In this document: in pieces, positions 1 to 53,335 of the stretch | Numbering within the stretch: position 1 is the stretch's first letter | How the letters are laid out: each line of letters begins with the position of its first letter | Assembly: GCA_008632985.1 (NCBI GenBank) | Contig: QPGO01000333.1 | Location: 1 to 53,335 of the forward strand | Reading direction: 5' to 3' | Length of the DNA stretch: 53,335 nucleotides | Source: Psammoneis japonica | Taxonomy: Eukaryota | The notes under the pieces: model-generated | Told to the model about the DNA's origin: nothing | The model's input: the letters and a program-made list of their open reading frames with translations, nothing else | The model's database searches: none | Made by a program: the position numbers and the translations under genes

Positions 1-10
1 AAACGACGCA

Positions 11-1357
11 ATGAACGTTTGGCCTTGTGGGAAAGAGTCAACCTGCAAAGAATCTGTGTTGATCCAACAAGGAATGCGATGCCCATGTCGTGAGAGAGTG
101 GCCTTTGGCCATCAATGCGGACACGAACTCAAAGCCGACGGAAAGCTCAACACACCCAAATGGTCAAATCGATGGCTCTCAGAGCGAGCACACTCAGTTG
201 CAATGCCAAGTCATGAGAACAATGAGACGACATTGAACAACAGCGATTCCAATGATGGAGATTTGTTGTACGACCACAAAGAGACCCAACAACACAGTTC
301 GCCAACCTTGGATGACGACCGGGACATCACCTCAGACGAAGACGACGACAGAACTGTGTCAGGTGATTTGGCGGGAGACAACTGCAACAAAGAGGAACTA
401 ACACCGCATCTTGCCTGCCAAGATTTGACATTCCAAGCATCCAACCTCATTGGGTCAGTTCAAGGCGACCAATCTAACATGGCCGCTCTTTCCTCATTGC
501 TCCAAACAATGGCGGACAGGGCGAGACGCGGGATGAGAATCCACGCTGCCTTCGACACTGCAATGTCAGAAGTTGTTGAAAATCCAGCAGCTGCTCCACT
601 GCCTGGCATCCTACAAGCAATGCCACAAGCAAGCAGCCAAAGATGCAAGAGGTCCCGGCAAGAACTCCGGCGTGATGCGATGCATGCATCAAATGGCTCC
701 AACCGACGTCACGGCACATCGAGCAACCGTTGCTCCATGAGATCTTCCAACGATGGTGAACATCTTCAACCGCCAAAGAAAAGGAAGAACACATGCAGTG
801 CTTGTGCCAAACTGAAGCACACCATCTGCACTTGCCCAAGTCTCCACAAGCACAAGAGACCACCACTGGCACCCGGATCACGACCAGAACGTGAAACGTT
901 GCAGGCCCAGCTTCTGAATCCTCAAGTGTTCCCTGCAATCCCAAGAGCTCAATCGGATGAGCGACTCATTTCTCAATCAACACCCAAAAACATGAGTGGT
1001 GTTGTCATCCATCGATCGCTCTGTTGCACCGAAGACGCTCAAGACACCTGTCTCGAGTGCACATTTCTAGGAACGCGCGCAGAGCCAGACGAAGATTTCA
1101 CCAATGCTTTGTTTGCCACCACTGCCATCGTCACGTTTATGTCAAAAAGCAAAACCAACCATGTCACATGCGAAATGAAGGCAGAATCCGTAGCAAGACT
1201 TGTTCCATTGCCGCCACAACTGAGTCAGCCTGCCGTCTCGGACTCGGGACTCACTCAGCATTCCATCCAAGCGCCTTTTGGGACATTCAGCATTCCATGG
1301 GAATTCACTGGACAGGCCAATTCAGTGACAGATGATGCAACACCCCACCAAGTTTAA
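11..1357 (+). pseudogene. C-terminal part of a Mutator-like (MULE) transposase, 5' end outside the window, TpA-mutated
   Basis: SWIM-type zinc finger CPCRERVAFGHQCGH near the start and CCHC knuckle CSACAKLKHTICTC downstream, the usual MULE C-terminal arrangement; only one Tyr in 448 aa. Confidence 0.6.
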
Positions 1358-2359
1358 AACAATCTAACATGCCAACGACGGAACCCAATCGTCCATTGTT
1401 TGTTGTTTCCAACCAAACACAAAACCAAAAAATTGTTTCCTGGAGAACGCATCTGGATCATTGGCAAACATGCCAAGGTCTGCAAGAGTAGAAATGATCC
1501 GTGATGCACAGAGTGATGCAGAGAAGAAGGTCGAAGAAGCAATTCAGAAAGCAACAATGCGGTCGAGTGTGCAAAGGAAACATGCATGCCGTCATGAATC
1601 GGCCACACACCATTGGTCAAAGTCAACAATGCACCACAAATCCAGCATCATCATTGGATCAAGCGCATCGTGACATGTCCCAGATCGACTGCTGTTGTCG
1701 GGTGATGGAGGTTTTGGCTTGTGACAACAATCATGCAGCAAGCATCGACAGCAATGGAGACATGCACTTCGCGGTGGTGCATTCATTGCATGTGCGCACG
1801 CACGCGGCAGCAGATGATTCGAGTGGGAAAATTCGTGAAGTCCCAATGGAGGCAGCTGCGTGATTTCTACGTTGGTTTGTGCCAGGAAGAGGAACGGGAT
1901 GTCATTCAACAAGGTCATTTCTTAGCGACTCTCGCAACAATTTGGAGCACTGCAGTGTGTGCCAGCATCATTTGGGCCATGGCATAAAAGACAATGACTG
2001 AAAAGAAATCGGGTTGAATGATTTGTTGCACGCAATGCTCAGTGCAAATTGCGCGGGAGCGGTGGGAAGGATTCATGAGAACGGATGGCCGACAGGCGTG
2101 GTGAGGATTTGGTGAGGATTTCTGTGGTGAGGAATTAGTGACTCTCAACAGAGAGTCCTTGCCGAGTCGCACGACTTGTGATCGTGCGTGATCGGCACGC
2201 GCGGGTGCACGTCATCATCTCTTCAAGTGAAGCCGCAAGCTCCGAAGTCGCACGACAAGAGCGGCGACCATGTCGCACGGGTTGTTCGAAGCAGCTTCGC
2301 GTCTTGAGTTTGAATCAAAACCAGCAAGCACAAAATGAAGAAAGAACCAAACAACTTCA

Positions 2360-3950
2360 GTGGAAATGCCAAGGGCTCCTCGCCGCCACAATGGACATCG
2401 CCGCCGTGCTGCAACGAGGCGCACTCCTCACCGGCACAGAAACCATGCACTTCCCGCCGGCGGTCAATCTTTGCTGCGCACTTGCCATTTGCTTTGGTCC
2501 ACATCCCTGAAAGGAGTCATTCATTGGACGGCATTTCTCGCCATTTTTCTTCTTGTCATCAATCATGAGCATGACCTGGCAGATTTGGATTTGGGAGAAG
2601 AAGCATTGGACGATGAACAACCCTTCAATTTTGCTGCAGCACACTTGTTGACAGCTTTGGTTGCTTGTCGTCATCTCGCAGATCATTGGGCAAGGCAAGA
2701 TGCAGCCCTTGCTGACATTCCATTCCAAGAAGAGCTTGAAATGGATCCAAGCTTTGAGCGAGTTAGACACCGGCCAATCGACAACTGCTCCAGTGCATGG
2801 CTCAAGATTTGTGCACGGTTTGACCGTGAGCAGGTGCACCGCCTGCATGCGCTTTTTGGTTTGCCACAAGCTGCAAGAGTTCCAGCAACCGGCAACAAAG
2901 CACATGTGTTTGGAGGTGAAGATCTGTTTTTGTTTTCCTTGACAAAGATTGCGGCTGGACTCGACAACGTCAAATTGTGCGAAGGTTTCTTTGGCGGCGA
3001 TGCCAGGCGGTGGTCACATGGATGCCCTTGGTTCCTTCGGCATGCTGAGCATCGGTTTGGGCATCTCTTGGACAGAAACAGTCTTGAGCGATGGGTGGAT
3101 GACTTTCCATGATTTGCGGCTGCAATTGAACAAAAATTGGCTGCACCTTCACGTTGGACAAATCCATTGAATGATGTGCAGCGTTTGGTGCTGGGTTTGC
3201 GGTTTCCGAATGGTGTGTTCAACATGTTTGGATTCATGGACTGCTCCATCTTTGAGATGGAGACCCCAGGAACAGGTCCCATTGGAGATTGGATCGATGT
3301 GCCCCGAAAGCCAAACGCCTGCGACTTGCAGCGTTCAGTGCACATGCGGCATGAAAAATTGCATGGCACAAAGGTCCTCAGCATGGTCTTGCCCAATGGA
3401 ATCTCTTTTGTTTGGGGACCAGTGTCAGCTCAAAGGCAAGCATTTGCTCCCATTTGCAGTGATGAGTTGCAAGCAATGTCCAACCAGCGCATTTGCATCT
3501 GTCGTCTGTTGAATTGTCAGAGCCGATGCCAGGCTTCAAGAACTCAGCGGCATCAACAATTGCTTGTTGCAGCTCCAACAAGGCCGTTTTCCAAATGGGA
3601 AAGTCCATGCAGTTTATGCTGACAAAGGTTTTATGGCCATGCAATGTGTCAGACAGGTGCATCGACCTGCCCAAGGTGCCCCGCTTACACCAATCCAAAT
3701 TCTGCAGAACTTTCGGATGAAATGTGTTCGCATTGCAGTTGAGTGGAGCTGTGGTGTGGTGGCAAATTTGTTCAGGGTGTGTCGTACATTCAGTGATTGG
3801 AAGCTGTGTTGTGAGCATCCATGTGCATGTGATCAATTGAGGGTTTCATTTTTGCTGGCCAATTGCTGCACTTGTTTCAATCACAATCAAATTAGCAGCA
3901 TGGGCACCTTCGGTCTTTCGCCACCAACGGTCCAAGAGCACCTGCAGTGA
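2360..3950 (+). pseudogene. Harbinger/HARBI1-like DDE transposase, disrupted
   Basis: Motifs FGFMDCS, HGTKVLSMVLPNG..GPVS, YADKGF, RIAVEWSCG, LLANCCTCFNHNQIS; in-frame TGA at 3110-3112 (likely CGA->TGA) and a frameshift near 3500. Confidence 0.85.
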
Positions 3951-4099
3951 ACAACACAGACACACTTTCACAGTTCATGTGTTGATTGTCTGGAGAATGA
4001 GTGCTTTCCAGAGGTCCATCATGTTTTGTTTCAACACCTCTGGCGGATCGGAACCCTCATTGACTTGTCCAAACAACCCTGCAGTTGTGCGTCAAAAAA

Positions 4100-5156
4100 A
4101 ATCCCAGCGCATTTTGCTCAACAAGGCGTTGCTTTAGAAGCACTTGGAATTGTGGGACAATCAATGGCAGCAACATTGTCTGCGGATCGAGAACGTTCCA
4201 ATGGCGTTGCTTTTGTTTTCACACCTTGAGTGCAACCAAATCGGCACTCATGTGTCCTGCTGACCCCGCACTTGCGCGCCCAAATCCCAGTGCGTTTGGC
4301 TCAAGTGGGCGTTGCTTTAGAAGAACTTAAAATTGTGACACAATCAACAGCAGCAACATTGTCTGCGGATTGAGAGCGTTCCAATGGTGTCACTTTTGTT
4401 TTCACACCTCAAGCACAACCAAATCAGTGTTCATGTGTCCCACCGACCCCGCACTTGCGCGCCCAAATCCCAGCGCGTTTTGCTCAAGCAGGCGTTGCTT
4501 TAGAAGAACTTAAAATTATGACACAATCAATGGCAGCAACATTGTCTACAGAGTGACAGCTTTCCAATGGCGTTGCTTTTGTTTTCACACCTCAAGCACA
4601 ACCGAATCAGCATTCATGCATCCCACTGACCCCGCACTTGCGCGCCCAAATCCCAACGCGTTTTGCTCAAGCAGGCGTTGCTTTAGAAGAGCTTAAAATT
4701 GTGACACACAATCAATGGCAGTGACATCATCTACAGAGTGACAGCGTTTTAATGGCGCTGCTTTTGTTTTCATGCCTCAAGCACAACCGAATCAGCACTC
4801 ATGTGTCCTGCCGACCCCGCACTTGCGCGCCCAAATGTTGCAGCGCGTTTTGCTCAAGTAGGCATTGCTTTAGAAGAACTTAAAATTATGACACAATCAA
4901 CAGCACTGACATTGTCTACAGAGTGACAGCGTTCCAATGGCGTTGCTTTTGTTTTCACACCTCAAGCACAACCGAATCAGTGTTCATGTGTCCTGCCGAC
5001 CCCGCACTTGCGTGCCCAAATCCCAGTGCGTTTTGCTCAAGTGGGCGTTGCTTTAGAAGAACTTAAAATTGTGACACAATCAACAGCACTGACATTGTCT
5101 GCAGAGTGAGAGCGTTCCAATGGTGTTGCCTTTGTTTTCACACCTCATGCACATCC
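4100..5156. repeat. Tandem array of ~5.8 copies of a ~183-bp unit
   Basis: GC(G/A)TTGCTTTAGAAG recurs at ~4126, 4309, 4492, 4675, 4862 and 5045 with the intervening sequence conserved. Confidence 0.95.
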
Positions 5157-5293
5157 AATCTTGTGGCCTCCCACAGGTCGCATGCCAAAGTCAGACGGGC
5201 CATTGAAAACACACTGTTTGATCAATGACATGAACTTGCTAAACATGAATTAAATCTGAGCCAACAATGGAAAGAAACCAATCATTTGGAACT

Positions 5294-6391
5294 TCATTTT
5301 GTGGATGGTTTGGTGGTGGCATTGGATTCGGCAGGCTTTTTGCCCAAAGACGAAAAAACTTCCTCAGACATGGCTCCATGGAAAGCACTTGGACGCTCGT
5401 CCTTTTCTCCACTTTTTTCCACATCGCTCTTGAGCATGTGCAGCTCCCGCAATGTTTCCACATCCAACTTGCGCTTCTTGGATGCTTGCAGCTCAGGGGA
5501 GCCGAAGGCCATTCCACTTGACAGATTTGAAAACAAGGATTCAGCCCCTTTCTGGGCGTCCTCCAAATTCGTTACAAAATCCCTTGACCGACTGTCTCCA
5601 CTTGCTGATCCATCCAGGCGCCCAACAGTTGCAACTGTGGTTGGCTCAATGTCACGGCCACAGGCTGAGTGCTTGCCTCCATTGAATGGAGCTGGAGGTG
5701 TGAGACCAAGCTCTGACTCACACCTCTCGTTTGTTGCTTTTCTTGCTGCTGCTTTGTTGCGCTCCTCTTTAGCCTCATCTTTCTTTGCTGCCTGTGCTGA
5801 AAGCCTTGCTTCATTGAGAGTCTTTGCCAGCACCTCACATCCTGTCGCATCCTTCTCAGCTCCTTTCGCCTCCTTTGCATCACACTTTGCGGCCAAAACA
5901 CGAACTCTTTTGAGATTTGCTTCGCGCCAATTGCGAATTTTGCTTGGTGCCTCTGGCGGAAGACAGCCTCTTGCTGGTCCTTTAACAGGATCGTAGAACA
6001 AGTGGAAAATCTCCTCCCATTTTGGATCGCTCTCACCCGCTGGCATTGGCAAGTGGGCATTTCGTGTGCTGATCAATGTCAAGAGATCCCAACAGAGCTC
6101 TTGATTGACCTCTTTTGCAAGGTTTGGCAGGTGACTCTTTCCCAGCAATGCCTCAATGTCAGCCTCCTTTGGGATGTTTGGAGCCTCCAACAAAGGTTCT
6201 CTGCCAGCAATGTTGTTGCACGCGGAGGGCTTCACCCCAACAATTGTCACATCCCCAGCGGTGCAATCCCCCTCTCCGGTGGCATGCCCAGTTGGTGGAG
6301 AGTTTTCATCTCCAACACCAAGTTTGTCTGGATGTTGCATCAGAGCATCAAGAGCACTTTCGAAGTCGCAGGTTGTCTTTTTCTCTGCCAT
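5294..6391 (-). CDS. Harbinger second ORF (putative Myb/SANT-like DNA-binding protein), 365 aa, TpA-mutated
   Basis: Inside the TIRs, convergent with the transposase; trihelix-like segment LLTLISTRNAHL...KWEEIFHLF followed by a charged coiled-coil region. Confidence 0.55.
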   Translation of the reverse strand: MAEKKTTCDFESALDALMQHPDKLGVGDENSPPTGHATGEGDCTAGDVTIVGVKPSACNNIAGREPLLEAPNIPKEADIEALLGKSHLPNLAKEVNQELCWDLLTLISTRNAHLPMPAGESDPKWEEIFHLFYDPVKGPARGCLPPEAPSKIRNWREANLKRVRVLAAKCDAKEAKGAEKDATGCEVLAKTLNEARLSAQAAKKDEAKEERNKAAARKATNERCESELGLTPPAPFNGGKHSACGRDIEPTTVATVGRLDGSASGDSRSRDFVTNLEDAQKGAESLFSNLSSGMAFGSPELQASKKRKLDVETLRELHMLKSDVEKSGEKDERPSAFHGAMSEEVFSSLGKKPAESNATTKPSTK

Positions 6392-7397
6392 GGTGCCGGT
6401 GTCATCTCATGGCCCATCAACGCCGGTGTGTGTTTTTGAGTGCTTTTGTTCTTTGGAGGCAAGTCGGAGGCGAGGGTTCTCGAACAAGTCGCGCGAGCAC
6501 CTTGCGCGAAGATTGCGCAGAAGACATGCCACAGATGTTCCGACACTGCACGACTTCAAGTGCTGAAAATCGGCTCGCAAGTCATGTGATCGGCAAAATC
6601 ACGCAACTTCAGTGGACTTTGCATGGCTTTGCGAGGCTGCCCACCAGCTAAATTAATTGAGAGTTTCTCTGAAGTTGCGCGAGAACAAGTCGCACGACTC
6701 GGCAAGGAAGGACTCTCCAATCACTGAATGTTGAGACCCTGTCCAAACACTGTCATGCGTGTGATCACACCTGACGTCGTGGCGCCCAAAATGAGCCTCT
6801 TTGAAAAAATTGGTGGTCATCAGCCCTGTGCATGACGTAATTTTAGGCCACACCAACTTTCATGAGGATGTTCTCGCGAGAACAGACTTCCTCGGAAACA
6901 TCACACCCAAACATCATTCCCCACCGACGAAACACGAAAACAACTGATGTGCATCGTTTTTTGATGCGGCCAAAGCGCATGTGGCTGCACATCACACGAG
7001 GCAACCACATGAGACCATGCATGAGCCTCTTGTTGTCTTTGGGGGGCTTTGTGTGCCATTCTGGACTCTTCTGACACAACCATTTTGCCAAGCAGTTTCT
7101 TAAAATAAGTTCATGTCATGCACTCTTACAGACAACTGATTTAGCCACAAGTCACACACAAGCATGATTTTTTATCAATGGGTGTCCTTTGCATGGCTTG
7201 TTGTCGCCTTGTGGTTGCGTTCTCGTCATCATGGTCATGTCGTTCTCGTCGTGTTGTTATCGCTGGTTCATTCATGTTGTATCTGGTGTTGCTTCGCGCA
7301 CTGTAAGTTTGAATCATTCGATTGATGTCCATGAGGTACGATCACAATAGTCTGGGAACCTGCGCACCGGTGCGAATGTGTTTGGACAGAACATTGC

Positions 7398-8733
7398 TGT
7401 GGAGGTAGACGGAAAGAATGCAACCCTGGGTACAACTGCGCAGGGTCTAGCACTTCTTCTACAGGGTCACCAGGAAAGCACAGACACCGACTTCCGCTAC
7501 ATCAACCTGCAGCACCCTCCAAGACGCGCAGCTGCGAAGACAACCAAAAAAGAAAACGATCGCGACAATGGCCTCCCTTGCGTCGCTGATGTCCACATCT
7601 ATTTTTGCCGCATTTTCCCGTTTCTTTTCGCAGCATTCGGAGCTTTTATACAAGCAACATGATGGGCTAGTGGTGCTGGCGTTGAGTTCAATCCGTCGAG
7701 GCGGATTTGTCGCTGAAGGTGCAGTGCAGAAATTGTGAGAATGCAGCATCAACATGACGGATTTTTGTGACACACCATTGCATCTTTGGTGTTGTTTCTC
7801 ACTTCTTGTCATCATTTTGACGCATGTGCCACAAGGTGTCCACGGGGCTTGGGTTTTTATGGTGCTGACTTTCTCTTCGGAACTCATCGTTGAACAATCA
7901 AAATTGAGCTGCCACTGGAATTTATGGTGAAGAGTTGGCGGCGGTGACATCTCAACATCCCTTGGGCCGATTTTCGCGATTCTTGTTTCGTTGTTGATGG
8001 AAATTGTACAAGGAATCCAAGAGGCTTGGTTTTGTTGTGCAAAATTCCATTCTGTGCAGATGGATTTATTGGATGCCGTGCGCACAGAAATGATGCTTCA
8101 ATTGGAAGGGGCGCTCCAGCGATGTTGTGGATTGAACAAGGAAGAATGAAGCCCTAGACACGCACTGCATGTAACAAGAATGTTGAACATGAATGTCAAA
8201 CATGGCACGGGGTTTTTTACGTCAGTTGATCGTGTCGGGTTGCCTTGATTTGACAGAACATTCCACGGCACCAACCGGTTTGACATGCAGCTGGAAATCG
8301 GCTTCCTCCAGTGTTCCAACCAATTTGACCTTGCTTGCATGGGCAAGCTGTTGTCGCCTGGTTCGGGCGTTCCATGCGCCTTTAGACCCATCCACCACGA
8401 CATCGTTGGGGGTTGTTTGAATGGCCTCTGGTTGGTGAAGTCTTGTTCACATTGACAAGTCACCCCGCCAAGAAATAACATGAGTGCTATCAAGGTTGGC
8501 TTGTAATGCTTTTTAGACGGCATGGTCTCGGTTGTATTGTTGCATAAATCTATCAAAAACGCGACGTACCATGCAACAACCCGGTTGTTTCGATACGGGA
8601 AAAATTCCCGTGCTTCCTCCACAAGAACACGGAAGATACGATCGCTGAAGTGGGGTAACGGTCAGTACAATGTGTAGAATTCAACGGAGAAATACTACGG
8701 AATACAACATGGGTTGTATTCCCGGGATAATGT
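7398..8733 (-). mobile_element. Crypton copy A, internally deleted derivative
   Basis: 7398-8209 aligns with 8731-9549 and ~8212-8733 aligns with ~11268-11784; about 1.7 kb covering most of the recombinase gene is missing. Confidence 0.8.
8212..8523 (-). pseudogene. N-terminal ~100 codons of the Crypton tyrosine recombinase
   Basis: MPSKKHYKPTLIALMLFLGG...SNQGNPTRSTDV is a paralog of the start of 9616..11583. Confidence 0.85.
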
Positions 8734-11700
8734 GGAGGTAGCCGGAAAGAATACAACTCTGGGTGCAACTGTGTAGGTTCTAGTACTTTTCCTACGTTGT
8801 AGGTTGAGAACTCGAGCATCACCAGTGAAGCACAGACACCGACTTCCGCTACATCAACCTGCAGCACCCTCCAAGACGCGCAGCGGCGAAGACAACCACA
8901 AAAGAAAAAGATCGCGACAATGGCCTACTTTGCGTCGCTGATATCTATATCTATTTTTGCCGTATTTTCCCGTTTCTTTTCGCAGTATTCGGAGCTTTTA
9001 TACAAGGAATATGATGGGCTAGTGGAGCTGGCGTTGAATTCATTCCATCGAGGCGGATTTGTCGCTGAAGGTACCACACAGAAATTGTGAGAATTGAGCA
9101 TCAACATGACGGATTTTTGTGATATTGTAATGCATCTTTGGTGTTGTTTCTCACTTCTTGTCATTATTTTGACGTTTGTGATATAAGGTGTCTATAGGGC
9201 TTGGTTTTATTCCGTACTGACTTGCTCCTCGGAACTTATCGTTGAATAATCAAAATTGCGTTTCAATTGGATTTGATGATCAAGAGTTGGCGGCGGTGAT
9301 ATCTAAACATCCCTTTGGCCGATATTCGCGGTTCTTGTTTCATTTTCAACGGTACTTCTACAATGAATCCGACAGGCCTGGTTTTATTGTGCAAAATTTC
9401 ATTCCATGGAGATGGATTTATTGGATGTCGATTGACACCCAAATGCTGCTTCAATTGGAAGGGACGCTACAGTAATGTTTTGGATTGAAAGAGGAATAAT
9501 GAAGACCTAGACATGTATGACATGTAACATGAATATTAAATATGGTATGTAATACAAACAAACATGAACTGACATGGAATGCAATCGCCGTCTGACCCCT
9601 TCTTTCTTTCTGCCACTAAACCTGCAGCAATGGACTCAGACGGTTGTTGCGCTTGTCTTGTTTCAATGCATTGATAATCTGAGTCACTGGTTTTGCTGCA
9701 CCATAAACCTGATACACGCGATCACAAGCTACCTGGGCACTCAATCCAGCTCGGACAAGCCCAGCCACCACGTCCCATAGAACCTTCCTTCTGTGGTACT
9801 TGTGCTTGACTCGACCGCGCTCCTCTCTGGTAAAGTCTCGTGCTGCTTTCCTGCCACCAATTCCATTCTCATACTCTTGCCACAGAATGTGAACAGTCCT
9901 TGGATTAGGGCTCAGGGTGCTCTCATAAGGGACATGATTTGGATTATTATTGTTGTTTGCACCTTGCTGAGGCGGGACGTTTCCTGCCGCTTGTTGGTTA
10001 CCCTCTTGGTTTCGTACAACTCTAAATGCCGGCTGGGAAGCAAGGCGTCGCATATTGCGTTCTACATTTGCAAGTCGGCGCTCCAGCTGTGCATGACGAT
10101 CATCGGAGCTGGCTTTGAGCTCCTCTACGACGCGACGCAATGACCTCACCTCGGAGTGCATCGCGAGCAATAGATTTCGATCGGCAAGCCCGCGGCCGGC
10201 TGCGACGCCCCCATTCTGAGCGCCATTCCCCCCATCATCAACATCCACCACTTCATTGAAATATACCTCGGCATCTTCACCAGTCACCACCATCAATACT
10301 TTTTTAATTGGGTTCTCGCCAATCGGCAGTTGACGCACTCCATTGCATGCTTGGAGAATGCGCTCTCTCAGATGTTGCGGAAGGCACTCGCTTTCCTCTG
10401 AAAAAGCAAACCACAGCAGTGCTTTCCCAAGCACCAAAGCAATCTCAGAACCAAATTTGTTGTTTATTGCCGGCACTGCATGCTCCAATAAAAAATCATT
10501 TGAAACTCCAGCCCCCTCCTTGACAATGTATTTGCACGGGCCTCCAACACAGAGTGCCGAGGCAACCTTGGCATCCGGCCACGGCAACTCTACATCATCA
10601 TACAAATCCGACATGCGCTTGGATATTTTCCAACGGCCACGACAGTCCTTCTCGTCTTTTTGGCACCCGTTTTTGCGGGCACGCGTTGAGCCATATTTTC
10701 TGTTGCTGTGCGAGCCAACCAGTCCTTTGGTGCTTCCTGTTGCAGCAACAAATTCTGGATGAATGTATGCTTCGTTTGCGAGTGTCTTGGTGACTGCATC
10801 CTTCACCTTTTCTCCTCCTTCTGGCACACGAAGGTCATCGGTTAATCCAAAAATGTGAGGTGTGCGTTCTGCGGCACCTCCTGCACCATGGAACACTTCT
10901 AGCCAAATTGCCAAGCCAAGCAAAGAACAAAACTGTGGGTCCATTGCCCCAATGAGAATTTGGTTTGGGGCATCTCTTTCTTCCAGACAGTTCTTTGACC
11001 AATTTAGCCTTGCCCGTAGCGTAAAGTCATTGGCTGGATGGGGGGTGAAATTCTCATTGAGGAACTGCGTGCAATCGTCGATTCGACCAATCATGTGAAC
11101 CTGAAACCGGAACAAGCTTGGCATGAGATGCTTTCGCAGCATGGAATTGGTCTGGTTTTCCTCGAGCATTTTGATTTGAGCCCGGTGCTCCTCGTCTTTC
11201 AATGGTCGTCTCTTTTTTGACGGCGCACCCCTGTTCCGAGTTTCCTCTTTCTTGACCTTTTTGATGAGTTCGTTTACGTCGGTTGATCGTGTCGGGTTGC
11301 CTTGGTTTGATTGAACATTCCACAGCATCAACCGGTTTGGCATGTAGCTGGAAATCGCCTTCTTCCAGCATTCCAACGAACTTGACCTTGCTTGCTTGGG
11401 CAAGTCGTCATCGCCTGGTTCGGGCGTTCCATGCGCCTTTAGATTCATCCACCGCTTGACATCGTCGGGGGTCATTTGAAGCAGCCTCTGGTTGGTGAAC
11501 TCTTGTTCATGCTGATGAGTCACCCCATCAAGAAATGACATGAGTGCCATCAAGGTTGGCTTGCAATCATTTTTAGACGGCATGGTCTTCGTTGTATTGT
11601 TGCATAAATCGATCAGAAACGCGACGTACCATGCAACAAATCGGTTGTTTCAATGCGGAAAAAACTCCCGTGAAAAACACGGAAGGTACGGTTGCTGAAG

Positions 11701-11784
11701 AGGGGGCAACGGTCAGTGCAATGTGTAGAATTCAACGGGGAAATACTACGGAATACAACATGGGTTGTATTCCCGGGATAATGT
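8731..11784 (-). mobile_element. Crypton (CryptonS-like) copy B, full length
   Basis: Single intronless YR plus GCR1_C ORF; ends defined by alignment with copy A; no long TIR or LTR of its own. Confidence 0.85.
9616..11583 (-). CDS. Crypton tyrosine recombinase with C-terminal GCR1_C-like DNA-binding domain, 655 aa
   Basis: Candidate catalytic set MIGRIDD (R), WSKN (K), HSNRK (HxxR), GRWK (W), DLYDD (Y); C-terminal LSPNPRTVHILWQEYENGIGGRKAARDF...YHRRKVLWD is GCR1_C-like. Confidence 0.9.
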   Translation of the reverse strand: MPSKNDCKPTLMALMSFLDGVTHQHEQEFTNQRLLQMTPDDVKRWMNLKAHGTPEPGDDDLPKQARSSSLECWKKAISSYMPNRLMLWNVQSNQGNPTRSTDVNELIKKVKKEETRNRGAPSKKRRPLKDEEHRAQIKMLEENQTNSMLRKHLMPSLFRFQVHMIGRIDDCTQFLNENFTPHPANDFTLRARLNWSKNCLEERDAPNQILIGAMDPQFCSLLGLAIWLEVFHGAGGAAERTPHIFGLTDDLRVPEGGEKVKDAVTKTLANEAYIHPEFVAATGSTKGLVGSHSNRKYGSTRARKNGCQKDEKDCRGRWKISKRMSDLYDDVELPWPDAKVASALCVGGPCKYIVKEGAGVSNDFLLEHAVPAINNKFGSEIALVLGKALLWFAFSEESECLPQHLRERILQACNGVRQLPIGENPIKKVLMVVTGEDAEVYFNEVVDVDDGGNGAQNGGVAAGRGLADRNLLLAMHSEVRSLRRVVEELKASSDDRHAQLERRLANVERNMRRLASQPAFRVVRNQEGNQQAAGNVPPQQGANNNNNPNHVPYESTLSPNPRTVHILWQEYENGIGGRKAARDFTREERGRVKHKYHRRKVLWDVVAGLVRAGLSAQVACDRVYQVYGAAKPVTQIINALKQDKRNNRLSPLLQV

Positions 11785-14642
11785 ACGGGTATGACCTATG
11801 ACGTCATCATAAGAGCCTGCGTGACGTGGGTATGATCATACCTATGATACTGTAGTGTTTGGACAGAGTCTGACTCTCGCACTTGCCCGTGCAATAAAGG
11901 TGTTCCACGAAAAGTTAGTTCTATTTTGAAATACCAGATACCATGAACAATACATACCTATTACATTCTCGCAAGACATCGGTTTAAAGAGTATGAGACC
12001 GATAATGCTCATATCTTGTGTATTTTGTGGCTCTAGCGGGGGTCAAAGTCTAGCTAATTCTTCCAAAAAATTCGAGTCGAGTGGGTCATGCGGGATTCAA
12101 GACACGTGACTCACCGTACGTGAAGGGCAAATTGACCCTTTCTCGACACCGAGATTAGATGATAACATCAACACAAGACCTATTTCATGGCTATATTCTA
12201 TTCTCTAATCCATGGCTGACCTCGTGACAACTATATTTGACCTCTTTTATGCTATAGACAGGCCAAGTGATCCACAAAAACTCATTGCAAGCAACGCACT
12301 TGTGTTTTCACATTTGACACTTGTGTCTTTGTGATCAATCTAGAGTGGATGCAAGCCAGAGAGAAGCTCTGTTAACTAACATTTATCATCCTATAGAATA
12401 ACATCGTCAGAACAATTTTGTCAACGTTGTTTGACTCTTTTTTTCTTTGCCGCACGCCAACTTCATTCTGCGTTTTCACTCCCATCCGCCCGACTCTCTC
12501 CCACTCAAGAATGCTTGGCTGAATGCACTGCAGTTCCTTCATCAAAGTCTCACAAATGTTCGTCTGTTCAATGCTGTTGATCAAATGGGACAGATGATGT
12601 GACGACGACGTTGGATTCGTTCATGTGCTCATGCCAGGAAAGACAACAAGAGTTGGCTGCGGCGGCAAGAAAGTTGAGTGAGACAACAAGTGGTGAGACT
12701 TGGACACATTGATGACACCATTTTGATTTTAAATTTACTTGCATTTTTTTTAACTCGGACTTTAACACATCGGGTTCCGAAAATCCGGCAAATGGCGAGT
12801 TGATGCGTCGTCTGCATGCAACATGGCGTCACGAACGAGTGCAACGGCATGCTTCAATGTCACTCGCCAAAATGAATGTCTCCGAATGGACAATTACAAC
12901 CGTGTGTCAATGACGGTCTAACAGAGCTTCTGTTGCAATGGTCCAAAAAACAACGAATGTTTAGACACCTCATCTGCTGCATCAATGTCATCGTCGGCTC
13001 CGGCGGGTTTTTGACAATTTCTCCATCCGTGTTGTCACACAGTGGTTCAAAGCGGCATCGGCTTCGTAGAAACAATTTTTTTGCACCAGCGTAGAACTGT
13101 GCGCATGTGTCTGGCACACAAAAATCATGCCACATCAACCATTTTCTCCAATCTTCGGCAATGGCGGCGTTCGTCGGTTCGCAGCCATTGCGCTGCTGAA
13201 ACCATGTCAATTGTGATCAAACCTGTGGCACGTCACTCGTCACCCTCTTCTCAATTCATGTGTTCCTTTGAAGCTGCACATTCTTTAGCCACAATCCAGA
13301 CAATCAACAACATCAACACAAGGCAAAAATCCAAAGCAGATGCGAGTTGCTTGTTGGCATCAACCTCACATTTTTGTCACAAACGCCCAGCTGAACAGCA
13401 TTTTGCTGCTCTTTCACTTGATTTTCCAGGGTTTCATTGTTGACAAATGCCATGCTCCAATTGTCCAAGGTGCGGTTTGCCGAGGCCATGAATGCACAAG
13501 CCGTGTGGAGAAATCTTTGGATTGAACAGATGTTGTGTCGACACCCCGATCCGTTTTTAAACATTGCCAAAGGAGTGCAGCGAGTTTCTGAGTTTCTGTC
13601 CATTCTGTTGGTGACTCGAGTGAGCAAGCTGTGCTCGATGCCACCTTGGTCTCCACTGAAAGGTGCGACATCAAAACATCCGACTCCGCTTGTTTGTGTC
13701 GTAGACTCAGATGTCTTCCACAGACAGCTTTCGTTTGTGGCAACAGATGATTCCACAATGTAAAATAAAGCACAAGAATGCCCCATTGACATCATGCTGG
13801 CTTTGTCTTTTAGAGATGGGAAGGAGATCAATGGCAGCTCAGCAGCAAAGACATTGGATCGCGCTCAGTTTCAGAGCTGAGATCTGGGCTAAACCCATTT
13901 TGCAAAGAGCTGCTCAAGTCATGAGACAGCGCCACAACTTGTGGGCAATTGACTGACACCAGAAGCGTTCAAAAGCAGTGTGGAAAGGATGAGACGATCA
14001 TCGGCCAATCCAGTTTGAGCTTACAAAGGATTGTTTTACGATCAAGTGTTCGCTGTTTGACGTCACATGCTGGAAAATTGTGTGCATTCTGCACAGAAAT
14101 CGGAGCACCAATTTGAAGCTGCTGCTTTGTGGTCAAAATGAGCTTGCCATTTGGAGCACATTTGAGGAGCGGTCACTCAAACAAGCAAAGGGAAGGGCCA
14201 TGGAAGGTGCTCCAAATGCCACAGCAGTTTTGATGTTGGAATGACATCTTGAAACATGCAGCTCTGTGTCATTAAATGGGATTCCGTGAAACAGGCTTTC
14301 TTGCACGCAAGCAAGGAATTTTAAAAATTTTCGAGGTCGATCGAACTCCAGAACATTTGTTGAGATTTTAGTCGCACAAGTCGAAGCTGATGCCACTTGC
14401 ACGCAGAACTGAACCACTGTGGTCACCACCCCTGTGCTGGGGGAGAATGTGGTGATGTCATGGTCACGCGGCAGATTTGCACCTCATTCATTGCACTTTA
14501 ATGTAAATGTCCTCATGCTCATTTGTGCATTTGCACACAAATGCCAACAGCAGCAGGAAAAATCCTGAACCATGTTCTCCCCTGAAACTCTGACCTCCAA
14601 ACTCCGAGGGTGCGGAAACGCACTTTTTTGGAAGACTGCGCA

Positions 14643-14853
14643 CTGGGGGAAGTCTCCAGCCAGCTGCTGGCTGAAAAACGTCTGCTGGTCAGTGCGTTTG
14701 GGGGTTTTGCAAGTGCAATTTTTACGCACGCAAAAAGAAGACAAGTCTGTCCAGCGTTCACCAAAACCCCCTGACGCACAGATTGACAGACTCTTTCAGT
14801 GCAATTTCTGCACAAAATTCTTCAGCCAGCAGCTGGCTGGAGACTTCCCCCAG
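14643..14853. mobile_element. MITE-like element inserted in the left TIR
   Basis: 33-bp perfect inverted repeat CTGGGGGAAGTCTCCAGCCAGCTGCTGGCTGAA; CA on both flanks (possibly a mutated TA TSD); absent from the right TIR. Confidence 0.8.
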
Positions 14854-15578
14854 CACACACCAAAACATCACGCGTTTTGACAACTCGACCATGACGACCT
14901 CCCACTCTCCATCCCCCACAACACCGCACATGTCCCCGCCTGACCGCTCTGATGTGGTGGTCCCTCCTGCATTGGCCGGCACCGTTGCACCCGCTGTCGT
15001 CACCCAAACACAGCCGATTTGCCATCCGGAAGGTTTGGGCTTTTGTTTGCCAGATCCAGCACCTGAAACTCAACCTCGCATGCAGTTGAGGAGGCCATGT
15101 GTGACTTTGACACAAGGCTTGACGATTCTGATTAAAAGCGGTGTCCATCAAGAAAGGAACAAGAAAGCATTGCATCAAGTCCAGAAGAAGCCATGAGCAA
15201 TGAAGAAATCCAAGAGGCAAATCAAGAAAAGATCAAAGCAATGTGGGGTGGCATGTTTAACAACATGTTCGGTGGAGCTGCTCTTGGGAAGAGGAAGCAA
15301 AGAGTGTGGCACATGTCATCGTGATCAGCATCTAACTGGTGGGCAGCAAAGCGAGCCGTGATGCAATGCCAATTGCTTTCAACCCAACACACCCATGAAG
15401 CTGCAAACCTTCAAGTGACACAAAAACATCCTAGCGTTTCTCACCCTCGAAACCGTGGATCGCAGGTTTTAGCCTGCAGGTGCCTTGTCCGCCCTTTCCA
15501 TGTGGCAAGAAAAGGAGAAAATGTGAATGTCTCGTCATGTCGGTGAAATTTCGGATGCTTTGGTTGTTTGGAATTCGG

Positions 15579-15925
15579 TGTGACAATGTTCACATTTGCA
15601 TGTTTTTACAACAACATCGGACCTCCACGATTCAAATCAAAGATCCAAGATTCGAACCCCGTGTGCGATGCTCAGTCTCGAATCCCGCAGAAGCCGAGTC
15701 ACGAATGCGATGTTTGTTCCCAGCTTTGTGCTTGTTTAACTTCGCATTTCCTTTAGATGGCAGCTGCATCTGCTCACAAAAACTGCTCACAATCTTTCTA
15801 ACGCACTGATTGTCACCTCTCAACTTTTGGCACAACAAAGTTGCTGATTGATTGTTGTGTCGCAATTGCAGCTTTCAATCACTGAAAGTGCAGACAAATC
15901 CTAGAATTCTAGCTGCTTTCCCCCA
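15579..15925 (+). repeat. Copia 5' LTR
   Basis: Direct repeat of 21787-22135; starts TGTGACAATG. Confidence 0.95.
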
Positions 15926-15999
15926 CGCTTCCTCTGCGCAATCTACAAGTCAAGTCAATCGATCTTAAGCTCTCGACCCTGCTTCACTCTGCTGCTGCC

Positions 16000-17506
16000 A
16001 TGGTCACGCAGACACGAACCGCGGCTGCTCTGGCTGCCTCTGTTGCAGCTCCTGCTGCAGCACCCGCTGCAGCTCCTGCCACTGCTGCTGCTCCGGCAAC
16101 AGCACCTGCTCCTGCAGCCGCTCCAGCTGCTTCTGTGCTTCCTCCAGTCGTCCCTCCTGGTGTTCGTCCAGGAGGAGGTGGCGGAGGAGGTGGAGGCGGA
16201 GGCGGAGGTGGAGTCCCACCAGGTGGAGTCCCGCCAGGTGGAACACCATTGGCACCTGTGCCACCACTGCCGATCTTCGCGTTGACCCCAGGTCAACACC
16301 GTCCCAACAACTTCATTGACTGCGACACATCGCAAGGCCTCAAGCTTTGGAACGCCGTCACTGCTCCGCTGCTGCACGAGTTTGACGGTGATTCAGAAGG
16401 CCTTGAACAGTTTTGTGAGACGCTCAGTCAACGAGCTGCTGAGGCAGGATGGAGGACAGGGGCAGGGAACACACTCGCCATTCCTGACGTGAATGGCACT
16501 CCCAGAGATCTCATCTCCGAGTGCGGACTGCTCACTCTTCAGGATGTAAGAACTCACGCGAACACCTTCACGAATCTGCCTGCGCGACAAGCACAGAACA
16601 ATGTGCAGATGGCCGAGGCTGTCTCTCAATCCCTTGCGGAAGAAGCAAGAGACAAGACACTGGCTGAGATTGATTCCCACACGATCGATGGAAATCAAAT
16701 TGGCGCACTCTTCTTCAAGCTGCTTGCGCAGAAGGCCATCGTTGACACACGCTCTGCCACCAACTGCTTCTGCGAGAACTTGTCAAGCCTGGATGCGCAC
16801 ATGGCGGCTGTCAACTCGGACATCGAGGAGTTCAACAAGTGTGCCAAGCTCAACGTTGACGGACTCCAAGCTAGAGGAGAGCAGTGCAACGACCTTGTCA
16901 TGAATCCACTCAAAGGACATGCCACAGCTGCTGACGAAGCATTCATCAAGTGCATCATGTCACACAAGGACAGGTGCGATGACGGTGAGGAATTCACGCC
17001 GACGCAAATCATGACATTGGCATTGAACAAACACACTGACCTCAAGCGCAAGAAGAAGTGGGGAGCACTGTCGCCGGCTGAAGAGCAAATCGTCGCACTT
17101 GCAGCCAAGGCAGACTCTGGCATTTTGTCAGAACCTTCAGCCATCCAAAGCATTGAAGGCCAAGGCTGGTTCAACCAAGGAAAGAAGCACACGGTCAAGG
17201 AAGACCAAGACTGCTCCACGTCAGAAACAGAAGGCGGACAAAGCCTGGAAGAAAGTCCTGCCTGAGGAGGACGCTCCTAAGAAGACAGTGAACGGTCATC
17301 AGCACTGTCACAAGTGCGTCAACAATCGCGACTGTCACTGGTGCCCATGTCACACTGCTTGGGTCATGCACTTGCCTGATGATCCGGGCAACCAAGGCTG
17401 TAGACTCCGCAAGCAACAGTCTGCCCCATCCACAGACACGTTGGACAAGAAAGTCTCCTTTGCAAGTGTCATCTCTGCCATCCCAAACGAAGTGGATCAA
17501 GAGTGG
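16000..17506 (+). pseudogene. Copia gag, frameshifted near 17100-17150
   Basis: Ala/Pro/Gly-rich N-terminus, FALTPGQ..FIDCDTSQG..EFDG gag core, zinc-binding CHWCPCHTAWVMH; no Tyr in the 421-aa ORF. Confidence 0.85.
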
Positions 17507-20500
17507 CTGCTCCACAGGTTCACTCTGACACTGCTGCTGTCTTTGCAGATGGCCACCACTGTGTCGGCACTCCTGACAGCGGTCGCTGGCATCATGAAAT
17601 GTGCAGCACCAATGTGGATCACACTGTCATTCATGATGCTGTCCCTTCCTTCACAGAAGTGTGAGCACCTGTCACATGCCGTGATGATGCCAGGTGAGTG
17701 GGTCATCTCACATGTCCTGGCTGAACTGGGCACAAGACGAATTAAGACTTGCCAGCGACGGCCAACGACGAGGCCCTGCGCACGGCATCACACGTCAACG
17801 AGGCCAGGTCACCGCTCCAGAGTGGCCACCAAGAAGGCTTGCCATGTCATTGCACGATGCAAGACAGTTGGAGCATGCAACTCAACCACTCCATGCCGTC
17901 CCGAGCGAACAGAGCCCACTTGCGATTCGGGTTCATTCGTGATCGGTGTTGACTCGCATTCTTCCTGCACCATGTCCAACAACGAGGCACACTTCATTGG
18001 TGCTCTTCGCAAATCCAACAAAGCAGTGCTCGGTGTCAAGGGTTGCTCACGTGCCAAGGGAGAAGGGACAGTGCAGTGGGCAATTAGGATGACATGGGAC
18101 AAGTGCACAGCATTGAAATTCGAGACGCACTCTGTGCACCCGACTTGCCTCATTGTCTGCTCTGCCCTCAGCAATGGAGCCAACAAGCCAATGACCACAT
18201 GCCAGAGCCTCACGGAACCGCATCTTGGACCAGGGACGACGAACTGTTGCTCATGTGGGATCAACGCAAGTGTCATCGCCTGATTCCATGGTCCGCCAAC
18301 TCCAATGTCGCCAAGATGCGCTCCGCACCCGGTTCCAACAAATGCCGGACCTTTGCAGCCGCTGTCAAAGAACAAACCGATGTCGAAACTGTCAAGCACA
18401 TGGCCCATCAAGCTCACATCACACCACCAGACAACGAGAGCATTGCGAATGATGACGAGGCTGCAATTGATGCAGACGTCTTCAGAAGTCCATCCGAGAC
18501 ACGTCCTTCCAAGATGCAAGATGCACGCAACACTGCTGATGAGGATGCTCCTGTCTCATTTGAGCCAACAGACGGAGCAAGTCGTTCAGACTCAGACAAG
18601 GAAAACCCAAGGGATTTCACGACACCGGAGGCACAGCAGGACTTGCCGGAACCCATCAACATCACACCAAATGATGACGCCCTTGCTGCCACTGATGACC
18701 AGGGTGAACTGTTGCATTGGCATTGTCACCTGGGCCACATGTCATTCAAAATGACAAAGCCATTGGCCGCCCCAGGCATTCCACCGAAACGCCTTACAAA
18801 GGCACACAATCCAAAATGTGCCGGCTGCCCACATGGTGCCATGACAAAATGACCATGGCGCTCCAAGTCCAAGCGGAGCCGACGAATCCACTTGGCAACT
18901 TCGCCTGGAGAAGCAGTGTCCGTCGACCAGCTCGAAAGTCCTGCTCCTGGACTGATCCCACAGCTCAAAGGGAGACCTGCAAAGCAAAGGTGTCGAGCAG
19001 CGACAATTTTTGTTGATCATTTCAGCGGATTGGGATGCATGCATTTGCAGAAGGGGCTTGCCTCAGCCGAGACGCTCCAAGCCAAGCACGCTTTCGAGGC
19101 ATTTGCAGGCCGGATGCACGCCCGCATTCGACACTGCCATGCCGACAATGGAAGATTTGCTGACAATGCTTTCACACAAGACGTCAAGAAGCAACAGCAA
19201 ACAATGTCTTGTTGTGGGGTTAACACCCACTTCCAAAACGGCATCGCGGAGAAAAGAACAAGGGACCTCCAAGAGCAATCTCGGAAGCAACTCCTGCATG
19301 CAAAAGTGAGATGGCCAACGGCCATTGAGTTGAACTCATGGCCAAGCACTCTCAGGAACTCAAATGAGATCAAGAATCACTTGTCGAATTACGAGGACGG
19401 CTCCTCTCTGCTGGAACGTTTCTCGTCCATCAAGGTCCAGCCTGGTCTCAAGCAACACCACACCTTCGGCTGTCCCGTCTGCGCCTTGCACAACCGGTTG
19501 CAGGGAGGGGGCAGAGCACCCAAGTGGGACCCAAGAGCGAGGTCAGGGATCAATCTGGGACCATCAACAAGACACACAGGTTCAGTTGCCTTGGTTTTGA
19601 ATTTGCAGACCGGACTTGCATCGCCACAATTTCATGTGCAATTCGACGATTTCTTTGAGACTGTTCATCCATCTGCTGGGAATCCTCCTACATTCTTACA
19701 ATGGCAAGGCATTGCAGGTTTCAGACAACTCAAGACAGGGAGCACTTTCAACATCTTTGGGAGATCAAATGACGCACCGGCCGAGGGATCAATCCCTGCC
19801 GCATCGGAACCATCTGAGCCAAACTCGGATGTCCCGTCTCAGCTGCTGCATCTTGCTGACACGTCCACCACTGATGACTCATTTGATGGTGCCCAACCAG
19901 ATGATGAGACACTGCTCACGCCTCTAGATGATCCTGACGTGCCATCTGAGCCACAGCGCACCATGGGTCAACCCAGTGCCAGCAGGTCCGGCCAACAACG
20001 ACGCCCGACCGAAAGGATGCACAAGAGCCAACCACAACGGGCTCAAGGCACAGTCTCCTGCAATGCAGAGGCAGAGGCACATTGTGGCACAATGCATGAG
20101 GATGATTGCAAACTGCAGGACGACATGGACTCACCTGTCTCTTTTCTGGCGAGCTCGGACCCCGACACCATGTGCTTTGACCAGGCCATGCGTGAACCTG
20201 ACAGAGACGAGTTTGTCAAAGCCTGTGTTAAAGAGGTCAATGATCACATTGAAAGGAAACATTGGATGCTTGTTCCAAGAGAGGACGCACCTGATGATGT
20301 TGATGTTCTCCCTTCGGCATGGTCTGTGAAGTGCAAAAGAGACATCAAGACTCAAGCCGTCTACAAATGGAAGTCCCGACTCAATGTGCATGGTGGAAAG
20401 CAAGAGCATGCTGTCAACTGCTTCCAGACCTGTTCTGCCGTGGTCTTTTGGTTCACCATCCGGCTCCTGCTGATCACAGCCATTCTCAAGAAGTGGCACA

Positions 20501-21743
20501 CATGCCAAGTCGACTTCGTTCTGGCGCGTCCGCATGCCGACATTGAGCATGACATGCACATGGAGTTGCCTGCTGGAATTGAAACAAAACACGGCAATGG
20601 CAAAACTCATGTTCTGAAGTTGCTCAAGAACTTGCATGGACAGAAGCAAGCAGGGAGAGCATGGCAAGAACACTTGCATGATGGATTGTTGAGGATTGGT
20701 TTCGTGAGTGCCTGCATTTTCGTGGCAATGTCATTTTCATTCATTGTGTTGATGACGGCATCTTTGCATCCCCTGACAAGTCTGCTGTTGACAAGGCGAC
20801 ACAAGACATCAGAGATGAGAATTTTGACATTGATGATCAAGGCACTCTGGATGACGGTGTCAATGTCGAGACGCCACCTGACGGCAGAATGAAACTCACC
20901 CAACCTCACCTCATCAATCAGACACTGGAGATGGCCAATGTTCCAAAGAGACTGCCAGACAAGTCTGCTCCTGCTCCTTCCTCCAAGATCCTCCACAGGC
21001 ATGTGAGTGAGCCTGCTTTCCAAGGGAGCTTTCATCACCGATCTGTCATCGGCAAGCTCAATTTTCTGGAGAAGAGCACTTGACCGGATGTCGCTCACGC
21101 GGTGCATCAAGTCGCATGCTTTTCCTCTGATCCCAAGGTTTCTCATGGTGAAGCCGCACCATGGCTCTGTGAGCACCTCAGGTCAACCAGAACTGAAGGT
21201 GTTGTGCTGCAGCCCTCAAAGAACAAGTCCCTTGAAGTTCACGCTGACGCGGACTTTGTGGGCAATTGGAACAAGCTGACAGCACCCGATGACGTCGGCA
21301 CTTCCAAATCTCGAACTGGGTTTGTCATCACCTGCGCAGGATGTCCGACAGTCTGGACGTCCAAGCTGCAGACTCAGATCGTGCTCAGCACTGCTGAAGC
21401 TGAATTTGTCGCTCTTTCGGAGAGTCTTTGAAGCGCCATCCCAATTGTGAACCTCATTCAAGAATTTATGAGTCACGGTCATAATGTCCCTTCCGAGACA
21501 CCAGTCGTGCACTGCAAGGCTTTTGAAGACAATTCTGGAGCACTGGAGATCGCGAGATTGCCTGAGATGCGTCCTCAGACAAGACACTTCAACCTCACTC
21601 TCCACCACTTTAAAGACCATGTTCGCAAGGGTCTCATGTCAATCCTGCCAATTGATGCGGCGGATCAGATTGCAGACATTTTCACCAAACCTCTGCCACA
21701 GAATCTCTTCGTCAAACACAGGAAATCGCTCCTTAAGTGGCAA
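17507..21743 (+). pseudogene. Copia pol (protease, integrase, RT, RNase H) with stops and frameshifts
   Basis: IGVDSHSS (PR); WHCHLGH..CAGC, SVDQLES, HADNGRF, QNGIAEK (IN); KWKSRLNVHGGKQ, QVDFV, KNLHGQKQAG (RT); HADADFVG, LSTAEAEF, FEDNSGA, DQIADIFTKPL (RH). Confidence 0.95.
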
Positions 21744-21786
21744 GACGTTTTCGAGTCATCATTCCACCCGACATTGTTGAAGGGAG

Positions 21787-22135
21787 TGTGACAATGTTCA
21801 CATTTGCATGTTTTTACAACAACATTGGACCTCCACGATTCAAATCAAAGATCCAAGATTCGAACCCCATGTGCGATGCTCAGTCTCAAATCCCGCGGAA
21901 GCCGAGTCACGAACGTGATGTTTGTTCCTGGCTTCGCGCTTGTTTAACTTCGCGTTTCCTTTAGATGGCAGCTGCATCTGCTCATAAAAACTGCTCACAA
22001 TCTTTCTAATGTGCTGGTTGTCACCTCTCAACTTTTGGCACAGTGAAGTCACTGATTGATTGTTGTGTTGCAATTGCAGCTTTCAATCACTGAAAGTGCA
22101 AAGACGAATCCTAGAATTCTGGCTGCTTTCCCACA
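21787..22135 (+). repeat. Copia 3' LTR
   Basis: Direct repeat of 15579-15925; ends CCCACA followed by the TSD. Confidence 0.95.
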
Positions 22136-22556
22136 TTCGGCATGCTGAGATCGGATTCTTGTGCTGCATGCTCCAAGGAGGTCCACCGGCAAGACTTTTG
22201 CAACTGCAGCTTTAAACGGCATGATCACAATGGGAAGATTCGAAGCACACTGACAATGAAGTGCTCCCCAACTGAATTTCAGCATGATTTTGGTCAGTGA
22301 CAAAATCATGCATGTTGGTCACCTGAACATCTTGATTTCACAGATCTTCTTCAACAAGTCTCATGTCAAGAGTGTGAGCGGCGTGGCAAAGCCCGGATGG
22401 CAAGCTCAGTCAGCGAGAGTGCAACAAGACGCAAGACAGCACTGCAGCCACAAGATCACTTCTCATCCTCTGGCCAAAAGGTCGGAGATCCCCGAGCCAC
22501 ACATGGAAAGCAGAAAAGCATGGATCTTTGGAGGGCTCTTCATTGGATGAACCAGA

Positions 22557-22880
22557 CAGAAACTTCTCATTGACTCCCTCAAAGGCAGCTTTTGGAGCTG
22601 CATCCATGGCAGCTCTGCCAGCTTCCTCCGCTGTGTGTCTGCCCTCACCCTGAGTGGCGCCTGACTTGAGTTTTTCTCGTACAATCTCGTGAGCCAGTGT
22701 CGCTTTTGCTTGACTGTCGAACGCTCCAATGCACCAGGATTTCCCTTCAAAGTGCAGTTGCGCTTGCTGTAAAACCATGAAATGCAGAGTTAGCGCCTTG
22801 AATGACATGAACGCATGGAGAAAGACTCGAAAGCAAAACTCACCCACTCTCCAGAAGGACGAACTGTCATGCCGCGCTGA
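22557..22880 (-). pseudogene. AP2/ERF DNA-binding domain gene fragment with a 77-bp intron (22767-22843)
   Basis: Splicing GTGAGT..GCTAAC..TTACAG gives RGMTVRPSGEW|QAQLHFEGKSWCIGAFDSQAKATLAHEIVREKL, a canonical AP2 domain with Y->H/C changes. Confidence 0.8.
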
Positions 22881-23458
22881 ATCGCTGCTGCCAATGCAGC
22901 TGATCAAGAGAGACCCACAAGATGGATGCGGCGGTGGCGTCATCGGAAAAGGTGCCCTCATTTTGGCTGGAAGCGGCAACACCCGCAGAAACATCATGTG
23001 CAACAGCAGTGTGTTGGTCACTCGAAATTAGAGGCATGCCGCTAGAAGGAAGCATGCCACGCACAACAGCAGAAACAGGAGAGGAAGGCGGTTTGGGGAG
23101 TGCGTGGCCAGCCAAGTTGCAAGGTGCAGGGGACAGAGAACAGGAGGTCGTCATGGTCGAGTCGTCAAAACGAGTGTTTTTTGTGCAAAGAAAAGAGCTG
23201 CCAAAAGCGCGTTTCCGCACCCTCGGAGTTTGGAGGTCAGCATTTTAGGGGAGCTGTGGAACAAGGATTTTTGCTTGTGGAGTGCACACATCCATGTGCA
23301 CATTAAGATTGAAACTCAACGGACGGCGAAGCCGTGCGTGCGCAACCACGAACACATGCACAGCTCCCCCAGCACAGGGGTGTGTGGTCACTGCTGCATG
23401 GGGATGGTCTGTGCACTCATCCGGAGCGTGCCGGCCATGCCAGTTTGAAGTCATTTAA

Positions 23459-25307
23459 GGATGGATCGATGTTCAGCGGTCGATTTTATTTAGAGCTCGT
23501 AAATGTTTAAAAATGACCCGGATTTTTCGTGCTGTCAATGCGCTTGTTCGCCAAAAAAAATTCAGCGACAGGTCGAACTTTGTCCGTTTGTAAGACATCA
23601 TAGAATGCATTGACAATGAACATTGAGGCACGTTCCCACCCTGACAATTTCGGCCGTAAAACAAACACAATTTGGCCAAATTTACGCATTTACGGGCATC
23701 AGGCTGGGAACGAATTTGATCGGCAAAAAAGATCAAAATCTCATGTCGAGCTCGGCGAGGACGCTGCAGCACGTACAGTGCACGCTGCAGCACTGTTTGC
23801 ACTGCTCTCTTTAGCCAGAGCTGCCAGAGAGACATCACAACATTGTCAGTGACCATTGTTGTCCATTTTGCGATTGCTCTGCGGCAACCAAAGACTCATG
23901 ATGACACCAGCGAAGGCTAGAAGAAAAGCGTCCAATGTCCAATCCACTGGCAAGAGTTGCAGAGAGAGCAGAAAGACGCACAAAACGATGGCATGCAGTG
24001 AGGCTGCAGCATGTGAATCTGCCAAATGAAATTTCTGCAGCACCAAGTTGCCAAAAGGCACTGTTCATAGCTCTGGCGGTTTTCCAATGGCCTGGATCCA
24101 TTTCAAAGAGCAAAAAAACACAGAGCAAGACACAGAGAAGGGCTGCAGAAAACAGAGCAAGGCACTGTGAGGCACACCGCCGATTCACATTGACCCCCAC
24201 CAGCGTCATTGTCCCAGATCATGACAAGGTTGATGAAACAAGTGCACACAGCCTTCTTCACAGTCATGTCACATCACAACCGAGCACAAGCCTTGCTGTT
24301 GTCGACATGACCAAAATTCTTGTGTTCTTGACTCTTGACCGTCAATCAAGTGACAACCTTCAGCACACACCAAAGAACCACCTCAACGCAACATCAGATC
24401 ATGCATTTCTGCAAAGATTTGGCCTCAAGTCTGCAGACGTGTGAGTTGTGAAGAATCCCAACGTGCAATCTGAGCAAGAGAAACAAAGACACATCAAAAA
24501 TGCCATCAGTCGACACGGTCGTCGCAAGCCACAACAACAACAAAAACTCAAGATTCTGACCAATTGATTGCATCAAGCACAGTCTCATTGACCTGTCTCT
24601 ACATTCTCACCTTCGTAGACAGGACGGTCATTCGTGCATGAACGGGTCCGTTCATGGCAGCAGCCATCATGGTTGTTGTGCGGATCGGAGTGGATTGAGA
24701 AAGAAATGCTGTAAAATGGGGAGCTTGTGACGTGGCACGTTCGAGCTCCCAAAACGCCAAATTTGCCTTGAAAATTACATTTGCGGCAAAGAATTTACGA
24801 TGACCGACACCTGTCATCATAATTTGCTGATGGTTCCTGCTGTAAATTGAAGGATGGAAAACAGACGTGCGATTTTTCTTGTGCGAGAGTTTCCACAGGA
24901 ATTTTGTGTAGAACGAAATTACACTCATTTTGCGGCCGAAATTGTTGGGGTGGGAACGTGCCCAAGGTTTGGGATCTCTAGAATGACGACCGCAGATGTG
25001 TCCACAGCCAGTCAAACGCCAATTGTCGGCCTTTCCTGGAAAGTTGCGGCTCATCTGCCATCAACAGTCCGATTTTGGCGAAAAACAGCGGTTTGTCGAA
25101 TACAACAACCGCACCCAATGCGACAATTGGCGTTTGAAGGTTGACAAGTGTAGTTCACATAAAGGTCCAACAGCCCTGATGGTGGCTAGACACACACATG
25201 AGTGTTTGGGGGTGCTCAGAGGCATCGCAAAATGACACGGGCGAAGCACGAGAAAATTACAAAATCACAAGCCATTTTAAAAAATGCCGCTAAACATCAA
25301 TCCAGCC
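23459..25307. mobile_element. Non-autonomous Kolobok-like DNA transposon
   Basis: TIR GGATGGATCGATGTTCAGCGG vs right reverse complement GGCTGGATTGATGTTTAGCGG; inner inverted match 23624-23661 vs 24929-24966; flanks TTAA (23455-23458) and TCAA (25308-25311); purine-purine termini with TTAA fit Kolobok rather than piggyBac. Confidence 0.6.
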
Positions 25308-25315
25308 TCAAGGCC

Positions 25316-25516
25316 TGGGTCTCATGGCTGCTGGCCGAAGAGTCGTCGTTGTGAAAGAGTCTGTCAATCAGTGTGTTCGGGGGAGTTTTGGCCAGATTCA
25401 GTGAACGCTGGACAGACTCAATGTTTTGCTGTTGCCGGTGCATGAAAACTGCACTGGCAAACAAAAGACTTGCTGATGACAAGCAGACTTTCTTTAGCCA
25501 GAAGCGGGCGTCCCCC
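25316..25516. mobile_element. Diverged relative of the 14643-14853 MITE
   Basis: Shares GAAAGAGTCTGTCAATC..GTGAACGCTGGACAGACT with 14744-14797 (inverted) and has weak arms GCTGCTGGCCGAAG / CTTTAGCCAGAAGC. Confidence 0.45.
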
Positions 25517-25913
25517 AAAATCCAGTTGAGAACAACAATGCTGGGCTGGGCAAAAGAAGAAAGGATGACCTTGTGAGTCTGTCCGTGAAGGGTGTGCGCA
25601 GCAAAAGACTTTGGTTTCCCATGCTTTTTTCGTAATCTCACCCTCTTTGCACCCAAGTTTAGATGGAGACGCCTGGGAAGCAGCCAGCACATCCGGGGTT
25701 TGGCAAACTTGAACAAGATGCTTTTTGGAGGAGGGCACCTCCAGGCCAAGATGACCGGTCACAGTTGAGGTCCTCCCTGCTGTGACCAGTCAAACACTCG
25801 GTTTTCCAACCACTCACTTTTCCAGCTTTGCCAGAGAAAGGAACCCTGGTCAATGTGACTGGATCACGCACAAGCTCTGGACAAGCACAATTTTTTTCTG
25901 CCTCTCTCCCACC

Positions 25914-28052
25914 ATGTCTGACTTTTTTGCTTCTGGTCTCGAGGACGAAGACTTCATCCAACTCGCCCATCAGATCAAATCAGATGTGGTTTTGCCTTTT
26001 TTGATGACAACTCCTTCGTCTCCGTTGCCTCGGGACCCTTCCTTGGGGTCGGGTCTTCAGGGGGGTCATCAGGGCTCAAGTCATCAGCAGGGCTTGAGCT
26101 TGGGTGATCAGGGTTGTTGCCAAGAGTCATTTGCCCAGGCGGCAGACATCGAGCGGGCTGAGCTCGGAGAGGTCATCTCTCCTCGGTTTGAGCTTGCTGA
26201 AGGTTTGGGCAATCCGAAAATGATGACAGAATTGAAATCTCGCATGGATTTCTTCTCCATGGGAGAGAATGCAGGAGCTCGGGACATGCTCACTCAGGAG
26301 AGGAGGAAGGTGCGTCTCCTTCGCTGAGTGTGCCTTGTCATCGTGTCGGTTGGTTGGAAGGGTTCAATGCCAATCAGTGCTTCAGCATTGAGGGAGGCGG
26401 CACAACGTTCTGTCTGAAAAAGGCCTCTGAGTGCAAGGTCAAACACAAGGGTGACAAGAAGACGCTTGGGGAGAATGGGACAGTCGTGACCCTGAAGACT
26501 CCGGACACTGGTTTTTGTCAGCCAACATTGGATGGATCTCTCATTTTGGCCAACTCATTGGTCAAGTGGGAATCCACTTCTGACACTTCCCAGCCGTCAG
26601 CAACTGTGAGAACAAGGAATGTCATGACGCCGCTGCCTGCAAAACGCCAGCTCGGGGAAGGAAGGATCCTGCGCCCCCATCCACCCAGTTCGGGACCTTT
26701 GTCCCTTGTCAGCCTGTGATTGCAGCTGCCCCGACCAAATTCCTTGCTGGGAACAAGAGCTCTTTGGCTTTGGCGAGGGCAGTGCAGTCCTCAGAGTCAA
26801 ATCTGTTGGACACGGGTCAGGTTGTCTTAGAACTTGGGCGCAAGGGAAGGACCGAGGGCAAGGAGACAGAGTCCACCCTCCAAATCTTAAGCCGGAAGTT
26901 GGATCAACTGGATTCTGCCATTGGAACACCGCCCCCAGGCTTTGACCAGAGTGTTGAGGCACCAACAATTTGGGGGACTTTGGCCAACCTTGCTTCGGGT
27001 GAGAGATCTCAAACCCCTCCAATTGACTCTCGGCTGTGGGAGGGTGAGTCATCCCGGATGGAATCATCCGGTCCATGCGACGACTGATGGGATGGCAGCT
27101 GCTTTTGAAGCCAAGTTCCTGAGCTTGCAGAACAGCTTGGGCAATTTTGCTTCGCGGTCAGACTTGGGCAAGCTCAGGACTGGAGTCCTTGCGGCATGCA
27201 ACCAATTGTTGAACAGGGTGCACAATCTTGAGGGCCAAGGAGGAGTCCAGAGGGGTGTGGCTTGCAACTCAACTGGGCTGTGTCCTGATTCTGTAGAGCA
27301 AGGTCTGGTTTGTTTGGATCGGAGTGTGAGTGAGCTGAAAGCCCATTTTCTGATGAGACAGCGGCCAAGTTCTCGGGCGTTGGAGTTTCTTCCTTCTCTG
27401 AATGTCAGGCCTGGATGGTGCAACATTTTTCATCACGTGCGCACGGGTGCCTCACTGACATTAATTTGTTGCTCGATCGAATCTTGGGAATTGAGCCAAC
27501 GGCTCAACATCATTTCCTGGCAGGTTCGGCAAAGCGGGTGGATCTCAAGATCAAAACCGAGGAGGATGATCGGACTTTGGCCAGTTGCCAACACAGCATG
27601 CCCCGAATCCTGGATTCTGGTGCATCGAAAGGGGCTCAAACACCCGGGATCCACCCATTGTTTCTGGATAAAATGCCTGCACACAAACACTGGACCTCAG
27701 GGAGCAAAGGGACCAAACACTTCATTGTGGATCAGATTGGCACTGTCGAGTCCAACATTTTACATGACATTGGACAGTGGATTCCCTCAGGATTGTTCGA
27801 AAGTCAGGTGGTGCGGGATGCCTTGTCGAAATCGGTCATGTTCGCACAAGCTCTTGTCCAATTCATGGATGAGATGCATGGCTCTCTTGCAAAGTTGAGT
27901 GAGTTCTCTCAGAAACAGGCGTGGTCCCCAACCACTCGCCTTGTCCACAGGATCTTCAAGGACATTGACAAGGTCAGGTCAGGTGTGTTCAGACGCAGTG
28001 TGTGGCCAGATTCTGTGGGCGGCATTTTGGGTCCAGGATGTCATGGCAGACT
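25914..28052 (+). pseudogene. Decayed ORF1/gag-like gene, possibly from a DIRS/Ngaro-type YR retrotransposon, truncated at its 3' end
   Basis: Frameshifted coding blocks CFSIEGGGTTFCLKK..C..KH, APTIWGTLA, AWSPTTRLVHRIFKDIDKVRSGV, ILWAAFWVQDVMA resemble diatom retroelement ORF1 proteins as I recall them; no RT present. Confidence 0.4.
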
Positions 28053-28545
28053 CATCAGAGTGCACGATGTTGTGACATCTGCATGCATGACAAAATTGTG
28101 TTGCCACATTGTAAAATTTGCTTGTCTGCACATGACGGTTTTTGTCATTTGGTTGATTGTTCAATCTCCTGCCATTCTTCATTTTTGAACACAGATGCTT
28201 TTTAATTTTTGTGCTCTGCCTTTTTCACAACAACTGACGATCTTTAACGAAAAGCCAAACATTGCAATTGCATGCAATGAAATTTTCATCATGCAAAGTG
28301 TGCACTTGTCATTTGGTCAATGACTGTGCTCCAACCAGCCTGTTCGTCCGCATCATCCTCTTCATTCCACATGTCTTGTCAGCTCTCTTGCAAGAATTTC
28401 AAATGTGCTGCTGCCGCGTTGGATGTTTCCTTGTCACCGTTCCAAAAAAGCCACACTGCATTTCTTGCATTTGGGTGAACATCATCGAGAGGAAAAGGTC
28501 CCTCGAAACGCAGAATCGCATCGCTGCTCCCCTCTTGACGTCGTG

Positions 28546-28913
28546 TGCACTATGCTCGAAGAACGAGTGTAAACGAAAGTAGAATAGTGTACGAAAAAGT
28601 GGAAATTATAAGATTGAATTTTGCTCTGTGATTTTTGGTTTCTCCGAACGAGTTCTCAATGGCCTAAAGCTTCTGTACTGCTTCTACAGACAAAAGGCCT
28701 TTCGGAGAATATATTCGTGACAACAGATTGTCCGGATACGATTGCCATTGACACGTAAGATGTCAACATCGTCAATCGATCGTATTTGCAATTCTCGACA
28801 TCCGATCAACTCTGTGTGATCGTTCTGTCCTTTGTACGCATCCACGACTGTGGTACGATTGACATATAAATAATATATAATCATAAATATGTATATAACA
28901 GTCGCATACTGCA
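28546..28913 (-). repeat. Gypsy 3' LTR
   Basis: About 4 differences from 32904-33271 by eye. Confidence 0.95.
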
Positions 28914-28939
28914 TTCGCCTCCCTAATTGCACATTAGAG

Positions 28940-31900
28940 TCATTTGTTAAGTGGATTATTCGACGGATATTGACAGTGTCAATAATGTCTCCACGTTCAC
29001 TGTATTGTGCCATTAGTAATGACTGTTGTCGTTTTGTATAGGCCATGTGGGGCCGTTCCAATTTCCGAATGTCTTATGAGAGTGACATCGTTTGTTTCTC
29101 ACTTTATATATATGTATATATAGTATTACGTCGAGTATTCTCGTTGACGTTCTTTGTTGATATGAACACAAGGACTAATTGTCCTGGAGTAAGTGTTTTT
29201 CCTGACATCGATTGTACATAGCATCGTGCCCAGTGCTTAATGTACGCTCTTAATTATGGCGTTCACTTACTTACTTGTGGATTTCATGTAGTTTGGCGGG
29301 CTTACTTTACACGCCACATTGCTCTGCTGCACTGCCACGTTTCATAAGTAACAATGAACGATGGTCAAAGATGTTATGACCATTTCGTCTTGACAATCAA
29401 TCCTGTGATGGTCATGAATTCCATCATGGATTTTTTTTTTTTTGCACTTCAACCATCTATCAGTTGGATTTTAATCGTCACTTGGACATTTCTTTCTGAC
29501 ATGCCGGTGTTATTTTGTCATTCCGAAGGCACTGGTTTCGTGCACTAAGTGGACAAATGTCCATTTTTCTTTTCTTTTTCTTTTTCTAGATCTTTGGCAC
29601 ATCTCGTGTGTCGACATGATGTGCATTTTAATGTCTTGCCTCGCACATTGTACAGTGCAACCGCACGGGTGTTGTGAGATTGTCTTTTGCCAGTGTGAAG
29701 TGGACACGCACAATGCACACCAATCTGTCACTGTTTTTTCCTAAATCGTCCTTTAAAAAGGCGATTTTATCCTTGCGACACGAGCATTTTTGATCTCGCT
29801 CGCCTCCACGAAAAGTGTTCGTATGACATGTCGCGTCCGACAATTTGGAGGGAATGTCTTTATCCCGTTTTAACGGCAGGACATTGTTGCAGGATTCAAT
29901 TTTCTGCAGCAAGTCGGCTGATCGCGTCTGTCGCGACGATGTTCGCCTTGCCCTCGTTGTGTTCTAATTCGGGACTGAAGTTGTCAACGCATGACTTTGT
30001 CCGTTGTGTCTTGTGATCAGCACATGTGCAAATCTGTTGGCCAAACAGCATGTTTCGGAATTTTGTGGGTGTTTTCACTGTGGACAGAAGTTCTTTTTTC
30101 CGTTGTAACGTACAATGTTGAAATCCATGCATGACAACAATGTGGTTTTTGATTTGATGCGCTCCACATTTTCGGAGACTTTTCGTTCCGTACTTGCACT
30201 TTTGCCGTTTGACCTTCATTGAGGTGAATTTGGCTAGCACTGCACAGGAGATCGTTGAGACTGCATGTCTCGATGACAGCAACGTGTGACAACGAGATGT
30301 CGCAGTGTTCTTTGCGTTTTTCTCGTGTTGCGATTGCTTGAATCGCCTCCATTTTCTTTGCAATCGATTGCATGGAAGTCTTGATAGTTTATTTCAAGTT
30401 AAATGGTGAAGGATTTTTGTTGTTGACCTTCCAAGCGACTGTTCTAGTCGTTTGAATGCCGTGTTGAGCTGTCACTTGCACAGGTGATATTTTGAAGTTA
30501 CTTTTGTCAGGCACAAACGATCACATGTGGTCGTTCTGACAACTTCAAACCTGTCATGAGTTCACTCAAGTGTTGTAAAAAAATGTCTGGGGCTCCACAG
30601 ATTCTCATTGGAAGTCCACAGTGCTCATTTTCTCCCCACGGCATGATTTTCGTGTGAGCACGACGTGTGCTTTTTTTGTTTGACATGGTGGCATTCCATG
30701 TTTGAATCAAATAGATTGCACACATGAAACGTTCTTGCTTCAACAGCATTTCCTGAACATTGGGTAAAGGATGCACCACCTGCATGAACCTCATGCTGAG
30801 CTTCTGAGTGTCGGATGCGGTCGAATTCGACCTGTTTTCTTTAGACAATGAGTCTCAGAGCGACTCATTCAGAGCAATTTCATTCTTGAGACTTCAATCT
30901 TTCATAACAGGTCAAACTCCTTTTGATTGGACGCCTCCAAAGACCATGACAGGAGAAGGTTCTCACGCGTCGTGGAATCGCGTCAGATTTTCCACGATGA
31001 GATCCACTGATGCTTCCCACACATTCGTCTGAGGAACTTTTCAAAACGATTTCAACCTCTTAAGAAGAAGATTGAGTTGGTTGTGTTCATTTGGGTTAGA
31101 TGCATCGCCGCAGTTGTCACTTGATTAGGACTGATGGCGTGATGATGTGAGTCGAGGACCATTGGTTCCGTTACCAACTCTATTCACGGCGTCAAATTTT
31201 TCAATGTGATCGGTTTTCAGCTTGAAAACATCGGCATCGAAGAGTGCACGAACATTCTTCATAAGGTGATTGCTTCTTCCCATTAGATTTCTTCATTTGC
31301 GCAGTCCAATGTGACTTGCAGGACTGGACATTAAGTCGCGTCCCATGATCACATCATTCGAACCTGAAGAAAATTTGGTGTTTTCAACATGTGCTGTTTG
31401 AATGTCAGCATGCCTTAAATTTTCGCATAGTGAGAACTGAATTCGGTGTTTACCATCAGTCGTAAAGAGCTCACCCTTGGTTTCCCAAGTTTTTGGTGGC
31501 GGATTCTTGTGTTCTCAACTTTCGCACGAATTTGCGCAAAATTATGGTGACGATGTTCCGTTATCGATAGGAACACGTAGATGCTTTTTTTCTCTCCTTT
31601 CCCAAGGAAGTGTTCATATGAATGATGACTCCTGGACTAGCATGAATTATTTCTGCCTTTTTTCTAGGCTTCCTAATGTCCAGTAAAGCATGTAATTCGT
31701 GAATGGACCAAAATTGTTCTTCGGATTCACTCTGGATCATCCGATCAAATTGGCAATTTTCTTCACTGAGGGTATCAGAATCCAATTCTTTGCCCTCATG
31801 CTCTTTTTCTTTGTTCGAGGAACTCGCTTTGAGTGTTTTTTGAACCGCCTGATCAATCATGACGTTCAACTCTTTTTTTGCGAGCGGCATTTTCGTTATC

Positions 31901-32860
31901 GCGACGCGACCGCGTGCGATTGCCATTTGAACGGCGCATTTTTGGGTCTCTTTCAGAGTCACCCTTGCACTCTTTTGCTAGTTCATTTTTAGAATAGCTT
32001 CAATCCGTGATGTAGGTATTCTTTTTTCAAAGATAAGACCTTGCATTCACTTTGGATTGTTCTGGTACCATATAGGAGACCATTTTTGGAACCAAATTTG
32101 GAACCTTTTTTATTTTGGAACCAACTGCGCTATCAGAGCCTGAGTTGATATGTTTTTTCGTCACGGACGTCATGAACGACCTTTAGATGACTCAAAACTT
32201 AATCAGCTCATCAAGGATGAGTTGCAATAGTTGATTGTTTTGGACAGTAGACTGATGCTGCCATCCTTGCGGTGCGAGTGATAGCTAATGGCTCACGGCT
32301 CGGTTTCCCGCTAGATTCAACATAGAATCGATTGAAGGGTCGTATAGACGCTCTTCATTGACCTCTTGGGTCTAACAGAGGCTTCCTTGCTGTTAAGCAG
32401 CTCTGGTTTCTTCAGATCGTCTTGAAAATAATAATTCTGATTCTGAAGTGCAATTCTTGGAAAGACATGAGATAAGAGACTCTTGAGGTACTTTCCAACG
32501 GTTCCATCTTGCTTTTGGACTCGAGGCTCGTCGATTCGGTCTCTAAAAACTCTCCAATAGTCTCTCCTTGCAAAGTAAATGTATTTCTCGGATCTGATCG
32601 ACTCGGGACTTGCATTCTCTGCAACCATGAATTGGTGTAGATTTTTTGACAATGCGGTGTACTTGTAGAGTCCTTGATCCTTGGATGCTTGGAATAGACC
32701 GTATTAGAACGAATCTTGTCATTTGCTAGACGAAAAACAGCGTTCCATCTTGAGGTGCTGCTCGGATTGAGCTCCTTCCGCTCGGAAATCAATTCTAGCA
32801 GAACTGATGCGATTCGTCCCTGTTTATAGAAGAATTTACAAAGGCACATTAGTTAAAATT
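28940..32860 (-). pseudogene. Gypsy gag-pol remnants, heavily frameshifted and deleted
   Basis: FPRIALQNQ..LKKP (gag), LRVPIDNG (PR), HPLPNVQEMLLK..PWGENEHCGLPM..APDIF (RT), ELLSTV..FRNMLFGQQI..DHK..GKANIVATDAISRL (RH), PGQLV..DTVNIRRI (IN tail). Confidence 0.85.
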
Positions 32861-32903
32861 TTCATTTTCCGTGCTTTTTACCTTCTGTGGTGTGTATACA
32901 CAA

Positions 32904-33271
32904 TGCACTATGCTCGAAGAACGAGTGTAAACGAAAGTAGAGTGGTGTACGAAAAAGTGGAAATTATAAGATTAAATTTTGCTCTGTGATTTTTGGTTTC
33001 TCCGAACGAGTTCTCAATGGCCTAAAGCTTCTGTACTGCTTCTACAGACAAAAGGCCTTTCGGAGAATATATTCGTGACAACAGATTGTCCGGATACGAT
33101 TGCCATTGACACGTAAGATGTCAACATCGTCAATCGATCGTATTTGCAATTCTCGACATCCGATCAACTCTGTGTGATCGTTCTGTCCTTTGTACGCATC
33201 CACGACTGTGGTACGATTGACATATAAATAATATATAATCATAAATATGTATATAACAGTCGCATGCTGCA
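32904..33271 (-). repeat. Gypsy 5' LTR
   Basis: Direct repeat of 28546-28913. Confidence 0.95.
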
Positions 33272-33877
33272 CGTGTTGTCTGCTTCTTTTTCTCTTTCTT
33301 CATTTGCCCGTCCCATTTTTCTCTCCCTTCTTCCTCTTGGCGCCACCTGTTTTTGCTGTCTCCAGCGTCTTTCCATCCGAATCCTTCTTTTTCATTGATC
33401 CCGTCACCGTTGCCTTCATCGTGTGTCACTTTGTTTTGGATCCATGTTTCTGACTTCTCTCTGTGCTGTCTCCATTTCCAAATGTTTCTTTGTGATTGTT
33501 CGCATGCGTCACTTGAAGGCACCCACGTTTTCTTCATGCACCTTAATGCATGTGTAGAAATCCATGTTGTTTTCCAGTGCATGCACCCTTTCTCCTGATG
33601 CATGTTTGCACAATGTTTTCTTCCATCAATTCTACACTCTGCATTGCCCTTTCCCGGCACAATCTCACGCAGGATTTCCCTGGGAGAAGTCACATGCGCG
33701 TCTGACAGGTTTTTGTGTTTAAAACTCCAAATCACACCAGGCGCGCATGCAACTTCTCCCGCGCACCACTCTGGTGTAATTCTGTGGAAACCAGAATTTT
33801 GTGACTGACGCACGACCAATCTGGTGAATGCAATGGCGGACCCACGACCACAACAATCAGAGCACCAGAAGAAAACC

Positions 33878-34964
33878 ATGTCAGATGAACTCCTTTCATC
33901 TGCTGATGAGGATTTCCGTCGCCGGATGATGGAGCCAGTTGATGGTTTTGTTCACGCTGATGCTGCTCATTGTTCGGAGGAACAGATGGCAAAGGATGCA
34001 AAGGCTGCTGTGTCAAGACAGGCAGAAGCAATGGCAGAAGCCCGTTGTGCCATTGTGGCTGCAACGACCGCACTTGAGATTGCTTTGTTAAATCCAGCAA
34101 CAACCACTGGCAAATTTAAGCACATCTGTGTGCAGTGCACCAAGCCATTGATCAAGACACACTGTTCAGACATCGACTGCATTGTTGCAGTGGAAAATTG
34201 CAGTGAAGCGGAAATGAGTTTTCAACGCTTTCTTGACGGCAACGCATTTGATGCAAAAGAACTGGGGCTCCCAATCTCCATTGTGGGACATCAAAAATCA
34301 GAGTTGAGGCTGCACATGCTGCACAGCTGTGGCTCGACGTTGCTTCTGAGAAGCCTCAGGGCCAATTCTGACACAGATGCCACAAGAGCAGCAGAGAGGG
34401 AGCAATCTGCGATTGACAGCATCAACAAATCCATCCACTGCCGTGCCGTGCCACTCCTTCGAAGGCATGTTGCTCCACAAGGCCCTTGACAATTTGAGAA
34501 GGAAAGACATTGCCTTGCAGCGACAGTGGCAAGCTTTGTATGATCTGAGGCCAGGCACAGATCAAATGCATGGAGGGATGTGGACCGCGATTCGGGCTGT
34601 GGACGAAGAAGCCGTGGCAAGAGAAAGGGTCCTGCAGCTGGCATTGCAAATCGAGGCACAATTGGTGGCTGTCAACCAGCCTGACCACAGCGCCGACTTT
34701 CAGCAGGCGATTGTGGCTGCCAGGGAACATTTCATGGTGCAGGATGACCAAATGGACCGTGCAAGTGGACACTGCATAGAATCCATGAGGAAGCAATTGC
34801 TCCAAAACTGCACACATCTGATGCGTCAAGAGTTTCCTGTCGTGTCGGTGGTTGGGAAAGCCTTCCGATCAGGAAGAAGCTCATCTTGGAGTTTCAGAAG
34901 AAGACATCAGAACGAAAGTGACAGAAGGTGCTCGTGCCGCGCTGCTTCACATGCACCACAATGA
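33878..34964 (+). pseudogene. Decayed accessory ORF of the Plavaka element (helical protein, unknown function)
   Basis: Two overlapping protein-like frames (33824..34489, 34377..34964) joined by a frameshift, convergent with the transposase. Confidence 0.4.
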
Positions 34965-35247
34965 CTTTGCCAATTCTGAAAGGATCAAACTCATCATGTT
35001 TGCAAAAAAGAGTTGGGAAATCACTGTGAGTGAATGACAGATTGACACACGCACCCCATTTTAGAAACAAATCTGACCAACACTTCCTTCTGTCCTGTGC
35101 AGCCCAAACAAATGGGGCCTTTTCTTGCGCTTCTGCTGCTCCTGGACATTCTTCACAAACCAAAACATTGTCCCCAATTGCTTTGACAGGGACAACACGT
35201 GACTTGGGTGAGTGCTGAGTCTTCTCAGGCGTTGAAAGCCATTTGTT

Positions 35248-38200
35248 TCATTTGTGATCAAGCTGCCAGGGACCAACCAAGTCTGCATGCTGATGCCGTT
35301 GCCTCACAGTTCTCTGGTCAGCTTGACAAGCAGTTGGATGGACCACTGCAAAAATCAATCCTGTGTCTTCCTGTTCGAAGAAACACAGCAAACAGTGGTT
35401 AAACTGTTGATCGCCCTTTCGTGCGCCAAAGGTCACACAGGCAAAGTCATGCCATGGTCCTTCACTTTTGCAACTGGGGTGTGCACGGTGCGCATCCCTC
35501 CCGTTTGCATTGTAAAACTCTGTCTTGCAAGTCAGGTGTGCACTTTCACTGTCTTCACCAACACAATCCTCCCACTTTTCGGACATGAAGCTCAGCAACA
35601 CAGGATGAACTTGGCAACGAGCATGCAAGCTGCTCCACTCAAACGTCACAGCGCCGATCCCTTGGTTGCAGGTGAGAGTGAATGCACTTCCTCCCAGCAT
35701 GTGATTGTCCGTCCTGACTCTTGATGATTCCTTTTTCCCAGTTGGCAAAATCCAACTGTCAGCTGAAATTGCGGCATTGAGCCTCATTTGGTCCTCGATG
35801 CGCGACACGACTTGCTTCAGAAAACTGTCAAGGTCACGTTGTTGTGCGGCAGATGACGGCAGCTTGAAAAAGTTGTTCAAGAGACATTCCCCCAACCCTG
35901 CGTCAAAGTTCATCGCATGTCGGTGACAACAAAGAAACACTGGGAGATGGAGTGTTTCATGAAGCTTTTGAAGCTTCTGCCCGCATCCTTCTGTTCGCGG
36001 GACGAATTGCACCATCCGGTCAATGAGGAGACGGATTTTCTTGTTCATTTTCTGAACAGATGAACTGGGAGTTGCGCTTGTGATGGGTGGATCGCCCAGC
36101 CTGCACCATGCATGGAAGACAAGAAGGTCCTCAAGCAATTGAATGAATTGCTGGACGCTGCAGTTGAGTCTTTTTCCCTTGTGTTTTTTCTTTTTTTGGT
36201 TGTCGTCACCATCCTCAGCCTCACCCTCCTCTTTCTCATCCTCATTTTCATCCCAGTCACCCTCTTCGGACTCCTCCGACCTTTCATCATCAGAGTCCAA
36301 GCACTCACTGGGTTGGCAGCAACTCTCAAAGTTTGCTTTGGGCATCTTGCGATTCTCTGGAACAATGGGTTCATCTGCGTCCTCGTCAAGGAAGCATGAC
36401 TCACATGCGTTTCGTCCCTCACTGGTCAACAGGAGAAGGTAGAAAACAAAAGCCATTCCAGCCCAGTGGTGAGAGTTGAGGAAGGCAAGCAACGTTGCTC
36501 CTCCTTTGAAGTTTGTTCGCAAAAAGGATGCTTTGCAAGTTGACCGGTGATTGCTGAAAATCCTTTCCACCATGCTGTCCACCTCACTTGCGACCACAGG
36601 TGTCATGCTGTCTGCAAATGAATTGATTGCCCTTTTCAAGGTGCCGTTTTCAAAGAGATGCATCATGTCGCTTGCTGTCGCAAGGGCAATGCCGAATGGT
36701 TGTGTGCCAAAGTCTGCCTCAAAAAGACAGTTGGTGGGTGCGTTGTGTTGCTTGAGGTGATGCAAGATGCCCAACCAGTGCTTCCTTTCTTGGTCTGATC
36801 TGTTGTCGTCATTGGCCTTAGTTTGCACTTGGTGGAGATCTAGTCCTTGGACAAACTTGCATTCAATCCATGGGTCGTCCAGTTTGTTGAAGCCAGTGAG
36901 GCGGCAAAAACGACAGCAACATTGACGACAGTTGTGACCTCTGCATCGTCCGACGAGACAGTCGCCGCTTTTTGCGTCTCCTGTGATCAGAACGATCAGT
37001 GGGATTGCGCGGAGGTGTCGCATCTCATCCCCTCGTTGCACGCATGTTTTCATGCCTCCTTTTCTCATGACTTCCAGAAGTGGCTCCAAAATGACACGTG
37101 AGCAAGTGTGGCAGTCTCTTGACGAGCGTCCCTTCTCCGCCTTGCGATTGTTTGAGATGTTCTTTGCTGCAGATGACGACATCTTTTCCAAATCCAGGAG
37201 ACAACCAATTGGTTGCCAGACACTCTTGTCTGACCATTTGTTGAAGGCAACATGCGCAGAGGTCATGATCACTGGTTCTCCGCAATGTGATCCCGTCCCT
37301 TGTGTCCTGCCAGTCTTGTCAAGGTGAATGACATTGCACTCGAGAAATTGTTTCTCCGGGTCAGTTGTCCGTTCTTCGCAACTGTGCCTGCACCACTCAC
37401 CCGCCAAAAGGCACTTGTCATCCGGTCCCTTCGCTTTGCACTTCCCAAAAGGATTGTCTGGATTGGCCACATTCTCTCTGCTGCACCACAGGTGAGGATC
37501 GAGTGAAAACTGTTCCCAAACCTTTGTGAAATCCCATCTTGGCACTGACACTCGTTTTGGCAAACCGGTTTTGAAATTTTTGGTTTCTAGAGTGACAGGA
37601 ATAGACTCGCTGGGTGGAAGAGGGAAATGATCAGTTAAGGTGCGCATCAACTCTTTTCTCCTTGGCAGAACTGCACCAAGCTCAATGTTGCTGTCACCAG
37701 TGTGCCTCTCAATGAAATCAACAATGCAGTTGCACAATTCCAGGGGAGCACCACGTGTGTCCATGATCTTCTTGCACAGCTCTGCGCAAGCTCCGTCAAG
37801 ATTTGTCAAAGAGGGAGTGGAAGCCAAGGCCTCTTCTGCAGGAGCATCACACCTGGTCCCCAAACGTTGATCCCCATTGTCACGCCCAACACTGCAGCAA
37901 AAGATTGACCACCGCCAACATCCAAATCGTTCATTGCTGAAAGTTCAACTCCATGCATGCTGTGGTTTGATGAAATGGAGGACATGTCATCCATTCCGTG
38001 CGGCGCGTCATCCTGGGAGGGGAACAAGGGGCTGCTGCTCAGATCACTCATTGAAGATCTTGGGAATCTGCTGCAAGTGTGTCGCCTCGGATGGGATTCG
38101 TCATCATCAGAGGACGAAGAGGAAGAGCTGCTGCTTTCTTCAGGTGGCCCCTCCATTGTGGCAGAAATGTCGCTTTGATCTGGGATTGGATCTTGGGTTT

Positions 38201-38312
38201 GCAACTCTTGGGCAACTGAGTGACACGTCGGTGAGCATCTCCAATGGCAGGCCATTCTCAAAAAACTTTGGCCACAACCGGGACAGAGAAGAGGGTTTCC
38301 ATCCATTGTCAA
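35248..38312 (-). pseudogene. Plavaka-family (CMC/EnSpm-related) transposase with N-terminal zinc finger; frameshift near 37860
   Basis: CPGCGQSF..H..SPTC; IHLDKT, WQPIGC, ITGDAKSGDCLVGR..CRFC, DMMHLFENG, KLQKLHETLH, NFDAGLGE, HRAHP..GPWHDF; only 2 Tyr in 871 aa. Confidence 0.85.
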
Positions 38313-38759
38313 TCAGTCAATGTTGACAGGGCCTTCATCAAGACTCACACTCGTCGTCCTTGTCTTGTGGATGAGAAGAGAAAAGAAGAACAACACGCAA
38401 AAAATGGCGGGAAATTGGCAAACATTGCATTGTGTTCCAGATTTGGATGATTCTTGTGGGTGTGACGTGTCTGCATTTTGATTTTTTATCTGGCATTCAC
38501 AATGAACATTGTTCTTTTTTATTTGCTGTCAAATTGCAGGACATTGTCTCCAATGAAACTCAATGACAGCCATGTCAAAAAGCAAGTTGGACTGTTCGTT
38601 GTTGTGTGCAAACACATTTTCAAATTTCAATGTTGCTGACAATGATTTGTGCAATGTCACAGAAAAAAACAGAGTGCCTGGCTGTCTCAACACGACCCAA
38701 ATGACGGTTGCACTGTCGAACAGCACCACTCCTCTCATTGTTGCCGTGAAAAGATCAAG

Positions 38760-40032
38760 ATGTCATCTCCAGCACCACCGGCAAAGAAGAGAAAGAAAAA
38801 TGAGACCATCAAGCCAATGAGCCCAAGACTTCAGGCAGTGTTGAAGAGAACAGGTGCACAGGCAGCACATGGTGCATTTAAATCAGAAGCAGAGAAGGTG
38901 GTTGGAAATGATCTGTTTCCACAGGTGAAGTTTCTCAGTCCATCAGAATTGGCAAGCAATGGGAGCGTCTCAATGTTTGTCAAGAAACAGATTGCTGGTG
39001 GCAACATGGACACTTCAAATTGGTCAGGAACTTGGGAGGAATGGACAAAAAAGGCGGCAAAAAGGCAAATTAACAATCGCAGAAACACGGTGTGTTCGGC
39101 TGTTGGGGTGGAGGCAATGGCCCGTAAGTCAAGTGACCAATGTGTGTGATTCAAGAGTTGCGCGTGTCTTGCAAGAAGATTGCGGTGATGCTTCTCTACA
39201 CGGCGTTGTCACTGAGGAAGAGGGNNNNNNNNNNNNNNNNNNNNNNNNNNNNNNNNNNNNNNNNNNNNNNNNNNNNNNNNNNNNNNNNNNNNNNNNNNNN
39301 NNNNNNNNNNNNNNNNNNNNNNNNNNNNNNNNNNNNNNNNNNNNNNNNNNNNNNNNNNNNNNNNNNNNNNNNNNNNNNNNNNNNNNNNNNNNNNNNNNNN
39401 NNNNNNNNNNNNNNNNNNNNNNNNNNNNNNNNNNNNNNNNNNNNNNNNNNNNNNNNNNNNNNNNNNNNNNNNNNNNNNNNNNNNNNNNNNNNNNNNNNNN
39501 NNNNNNNNNNNNNNNNNNNNNNNNNNNNNNNNNNNNNNNNNNNNNNNNNNNNNNNNNNNNNNNNNNNNNNNNNNNNNNNNNNNNNNNNNNNNNNNNNNNN
39601 NNNNNNNNNNNNNNNNNNNNNNNNNNNNNNNNNNNNNNNNNNNNNNNNNNNNNNNNNNNNNNNNNNNNNNNNNNNNNNNNNAAGAGGTGACGAAAGACAG
39701 AGACTCCAAGGAGGGCAAGGAGTTTGAAAAGTGGCATGCGGAGATCAAGAAAAGCGAGCACGAGAAGTCCGGAGAAGCAAAAAAGAAGAAGAAGAAAGCA
39801 CTGACCGGTGACACGGAGAAAAAAGGTGAAGGCAATGAACAGCCTGATGGTGGAGAGCAGCAGGGACAATGACAGTGACGACAATGAGTGGGAGGAAGGC
39901 GCAAAAGGCAAAACGGATGACGGAGGAGACAAGCCCAATGGAGACGAGTCCGATGATGATCGTCAGCTCAGTTTAAGAGAGTTGCAGCAAGAAAATGTGT
40001 GCACAGTTGACACAGCACTCGGTCATTGCACT
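38760..40032 (+). pseudogene. Divergent accessory gene of the Plavaka element, spanning the assembly gap
   Basis: NLS-like PAKKRKK, LFPQVKFL...W...INNRRN block, probable intron donor GTAAGT at 39124, acidic/basic tail after the gap. Confidence 0.5.
39225..39681. other. Assembly gap (N run)
   Basis: 457 consecutive N. Confidence 1.
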
Positions 40033-40734
40033 GCAGATGCAACAAGGGATTGACTCAACCGATGAAATGCTTTTCTTGTTTAAAATGATGTTTACGAAAA
40101 TTAACAAACCAAGGATTGTGTGGCAATGCAATCATGCATTGGCACATGGCAACAAGGTGGAGGCAGAAACAGCGATGTGGACACAGTGAAAAACAGCATG
40201 CACAATTCTCAACAAGTCATTGCAACATTGGTGCACCAAACTTGCAACCAGAGGTTGGCCTTTCATCACATGACAATGATTTTTTGCAATGTTTTGACAA
40301 ATTGTCATCATGCAAATCTGCACATTTTTAACATTTCGTGCACTCTGATGCCAGCGGGGCCAAACTGAGCAAACAAGAAAGCTCTCTTTTGTTGCCATGA
40401 AGAGCATGCTGAAGCATGGAAGATTTGTGAAAATCAGCAGAGTTGAAGACAATGGGTGCTGCCATTGTTGGACACATCCCCGTGTTTCGCTGTGTTTTTG
40501 TCGGAGGTCAAGATTGGAGGTGGGAGGAGCACTGGAAAGCAGCAAGATGTGGCTCTGTAAATTTCTACGTGGCTCTGGTGCAAAATTGCAATGAATGGAA
40601 ATTTTCCTCTTCAGGGCAATCCAAGGCACTTCATGCACAAAAAGGGACAAGAGTGTTCAGCAATTTGCAGCATGCAATCACAAATGTTGCAACTCCCTTT
40701 GACATCTTTTTCGGAATCCAAAAAATCTTTTTTG

Positions 40735-40940
40735 GGGGGGCATCTTTGGAAGCAAGACTGTCGAAGAAAGTTGCACAGAATTTGCACTGAAACAGTCTGT
40801 CAATCAGTGCAATCAGGGCATTTGGGGACACTGGACAGATCCCATGTGTTTGCTTTTGCATGCAAATTGCACTGGGAAGACCCCCAAATGCACTGGCAAT
40901 CAGACCGCCTTCGACAATCTCACTTCCAAAGACGCCTCCC
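40735..40940. mobile_element. MITE-like element related internally to 14643-14853
   Basis: 32-bp arms GGGGGGCATCTTTGGAAGCAAGACTGTCGAAG / reverse complement GGGAGGCGTCTTTGGAAGTGAGATTGTCGAAG; interior aligns with inverted 14680-14820. Confidence 0.7.
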
Positions 40941-43900
40941 ATTCTGGGCCTTGGCTTGCAACCACCACAACAGAAGATGATGTTGCATCTGTCTTCAGCT
41001 TGCTGCTTCTCCTGGACTCTGTTTTGTTCCATCTCTCCATGTGAAGTCCATTTTCATGCCGCTTGCTTTGGAGTTGTCATCATGCAGGCCTTGTTTGCAA
41101 TTGACTGCATCAACAAGCCATCACAGGCTCCGCATTCTCTGTGCTGTTTTCCCTGCACCAGAAATGTTTGTTGCTTGTGATGGATGCACAGGATTTCACA
41201 ATTGTGATTTGATGGGAGGTGAGCTCAAGAAAAAACCAGGGACTTGTGGCGGAGCAGCTTTGCAACTCATTGGCAACATGTTGTGGGGCCGGATGCTTGC
41301 ACCATTCATGCAATCTTACAAACTGGAAGAGCTCAGACAAGTGTGTCAAGTGTGTGGAACAGCACATTGCACAATGTTTGAAAGGAAGCTGTTGGATTCT
41401 CACACATGGCACTTGTTAATCTTGCAAGCCATTTGGATGGACTCTTGGACCCAATTGTGGATTGCAAGGAGACAAAGCTGCGTTTTTGTGCTGATCAGCT
41501 TGTTTTTCTACAATCGTGGTGAAAGAAAGCGGAGAAACTTCAGGCAATGTCTGTGCTCAGGAAGCAGGAAGGCAGCTGCAAAGATGCAGTCAAGTCTGCA
41601 AAGAAACATGCTGAGAAGCAGCCAAAAACAAAAGACACACAAGGAGCCCCAATCAAGATGTTCAATTTTCATGAATTTGCCAAACCACGGAGGAGGAAAT
41701 GCAGCAAATCCCATCGCTCACCAGCAGACAGCATGCTTTGACTGTGCGCTTTGTGATTTTAATCTTTTGTTTCAAAACGGTGTTGGCGTTGATGCAAATG
41801 GATCGTCTGCTGCCTGTCCAAGGCTGAGGACAGCCCAAGGAATCTTTGTCAACTTCAAAAATGCCAAGAAAACTTCCCATCAAAGATGCCTTTTGGTGTT
41901 GCTCAAATTGGATCTTTCTTCCTCGTGCATTCAAGCAAATGGAAGTGGAGCATTTCATCCCACTCATTGGCAAGTTTTGGGAGGGACTTGCTGTTTTGGC
42001 GGTCGAGACAAGTGTGTTTGTTGCGCAGTTGCTTGGCACTGTCAACAAGGCTGTTGAGGAAGAAAGTCACCCCACCATGTGGCCTGCTCTGATTGCAAAT
42101 CCGCGCCAAGATGCTGGGCTTGCCAGACACCAAATGGAAAGTGCAGTGCCATGGCATGAACCAACTGCTGAAATTGCAAAACACATGGCGACATGGATCT
42201 TTAGCAAAGTCTGAACATTTCTGCAGGTGGGTGCATCTGTGTCCTCACTCTCTCAACTGTTGCACATCAATCTCACAACATCCGCCATTTCCTTTTTCAA
42301 GACACAAGTCCAATCCATTTGCATCTTGTGTTCTTGGAAGAGTTGATTTTGTTGGTGCAAGGTTGTTTGGGACAGCACCGCTGCAGAGCATGACAGGGTG
42401 CCTGCCAAAGGCACAGTCAGTGATGGCACAGATCACAACCCACAACCAATCATGTGGCACATTGCAGCTGCATGGCAGGCAAGAAGGGCCTCAGAGATGG
42501 CAATCCAATGAAAGGTGATGCTGTGGCATCAAGAAGACATTCTGACATTTTGGCGGCAGTCCAAAGGACACATCGTCATGGCCCTTCTGAATGAAGTCAC
42601 TCTTGTCAAGGCAACCATTGACAAAGTTTGCCAATCCAAGGATTCTTTGTTGGTGTCAACATGCTTGCTGGCATGCTGCCTCAGCTTGCAGTCAGCAAAT
42701 GAGCTCACAATGCCCCATTTCTTCCATGCAGATGAGCAGCATTGCTGCACTCTCTCTCAAAAAGATCACAAAAGGATGAGGTGGTTCAAAGTGATGGATG
42801 TTGAAGAGCAAGCCTGTTTTCCAGGACAGAGAGCAGACATTTGCACCCAAGACTGTGCAAGCCATCATTTTTTGGATCGACAACAAACAATGTTGTCTTC
42901 CAGAGAATCCATTTTCCAACATTGCTTGTGCATCTCAGCCCTCATTTCAACTGTGAAGGATCACTGAAGAGCCTTTCTGAGAGCCTCAAAACAATCTTGC
43001 ACAATTGTTGTCAAGCTCGTCACAACATCAACGACACACCAAATGTCAAATCAAACGCAGCTCTTTCGTGATGAAGTCACTGCCGCAGCTGCCACAAACC
43101 AGTGGCCCCAGCAAGGGCAACACTTTCTTTTTGATGCCAAGAACAAATGGATCACTCAAACAGCAACACGCACTTGGTCTTTGAATGAATGGTTGCTCAT
43201 TTGGACACGTCCAGTGACCACTTGCTGGCTGACCATGCTGCTCGGTTTTTTCCGATGGATCCCATGGCTCAAGGCTGGTCCAATGCAGGTGGCCTTGTCC
43301 AAGACAAGTTGACTCCTCAACTTGACAACATTGAATGTGTTGGTCAAGGGGATTCAGACAACATGCCAACAAGCACAATGAGTTGTGGAGTGCCAAACAA
43401 GAGCAAACCATGTGTTGGGTGAAGCCAAAGGAGAAGTTCAGATTTGGTCTGATGGGGGGGGCATCCAATGTGCAAATGGTGCAGACACTTTCTGCCAAAA
43501 TGATTTTCTTCTTCACTTCTCTCACATGCTGAACCAGAACGGCAAGCCATCCTTGGTGATTGCGATGTTGCGGTTGGCAAAAACAAGCACATCATGCAAA
43601 ATGACAAGCTGTGGTCCAAATTGAGCAAGGGCCAGCTAAATGTGCTCATCTGGAGCAGATTTTGCACACCAAAATGCACAAAAAATGGCTGCATGCAATC
43701 TGCACAGATGCAGCACTGATGGATGATGTCACAGCCTCCCTCCAACCCTGTGCGCACTGTCTGCGGCTGCCGTGAGCTTCCACAGCCATGGCTGAAATCC
43801 TGCGCAACCTTGTTGAGATCTGCGTGTTTGAGCAACTGAACAGCAAGCACTGTTGCTTGCTTGAGCAGGTGACAGTTGCAAATGCATGTGGTGGTGAGTT

Positions 43901-44466
43901 TTGTGGCTGTCACTTCCTGTCTCTAGAGGGCCAATTGCTTCTGTTGCAGTTGCAAGCTCATCACGAGTGCACTGCAACGTTTTGGTGTGTGACGCCACAC
44001 AGAATCCTGGCATGTTTCCATGCAGCAGTGCATTTTTGTGCATTTGGCACAAAATGCAACAGGAATCATTCAAAAATGTCACATTGGTCACATTCAACAT
44101 TTCACAAAAGAAAAAAAACAAAATCGTGTGGAAATGCACACAATGTCATGCAAGAGAGTGATTGGAGCCAACAACTTTTTGGGAGCTGAATTGAAATGCC
44201 ATGTGATTGATGGTGTTGGCCTTCACCATGTGAGTCAAAATGCTGTCAATCAGATGGCATTTCAATCGATTTTCCAAGAAGTTGTTGACATTCACACATG
44301 GAATGGATGGACAGACTGACAACAATTGTTTTTGGCGGGTGCTGGTGTGCTCCTGCACAATTTCTGCATGATGACTCTCAGGACCCCAATGATTGCTGTT
44401 GGACCCAAAACCTCAAAAATGTGCACTGCACATTTGGCCGGTCCTCAAAATTGAGAAAGAATTTCC

Positions 44467-44735
44467 GAGAGATTTTGTGTGTTGTGACCGTTGCTAAATT
44501 TCTCAGTCACTGTCATTTTTGTGCATCTTTGCAGAATTGATGCCATGATTTTGCATGCAAAAGATTTGTGGGAACTCAGCACTTTCCAAAATGTTGCCAG
44601 CTTCTGCATGCACTTCATGGCATCTGTAGAAAATGCATGAAAATGTTGCCAAAGCAACGTCTTCATTGTTGAGGTCCAAGCTCAAAAGAACTGGCAGGTG
44701 GCACAACACATCATGCCACAGCACGGCATTCAGCA
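44467..44735 (+). repeat. Dispersed ~260-bp repeat, hypermutated copy
   Basis: Aligns with 48987-49241; differences are mostly TA or CG -> TG/CA. Confidence 0.85.
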
Positions 44736-44973
44736 CAGGCTTGCACATTGTTCCATTTTTCATTCATTCTCAAAATTTTGGGCTTGAGTGAACAGACACA
44801 AGTTGATGCTTTGTCAGAACAAGTGAATGAGTGAGTGATGATGTCGCCACAGTGTGAGCTCCAAGAGCTCAAATCTGCGGTGCTGCAGGGTGCACCAGTG
44901 TGCTGTGCCAACCAAAACCAATGTGTGGCTCTTTCTGCCAATGGCAGTTGATTGCTGCTGTCACTGATGCTTT

Positions 44974-46700
44974 TTACACCAACTGCTCACAACACCACTT
45001 GCACCGCAATTCAGTTTTGTGTCTCCAATCAGCCATGGTCTCATGCTCTGACAGGTTCATGGCCTCCAGATTCAGTGGAAGCTCTTCCTCTGCATCAAGA
45101 TTTGCCACCTTGAGTTTCTCATCCCAGTGACCACTCACCATTTGTTTGACTGGTTCCCTGTCCCACCAGCGTGGGTTTGCCTTGAGCATCATGACAGCTT
45201 CCAAGAGATGTGGCTCCATGTTCTTCCAATCATCAGCCAGCACTTTAGATGCAAGACTGAAAAGCCTTTCTGCCTCCACAGTCATGGCACAGATCACAGA
45301 AGGATCCATGTGCTTGCTGCCATGCCTTGCTTTCTTCTGAGCTTTTGCATCTTCCGCCACCTTCAAGGGATGGTCCAATGCTGGAGTGCTGCTGGCATCA
45401 TCTTCAGCCTCCATGACAGACAGACATGCATCCAGTCTTTCTTCAAGAGGACTTTGCATGCCTCCTGTTCAGATTCCATCAGAGTGTGCTCCTTGGCTGC
45501 CAGAATCTTGATGACGCATCGCTTGAACTCAGGTGACTTCACCAAGGTGTGGTCAGTTGTCAGCCAGTGGTGAAAATCTTTGCTGTCATTCACTTCTTCA
45601 GCCTGTGTGACAGAATTCATGGGGTGCTTCTGCAAGCAGGTCATCAAAGATGGTTTTTAATGTTGGGAGGTGCATCACAGCCACCACGCTCTTCTCAGAC
45701 TGTTTCTTGGGAGTGCCGTCTGCCTCCTTTTCCAGAATGACGGGGGCACATCATCATCAAAGATCTTAGTTTTTTCCAGTGATTGGTGCACCACGTCAGT
45801 TTGCACACAAGTTCAGTTGCATGCAGAGAGAACACAGAATGGCAGAGTCAGTGACAGGTGACAGCAACCACAATGAATGCAGCACACTCAGAGCAGAACA
45901 CTTGCGCCACTTTTCCTGTCCACCGAGTGAGCTGCACTGTGGAGGCTTGGGCTGAGCCTGACTCCTTTCTCTCTTGACTTGCCCCAGTTGTTCAATGACC
46001 CACTCAACTTCTTTTGTGTTGCACTGCATTCGTCAACAAACTCAGCTGGGCTGGTGTCATGTTCAATCTCTTCTTTGCATGCAAGATTGGCTGGGCGGCA
46101 AAGAGCACCAACGAATGCCATCACAGCGGGTCAAGGCCCCGGGTGGACTTGGGATTGGCTGGTGTCAGTGTTGTCCATGGCAGCAGCAACAAGGTCACCC
46201 AAGGATGCATCAAGACCACACCACTTGCACGTGGCCGCAAGGAACTTGGCCTTCAACTTCGCATTCTGGGCAGCTTCATCCAAGAATGGTGCAAAAGCCA
46301 GCAATGCACTCAATGCCTCCACCTCCTTGGTTTCATCATTTGGCCAAGGCCAGTCATAGAGCCAAGTGAAGAAGTGGCATCCTGCGGCACTCCACCCATC
46401 ACCCGCACCAAATCCCTTGCCAATCTTTTCTTTGACACGCAAAGACGTGACATCTGAAAGCTTCGCCACCCACCAGTTGCAAATGGTGCGACGATCCACA
46501 CCAGCCATCACTGCATTGCAAAGAACCACAGGGTTGCATGTCCCTGCTTGTGCACAGATGGTCTCCAGAGACCATCTGTGCACTGTCGCCTGCACAGATG
46601 GTCTCGAGCTCGCACGGCAAACACAAGCAGGGACACAAACTTTCACGCAAAAATCTTTCCGTTGGTGGCAGAAACACATGATCAGTCAGTCGTGACAACT
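44974..46700 (-). pseudogene. hAT-superfamily transposase remnant
   Basis: GFGAGDGWS, LLAFAPFLDE, MDNTDT, LCRPANLAC, and dimerisation domain KHMDPSVICAMTVEAERLFSLASKVL..MEPHLLEAVMMLKAN..WWD. Confidence 0.8.
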
Positions 46701-46883
46701 TCGCATCAGCGATCTTGCGACTTCAACTTCTTGCGTCATCGCAACAACCACGATTCTCCATCCCACCGGTGCTGCATGGCACATCGTGACGATGATGCAT
46801 GGTGCATCGTGACAATGATTCCTCCAACAAAAGTGCTCCCTTGTTGCATTTGTCATTGCTGTTTTACAACAAGTCATCGGAGG

Positions 46884-48060
46884 ATGATTTCTGTTCTTTT
46901 TGCTTGGTGGCCAGCAGTGTTCTCATTGCTCTGTTCGAATCCAACCCCAGCAATCGCATCATCGTGTTTTGTTGCAAATCGATTGCTTGGAAATCTGCAC
47001 AAGAGACTGATGCTGTGAGGACGTGCAACAACGCGACTCCAAGCAGTGTCCTGCAGAAACGTCTTTGTGATTTCCTTTGATGGCAGCGTTGCTGACACAT
47101 CCACATGGAGAACACAACAGGGCGCAGTGGCCGCGTTGGACACGTGGCCAACGTTGCGAGAAATGACTGGCAACAATGACAACGACCAGCAATGGCTTTA
47201 CAACAAGCTTGGAATCTTGTCTCACGTGCTTGCAAGTTGACCAGGATCTAGCTTGGGATGCAAGCACGCCTTGTTGGCTCGACTGTTTTTGGAAGAGCAA
47301 GAATTAGATGAGGGAGGATCCACGGGACGAACGGGAAAGTTTGCTTCCCAAGTTCCATCCATCGACTGCGACAAAACAACAGACACAACGACGCACCAAC
47401 AGGCAAGGAAGTGGACCTCTTGCCATGGGAGAAGTCGTGGCCAATTGGCATGATGGGGGATTTCTCCATGAGTCGTTACTTGCAAAGCACAATGTCGAAG
47501 GAGGCAGCCCTCTGCCGCATCTTCAAGTTGCTGTTGAACGACAAGAATCGAACGAGGTGAGTGTGGTGTGGTGCTTTGGAGTTGGGGTATCATTGTGAAG
47601 CCAGTTTTTGTCTCATGAAATGCGATTGGTTTGCACAATTGTTCTTGCCAACTGAATTCATGCAAAAGGATTTCGAGCTGCAGACGGTTGAGCCACTCAT
47701 TGCGGATTCACTGCGGGGTTGCACAGGTGACGTTTTTGTCACAGGGTGCACCGGCAGCCATCAGAATCCATTGCGGTTGTTCCACATTGCACCACCAGCA
47801 CCAGTGAGCTGCAAACAGTCAAGCGATTTGCAGAGCAACTGGACCAAGCCAGCAGCGAAAATGAAGAAACAAACCCATTTGTCGTCAACTCGTCTTGGCA
47901 GTCTCTTCAAAAATTGAAGCTGCTGTTTGGAGACAACATGCCCCGCAAACGGTGAAACGAAATCCCGACGAGCTTTGCAAAAATGCAAGAGCTTGATCAA
48001 GTCAACCTCTCCCTCAACCTGCCACATTGGGCCTGCACTGCAAATCAAATTGCACACAAC
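46884..48060 (+). pseudogene. Host-like gene (conserved diatom hypothetical protein, HAD-like start), pseudogenised and TpA-depleted
   Basis: VFVISFDGSVADT, WLYNKL, LLARLFLEEQELDEG..GKFA, GPLAMGEVVANW; donor GTGAGT near 47557; stops and frameshifts; family recognition is from memory only. Confidence 0.5.
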
Positions 48061-48986
48061 CAAGCAGAAATGGAACCATGGACAAACGTTTTGCAAATGG
48101 GTGCTTCTGTCCACTTGCTTTTGTAAAAGATTGCATCTTGGCGAGTGGCTGACCGCTTGGCATGAGTGCAGTGAATCATGCACTGTGAAGAGTGTTGAAG
48201 CCGGGCCGTTGCACACTGCAAGGATTGCCACAACACAGCTAGAGTTGAGTGCCACAACTGGTTGGCATGGAAAGAATGCGTGGGGCAAACTGGGCCACTG
48301 TGGAAACCAGAGCTGACGTGACTGTCGCATGTGGACACATTTTTGCATCAAGAATCAAACGGAAAGAAATGAGCAGATCAAGCACAAGAGAGACAATCCT
48401 TGAGGTGGCTTTTGAGTGTTTGCCTCAAAGAAAGTGAAGATGTTAAATCCGGACAACAAGTGTGAAATCATGTGGCCGGGAATGGCTTTGAACGCGGATG
48501 TTCTCGACTTTCCTCTTTCAATCCTCTGAAACTGCCGGTGTGTCATTTCTGGGACCAAGTCATGACTCATGCTGCAGGTGAAAACCGAGAGACATCAACG
48601 TTCAATTTGGGGAACGACGAACAAGATCAAGCTGATGAAATCGTCATGATGGAGCAATGAAAGGAATGATGAGATGATGGCTGCCAGGCGATGACGTCAT
48701 TCGTCATCAGCACAGCAAAATCAAAGCCTGGTCGGGACCTGGCAGCGAACAGGACCCTTCCTTTTTTCCACAGAGTGTTGCAGAGACGACAACATGCAAT
48801 TGGACTAGAGAGAGGTTTTCTGTTTTCTAGTTTCCTTTTTGTGGAACACCAAACAAGAGCTGGCTCTCTGTTGTCCGCAAGAAGGGCGAGCCATCCTGGG
48901 CGATCGCGGCAATCGTTGCTTGGCGAACAACAACACATCGTGCGAGACGACGAGTTGTGATCGAAACAGCGCGAAAGAAAAAGTGT

Positions 48987-49241
48987 GAGAGTTTTTGTTT
49001 GTGTCGTGACCGTTGCTAAATTTCTCAATCACTATCATTTTCGTGTATCCGTGTAGAATTCCTACTGTACCATGATTTTGTATGTAAAAGATTCGTGGGA
49101 ACTCGGTACTTTCCAAATTATTACTAATTCCTACGTACGCTTTACGGTAACCGTGGAAAACGCAAAAAAATGTCGCCAAGGTGACGTCTTCGTTGTCGAG
49201 GTCCGAGCTCAAACATCATGCCACAAACACGGCATTCAGCA
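48987..49241 (+). repeat. Dispersed ~260-bp repeat, largely unmutated copy
   Basis: Aligns with 44467-44735 and retains TA and CG. Confidence 0.85.
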
Positions 49242-50026
49242 TGACGCGACGATGACAAAGCTCCGGATTGAGATCATCACAGACCACAGTAGTCGACAGG
49301 ATGCGTTGGCGTGTTGTTTGTGTCGATTGATATTGTATTCCCAACGAAGAAAGTGAAAAAGAAACCTTTTCCGTAGTACGTTGAGTGTTGTTGATTGTTG
49401 AGCTTGACAGAAAAAGCATTTGATTGCAGCAAAGTATGCTTTGCTCTGACGCATGCTTCTACTTTTACCTGTTTTTAATCATACCTCCAACCCATCCACT
49501 CGTATCGGTTCGTGTATTATGCCGGGTATCGAGGTCCCGGTATTCACTTTTCGGGGAGCATTTCCGCAAAATTTATCGATTTGCTCTCTCAACCTACCTC
49601 TGGCCAAGTACATGTCGTCGACACTTGGAATGACTGCATAACAAGTCCTATTCCAAAAAATCAAACAGAACTCGCTGTTGTTTTGCATTCAAGTCATCTT
49701 GTTGATTTTGCTCGTGATACTCCAATGCTGTGGGCGTCGTACGTACTCAATCAAGTCGTCCTGGGTCGGTACCTTAGCAATGGTCTGGCGCTGGATTGGC
49801 TGGACTTTTATGGAAATGCCAACAACAACACGACTATTGACTAACCAGACCGTGAATATTTTTCCATGACATCACATTGTGATTGGTGAAATCCAATTGG
49901 GAGGACTCGATACACAATCCAAAGTCGAATTGATGAGAAATGTGGGAGGTATCTACTGTAATTTCAAATGAGGGACTCAACGTGTCGGCGAATGCCAGCC
50001 TTACCGTCTAGCCGATTGAAAGCGGA

Positions 50027-50676
50027 ATGTTTCGTGGCGATCCCTTGCGACTCTGTCTTGGACTTCCTATTGAAGCCCCTCGAGATTTTGGCCTTGTCCA
50101 ACATTATGACAGAGCTAAACCTGTTGAGTGTGGAGCTCATGCCAGCCCTCAACACGTCAAGAGTGGAATCACCTTCACTAACAGTGATTCACTCGAGGGC
50201 GATGGAGACATGCCCGTCAGCAAGACGTTGTCTCTCTACTCGGCAGAATACGGCCTGCAAAAATCAAGGTAAGAAAACCGTGCCGTAGTGAATTTGTTCG
50301 AGAAAATGACTGTCGTCTCTCACGTTTTGCGACATTTTCTTTTCGGTTGCCTGAAATTCGTCACGTTGATGACAGCGGTGAGCATTCAAGAATGGAAGTA
50401 TCTGGTACTATATCGTGTGAAGGCGACGAGAACTGTAAAGAAGGCGACTACCAGTACGTGCTTCTGACTGGGAATGTTGTGGGTTCTGGTGCATGGTATG
50501 TGTTGAAAAATTTAGGAGCAGGTTTGGGTGATGGCCTCAGTGCTGTGACAGGGGCTCTGAGACAATAAGGTGTTGAAGATGCAACAAGCATAGTAGGAGC
50601 TAAAGTAATTGGTGCGGGGATCAACGGTGTTGTTACTGGGGATGGATATGGTGTCGCAATGAAATTATGGTGGTAA
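50027..50676 (+). pseudogene. Decayed gene fragment with Gly-rich amphipathic C-terminus, function unknown
   Basis: Protein-like frames either side of a GTAAG donor at ~50269; GAGLGDGLSAVTGALRQ*GVEDATSIVGAKVIGAGINGVVTG is interrupted by a stop. Confidence 0.35.
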
Positions 50677-51560
50677 GTCGTTTGACGCGCCTCGATCTTC
50701 ATGATTAGTCGATTTTTAATATCTCACACTTCTAAACTTGTCGTTTCTGCAGTTGGAACAGTTAATTGCAGTACCACCAAAGTGAGTACTGCAAAGCTCT
50801 AGAGAGACATCAAACAAGTCAGCGTCTCGACGAGGCAACCCGACGACTCTGCAGAAAGACACGATGAAGTCAATTGGTGATCCGACGCCACCGTCCTCTA
50901 CTGCCAGACCGTCATCTCGATTCCCTCCCCCGAGGCGCGCAGCGCCACAAGGCTTTTGCAAACCTATCCCGTCTTCCAAAATTTAAGGATAATGCCGCAC
51001 CAATGAACAAGGTAGCTAAGACACTCAGCAACTCTCCCATTTCCAACATTGAAATTACAGGTTTGCCTCTCCGAAGGGAGGTATGGCCAGCACAACGGAT
51101 GAAGGCAAAGACTCCGCAGAGGTCTATATCGCTCAGGGTCATAATCTATGATCGTCACTCAAAAGCCGGATGATCCCAAAAGTAAGAACGCCATATGGGA
51201 TTGCAACCATTAAGTCATTTGATCCAATTTTCAACATGTATGAGGTAGCACTCGACTGGCGGCCTCTGGGCGTGCAGGTAAGCGAGCTTGCATCTCAGTA
51301 CCGGTAGAAGACAGAGGTAGCCGCAAATACCGCTCGCGAAACAAGAATGCGGCTCTAGAGTCGGTCCTTGAAACTGAAGTGACCGAGGATGCATCGACTC
51401 ACAACAGTGAGTTTTTTTAGCCAGAGCTGATTGCAGAAAGTCCGCAATACGACATCATTGTTCCCGCACCTTCCTTGAATGACTACAAGATGCAGAAATT
51501 GATACTGATCCTCATGCGACTACCACGAATTCATCGCACTTAAAGAGCCAAAGCAACGTC

Positions 51561-52911
51561 GTGCACAAGAGGAAGGATGGTGCCTTAAACGACAGCGGAG
51601 ACGTCGACGGAAAGGGAAAGGCGCAGAGCCATGCGGGCGATGACGTGACCGGTGAAATTCGTAATTGGAAGCCGATTTATGCCCGAATTCACGGCAGGGA
51701 CATTTCAAGGTACAACCCCCCCACGCTTCCAAAGCTTCAGGAAGGAGCCTCCCTGTTCTCTTCCTGGGGTGCGGAAAGCAGCAACAAAGTATCGTTTACG
51801 CCCGGTGATGACTACGCGACACCATATGGTCCAGGTACAATTGTCGAACACAGGGAAGATTTAAGTTTCGTGGCGGTTGATATGATCGGATGACACGCAC
51901 GAGCTTACCTGCAAGAGTCATATGTCGCTTGTGTTTCTGCTGGAATGTCGAGACGATTCATGCGCCAGTTCGAACAACAGCCGCGAAGGATAGTTGTCCC
52001 AAGGAGAAAACGCTTGGTTTGAGTCTTACTTCATGGACGCTTGCGGGCGAATTGCACACCATGCTGTGCTGCACTGTGGAAACTGCTCTTGCTTGGAAGA
52101 ACGTGAAACCTTCTTCCCGTTTTCTCTCCAATTTTGGGTACCCTGTTTCCAGGTGATTTCGACGACTTCATCCGGAGACAAGCAAGCGTGAAGAGCAGCT
52201 ACAATTCGAGCATGTCTATTCGACAGGTGCTGCTGCCACATCACTCTATGGGGTTGGCATCGTTAGAACAATTCCGCGACGATGACGGCTTTTACGAGAT
52301 AGATGTTACCAACTGGCATGGGGCGGATAACTCTAACGCTCTTGCGATCCTTCCAAAAGATGGCATTAGCTACCGAATAGCCAAAGGTTGCCATGAAGCT
52401 ATCCCGTTTTGACGAGCTACAGGGTTTCTCGCGCACTGGCCCCTGTTAGTTGTGCCAAATACAGGGGAGGCTGATATTTGTAAACATTTGGAGAAACTTG
52501 CGCCATTGCACTGTTGCTCAACTGACCTGCTTCTGTAACCAAAAGGAATTCACACTGTCAGTGTTTTCTGCTGGCATGGTCTGCTACCTTCAGCCACAAG
52601 ATGTAATTCGTCCGCTCAAGGCGGCCATAGGAGAAGATGTGTTGACGGCTTGCGGTAAAGGACGCGTGCTTCGGTGCCGATTGGAGGATGACATGCATGT
52701 GATGCGGTTGAAGGGTGTGAAAGCCACCCTTTACACAAAAGGAGTAACTTTTGATCGTGTAAGACATGGGATGCAAGACAGAGATGGTGCTTTTGGAACG
52801 CGATGGCTGTTTCATTTTTTCTATCAAGCCGACAAAAGAAGTCAACTAAGTCGCAGCAACAGCATCATCAGCCTTAGTGTTCGCAGCCAGAGTGGCCTCA
52901 GAGTAACGTAG
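51561..52911 (+). pseudogene. Pseudogene of a stramenopile protein with repeated TPYG-type beta modules
   Basis: ATPYGPGTIVEHR.., QFRDDDGFYEIDVTNW, VLTACGKGRVLRCRLEDD repeats; in-frame stops and frameshifts; probable intron ~52480-52545. Confidence 0.55.
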
Positions 52912-53335
52912 GACTGAACGATATAGAATCAGCCTTGTGTAGAAACTTTGATTCTAAAAGGGGGCCGGCGTTCAGGGGATCAATGTCGACGATCTTTTTG
53001 GCTTTGGCATGTTGTCGTTGGGACGAAAGGAGGCGACGGTGCGATCCTCCAACCTCAATCAAAGGGATTGACTAGTTGGAGCCTTTCTTCGCTGTCGATT
53101 GTTCGACCGGCGTTTCTAATGTGCATGAGGACGTAAGCCTCGATCTCGAAAAGTTCATTCTGTGAGCATGTAAAACGCGTGCCAAGCCAGAAAAGCGAAC
53201 GTGATCACCCACGTCTAAACAGCAGCAAACAAAATGGCATCTTGAGAACAACCTTTGCATCATCAACGTCTGTTTGTCCAGCAACACGCCAGCAGAGTTT
53301 CCAAGGAGGCAGCTGCAAAGCATTTGCTGTGGATT

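Follow-up and report, generated by a model that had tools for sequence, protein, structure and literature searches.

In the 53,335-nt stretch of the diatom Psammoneis japonica analysed here (the window; contig QPGO01000333.1), TA dinucleotides were ancestral and became TG or CA after integration, in DNA, with DNA transposons included. This order of events follows from a pair of long terminal repeats (LTRs), from paralog pairs and from a tandem array, and we consider it highly probable that a targeted, DNA-level mutator of TpA is real. The same data bear out the proposal of a first-pass annotation that an A:T to G:C transition acts at TpA on genomic transposon DNA, and the interpretation offered there is, as a whole, partly supported.

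The window holds 777 TA where its composition predicts 3496 (observed/expected, O/E, 0.22), with CA at 1.56, TG at 1.50 and CG at 0.68. The near absence of TA from the repeat nest, as first described, was confirmed, and the count of 32 TA at 39961-48840 proved exact; composition predicts 607 for these positions and the local normal O/E of 0.55 predicts 334. The depletion had been drawn over positions 1-48960 (607 TA versus 3225 expected), but a two-state segmentation, which defines the domain boundaries used here, places three depleted domains (D1 to D3) and three ordinary-TA blocks in the window (Table 1), and since the blocks at 7101-12399 and 28551-33254 interrupt the depletion it is not continuous over this range. 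Pooled, the three domains contain 216 TA, where the TA density of the DNA next to them would give approximately 1500; D3 is the lowest in both TA and CpG, and GC content is about 0.50 in the depleted domains versus about 0.45 in ordinary blocks. The adjoining DNA is not equally depleted, as the block at 49017-53335 has ordinary TA; four of its ORFs of at least 120 aa gave no Pfam match. Outside the window, 73 metagenome loci that encode Plavaka-type transposases and measure 1.5 kb or more have a TA O/E of 0.35-0.82 (median 0.59).

Read data carry the TG and CA bases. The X1 contigs, which are exact k-mer contigs, match the depleted stretches 22071-22591 (521 nt) and 25721-28104 (2384 nt) with 0 differences at a depth of 28-36; the X1 sequencing platform is not on record, and as X1 was probably derived from the sample that gave the assembly, its independence as a read check is incomplete. 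Wherever a depleted stretch has recognisable content, this derives from transposons (copia, Plavaka, DDE_Tnp_4 and hAT), and paralog contigs of at least 80% likeness stack up over these regions. D1 contains a PIF/Harbinger-type DDE_Tnp_4 remnant together with a 183-bp tandem array.

Table 1. Domains, blocks and elements of the window (positions in nt; O/E, observed/expected).
Feature	Positions	Strand	Details
D1, TA-depleted domain	1-7100		48 TA, O/E 0.11; CG O/E 0.70; TG 1.56; CA 1.61
DDE_Tnp_4 (PIF/Harbinger-type) transposase remnant	3513-3947	+	PF13359, E=2.3e-6, 27.8 bits (cut-off 24.8)
Tandem array in D1	4099-5160		183 bp x 5.8 copies (TRF)
Near-ordinary block, Crypton-like element with internal repeats	7101-12399		TA O/E 0.51; sub-blocks partly depleted
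ORF in Crypton-like element	9619-11649	-	677 aa, GCR1_C (Pfam)
D2, TA-depleted domain housing the copia element	12400-28550		112 TA, O/E 0.11; CG O/E 0.64
Hypermutated copia LTR retrotransposon	15578-22135	+	LTRs 15578-15925 and 21786-22135; pol 17995-21734
Young non-autonomous high-copy LTR element in depleted DNA	28546-33271		LTRs 28546-28913 and 32904-33271
Ordinary-TA block	28551-33254		TA O/E 0.51
D3, TA-depleted domain	33255-49016		56 TA, O/E 0.06; CG O/E 0.48; TG 1.70; CA 1.76
Plavaka-type DNA transposase ORF, hypermutated	35251-37944	-	898 aa, 2 Tyr
Assembly gap (N run) inside D3	39225-39681		
Short repeat, mutated copy inside D3	44467-44686		2 TA
hAT transposase C-terminal remnant	44977-45468	-	Dimer_Tnp_hAT, E=4.5e-4, 20.4 bits (below cut-off 21.4)
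Short repeat, unmutated partner spanning the D3 edge	48987-49213		16 TA
Flanking ordinary block, internal control	49017-53335		170 TA, O/E 0.57; CG O/E 0.98

The copia element was recognised by Pfam through RVT_2 (E=2.8e-17, above the curated cut-off) and gag_pre-integrs (26.8 bits, under the curated cut-off of 28.4), and its pol aligns without interruption to P0001. Its two LTRs were identical at insertion and now differ at TA-derived sites, which places the mutation after integration. The pair is 92.3% identical: four TA-derived sites read CA in one LTR and TG in the other, two oppose TA to a converted site, and five (TTAC, TTAA, TTAG, CTAA and CTAG) keep TA in both; the remaining sites are 12 CG-decayed, seven CG/CG and three mismatches of neither TA nor CG type. 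Over the whole element 32 TA remain of the 256 expected at ordinary-block density (survival 0.125). Set against the background LTR divergence of 0.96%, which comes from only three mismatches, this loss gives a ratio of ~435, and TpA mutates roughly 400 times faster than background sites are substituted. The 25 conserved Tyr columns of pol hold 12 Cys, 8 His and 1 Tyr, and other conserved residues are kept (Asn 21/21, His 23/23, Lys 26/28). Single steps from TA to TG or CA explain 43 of the 109 replacements (39%), versus 8.7% in a shuffled control.

DNA transposons bear the same changes. The Plavaka-type ORF, whose Pfam match (E=3e-4) lies below the curated cut-off and is backed by 495 homologs at E<=1e-10, has 6 Cys, 3 His, 1 Arg and no Tyr in its ten conserved Tyr columns, retains Cys (6/6) and His (8/8) at conserved columns, and contains 8 TA (O/E 0.05) and 0 RTAY sites. 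Replacement of Tyr by Cys or His, which had been claimed for every transposon class, holds for 20 of 25 columns in copia and 9 of 10 in Plavaka but fails for the AP2 example, in which the ORF holding WCIG matched 0 Pfam families at E<=5. All seven specific peptides quoted in the first-pass annotation are present, once each, at the elements to which they were assigned, and an eighth string, LHF, is too common to be informative, with 31 occurrences. The same Tyr-less scar is seen in proteins of other public records, namely P0215, P0218, P0244 (0.1% Tyr; median 2.9%) and P0006. Among the columns of the tandem array, five show TA beside TG or CA, five TG versus CA, and nine CG beside TG or CA, and its TTAG and TTAA sites are retained by nearly all copies. 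Within the Crypton-like block, where the Atlas neighbours of the 677-aa ORF carry NDC10_II, GCR1_C and Phage_integrase, the repeat copy at 7398-8191 has 15 TA versus 47 in its partner at 8731-9544; TA is found only in the partner at 34 sites and the reverse at 5.

The target is 5'-TAY-3', in the order TAT > TAC > TAG > TAA; TpA as the site of mutation stands, with a narrower definition than originally given. In the depleted domains ATAT has 0 survivors of ~143 expected and TTAA has 52 of ~78, and the survival of RTAY, at 1.5%, indicates near saturation. The TA left in these domains comprise 7 RTAY, 91 mixed and 118 YTAR sites, versus 178, 272 and 109 in ordinary blocks; among the 22908 TA of the 73 outside loci, 30.5% are RTAY and 18.0% YTAR. 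A one-flank, two-strand model fits the ten NTAN classes (chi-square 10.9, df 6, p=0.09) with values by 3' base of T 2.63, C 1.34, G 0.70 and A 0.23, and the data reject a rate independent of context (likelihood-ratio statistic 233.7, df 3). In the polarised pairs, conversion had occurred at 18/21 RTAY versus 2/7 YTAR sites (p=0.0095). At half-sites the mutated A was the pyrimidine-followed one in 23 cases versus 9 (p=0.02), and at full sites Tyr had turned equally into Cys (7) and His (7). Both strands were mutated independently, and an ancestor-free test of low power detected no kilobase-scale strand patches (z = 0.25, 0.96, -0.14). Per 1000 dinucleotides, the loss of 33.4 TA and 13.7 CG compares with a gain of 42.8 TG+CA; CpG decay accompanies TpA loss, yet is separable from it.

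Targeting tracks position and not homology, with one paralog copy mutated and a young high-copy element spared. The two copies of the short repeat in and at the edge of D3, 4.5 kb apart, have 42 mismatches in 228 columns. The partner has TA and the inner copy CA or TG at 16 sites (the opposite at 2), and the partner has CG and the inner copy TG or CA at 14 (the opposite at 0); transversions and other transitions make up the remainder, 5 of each, and without TA- and CG-type changes 12/228 columns differ. The LTRs of the young element are 98.9% identical, their four differences all being same-strand A/G and three of them at TpA. Its RTAY sites span 28589-33251, the nearest outside lying at 25100 and 34538, and the sparing reaches within 43 nt of its ends; beyond D3, the first RTAY of the ordinary block is at 49045. 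Depletion edges coincide with element ends. The summed contig depth of the young family is 9000-27000, versus ~30 for single-copy DNA, and contigs exist that link 28541 to 33272 with the element absent. Its interior (29296-31546) has a TA O/E of 0.11-0.39 and a CG O/E of ~1. As this interior is TA-poor and the LTRs are TA-rich, some TA poverty can be inherited with the family and not acquired in place, and as TA is lost there without CpG the two decays are separable.

Taken as a whole, the explanation that we favour, and find reasonably probable, is a targeted chromosomal TpA mutator that acts by adenine deamination and resembles the one of Bigelowiella natans. An enzyme-driven transition on chromosomal DNA would turn the A of 5'-TAY-3' into G on either strand, its action being limited to sharply bounded, integrated transposon DNA and leaving adjoining DNA untouched. 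The domains are presumably silenced, 5mC-marked chromatin, to which some chromatin or small-RNA signal may recruit the mutator. A polynucleotide deaminase, ADAT2/TadA-like or of another deaminase fold, would convert adenine to hypoxanthine by hydrolytic deamination, and the following round of replication would read hypoxanthine as G; the process may be of the same kind as the de novo TpA hypermutation of B. natans. For the chemistry by itself our choice of adenine deamination is tentative, with a chance slightly short of even, and as TpA is self-complementary the sequence alone does not decide whether A or T is attacked. The tRNA A34 substrates of eukaryotic ADAT2/3 have G, A or C at position 35, and the substrate of bacterial TadA is UACG; the 3' preference for T and then C is unlike the former and agrees with the latter for C only.

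Attack on thymine would read identically to an opposite-strand A>G, the complement of 5'-TAY-3' being 5'-RTA-3'. A TET/JBP-type dioxygenase would oxidise the T of 5'-RTA-3' in silenced transposons to 5hmU and then 5fU, and the oxidised T would sometimes pair with G, giving T>C, such that TpA would decay like 5mCpG, to TpG/CpA; TpA being palindromic, a thymine mark could be present symmetrically on both strands and be inherited, as CpG methylation is. 5fU mispairs with G, and CpG decay, a sign of modified pyrimidines, is present in the same domains. Dinoflagellates, which belong to the SAR group, offer a precedent. As described in the accessible parts of these articles, their 5hmU is enriched on repeats and reducing it activates marked transposons (PMC11572971), earlier work reported that 5hmU favours TA and TC (cited in PMC11071213), and phage thymine dioxygenases show short preferences, NTC or NTG over NTA (PMC13229309). 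However, the base-resolution map in Breviolum, in the same partial text, revealed no sequence preference (PMC11071213), our literature searches on diatoms retrieved no evidence of 5hmU, and the interior of the young element loses TA without CpG. The bursts in some B. natans lines only, with 2 to 45 mutations per line in the accessible text, would also suit an episodic enzyme attack better than a standing mark that mispairs slowly, and we regard thymine oxidation as a serious but unlikely source of the pattern.

A true mirror of RIP, triggered by duplication through homology sensing and mutating every repeat copy, would agree with the transposon origin of all recognisable depleted content and with the stacked paralog contigs. 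Against it, only one copy of the pair 44467-44686 / 48987-49213 is mutated, the young LTR family is unmutated here despite its depth, and the main hypermutated insert of B. natans is single-copy in the available description. The 'inverse RIP' of the first-pass annotation did not hold in this repeat- or homology-triggered sense, which we judge quite improbable. Error-prone repair synthesis by a Pol eta-like enzyme at methylated chromatin, also put forward there, would make A>G at WA motifs, a preference that covers TA; yet relative to ordinary blocks AA stands at 0.91 and TA at 0.14, non-TA A/G differences amount to 2/25 between the copia LTRs and 3/42 in the paralog pair, and the dependence on the 3' base is strong, whereas to our knowledge the WA rule has none. 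This candidate is disfavoured, and very improbable in our estimate. Editing of transposon transcripts by ADAR-like or fungal-type A-to-I enzymes, fixed by reverse transcription, would fit insofar as such enzymes typically favour a 5' U beside the edited A (accessible text of 10.64898/2026.01.13.699255). TA-derived differences between the LTRs of one element cannot, however, arise before integration, and the Plavaka DNA transposon and the tandem array bear the same scar; RNA editing as the sole cause is refuted by the LTR and DNA-transposon data. ADARs prefer a 3' G, opposite to the order T > C > G > A seen here, and we give this route scarcely any credence. We find it equally hard to credit that no mutation process took place, the pattern being an artefact of sequencing or assembly (e.g. 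modified-base miscalls) or of ancestrally TA-poor families. The uncertain provenance of X1 and the TA-poor interior of the young element would allow for it, but the exact X1 matches to depleted DNA, the Tyr-less proteins of other records, the polarised differences of the LTR and paralog pairs, and the ordinary TA of the 73 Plavaka-type loci elsewhere argue against it.

TpA hypermutation has been observed de novo in mutation-accumulation lines of B. natans, where it targets integrated NCLDV and virophage DNA (Mettrop et al., bioRxiv 10.64898/2026.01.13.699255). In the accessible text of this preprint, two viral inserts have 231 mutations, of which 230 are A>G or T>C, every one at TpA, the insert rate is ~6e-7 per site per generation versus 3.5e-10 elsewhere, and the authors propose ADAT2/3. 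As far as that text goes, the likeness extends to A>G and T>C only at TpA, giving TpG/CpA, to confinement to integrated foreign DNA with the remaining genome spared and a rate orders of magnitude over background, and to the enrichment of reverse transcriptase and DDE domains in its TpA-depleted coding sequences. In contrast to the observation of the process itself in B. natans, on an insert mildly depleted in TA (Rho 0.45), here it is deduced from sequence, at an O/E of 0.06-0.11; the main targets here are four transposon classes, the host lineage differs, and CpG decay is strong, whereas 210 of 211 NCLDV-region mutations there are A>G or T>C. A flanking-base rule was looked for in the main text of the preprint, in which 'context', 'flanking', 'trinucleotide' and 'tetranucleotide' have 0 occurrences. 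The process is thus already known from B. natans (10.64898/2026.01.13.699255), and our literature searches found no TpA hypermutation in diatoms.

Like RIP, the process in the window makes dinucleotide-specific transitions near saturation, leaves transposon copies permanently inactivated, and produces mutated blocks of skewed dinucleotide content that adjoin normal genes. RIP is fungal, premeiotic and RID-dependent. It works in the opposite direction, turning CpA into TpA and raising AT, where the process here destroys TpA and the depleted domains have the higher GC, and it is triggered by duplication and acts on repeat copies (Neurospora and other Pezizomycotina; accessible parts of PMC7296669, PMC7882544, PMC2621366), in contrast to the sparing of one pair copy and of the young high-copy family. 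Context-specific deamination against selfish nucleic acids is shared with APOBEC3 (C>U on cDNA) and ADAR (A>I on dsRNA), and a 5' U preference with ADAR, as discussed in 10.64898/2026.01.13.699255; the process here acts on duplex DNA resident in the chromosome, DNA transposons among it, the change is A>G and not C>T, and the 3' pyrimidine preference differs from that of ADAR. The natural target of ADAT2/ADAT3, A34, is always preceded by U33, which agrees with the TpA requirement and makes these enzymes a candidate by analogy, although eukaryotic tRNA substrates would not predict a pyrimidine on the 3' side of the A. DNA editing, both A>I and C>U, is reported for ADAT2/ADAT3 in the accessible text on amphioxus BjADAT2 (PMC10354150), and for Trypanosoma ADAT2 as cited in 10.64898/2026.01.13.699255. 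Dinoflagellate 5hmU is likewise a modified base on algal repeats that is tied to transposon silencing, but the available part of the article presents it as an epigenetic mark and not a mutator, and reports no TpA loss (PMC11572971).

What the window adds is the 5'-TAY-3' target, targeting by position and a rate of ~400 times background. The pattern points to a targeted, DNA-mutating defence against transposon DNA, of a kind so far represented by one unrelated alga only.

TA is strongly under-represented in the window, with 777 occurrences against 3496 predicted from base composition, an observed/expected ratio (O/E) of 0.22; for the other dinucleotides, O/E is 1.56 for CA, 1.50 for TG and 0.68 for CG. 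The hand count of the first-pass annotation, 32 TA at 39961-48840, turned out to be exact; composition predicts 607 for that interval. Two-state segmentation of the window gave three depleted domains and three blocks of ordinary TA content, with domain edges at 28546/33271 and at about 49017-49045. In the depleted domains TA occurs at 0.14 of its frequency in the normal blocks, against 0.91 for AA, 0.99 for GA and 1.27 for CA. Per 1000 dinucleotides, the depleted domains have 33.4 fewer TA, 13.7 fewer CG and 42.8 more TG and CA than the normal blocks; as the losses of TA and CG roughly equal the gain, the balance is consistent with conversion of both to TG or CA.

Features of the window, with TA content and protein-family matches
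Feature	Position	TA count	TA O/E	Protein-family match
Depleted domain	1-7100	48	0.11	
Ordinary-TA block	7101-12399		0.51	
Depleted domain	12400-28550	112	0.11	
copia element	15578-22135			RVT_2 above curated cut-off; gag_pre-integrs 26.8 bits, below cut-off of 28.4
copia LTRs	15578-15925; 21786-22135			
Part of copia pol with the lost tyrosines	18133-21240			
Ordinary-TA block	28551-33254		0.51	
Young LTR element	28546-33271			
Young LTR element, interior	29296-31546		0.11-0.39	
Depleted domain	33255-49016	56	0.06	
Plavaka-type transposase	35251-37944 (minus strand)			Pfam match; 495 homologs at E<=1e-10
Assembly gap (457 N), within third depleted domain	39225-39681			
Paralog pair, inside copy	44467-44686			
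Paralog pair, outside copy	48987-49213			
Ordinary-TA block, flanking	49017-53335		0.57	
DDE_Tnp_4 remnant				above cut-off
hAT dimerisation remnant				20.4 bits, below cut-off of 21.4

All recognisable content of the depleted DNA is derived from transposons (copia, Plavaka-type, DDE_Tnp_4 and hAT). The AP2 domain proposed in the first-pass annotation was not recovered, as no Pfam family was found either at E<=0.01 or at E<=5. The ORFs of the flanking block matched no Pfam family, and this block was used as a compositional control only. The block at 7101-12399 is Crypton-like, with a 677-aa ORF carrying GCR1_C and with Atlas neighbours carrying NDC10_II and Phage_integrase; it contains internal repeats (7398-8191 similar to 8731-9544, and 8216-8733 to 11273-11784) and is unevenly depleted, sub-blocks with a TA O/E of 0.14-0.25 adjoining others at 0.8-1.0.

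The TA poverty is not a trait of the Plavaka superfamily, since Plavaka-type loci from elsewhere have an ordinary TA content. A search with a protein alignment (A1) returned 79 metagenome loci, and in the 73 of at least 1.5 kb that were analyzed the TA O/E ranged from 0.35 to 0.82 (median 0.59), against 0.05 in the copy of the window; the extreme signature was present in none of these 73 loci. A metagenome scan with P0218, a homologous protein from another record, gave 21 pattern matches, none of which was confirmed.

The depleted sequence is also present in sequencing data. In run X1, which is probably the same sample as the window assembly (the platform is not on record), Logan contigs cover 25721-28104 (2384 nt, depth 28) and 22071-22591 (521 nt, depth 36) with no differences. 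These exact contigs rule out an assembler artefact, although some systematic miscalls are still conceivable. Homologous proteins in other records bear the same scar as the transposons of the window: tyrosine makes up 0.1% of P0215, P0218 and P0244 (family median 2.9%) and 1.2% of P0006 (median 3.4%). These four are long predicted proteins of the Plavaka and copia types in which Cys and His are raised. One cluster of scarred proteins (cluster 3) has eight members on several contigs, from records in ENA, JGI and NCBI.

Survival of TA in the depleted domains, expressed as the count relative to that expected at normal-block density, depends on the flanking bases.

Survival of TA in the depleted domains by tetranucleotide class
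Class	Survival
ATAT	0 of 143 expected
ATAC/GTAT	0.014
ATAG/CTAT	0.03
GTAC	0.03
ATAA/TTAT	0.07
CTAC/GTAG	0.18
GTAA/TTAC	0.22
CTAG	0.29
CTAA/TTAG	0.31
TTAA	0.67

Among the 216 surviving TA, 7 are RTAY, 91 mixed and 118 YTAR, against 178, 272 and 109 in the normal blocks. The ten classes are fitted by a model that treats hits on the A of the two strands as independent and lets a single flanking base determine their rate (chi-square 10.9, df 6, p=0.09); the exposures are 2.63 for T, 1.34 for C, 0.70 for G and 0.23 for A. The data reject a context-free TA rate (likelihood-ratio statistic 233.7, df 3). In polarised repeat pairs, 18 of 21 RTAY sites were converted, compared to 17 of 31 mixed and 2 of 7 YTAR sites (RTAY vs YTAR, p=0.0095). 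Survival is blind to which of the two flanks matters, but the products at half-sites, where one strand only is favourable, point to a 3' pyrimidine: the mutated A precedes a pyrimidine in 23 cases versus 9 otherwise (p=0.02). Full sites, represented by Tyr codons after a purine, gave 7 Cys and 7 His, in agreement with the model. Judged from these contexts, the target is narrower than TpA, namely 5'-TAY-3', in the order TAT > TAC > TAG > TAA. The main text of the preprint on a comparable signature, in Bigelowiella natans (Mettrop et al., bioRxiv 10.64898/2026.01.13.699255), contains no flanking-base rule.

Of the 73 loci, a single one, a metagenome contig of 4040 bases (L047), bears the signature in part. 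Here TA O/E stays at 0.35 from end to end and CG O/E is 0.92, and its 66 TA include 6 RTAY and 21 YTAR, whereas these classes make up 30.5% and 18.0% of the 22908 TA in the pooled loci. It could represent a copy that underwent mild hypermutation in a different organism.

The direction of the change can be read from repeats within the window. When a retrotransposon inserts, its two LTRs have the same sequence. Those of the copia element now differ at 25 bases, 10 derived from TA, 12 from CG and 3 from other sites. Two sites have TA in one LTR and a converted form in the other, and at four dinucleotides one LTR has CA where its partner has TG, as independent conversion of an ancestral TA would produce. 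Five TA are retained by both LTRs, in the contexts TTAC, TTAA, TTAG, CTAA and CTAG; CG decay in one of the LTRs is seen at 12 sites, and 7 CG are still present in both. The paralog pair is a short repeat, of which one copy lies within a depleted domain and the other on the edge of that domain. In this pair, 16 sites are TA in the outside copy and CA or TG in the inside copy, with 2 in the opposite direction, and 14 are CG outside and TG or CA inside, with none opposite; there are 5 transversions. Among the copies of a 183-bp tandem array, five columns have TA beside TG or CA, five have TG versus CA and nine have CG beside TG or CA.

The coding sequences were affected in the same way. Copia pol forms an unbroken alignment with intact relatives, and was compared over 558 conserved columns with 30 relatives of normal Tyr content. 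The first-pass annotation had described conserved tyrosines as replaced by Cys or His, and this is borne out at 20 of 25 conserved Tyr columns in copia (12 Cys, 8 His, 1 Tyr, 4 other) and 9 of 10 in Plavaka (6 Cys, 3 His, 1 Arg and no Tyr). Control residues were retained, both in copia (Asn 21/21, His 23/23, Lys 26/28) and in Plavaka (Cys 6/6, His 8/8). One step of the TA>TG/CA type accounts for 43 of the 109 copia replacements (39%; a shuffled control gave 8.7%); the others are 19 CG>TG/CA, 11 other transitions, 22 transversions and 14 multi-step changes. Plavaka is a DNA transposon and has no RNA intermediate. The changes in LTRs, paralogs and array, together with those in Plavaka, thus arose in the chromosomal DNA once the elements had integrated, which agrees with the A:T to G:C process at TpA on genomic DNA that had been proposed from the sequence. 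For this reason RNA editing fixed by reverse transcription is not the cause; that explanation is rejected by the TA-derived differences between the LTRs of one element, and by the scars in a DNA transposon and a tandem array.

The copia element also allows a rate estimate. Its LTRs diverge by 0.96% at sites that are neither TA nor CG (3 sites), and it retains 32 of about 256 expected TA, a survival of 0.125. Per TA dinucleotide, loss was thus about 435 times faster than change at ordinary sites, a rough figure, as the background consists of 3 mismatches. CG is also reduced in the depleted domains (O/E 0.48-0.70). Deamination of 5-methylcytosine explains this CG component only and cannot remove TA; we read the CG loss as its ordinary action in putatively methylated repeats. 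CpG decay is separable from TA loss because the interior of the young LTR element is poor in TA with a CG O/E of about 1. It is a second, separate process also because 210 of 211 de novo mutations in the NCLDV region of B. natans were A>G or T>C (bioRxiv 10.64898/2026.01.13.699255).

The young LTR element is ordinary in TA content within depleted surroundings, and RTAY sites mark the contrast sharply: they occur inside it from 28589 to 33251, and the nearest outside lie at 25100 and 34538. Its LTRs are 98.9% identical, with four differences, all A/G on one strand and three at TpA. The fourth, at 28584-28586 (AAT vs AGT), has a TA/TG difference of the same strand two bases away, and perhaps arose as a collateral change in the event that produced this neighbour. 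The family is abundant: its contigs in X1 reach a summed depth of 9000-27000, where single-copy stretches have about 30. The flanks at 28541/33272 are connected without the element, with 5 letters shared, in five X1 contigs (summed depth 1794); these contigs represent either an empty site or host-repeat paralogs that lack the insertion, and imply a 5-bp target duplication. The name "inverse RIP" in the first-pass annotation suggests a process triggered by duplication. A duplication sensor misfits the data, since the abundant young element is unmutated, one copy of the paralog pair (44467/48987) was spared, and the main target in B. natans is single-copy (bioRxiv 10.64898/2026.01.13.699255). 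The pattern fits targeting by a signal tied to the locus, for instance chromatin state or time since silencing.

The interior of this element differs from its LTRs, which have a TA O/E of about 1: it holds 0-2 RTAY per 250 bp beside its low TA content. A TA-poor interior between TA-rich, near-identical LTRs shows that an old scar can be passed on within a family, and suggests that this family is non-autonomous, and was rebuilt from or descended from an earlier hypermutated copy. Absence of these TA from the family itself, named in the first-pass annotation as an observation that would speak against hypermutation, thus applies in part, to the interior of the young element only.

The closest known case is the TpA hypermutation in B. 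natans (Mettrop et al., bioRxiv 10.64898/2026.01.13.699255), with which the window shares every feature that can be tested here. In both, changes are almost only A>G and T>C transitions, a T stands before the A that mutates (which the window narrows to 5'-TAY-3'), integrated foreign or selfish DNA is affected and the neighbouring genome is not (flanking block TA O/E 0.57), and the local rate is orders of magnitude over background. The rate in B. natans exceeds 1000-fold, and the approximately 435-fold of the window is not far below. In contrast to B. natans, the window has an additional CG component. RIP leads to a similar outcome, but consists of C:G to T:A transitions that mostly make TpA from CpA, whereas the window loses TA and gains CA and TG; moreover, RIP is triggered by duplication and mutates copies together, whereas the window spares one paralog and a high-copy young element. 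RIP belongs to the Pezizomycotina, acts before meiosis and depends on RID/DIM-2. The few members on record among the Atlas neighbours are Bacillariophyta, a weak hint of a diatom host rather than a fungus. Only the Bigelowiella preprint and papers on RIP were found in the literature searched for a TpA signature, with no report on diatoms; the signature had thus already been reported, in another lineage. New from the window are the TAY rule, targeting based on position, the rate estimate, the separability of CpG decay, and the scar in proteins of other records.

For the chemistry, adenine deamination at TAY is our first choice. The A of 5'-TAY-3' would be deaminated, and the resulting hypoxanthine would then be read as G. 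The invariant 5' T resembles the U33-A34 of the tRNA substrates of TadA/ADAT2, but on the 3' side the preference for T, then C, departs from the tRNA pattern: the order T > C > G > A matches the C of TadA only second, and misfits eukaryotic A34 tRNAs. We infer deamination from the likeness to U33-A34, from the DNA activity reported for an ADAT2 (PMC10354150), and from the occurrence of B. natans events in bursts and in some lines only (bioRxiv 10.64898/2026.01.13.699255). In the main rival explanation, the thymine in 5'-RTA-3' is oxidised by a TET/JBP-type enzyme; because TpA is self-complementary, attacks on adenine and on thymine are indistinguishable from sequence. Precedents for thymine oxidation are the 5hmU present on dinoflagellate repeats (PMC11572971), a preference for TA/TC described in older work (PMC11071213) and sequence-selective phage T-dioxygenases (PMC13229309). 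Pol eta-type mutagenesis at WA, a further candidate of the first-pass annotation, is disfavoured, since AA is not depleted (0.91, against 0.14 for TA).

The order of RTGY and RCAY along the three depleted domains (874 TG-type and 1009 CA-type sites) revealed no clustering into kilobase-scale strand patches (z = 0.25, 0.96 and -0.14), in a test of low power, as about one fifth of the sites are conversion products. In copia pol, the lost tyrosines up to 20419 became 11 Cys and 2 His and those beyond it 1 Cys and 6 His (Fisher p=0.004, but with the split chosen after the data were seen); a change from Cys to His at this point would mean a switch of the strand hit.

We consider it possible, though rather less than probable, that chromatin-guided editing of 5'-TAY-3' in silenced mobile and viral DNA is a defence common to distant algae of the SAR group, namely Rhizaria (Bigelowiella) and a probable diatom, the enzyme being a natural duplex-DNA adenine deaminase or thymine dioxygenase. 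The TAT > TAC > TAG > TAA rule is a biochemical fingerprint for finding this enzyme, and the TAY rule and the approximately 400-fold rate offer concrete assays.

In run X2, presumed to be DNA, contigs about 90% identical to the copia body (16631-20296, minus strand) omit 12 segments of 77-113 nt within the intact sense-strand copia pol frame. Read on the minus strand, they start with GTCAGT, GTGAGT or GCAAGT and most end in AG, with G[TC][AG]AGT exactly at the edge in 6 of 12. They resemble the introns of a spliced antisense transcript from a related copia copy. GTAAGT becomes GCAAGT or GTGAGT after TA>CA or TA>TG.

The process also has consequences for annotation and dating. Since the process removes TAA and TAG without making new ones, stop triplets are rarer in the depleted domains than in the normal blocks (27.9 versus 38.4 per kb per strand), and a larger share of them is TGA (85% versus 56%). 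With fewer stops, long open frames are common on both strands of dead DNA and gene callers are misled, reporting dead transposons as near-tyrosine-free proteins (P0215, P0218 and P0244). The GC content of repeats is raised, and dating of transposons by LTR divergence can be misled. A natural enzyme for A:T to G:C change in chromosomal DNA would be of interest to base editing. If the enzyme is a thymine dioxygenase writing a symmetric, heritable TpA mark, TpA would be a second "CpG-like" epigenetic dinucleotide, of which we see the decay here. If one enzyme system serves both a chlorarachniophyte and a diatom-like alga, defence by targeted DNA editing would be far wider in eukaryotes than fungal RIP and the animal APOBECs.

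Follow-up and report, generated by a model that had tools for sequence, protein, structure and literature searches.

Independent loss of TpA dinucleotides from two tandem Crypton copies in a diatom-like genome

Introduction

In the 53,335-nucleotide stretch of DNA analysed here (the window), two neighbouring copies of a transposon carry TGT (Cys) and CAT (His) at the same codon. What did their ancestor carry, and what turned one codon into both? The first-pass annotation of this locus proposed that an ancestral TA had been resolved separately in each copy, on either strand, and it took the direction of mutation from the paralogues themselves. The other candidate ancestor is CG, decaying as methylated CpG. 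To our knowledge, nearly all known DNA-mutating genome defences (RIP, APOBEC and methyl-CpG decay) push C to T, and we know of no enzyme for a process that removes TpA.

Results

The locus is an array in which a Crypton DNA transposon occurs twice, head to tail, on the minus strand of the window, in a diatom-like nuclear genome (Table 1). Repeat comparison of the copies, called A and B here, placed the array at about 7397-11791; the span first annotated, 8186-11530, falls inside it and covers part of the elements only. Copy A lacks the gene body, and in a codon alignment its frame is broken at residues 56-66 by two gaps, of one base and of two bases. The Crypton is multicopy, with 385 contig pieces matching at a likeness of at least 80%. 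Contigs also bridge from about 7394-7396 to 11784-11787, bracketing the array, which suggests that sites without the array exist. No inverted repeat was found at the Crypton ends by repeat comparison of the window, and the array junctions have an overlap of about TGT only, as against the 5-6 bp terminal direct repeats expected of Cryptons.

Table 1. Features of the array and of the surrounding TA-poor DNA (window coordinates).
Feature	Position	Strand	Remarks
Copy A, internally deleted Crypton	7397-8740	-	Y1 8216-8733 (5' part, first ~130 codons) joined directly to X1 7398-8191
Copy B, full-length Crypton	8741-11791	-	5' part Y2 11273-11784, recombinase gene, 3' part X2 8731-9544; limits from repeats
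Copy B open frame, 677 codons	9616-11649	-	Met at residue 23 (about 11583); tyrosine-recombinase-like core and C-terminal GCR1_C
Double sites, copy A side	8312-8457		8312-13, 8352-53, 8414-15, 8422-23, 8450-51, 8456-57
Double sites, copy B side, first three	11369-11517		11369-70 (residue 94), 11409-10 (residues 80-81), 11473-74 (residue 59)
Double sites, copy B side, other three	11369-11517		11482-83 (residue 56), 11510-11 (residue 47), 11516-17 (residue 45)
X1, most heavily TA-purged array piece	7398-8191		28/41 inferred ancestral TA lost
Left TA-purged domain	1-7000		TA observed/expected 0.03-0.24 per kb; 2-16 TA per kb
Right TA-purged domain	12500-28000		Holds Copia-like element, LTRs 15578-15925 and 21786-22135

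The protein of copy B has 193 homologues, the best of them 61% identical. Its residues 579-645 match GCR1_C (PF12550, E = 7.7e-07, 29.8 bits, cut-off 23), a domain that is precomputed in many of these homologues. Among 36 homologues R189, R317 and Y350 never vary and H314 is conserved in at least 90%; copy B keeps all four, with its HxxR placed 33 residues before the tyrosine, and they probably form the R-H-R-Y tetrad of a tyrosine recombinase (YR). A Pfam search of the copy B protein gave no match to an integrase domain, and a PDB sequence search with the 36-sequence profile returned chance-level matches only (E of 1.1 or worse). The element looks like a Crypton with YR and GCR1_C in a CryptonF-like architecture. 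As this element appears to, CryptonF elements (Kojima and Jurka, 2011, PMC3212892) encode a single protein that joins a tyrosine-recombinase core to GCR1_C at the C terminus, lack long terminal repeats, and have a non-autonomous deleted derivative with the same two ends, but they carry 6-bp terminal direct repeats where we saw just the TGT-like junction overlap. The diatom entry in that paper is CryptonS only, without GCR1_C, whereas the present Crypton combines a putative YR with GCR1_C.

The sequence differences that drew attention to the locus are real. Copy A (8098-8661, minus strand) encodes KKHYKPTL, GGVTCQCEQ, LEHWRK and ISSCM, and the copy B frame KNDCKPTL, DGVTHQHEQ, LECWKK and ISSYM; codons TGT/TGT and CAC of copy A face CAT/CAT and TGC of copy B, and the annotated non-coding differences (9531-9549 versus 8192-8209, and 8941 versus 7589) are present as well. 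The 5' parts (Y1 and Y2) differ at 58 of 508 aligned bases, 47 of these differences being transitions. They contain six adjacent CA/TG doubles versus 0.70 expected, a number reached in none of 3000 permutations, so the two copies were mutated independently of each other. The 3' parts (X1 and X2) differ at 118 of 794 bases and contain three such doubles versus 0.60 expected (69 of 3000 permutations reach three). Here copy A has CA/TG where copy B has TA at 25 sites, with a single site showing the converse.

Comparison with 120 Crypton protein homologues (36-63% identity) supplied the outgroup residues, and at four of the six double sites these were Tyr, Leu or Ile, which have TA codons. At residue 45, where copy A has TGT and copy B CAT, 96 of 113 outgroup proteins have Tyr. 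Residue 94 (CAC in copy A, TGC in copy B) is Phe in 51 and Tyr in 44, the closest relatives having Tyr. Leu occupies residue 56 in 97 outgroups, and the ancestor would have been CTA because this is the sole Leu codon one step from both CCA and CTG. Residue 59 is Leu, Ile or Val in the outgroup, and another genomic copy has ATA there. Sites changed in one copy point the same way: residue 29, where all 98 outgroups have Tyr, is still TAC in copy A and is TGC in copy B, while residue 102 (Phe in 85, Tyr in 20) is TGC in copy A and TAC in copy B. Independent resolution of an ancestral TA, as first proposed, therefore holds at most sites, with exceptions. The second headline codon, residue 47 (TGT versus CAT), is Arg in 33 outgroups and Lys in 28 and is better explained by CpG decay of a CGT ancestor. 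The double at residues 80-81 (Asp in 70, Asn in 14) favours a CG ancestor, and at residue 38, Ser in 79 outgroups, copy A has changed from TCA to TTA, a RIP-like step from CA to TA.

Since the nearest outgroup is only 61-63% identical, non-coding sites were polarised by other genomic copies alone. These were seen as a contig summary covering the 40 best-supported of 266 differing places; the main origin of the contigs is probably the source sample, and hence they are not independent of the assembly. At 28 of these 40 places the window has CA/TG and the other copies TA, with the reverse at two. Third copies have TA at two double sites, one at 11473 (a T there gives the ATA of residue 59) and one non-coding, at 7995-7996. 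Within X1, other copies have TA at 7611, 7631, 7634, 7771, 7773, 7776, 7781, 7813, 7823, 7832, 7885, 7993, 7996, 8185 and 8188. Sediment-metagenome contigs of another study, whose two runs look like one data set, have T at six of the compared places. The direction of change in the Crypton copies is TA to TG/CA, and on these sequence comparisons it is the outgroups together with the third copies, not the two paralogues alone, that give it.

The changes are specific to TpA. In the coding sequence of copy B, 16 reversions of TG/CA to TA recover a common outgroup residue and two changes are of the opposite kind, so that reverse changes, proposed for counting in the first-pass annotation, are rare here as they are among the contigs. 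Expressed as rates, 16 of about 56 ancestral TA were lost versus 2 of about 319 TG/CA changed (Fisher p = 1e-12), and A:T-to-G:C events outside TA number two at about 566 sites (p = 3e-16). The 16 inferred losses convert Tyr to Cys or His, Ile to Met or Thr, and Val to Ala, and the frame is still open. Copy A has, in addition, about six A-to-G changes outside TpA (residues 41, 69, 82, 96 and 108); given these, the process may be less strict in heavily mutated patches, or ordinary decay may have been added there. We saw no consistent strand bias of outcome per kb (the coding strand of copy B has 8 TG and 8 CA; X1 has 18 CA and 7 TG). A flank test of whether A or T is the attacked base was not decisive, with a pyrimidine at +1 in 40/53 on the hit strands and 33/53 on the unhit strands.

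Loss of TA is a regional feature of mobile-DNA stretches, and the purged DNA bears transposon domains. The purged DNA, 36.5 kb in all, has a TA observed/expected of 0.09, and the unpurged DNA, 12.6 kb, one of 0.52; per kb, the purged DNA has 34.6 fewer TA, 12.6 fewer CG and 42.6 more CA+TG. TAA and TAG fall to 2.6 and 1.6 per 1000 trinucleotides, from 9.8 and 7.7 in unpurged DNA, and TGA is unchanged. Surviving TA across the window is mostly TTA/TAA and never ATAT, indicating that purine-T-A-pyrimidine sites are preferred; within the Crypton pair an extended-context preference was not significant (p = 0.18-0.20). Inside the array the loss is patchy in both copies (28/41 versus 6/24 in copy A, p = 9e-4; 4/41 versus 10/24 in copy B, p = 4e-3), and it forms two patches, at about 7500-8500 and 10250-11500, with no edge-to-centre gradient seen. 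TA is retained in the array at 8.5-10 kb and in an LTR element at 28.5-33.3 kb, both of them young repeats. The Copia-like element in the right-hand domain matches RVT_2 (E = 2.8e-17) and, under the cut-off of 28.4, gag_pre-integrase (E = 4.6e-06, 26.8 bits). We considered its LTR pair as an independent proof and set it aside: the LTRs have four doubles versus 0.35 expected, but they differ mostly at CpG (12 sites), and heavy CpG decay could yield about half of the doubles.

Discussion

We consider it probable that the Crypton copies were mutated in place at TpA, with T:A replaced by C:G. After the copies separated, each would have been hit on its own, and because TA is its own complement, a strike on one strand would leave TG and a strike on the other CA. 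In this way one ancestral TAY (Tyr) codon could become Cys in either copy and His in its partner. The process would act patchwise and be nearly complete in the surrounding transposon-rich DNA. Its coding output would be missense (Tyr to Cys/His, Ile to Met/Thr, Val to Ala) and could not include a stop codon, so that dead copies would retain open frames. A slower, ordinary CpG-to-TpG/CpA decay would run in parallel and account for one or two of the six doubles. The pattern points with good probability to some targeted, enzyme-driven process, which would be directed by chromatin and act like a defence.

Could familiar decay have produced the same picture? Were all CA/TG doubles methylated CpG deaminated on either strand in each copy, as in ordinary transposon decay, TA would not be ancestral. 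CpG-type differences do exist (eight single CG-to-TG/CA differences in the 5' pair, and 10 inferred losses among about 107 CpG in copy B), CG fits residue 47 and residues 80-81, and the Copia LTRs differ in the same manner. This account is nevertheless very improbable: it is contradicted at four of the six doubles. At residues 45, 56 and 94 no outgroup has the Arg or Pro that it requires, and a third copy has TA at 11473, and also at 7996. The 508 bases of the 5' pair still share 23 intact CpG, TA being lost more often, and the flanks lack TA, not merely CG. Running the changes backwards fares no better. If CA and TG were ancestral and the TA-bearing copies had been mutated by RIP-like C-to-T change, the spectrum of CpA/TpG to TpA would be the classic RIP footprint; a pairwise comparison alone gives no direction, and residue 38 did change that way. 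Yet conserved residues are encoded by the TA states (the Tyr of residue 29; residue 265, with Tyr in 98 of 114; residue 391, with Val in 97%), copy B has no new stops even though a change to TA would yield one at 41 of its 333 CA/TG sites, and the flanks are nearly free of TA, the opposite of RIPped DNA. We find this direction barely credible.

A passive origin, by GC-biased gene conversion among repeats or by error-prone repair synthesis of the polymerase-eta type in silent chromatin, would fit the net change from AT to GC, the patchiness of the loss and some A-to-G changes of copy A at GA and AA. The error motif of polymerase eta is WA, and neither WA-motif error nor gene conversion predicts a dinucleotide limit as strict as that of copy B, with 16/56 lost at TA versus 2/566 at other A/T sites; we judge such an origin improbable. 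A further rival is a different chemistry acting in the same direction. Oxidised thymine mispairs, and a TET/JBP-type dioxygenase that oxidised the T of TpA to 5-hydroxymethyl- or 5-formyl-uracil as a transposon-silencing mark could, through occasional mispairing with G, turn T to C. The sequence data are equally compatible with a T or an A target. According to Li et al. (2024, PMC11572971), 5hmU in dinoflagellates is the product of a TET/JBP enzyme, concentrates on transposons and keeps them silent, and older work cited in their Discussion places 5hmU preferentially in place of T in TA and TC. However, TC/GA is not depleted in the purged DNA (1.08 versus 1.13 observed/expected) although TC is the second preferred context and marks of the 5hmU type would lead one to expect a TC-to-CC side reaction, and we regard thymine oxidation as unlikely. 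For the process at TpA, adenine-to-inosine deamination in TpA context on either strand, by analogy with what has been proposed for Bigelowiella, is our preferred chemistry, possible rather than probable.

Fungal RIP resembles what we describe in making in-place transitions in repeats within the CA/TG/TA set and in striking both duplicates independently. In Neurospora and other fungi, RIP turns CpA to TpA by C-to-T change in duplicated DNA, and stop codons arise. The direction at this locus is the opposite: TpA is destroyed where RIP makes it from CpA, and stop codons, which RIP creates, could not result. Methyl-CpG deamination of silenced transposons, which in diatoms carry DNMT5-dependent methylation (Hoguin et al., 2023, PMC9998398), also yields TG and CA from a self-complementary dinucleotide, either strand independently, and contributes here as well, though more weakly. 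It differs in starting from CG and in its opposite GC direction, and it leaves the Tyr/Ile/Leu ancestors and the loss of TA unexplained.

The closest known process is that of Bigelowiella natans, in which viral DNA integrated into the genome is hypermutated at TpA (Mettrop et al., bioRxiv 2026 preprint, 10.64898/2026.01.13.699255). That preprint counts 231 new mutations across two viral insertions, of which 230 are A-to-G or T-to-C, all at TpA, giving TpG or CpA by strand. There, too, only particular regions of foreign or mobile DNA are affected, with low TA and high CA+TG, and the TpA-depleted coding sequences show an excess of reverse-transcriptase and DDE domains. Several differences separate that study from ours: its host is a chlorarachniophyte whereas ours is diatom-like (stramenopile); its targets are giant-virus and virophage insertions, ours transposons (Crypton, Copia-like and Plavaka-like); TA observed/expected is 0.45 in its NCLDV region, as against the far more complete purge here; and it draws on mutation-accumulation lines where our evidence is comparative. 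The flank preference seen in our window was not found in the part of the B. natans account available to us. That 2026 preprint, on an unrelated alga, is the single prior report known to us of TpA removal by A:T-to-G:C change, and the Crypton pair is a case in a second lineage; our literature search found no paper describing TpA erasure in diatoms. If common to diatoms and the rhizarian alga, the process could go far back in the SAR supergroup.

Whether diatoms defend themselves by programmed DNA editing targeted to particular domains, in effect RIP inverted, which would erase TpA from transposons by A:T-to-G:C change, prefer purine-T-A-pyrimidine sites, act patchwise on still-intact copies and destroy their proteins by recoding Tyr, Ile and Val with frames left open, is evenly balanced in our judgement. 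The Crypton pair offers a compact, checkable case, since direction comes from outgroup Tyr/Ile/Leu and the copies were struck independently. A seemingly intact transposase gene could be crippled by 16 missense changes and zero stops, and for transposon annotation in such genomes open frames would be no proof of function. The case also bears on the scarcity of TpA in some genomes and on the hunt for a natural enzyme that modifies adenine or thymine in DNA.

A minor observation concerns the 3' part of the Crypton. A second gene there was considered and rejected: removing a 101-base GT..AG stretch leaves short frames only, of 58 and 77 codons. This stretch, at the matching place in the 3' parts of both copies, is skipped in contigs of one run, and from its GT..AG ends the 3' part may be transcribed.

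A Crypton array whose copies differ by CA/TG doubles

The window has the look of nuclear DNA from a diatom-like eukaryote. It carries one Crypton element as two head-to-tail copies on the minus strand, a full-length copy B and an internally deleted copy A. The copy B protein has 193 homologues, with named best matches in Fragilaria crotonensis and Cylindrotheca, and contains a GCR1_C domain (E 7.7e-07, above the Pfam cut-off). R189, H314, R317 and Y350 are candidate catalytic residues, invariant or almost so across 36 homologues. Sequence searches with the protein returned no integrase family match and no solved structure match. Its putative YR + GCR1_C layout is that of CryptonF in the accessible text of Kojima and Jurka (PMC3212892), which for a diatom lists only CryptonS, without GCR1_C. 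The copy B gene is open but damaged, with no stops and 134 of 141 strongly conserved columns retained.

Features of the window
Feature	Position	Strand	Remarks
Tandem array	3985-5204		183-185-base unit, ~6 copies, 62-89% identity; within left purged domain
13-base word	~7379; ~11857		
Copy A	~7397-8740	-	5' part (8216-8733), including first ~130 codons, fused straight to 3' part (7398-8191); gene body absent
101-base skips	7734-7836; 9086-9188		GT..AG ends; matching place in both 3' parts
Copy B	~8741-11791	-	5' part (11273-11784), open frame, 3' part of ~0.8 kb (8731-9544)
Copy B open frame	9616-11649	-	677 codons
Copia-like element	15578-22135		RVT_2 match; sub-threshold gag_pre-integrase match
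Young LTR element	28546-33271		LTRs 28546-28913 and 32904-33271, 98.9% identical
Plavaka-like open frame	35248-37944	-	898 codons; in TA-free DNA
N run	39225-39681		457 N, masked or unassembled
Second repeat pair	44467-44686; 48987-49213		

All the strings quoted in the first-pass annotation were found in the window, and its observation of CA in one copy against TG in the other is real. The 5' parts differ at 58 of 508 aligned bases (47 transitions) and include 6 CA/TG doubles, that is, adjacent CA-versus-TG differences, where 0.70 were expected; 0 of 3000 permutations reached 6. Between the 3' parts there are 118 differences in 794 aligned bases (66 transitions), with 3 doubles against 0.60 expected (69 of 3000 permutations reach 3). 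At 25 places in these 3' parts a TA of copy B is matched by CA or TG in copy A, and the opposite arrangement occurs at 1.

TA is the ancestral state at most double sites

The first-pass annotation had proposed that an ancestral TA was converted to TG or CA independently in each copy, and the check it suggested, the outgroup residue, was run on 120 homologues.

Outgroup residues at sites of TA loss (copy B numbering)
Residue	Outgroup	Copy A	Copy B	Reading
29	Tyr 98/98	Tyr	Cys	TA ancestor
45	Tyr 96/113	Cys	His	TA ancestor
56	Leu 97	CCA	CTG	CTA, sole source one step from each
59	Leu/Ile/Val	ACA	ATG	ATA, present in a further genomic copy
73	Phe 72 / Tyr 40	His	His	loss common to both copies
94	Phe 51 / Tyr 44; closest relatives Tyr	His	Cys	TA ancestor
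102	Phe 85 / Tyr 20	Cys	Tyr	TA ancestor

Outgroup residues and a third genomic copy therefore place TA as ancestral at four of the six double sites. The proposed direction is thus supported except at residue 47, one of the two headline codons (outgroup Arg 33 / Lys 28), where, as at residues 80-81 (Asp 70 vs Asn 14), a CG ancestor would fit better. Simple CpG decay accounts for residue 66 (outgroup Arg 74; TGG in A, CGG in B) and residue 109, and residue 38 of copy A changed in the opposite direction, TCA to TTA (outgroup Ser 79).

Contigs from public runs were aligned to 7350-11850 at a likeness of at least 80%; the best run gave 385 pieces and is probably the source sample. At the best-supported 40 of 266 differing places, on which these counts rest, the window has CA or TG and the others TA at 28, with the reverse (window TA) at 2; six more are CpG-type, three transversions and one GA/GG. 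Sediment metagenome contigs from another study, whose two runs are apparently the same data set, have T at 6 of the best-supported places. The non-coding double site 7995-7996 is TA in other copies. At residue 265 a contig 98.7% identical has TAC (Tyr) for the window's CAC (outgroup Tyr 98/114), and at residues 161, 289, 294 and 346 it has ATA or GTA (outgroup Ile or Val).

Each TG or CA in the copy B coding sequence was also reverted to TA and scored if the residue became one common in outgroups. The inferred TA losses to TG/CA numbered 16 (nine Tyr, five Ile, two Val) at ~56 ancestral sites, against 2 reverse changes at ~319 (p = 1e-12, Fisher) and 2 A:T to G:C changes outside TpA at ~566 (p = 3e-16, Fisher); CpG to TG/CA accounted for 10 events at ~107 sites. 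A process of TA to TG/CA change cannot turn a sense codon into a stop.

TA loss is regional

TA observed/expected per kb is 0.01-0.24 across 1-7000, 13001-28000 and 34001-49000 (exception 0.28 at 23-24 kb), here called purged DNA, and ~0.5-0.6 in three islands. Pooled TA per kb is 5.5 in purged and 40.1 in unpurged DNA; CG is lower by 12.6 and CA+TG higher by 42.6 in the former, so gains and losses roughly balance. The trinucleotides TAA and TAG occur three to five times less often in purged than in unpurged DNA, with no change in TGA; the abundance of long, overlapping open frames is consistent with this.

The array lies within one island, yet contains two purged patches (~7500-8500 and ~10250-11500). 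TA loss in the 3' versus 5' part is 28/41 vs 6/24 in copy A and 4/41 vs 10/24 in copy B; being uneven inside each copy, the process is therefore regional, not per element. The second repeat pair shows the same pattern as the Crypton pair, its purged-domain copy having TG/CA at 14 places where the partner has TA and at 13 where it has CG. At 40001-46000 CpG was lost along with TA (CG observed/expected 0.18-0.33) and is mildly low (0.5-0.9) in other purged parts; TA and CpG decay therefore differ in regional extent.

The Copia-like element lies in purged DNA and is nearly TA-free; its LTRs share 92% identity, and most of their differences are at CpG (12 sites), with 4 CA/TG doubles besides. Three of the four LTR differences of the young element, whose TA content is near-normal, are TA vs TG. 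The Plavaka (KDZ) transposase match is weak (E 3.2e-04, under the Pfam cut-off).

Sequence preference and possible mechanism

Surviving TA sites in purged DNA (n=201) are mainly TTA/TAA, with a 5' T at 110/201 compared with 108/506 in unpurged DNA; the TTAA:ATAT counts are 45:0 in purged DNA as opposed to 29:49 outside it (chi-square p = 8e-20). These flanks suggest a mutator that would prefer purine-TA-pyrimidine, a class containing all Tyr codons; alternatively, the surviving sites could have been newly regenerated from abundant TTG/CAA. The Crypton pair alone has the same trend, which is not significant (p 0.18-0.20).

The signature matches TpA hypermutation in Bigelowiella natans, where, in the available part of a preprint, 230 of 231 new mutations in viral insertions were of this type, all at TpA, and an ADAT2-like DNA adenine deaminase was proposed (Mettrop et al., bioRxiv 10.64898/2026.01.13.699255). 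The targets there are viral insertions, whereas here they are transposons. Our literature search found no paper on a TpA-erasing process in diatoms. The window adds a case from a second lineage, involving transposons, to a process for which there is a single recent preprint.

Thymine oxidation at TpA is a fair rival source of TA loss: transposons of dinoflagellates are marked and silenced by 5hmU, which, in the accessible text of PMC11572971, is reported to occur preferentially at TA and TC. However, TC depletion was looked for in purged DNA and none was seen. The sequence would be compatible with attack on either the A or the T of TpA and cannot tell them apart. RIP, CpG decay alone and GC-biased conversion, as main causes, are each contradicted by the outgroup residues, the other copies and the copy B reversion counts.

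Possible splicing and possible array-free sites

Contigs of one run omit exactly the 101 bases of each skip, which suggests that the 3' region of the Crypton gives rise to a plus-strand transcript that is spliced; the frames after joining are short (58 and 77 codons). Other contigs fuse the left flank at 7394-7396 to the right flank at 11784-11787, omitting 4389-4390 bases; this points either to array-free sites, elsewhere or on a second haplotype, or to a flank that is itself a repeat.

Follow-up and report, generated by a model that had tools for sequence, protein, structure and literature searches.

Hypermutation at TpA has been described in one 2026 preprint, for integrated NCLDV and virophage DNA of Bigelowiella natans (Mettrop et al., bioRxiv 10.64898/2026.01.13.699255). 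There the per-generation rate is about 1000-fold, the process is active in a subset of lines, and ADAT2 is the candidate enzyme. The main text of the preprint contains no flank rule and none of the words 'flank', 'context', 'trinucleotide' or 'diatom'. Judged against that main text, the DNA analysed here is alike in showing TpA-only transitions to TpG or CpA, on both strands and limited to foreign or silent DNA. It differs in coming from a diatom, in involving multi-copy transposons, in its near-saturation and in its measured flank rule. A literature search on a diatom TpA mutator or its context returned nothing relevant. A look across species, by one metagenome scan, gave two loci, both TA-normal.

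In fungal RIP, which involves RID/DIM-2, homology sensing and the sexual stage, C>T at CpA creates TpA. The process described here resembles RIP in being repeat-directed and dinucleotide-specific, with saturating transitions and sharp borders. The direction is opposite: RIP makes TpA from CpA, whereas here C>T at CA is 0.3%, TA is lost rather than gained, and long same-strand tracts are absent. ABE3.1, ABE8e and ABE8e-YA convert A to G after a 5' pyrimidine, with the hierarchy YAY>YAR (PMC12528748 for ABE8e-YA). ABEs edit CA too, in a single-stranded window; the changes here are strictly at TA, without window clustering and with a ±2 effect on both strands. ADARs act on dA in DNA/RNA hybrids, most readily after a 5' T, and human ADAR1d edits TAG best, at 94% (PMC5389660).

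Transposon relics in the window

The window is the whole stretch of DNA that was analysed, 53,335 nt of Psammoneis japonica contig QPGO01000333.1, forward strand. In dead transposon DNA of this diatom nearly all TA is now TG or CA, and few TA remain. The features, in window coordinates, are:

7397-8740, one copy of a young non-autonomous element, 1.34 kb long, derived from that at 8728-11793
9616-11649, minus strand, near-intact 677-aa transposon ORF (Pfam GCR1_C), which we take to be a Crypton; parent of the young test family
33500-39224, minus strand, Plavaka-type element body with ORF 35248-37944 (Pfam Plavaka E=3e-4, under the cut-off)
39961-48840, TA-erased domain of transposon relics, TA O/E 0.01-0.08 per kb, CA/TG enriched, 32 TA left
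39961-40352, right end of a Plavaka-type DNA transposon of high copy number, with independent TA to CA/TG conversion in each copy
41277-41808, relic with TA-intact homologue L058 (82%); 25 TA in the homologue vs 4
44453-44729, plus strand, second copy of the 48976-49213 repeat, TA-erased, with 2 TA vs about 16 in that repeat
44974-45468, minus strand, hAT dimerisation-domain remnant (Pfam E=4.5e-4, under the cut-off), zero Tyr remaining
46637-48384, relic with TA-intact homologue L063 (80%); 71 TA in the homologue vs 8
48442-48838, relic with TA-intact homologue L065 (78%); 19 TA in the homologue vs 3
48839-49213, repeat at the sharp domain edge, retaining TAs from about 49 kb onward
after 49213, up to 53335, TA-normal gene region

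TA O/E in the gene region of the window is about 0.6, and two copies compared on the gene side have 152 TA in common and 2 polymorphic. Two families were sampled. The Plavaka-type family comprises 33 copies with 244 inferred TA sites. The young family, an independent test family in which ancestral TAs are directly visible, comprises 28 copies with 69 TA sites, of which 0 to 54 are mutated per copy. Copies are not fully independent, so the log-likelihoods given below overstate significance. Rate dating through the C76 Plavaka copy was dropped; an N gap there probably joins different copies.

Mutation spectrum

TA sites undergo transitions only. In the young family 499 of 1315 TA site-copies are changed, every one to TG or CA and none by transversion, and other contexts change little (CG 36/1284, CA>CG 5/1747, AA>AG 13/2096, GA>GG 3/1595). 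TA change reaches 38-90%, against 0.3-0.8% for CA>CG. AA>AG stands at 0.6-0.9%, and A>G with a 5' base other than T stays below 1%; a 5' T is required. TA loss runs ahead of CG loss and is far faster than CpG decay. Three features of the Bigelowiella process, A>G/T>C at TpA only, action on both strands and confinement to foreign or silent regions, are found here.

The earlier note had suggested comparison with the contexts of Pol eta, 6mA and TadA/ABE, and the first two do not fit. Error-prone patch synthesis at repeats by a Pol eta-like enzyme, with its WA motif, would be expected to produce A>G at TA, which Pol eta favours. Pol eta mutagenesis at WA hits AA as well and brings transversions. 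The low AA>AG rate, the complete lack of transversions among the 499 TA changes and the lack of strand-coordinated patches largely refute this explanation, which is now very improbable. Eukaryotic 6mA is placed at ApT by an MT-A70 enzyme, whatever the 5' base, in contrast to the 5' T needed for A>G here.

Flanking bases and survival of TA

An exact listing of the TAs left in 39961-48840 agrees with the earlier count of 26 among 32 in TTTA, TCTA, TAAA or TAGA (TYTA/TARA). Five of the other six lie, as claimed, in TTA (ATTAAC, CTTACA, GTTAAT, CTTAGT, GTTACT), GGTATC being the exception. The chance expectation had been put at roughly a quarter; it is 24% from independent bases, 26% at the CA/TG sites of the same stretch and 31% (159/520) among TAs in TA-normal parts of the window, and 26/32 against 31% gives a binomial p=5e-9. 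Held-out tests weigh more, because the motif was derived from the same 32 sites. In the held-out TA-poor remainder of the window 69 of 102 TAs are in TYTA/TARA (p=2e-14). At other loci the share is 277/378 (73%) in TA-poor tiles vs 1454/5799 (25%) in TA-normal tiles, which repeats make not fully independent. At the protein level, surviving Tyr were said to be mostly in FY or VY. This is so for five of the six Tyr in nine translated TE ORFs (the remaining one, from the copia ORF, is NY), but all five lie outside 39961-48840, and they are not independent evidence because Phe TTY followed by TAY makes TYTA by construction.

Such an excess might arise with no context rule at all, from the base composition of the ancestor, TAs that formed later, common descent of the copies, selection or GC-biased gene conversion. 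Unmutated TAs do show TYTA/TARA at 31% rather than 25%, position inside an element strongly influences TA loss, and some copies have mutations in common. Against this, the effect holds relative to known ancestors. Within the region, compared with the TA-intact homologues, motif TAs survive at 8 of 19 sites vs 4 of 102 for the others (p=3e-5). In the 33 Plavaka copies survival is 196/4654 (4%) with no motif, 170/596 for TYTA and 135/653 for TARA (21-29% with one side), and 84/93 (90%) with both (site-level p=1e-12); at site 40081, in TTTAAA, TA is retained in 32 of 33 copies. Plavaka sites picked without use of survivors give 15% for motif TAs vs 3.5%, and within one segment motif TAs are kept in 62/130 cases vs 66/338 (site-level p=0.001). 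The effect remains after removal of related copies, and recurs in two unrelated families whose coefficients match and transfer between them. Survival is therefore not independent of flanks once composition is controlled; the homologue comparison and the within-segment and survivor-blind tests reject the view that the pattern comes from composition, from ascertainment by way of survivors or from position. Since, in addition, 24 of the 32 survivors are TA in both copies and context predicts which strand changes, an origin with no context rule is refuted and has next to no probability left. The context had been called resistant. The rate difference is real, but such sites are slow rather than immune, 8 of the 32 survivors being converted in the second copy.

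The hexamer around a TA determines its rate. For the strand undergoing A>G the relative rates, which carry site-bootstrap intervals, are A 1.40 and T 0.66 at -2, A 1.53 and G 0.77 at -1, C 1.54, T 1.69, A 0.61 and G 0.63 at +1, and C 1.33 and A 0.60 at +2. AATATY is fastest and TTTAAA slowest, A>G being slowed by a +1 purine, +2 A and -2 T. TA persists only if both strands are slow, so that TYTA, TARA and, above all, TYTARA are left; the three hexamers that carry both motifs rank slowest of all. At held-out loci the depletion of 135 hexamers follows the coefficients (rho -0.77). The earlier proposal that positions -2 and +2 matter is supported, since the motif predicts the held-out family at dLL 37.5-45.6 vs 17.5 for a +1-only 'TAY' rule, which is real, yet the weakest of 10 models on held-out data. 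A graded -2..+2 model reaches 85.3, about double the motif. Among 11 extra terms tried, A-run length brought the largest held-out gain (+5.3), while the number of TAs nearby, GC and the CpG density around a site were each worth some 1 unit at best. Survival is correlated with the stability of the duplex in the young family (rho -0.35 to -0.40). As causes, stability and GC have moderate weight there and almost none in Plavaka, and so offer no general explanation.

Strand behaviour

Both strands are changed equally (CA 245 : TG 254; per-copy TG=CA chi-square 29.8 on 33 df). The flanks set which strand changes, TYTA going to TG over CA by 305 : 121 and TARA to CA over TG by 361 : 157. A context-dependent choice of strand is beyond what drift or GC-biased conversion can produce, which bears out the earlier preference for enzyme or DNA-shape specificity, either of the two, over those processes. 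The ±2 effect is alike on both strands, and a model constrained to treat it as a property of the base pair retains 252 of 276 log-likelihood units. The symmetry is only approximate, because a free ±2 model fits 23 units better. The ±1 effect is strand-specific, with 268 units lost under the same constraint.

Same-strand coupling occurs at 2 nt, in TATA pairs (r=0.38, z=7.3). There is no same-strand clustering at 3-12 nt, and neither long-range strand coordination nor 10-bp periodicity, d=2 alone among 39 distances exceeding |z|=3. A weak opposite-strand excess at 4-6 nt is unclear distance by distance. By following dinucleotide, the same-strand share is highest of 16 for TA + CG (0.76). Coding-strand bias has no consistent sign across 8 segments. 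One segment (8 sites) of that test has 70/98 TG.

Candidate enzymes

The changes may reflect a TadA/ADAT2-type deaminase editing transiently single-stranded DNA, as hypothesized for Bigelowiella by Mettrop et al. The genome has ADAT2 and a TadA-like gene, TATA pairs are changed on the same strand, a +1 pyrimidine is preferred over a purine as in the YAY>YAR of ABE8e-YA (PMC12528748), and the leading place of TA + CG recalls the UACG of TadA (PMC12296453). Against it, TadA editors accept CA (YA motif), which is hardly changed here. A bubble would give same-strand clustering, none of which is seen at 3-12 nt, and a reader of single strands offers no reason for complementary -2/+2 effects. The family is also not expanded (9 PF00383 and 5 PF14437 matches). 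This explanation is judged unlikely.

Equally doubtful is a route of marking or repair. Either a modified T or A at TpA would miscode, or lesions would arise regardless of context and be repaired most efficiently in TYTA/TARA, which would make the flank preference that of a methylase, oxidase or glycosylase. Strict palindromic dinucleotide specificity with a duplex-symmetric ±2 term resembles base-flipping modifiers, and a TA>CA change, when read from the opposite strand, is the same as A>G. However, A>G hardly occurs where the 5' base is A, C or G, contrary to a 6mA route directed at ApT; the density of CpG nearby has no added effect, and TA loss precedes CG loss. Searches of G000 for Tet_JBP and MT-A70 gave no match, and the control searches gave none either.

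The reading preferred here, at a probability of about one half, is an enzymatic mutator of silent repeat DNA that converts TpA to TpG by means of a duplex-DNA adenine deaminase, an ADAR-like protein being the favoured candidate. The mutator would change a single site, or a single TATA pair, per event and could do so on both strands. The chemistry would be deamination of A to inosine, fixed at replication, although sequence does not separate the A from its partner T, nor a lesion from a repair step. The enzyme would engage DNA that is double-stranded or part of a hybrid, and flip the base, because slowing by the ±2 base pair is the same on the two strands and runs of A protect further.

The genome encodes a second ADAR/ADAT1-family gene, conserved across diatoms, with CHAE, PCG and CSDK motifs and without a dsRBD. 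This protist ADAR-like deaminase is a candidate for the mutator besides ADAT2, and the preferred one. An MGMT DNA-binding domain occurs in one relative (1/30 proteins scanned). A search of the ESM Atlas with the ADAR-like exon gave no match, and among twenty distant ADAR-like clusters there were two named chrysophytes and zero chlorarachniophytes. Protist ADAR-like proteins have been reported in three diatoms. Against the candidate stand the presence of the gene throughout diatoms and the proposal that in paradinids it is a mitochondrial RNA editor. The Bigelowiella entry of the protist ADAR-like study may be ADAT1, because it appears only in an inconclusive initial tree and no ADAT is listed.

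The likeness to ADAR lies in the 5' T that ADARs favour and the TpA specificity requires. Base flipping and a duplex substrate, the latter suggested only by the symmetric ±2 term, would be further points in common. Human ADAR, in contrast, prefers a 3' G, which slows the reaction here, tolerates AA and CA, and is not known to act on DNA/DNA.

Implications

The flank fingerprint narrows the search for the DNA-editing enzyme. The strand-resolved hexamer ranking, replicated across families, is a target for assay in vitro (e.g. with a NNNTANNN library), and whether ADAT2/3, an ADAR-like protein or a T-modifying enzyme is responsible, the true one must reproduce it. The both-strand ±2 effect speaks against TadA action on a single strand in its simple form. 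Comparison of the ranking with the de novo mutations of Bigelowiella, some 230 in number, may tell whether one enzyme acts in two distant lineages. Slow sites could serve as a clock for dating old repeats once fast sites are exhausted.

It is conceivable, although quite improbable at present, that diatoms defend themselves against transposons with a dsRBD-less ADAR-like deaminase acting on duplex genomic DNA, with TpA as its obligatory target, RATATY as its favoured context and TYTARA as the one where it stalls. If this is true, the hexamer ranking would be the substrate logo of a natural adenine editor of DNA, one that works without need for a single-stranded bubble.

Results

The stretch 39961–48840 contains exactly 32 TA dinucleotides, with an observed/expected (O/E) ratio of 0.01–0.08 per kb, and the gene region past 49 kb has a ratio of ~0.6. 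As an earlier note had counted by hand, 26 of the 32 surviving TAs are in TTTA, TCTA, TAAA or TAGA (TYTA/TARA, hereafter the motif) and 5 of the other 6 are in TTA. The expected motif share is 24% from independent bases and 26% from the flanks of the stretch's own CA and TG; in TA-normal parts of the window it is 31% (159/520). The same note had seen a protein-level trace in tyrosines of FY and VY dipeptides. This is true of 5 of the 6 tyrosines encoded by nine ORFs, but all five are located outside 39961–48840 and follow from the DNA rule itself. As the motif had come from the same 32 sites, it was tested on DNA held out from them. It accounted for 69/102 TAs in the remaining TA-poor parts of the window, and in other loci for 277/378 (73%) in TA-poor tiles versus 1454/5799 (25%) in TA-normal ones, with 39961–48840 and the two families modelled below masked; shared repeats mean that these tiles are not fully independent.

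The TA-poor DNA of the window is transposon debris, with Pfam matches to RVT_2, DDE_Tnp_4 and GCR1_C above the cut-off, and to Plavaka and hAT below it. The GCR1_C-bearing element is presumably a Crypton. Host genes match proteins of the diatoms Skeletonema, Thalassiosira, Seminavis, Cylindrotheca and Pseudo-nitzschia. CG O/E is 0.18–0.33 in 40001–46000 versus 0.58–0.74 in 46001–49000, and TA is gone equally in both; CG and TA are two clocks, and low CG marks 40001–46000 as an older block. A repeat at 48839–49213 borders TA-poor and TA-normal DNA in ~19 of 30 loci scored by eye (L001–L030), a sample biased to intact copies since the query was TA-intact. An element at 28546–33203, with direct terminal repeats 99% identical and an interior TA-depleted only in part, is a young target midway through the process. 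A tandem array of about six units of 183–185 bp lies within TA-poor DNA at 4105–5204.

Four parts of 39961–48840 have TA-intact homologues elsewhere. At 121 aligned homologue TAs the window reads TG (46), CA (46), TA (12) or other (17), and survivors comprise 8/19 motif and 4/102 non-motif sites (Fisher p=3e-5). The terminal part of a high-copy Plavaka-type element makes up the first 390 bases, and 34 further copies of this element were collected. After removal of L122 (98% identical to the window) and of L100 and L107 (>95% to L105), the set as analysed had 33 copies, 244 inferred TA sites and 270 CG sites. TA survival was 4.2% without the motif (196/4654), 28.5% with TYTA only (170/596), 20.7% with TARA only (135/653) and 90% with the motif on both sides (84/93; site-level p=1e-12 for the motif effect). 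When the count was limited to sites that could be identified without survivors, the figures were 145/960 with the motif versus 158/4480. Among dinucleotides following TA, AA (34%) and GA (32%) stand out, and the other 14 of 16 are at or below 13%.

A second copy of the region, on contig C76, differs by 2.55%, versus 0.27% on the gene side. It has 8 of the 32 window TAs converted and retains 10 TAs that the window has lost. Surviving TAs are slow sites, not immune ones; the context earlier called resistant does prolong survival, but does not confer immunity. At the N gap (39225–39681) the C76 copy is ~97–98% identical rightward and 90–91% leftward, and further upstream it has no match to the window; two different Plavaka copies are probably joined there.

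A young, non-coding 1.34-kb family (window 7397–8740, L136–L159) has 28 copies and 69 TA sites. Some copies are unmutated, so the 69 ancestral TAs are directly visible. In 20 copies (8 related ones left out), 499/1315 TA site-copies have changed, all 499 to TG or CA. Comparison rates were 36/1284 for CG, 5/1747 for CA>CG, 13/2096 for AA>AG and 3/1595 for GA>GG. In the middle segment TA was kept at 62/130 motif versus 66/338 other site-copies (site-level p=0.001). Heavily mutated solo copies have lost 13–31 of 36 middle TAs but just 1–4 in the last 450 bases (13–23 sites), whereas inner units of tandem arrays have lost 9–19 of ~23 there. This edge protection suggests domain- or chromatin-level targeting.

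Flank effects were fitted with a model in which the two strands change at competing rates and each copy has its own load, using 17 of the 28 young-family copies (three segments, one polymorphic site removed); the likelihoods take copies as independent, which overstates significance. In each family the motif lowers the rate to 0.37-fold. With coefficients learned from Plavaka, the young family was predicted with a dLL of 17.5 from a +1 purine only, 37.5 (duplex) or 45.6 (by strand) from the motif, and 85.3 from an additive model over −2 to +2; widening to ±4 gave no gain in this prediction (83.0). TTTAAA, TCTAAA and TCTAGA change most slowly and AATATT, AATATC and GATATC most quickly, with rates ~20-fold apart. 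The model ranks hexamer depletion in held-out loci (rho −0.77, 135 hexamers). The claim of flank-dependent survival holds with known ancestors, in two families and in held-out DNA, and the inference drawn from it in the earlier note, of enzyme or DNA-shape specificity, stands.

Table. Relative rates by flanking base for the strand going A>G (joint fit; site-bootstrap intervals were computed).
Position: A, C, G, T
−2: 1.40, 0.92, 1.17, 0.66
−1: 1.53, 1.02, 0.77, 0.83
+1: 0.61, 1.54, 0.63, 1.69
+2: 0.60, 1.33, 1.06, 1.19

Discussion

The process is enzyme-like, strict for TpA, restricted to transitions and graded by flanks. Drift and GC-biased conversion, already disfavored in the earlier note, are unable to make context choose the changed strand, and in Plavaka the outcomes are opposite: TG 305 to CA 121 in TYTA, and CA 361 to TG 157 in TARA. 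TA loss as a by-product of CpG decay is ruled out by timing, since loss of TA outpaces that of CG. CpG loss in Plavaka follows a separate, weaker context in which C at −1 is slow (0.64), and the loads of CpG and TA loss per copy correlate at r=0.44.

Both strands are slowed by T at −2 and by the complementary A at +2. The ±2 flanks act nearly as base pairs: a symmetric form retains 252 of the 276 log-likelihood units and is still beaten by the free form by 23, whereas imposing symmetry at ±1 costs 268. Of 11 extra terms, the length of the A-run after TA improved held-out prediction most (+5.3), and CpG density did not improve it. A correlation between survival and duplex stability was seen in the young family; Plavaka showed none. 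Same-strand coordination was sought at 39 distances, 38 of which had |z|<=3; TATA alone exceeded this (r=0.38, z=7.3), with same-strand outcomes TGTG/CACA at 0.84 and 0.68 versus 0.50 and 0.47 simulated with context updating. The coupling may arise from a double hit or from sites changing in a set order. It seems reasonable that A is deaminated in duplex DNA, although the sequence would fit an A or T target and a rule borne by lesion or repair.

The assembly encodes a conventional ADAT2 and a single TadA-like gene, neither of them expanded, together with two ADAR/ADAT1-family genes. One of the latter is, judging by its named relatives, ADAT1. The other, on contig C79 (L180:2672–4388), is a separate paralogue that bears the motifs CHAE, PCG and CSDK and shows 55–66% identity across diatoms; its closest solved structures are of ADAR2. 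Also on C79, near 88.5 kb (L164), a 491-aa ORF joins the C-terminal half of a deaminase to a second domain, which we take to resemble a 2OG-Fe(II) oxygenase.

The C79 paralogue is provisionally equated with a protist ADAR-like clade described in three diatoms, for which a role in mitochondrial RNA editing in paradinids was proposed and whose Bigelowiella entry comes from an inconclusive tree only (PMC11946409). One member of this diatom-type family (P0478/P0493, from a cluster of 8) has an MGMT DNA-binding domain (PF01035, E=6e-23) fused at its C terminus; this fusion, seen in 1 of 30 proteins scanned, is a hint that the family may act on DNA. In DNA/RNA hybrids, dA is a substrate of ADARs, which favor a 5' T but edit TAG above all other sites (PMC5389660). 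TadA editors favor YA, and YAY over YAR (10.1101/2024.11.19.623682, PMC12528748), and native TadA requires UACG (PMC12296453). Every candidate enzyme family fits part of the flank rule and fails part. We consider the boldest reading, that the mutator is an ADAR-like protein which naturally edits adenine in duplex DNA, improbable.

Hypermutation of TpA to TpG or CpA has been measured in Bigelowiella natans, and ADAT2 was proposed to be responsible (Mettrop et al., 10.64898/2026.01.13.699255). The words flank, context, trinucleotide and diatom are absent from the main text of that report, whose supplementary mutation list may bear on this; a literature search found no report of a TpA mutator in diatoms, another preprint (10.64898/2026.07.20.739671) offered nothing of use, and the flank rule was not found in print. 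The TA loss in this diatom is a variant of the process described once, in B. natans, here in a new lineage and with a new class of target.
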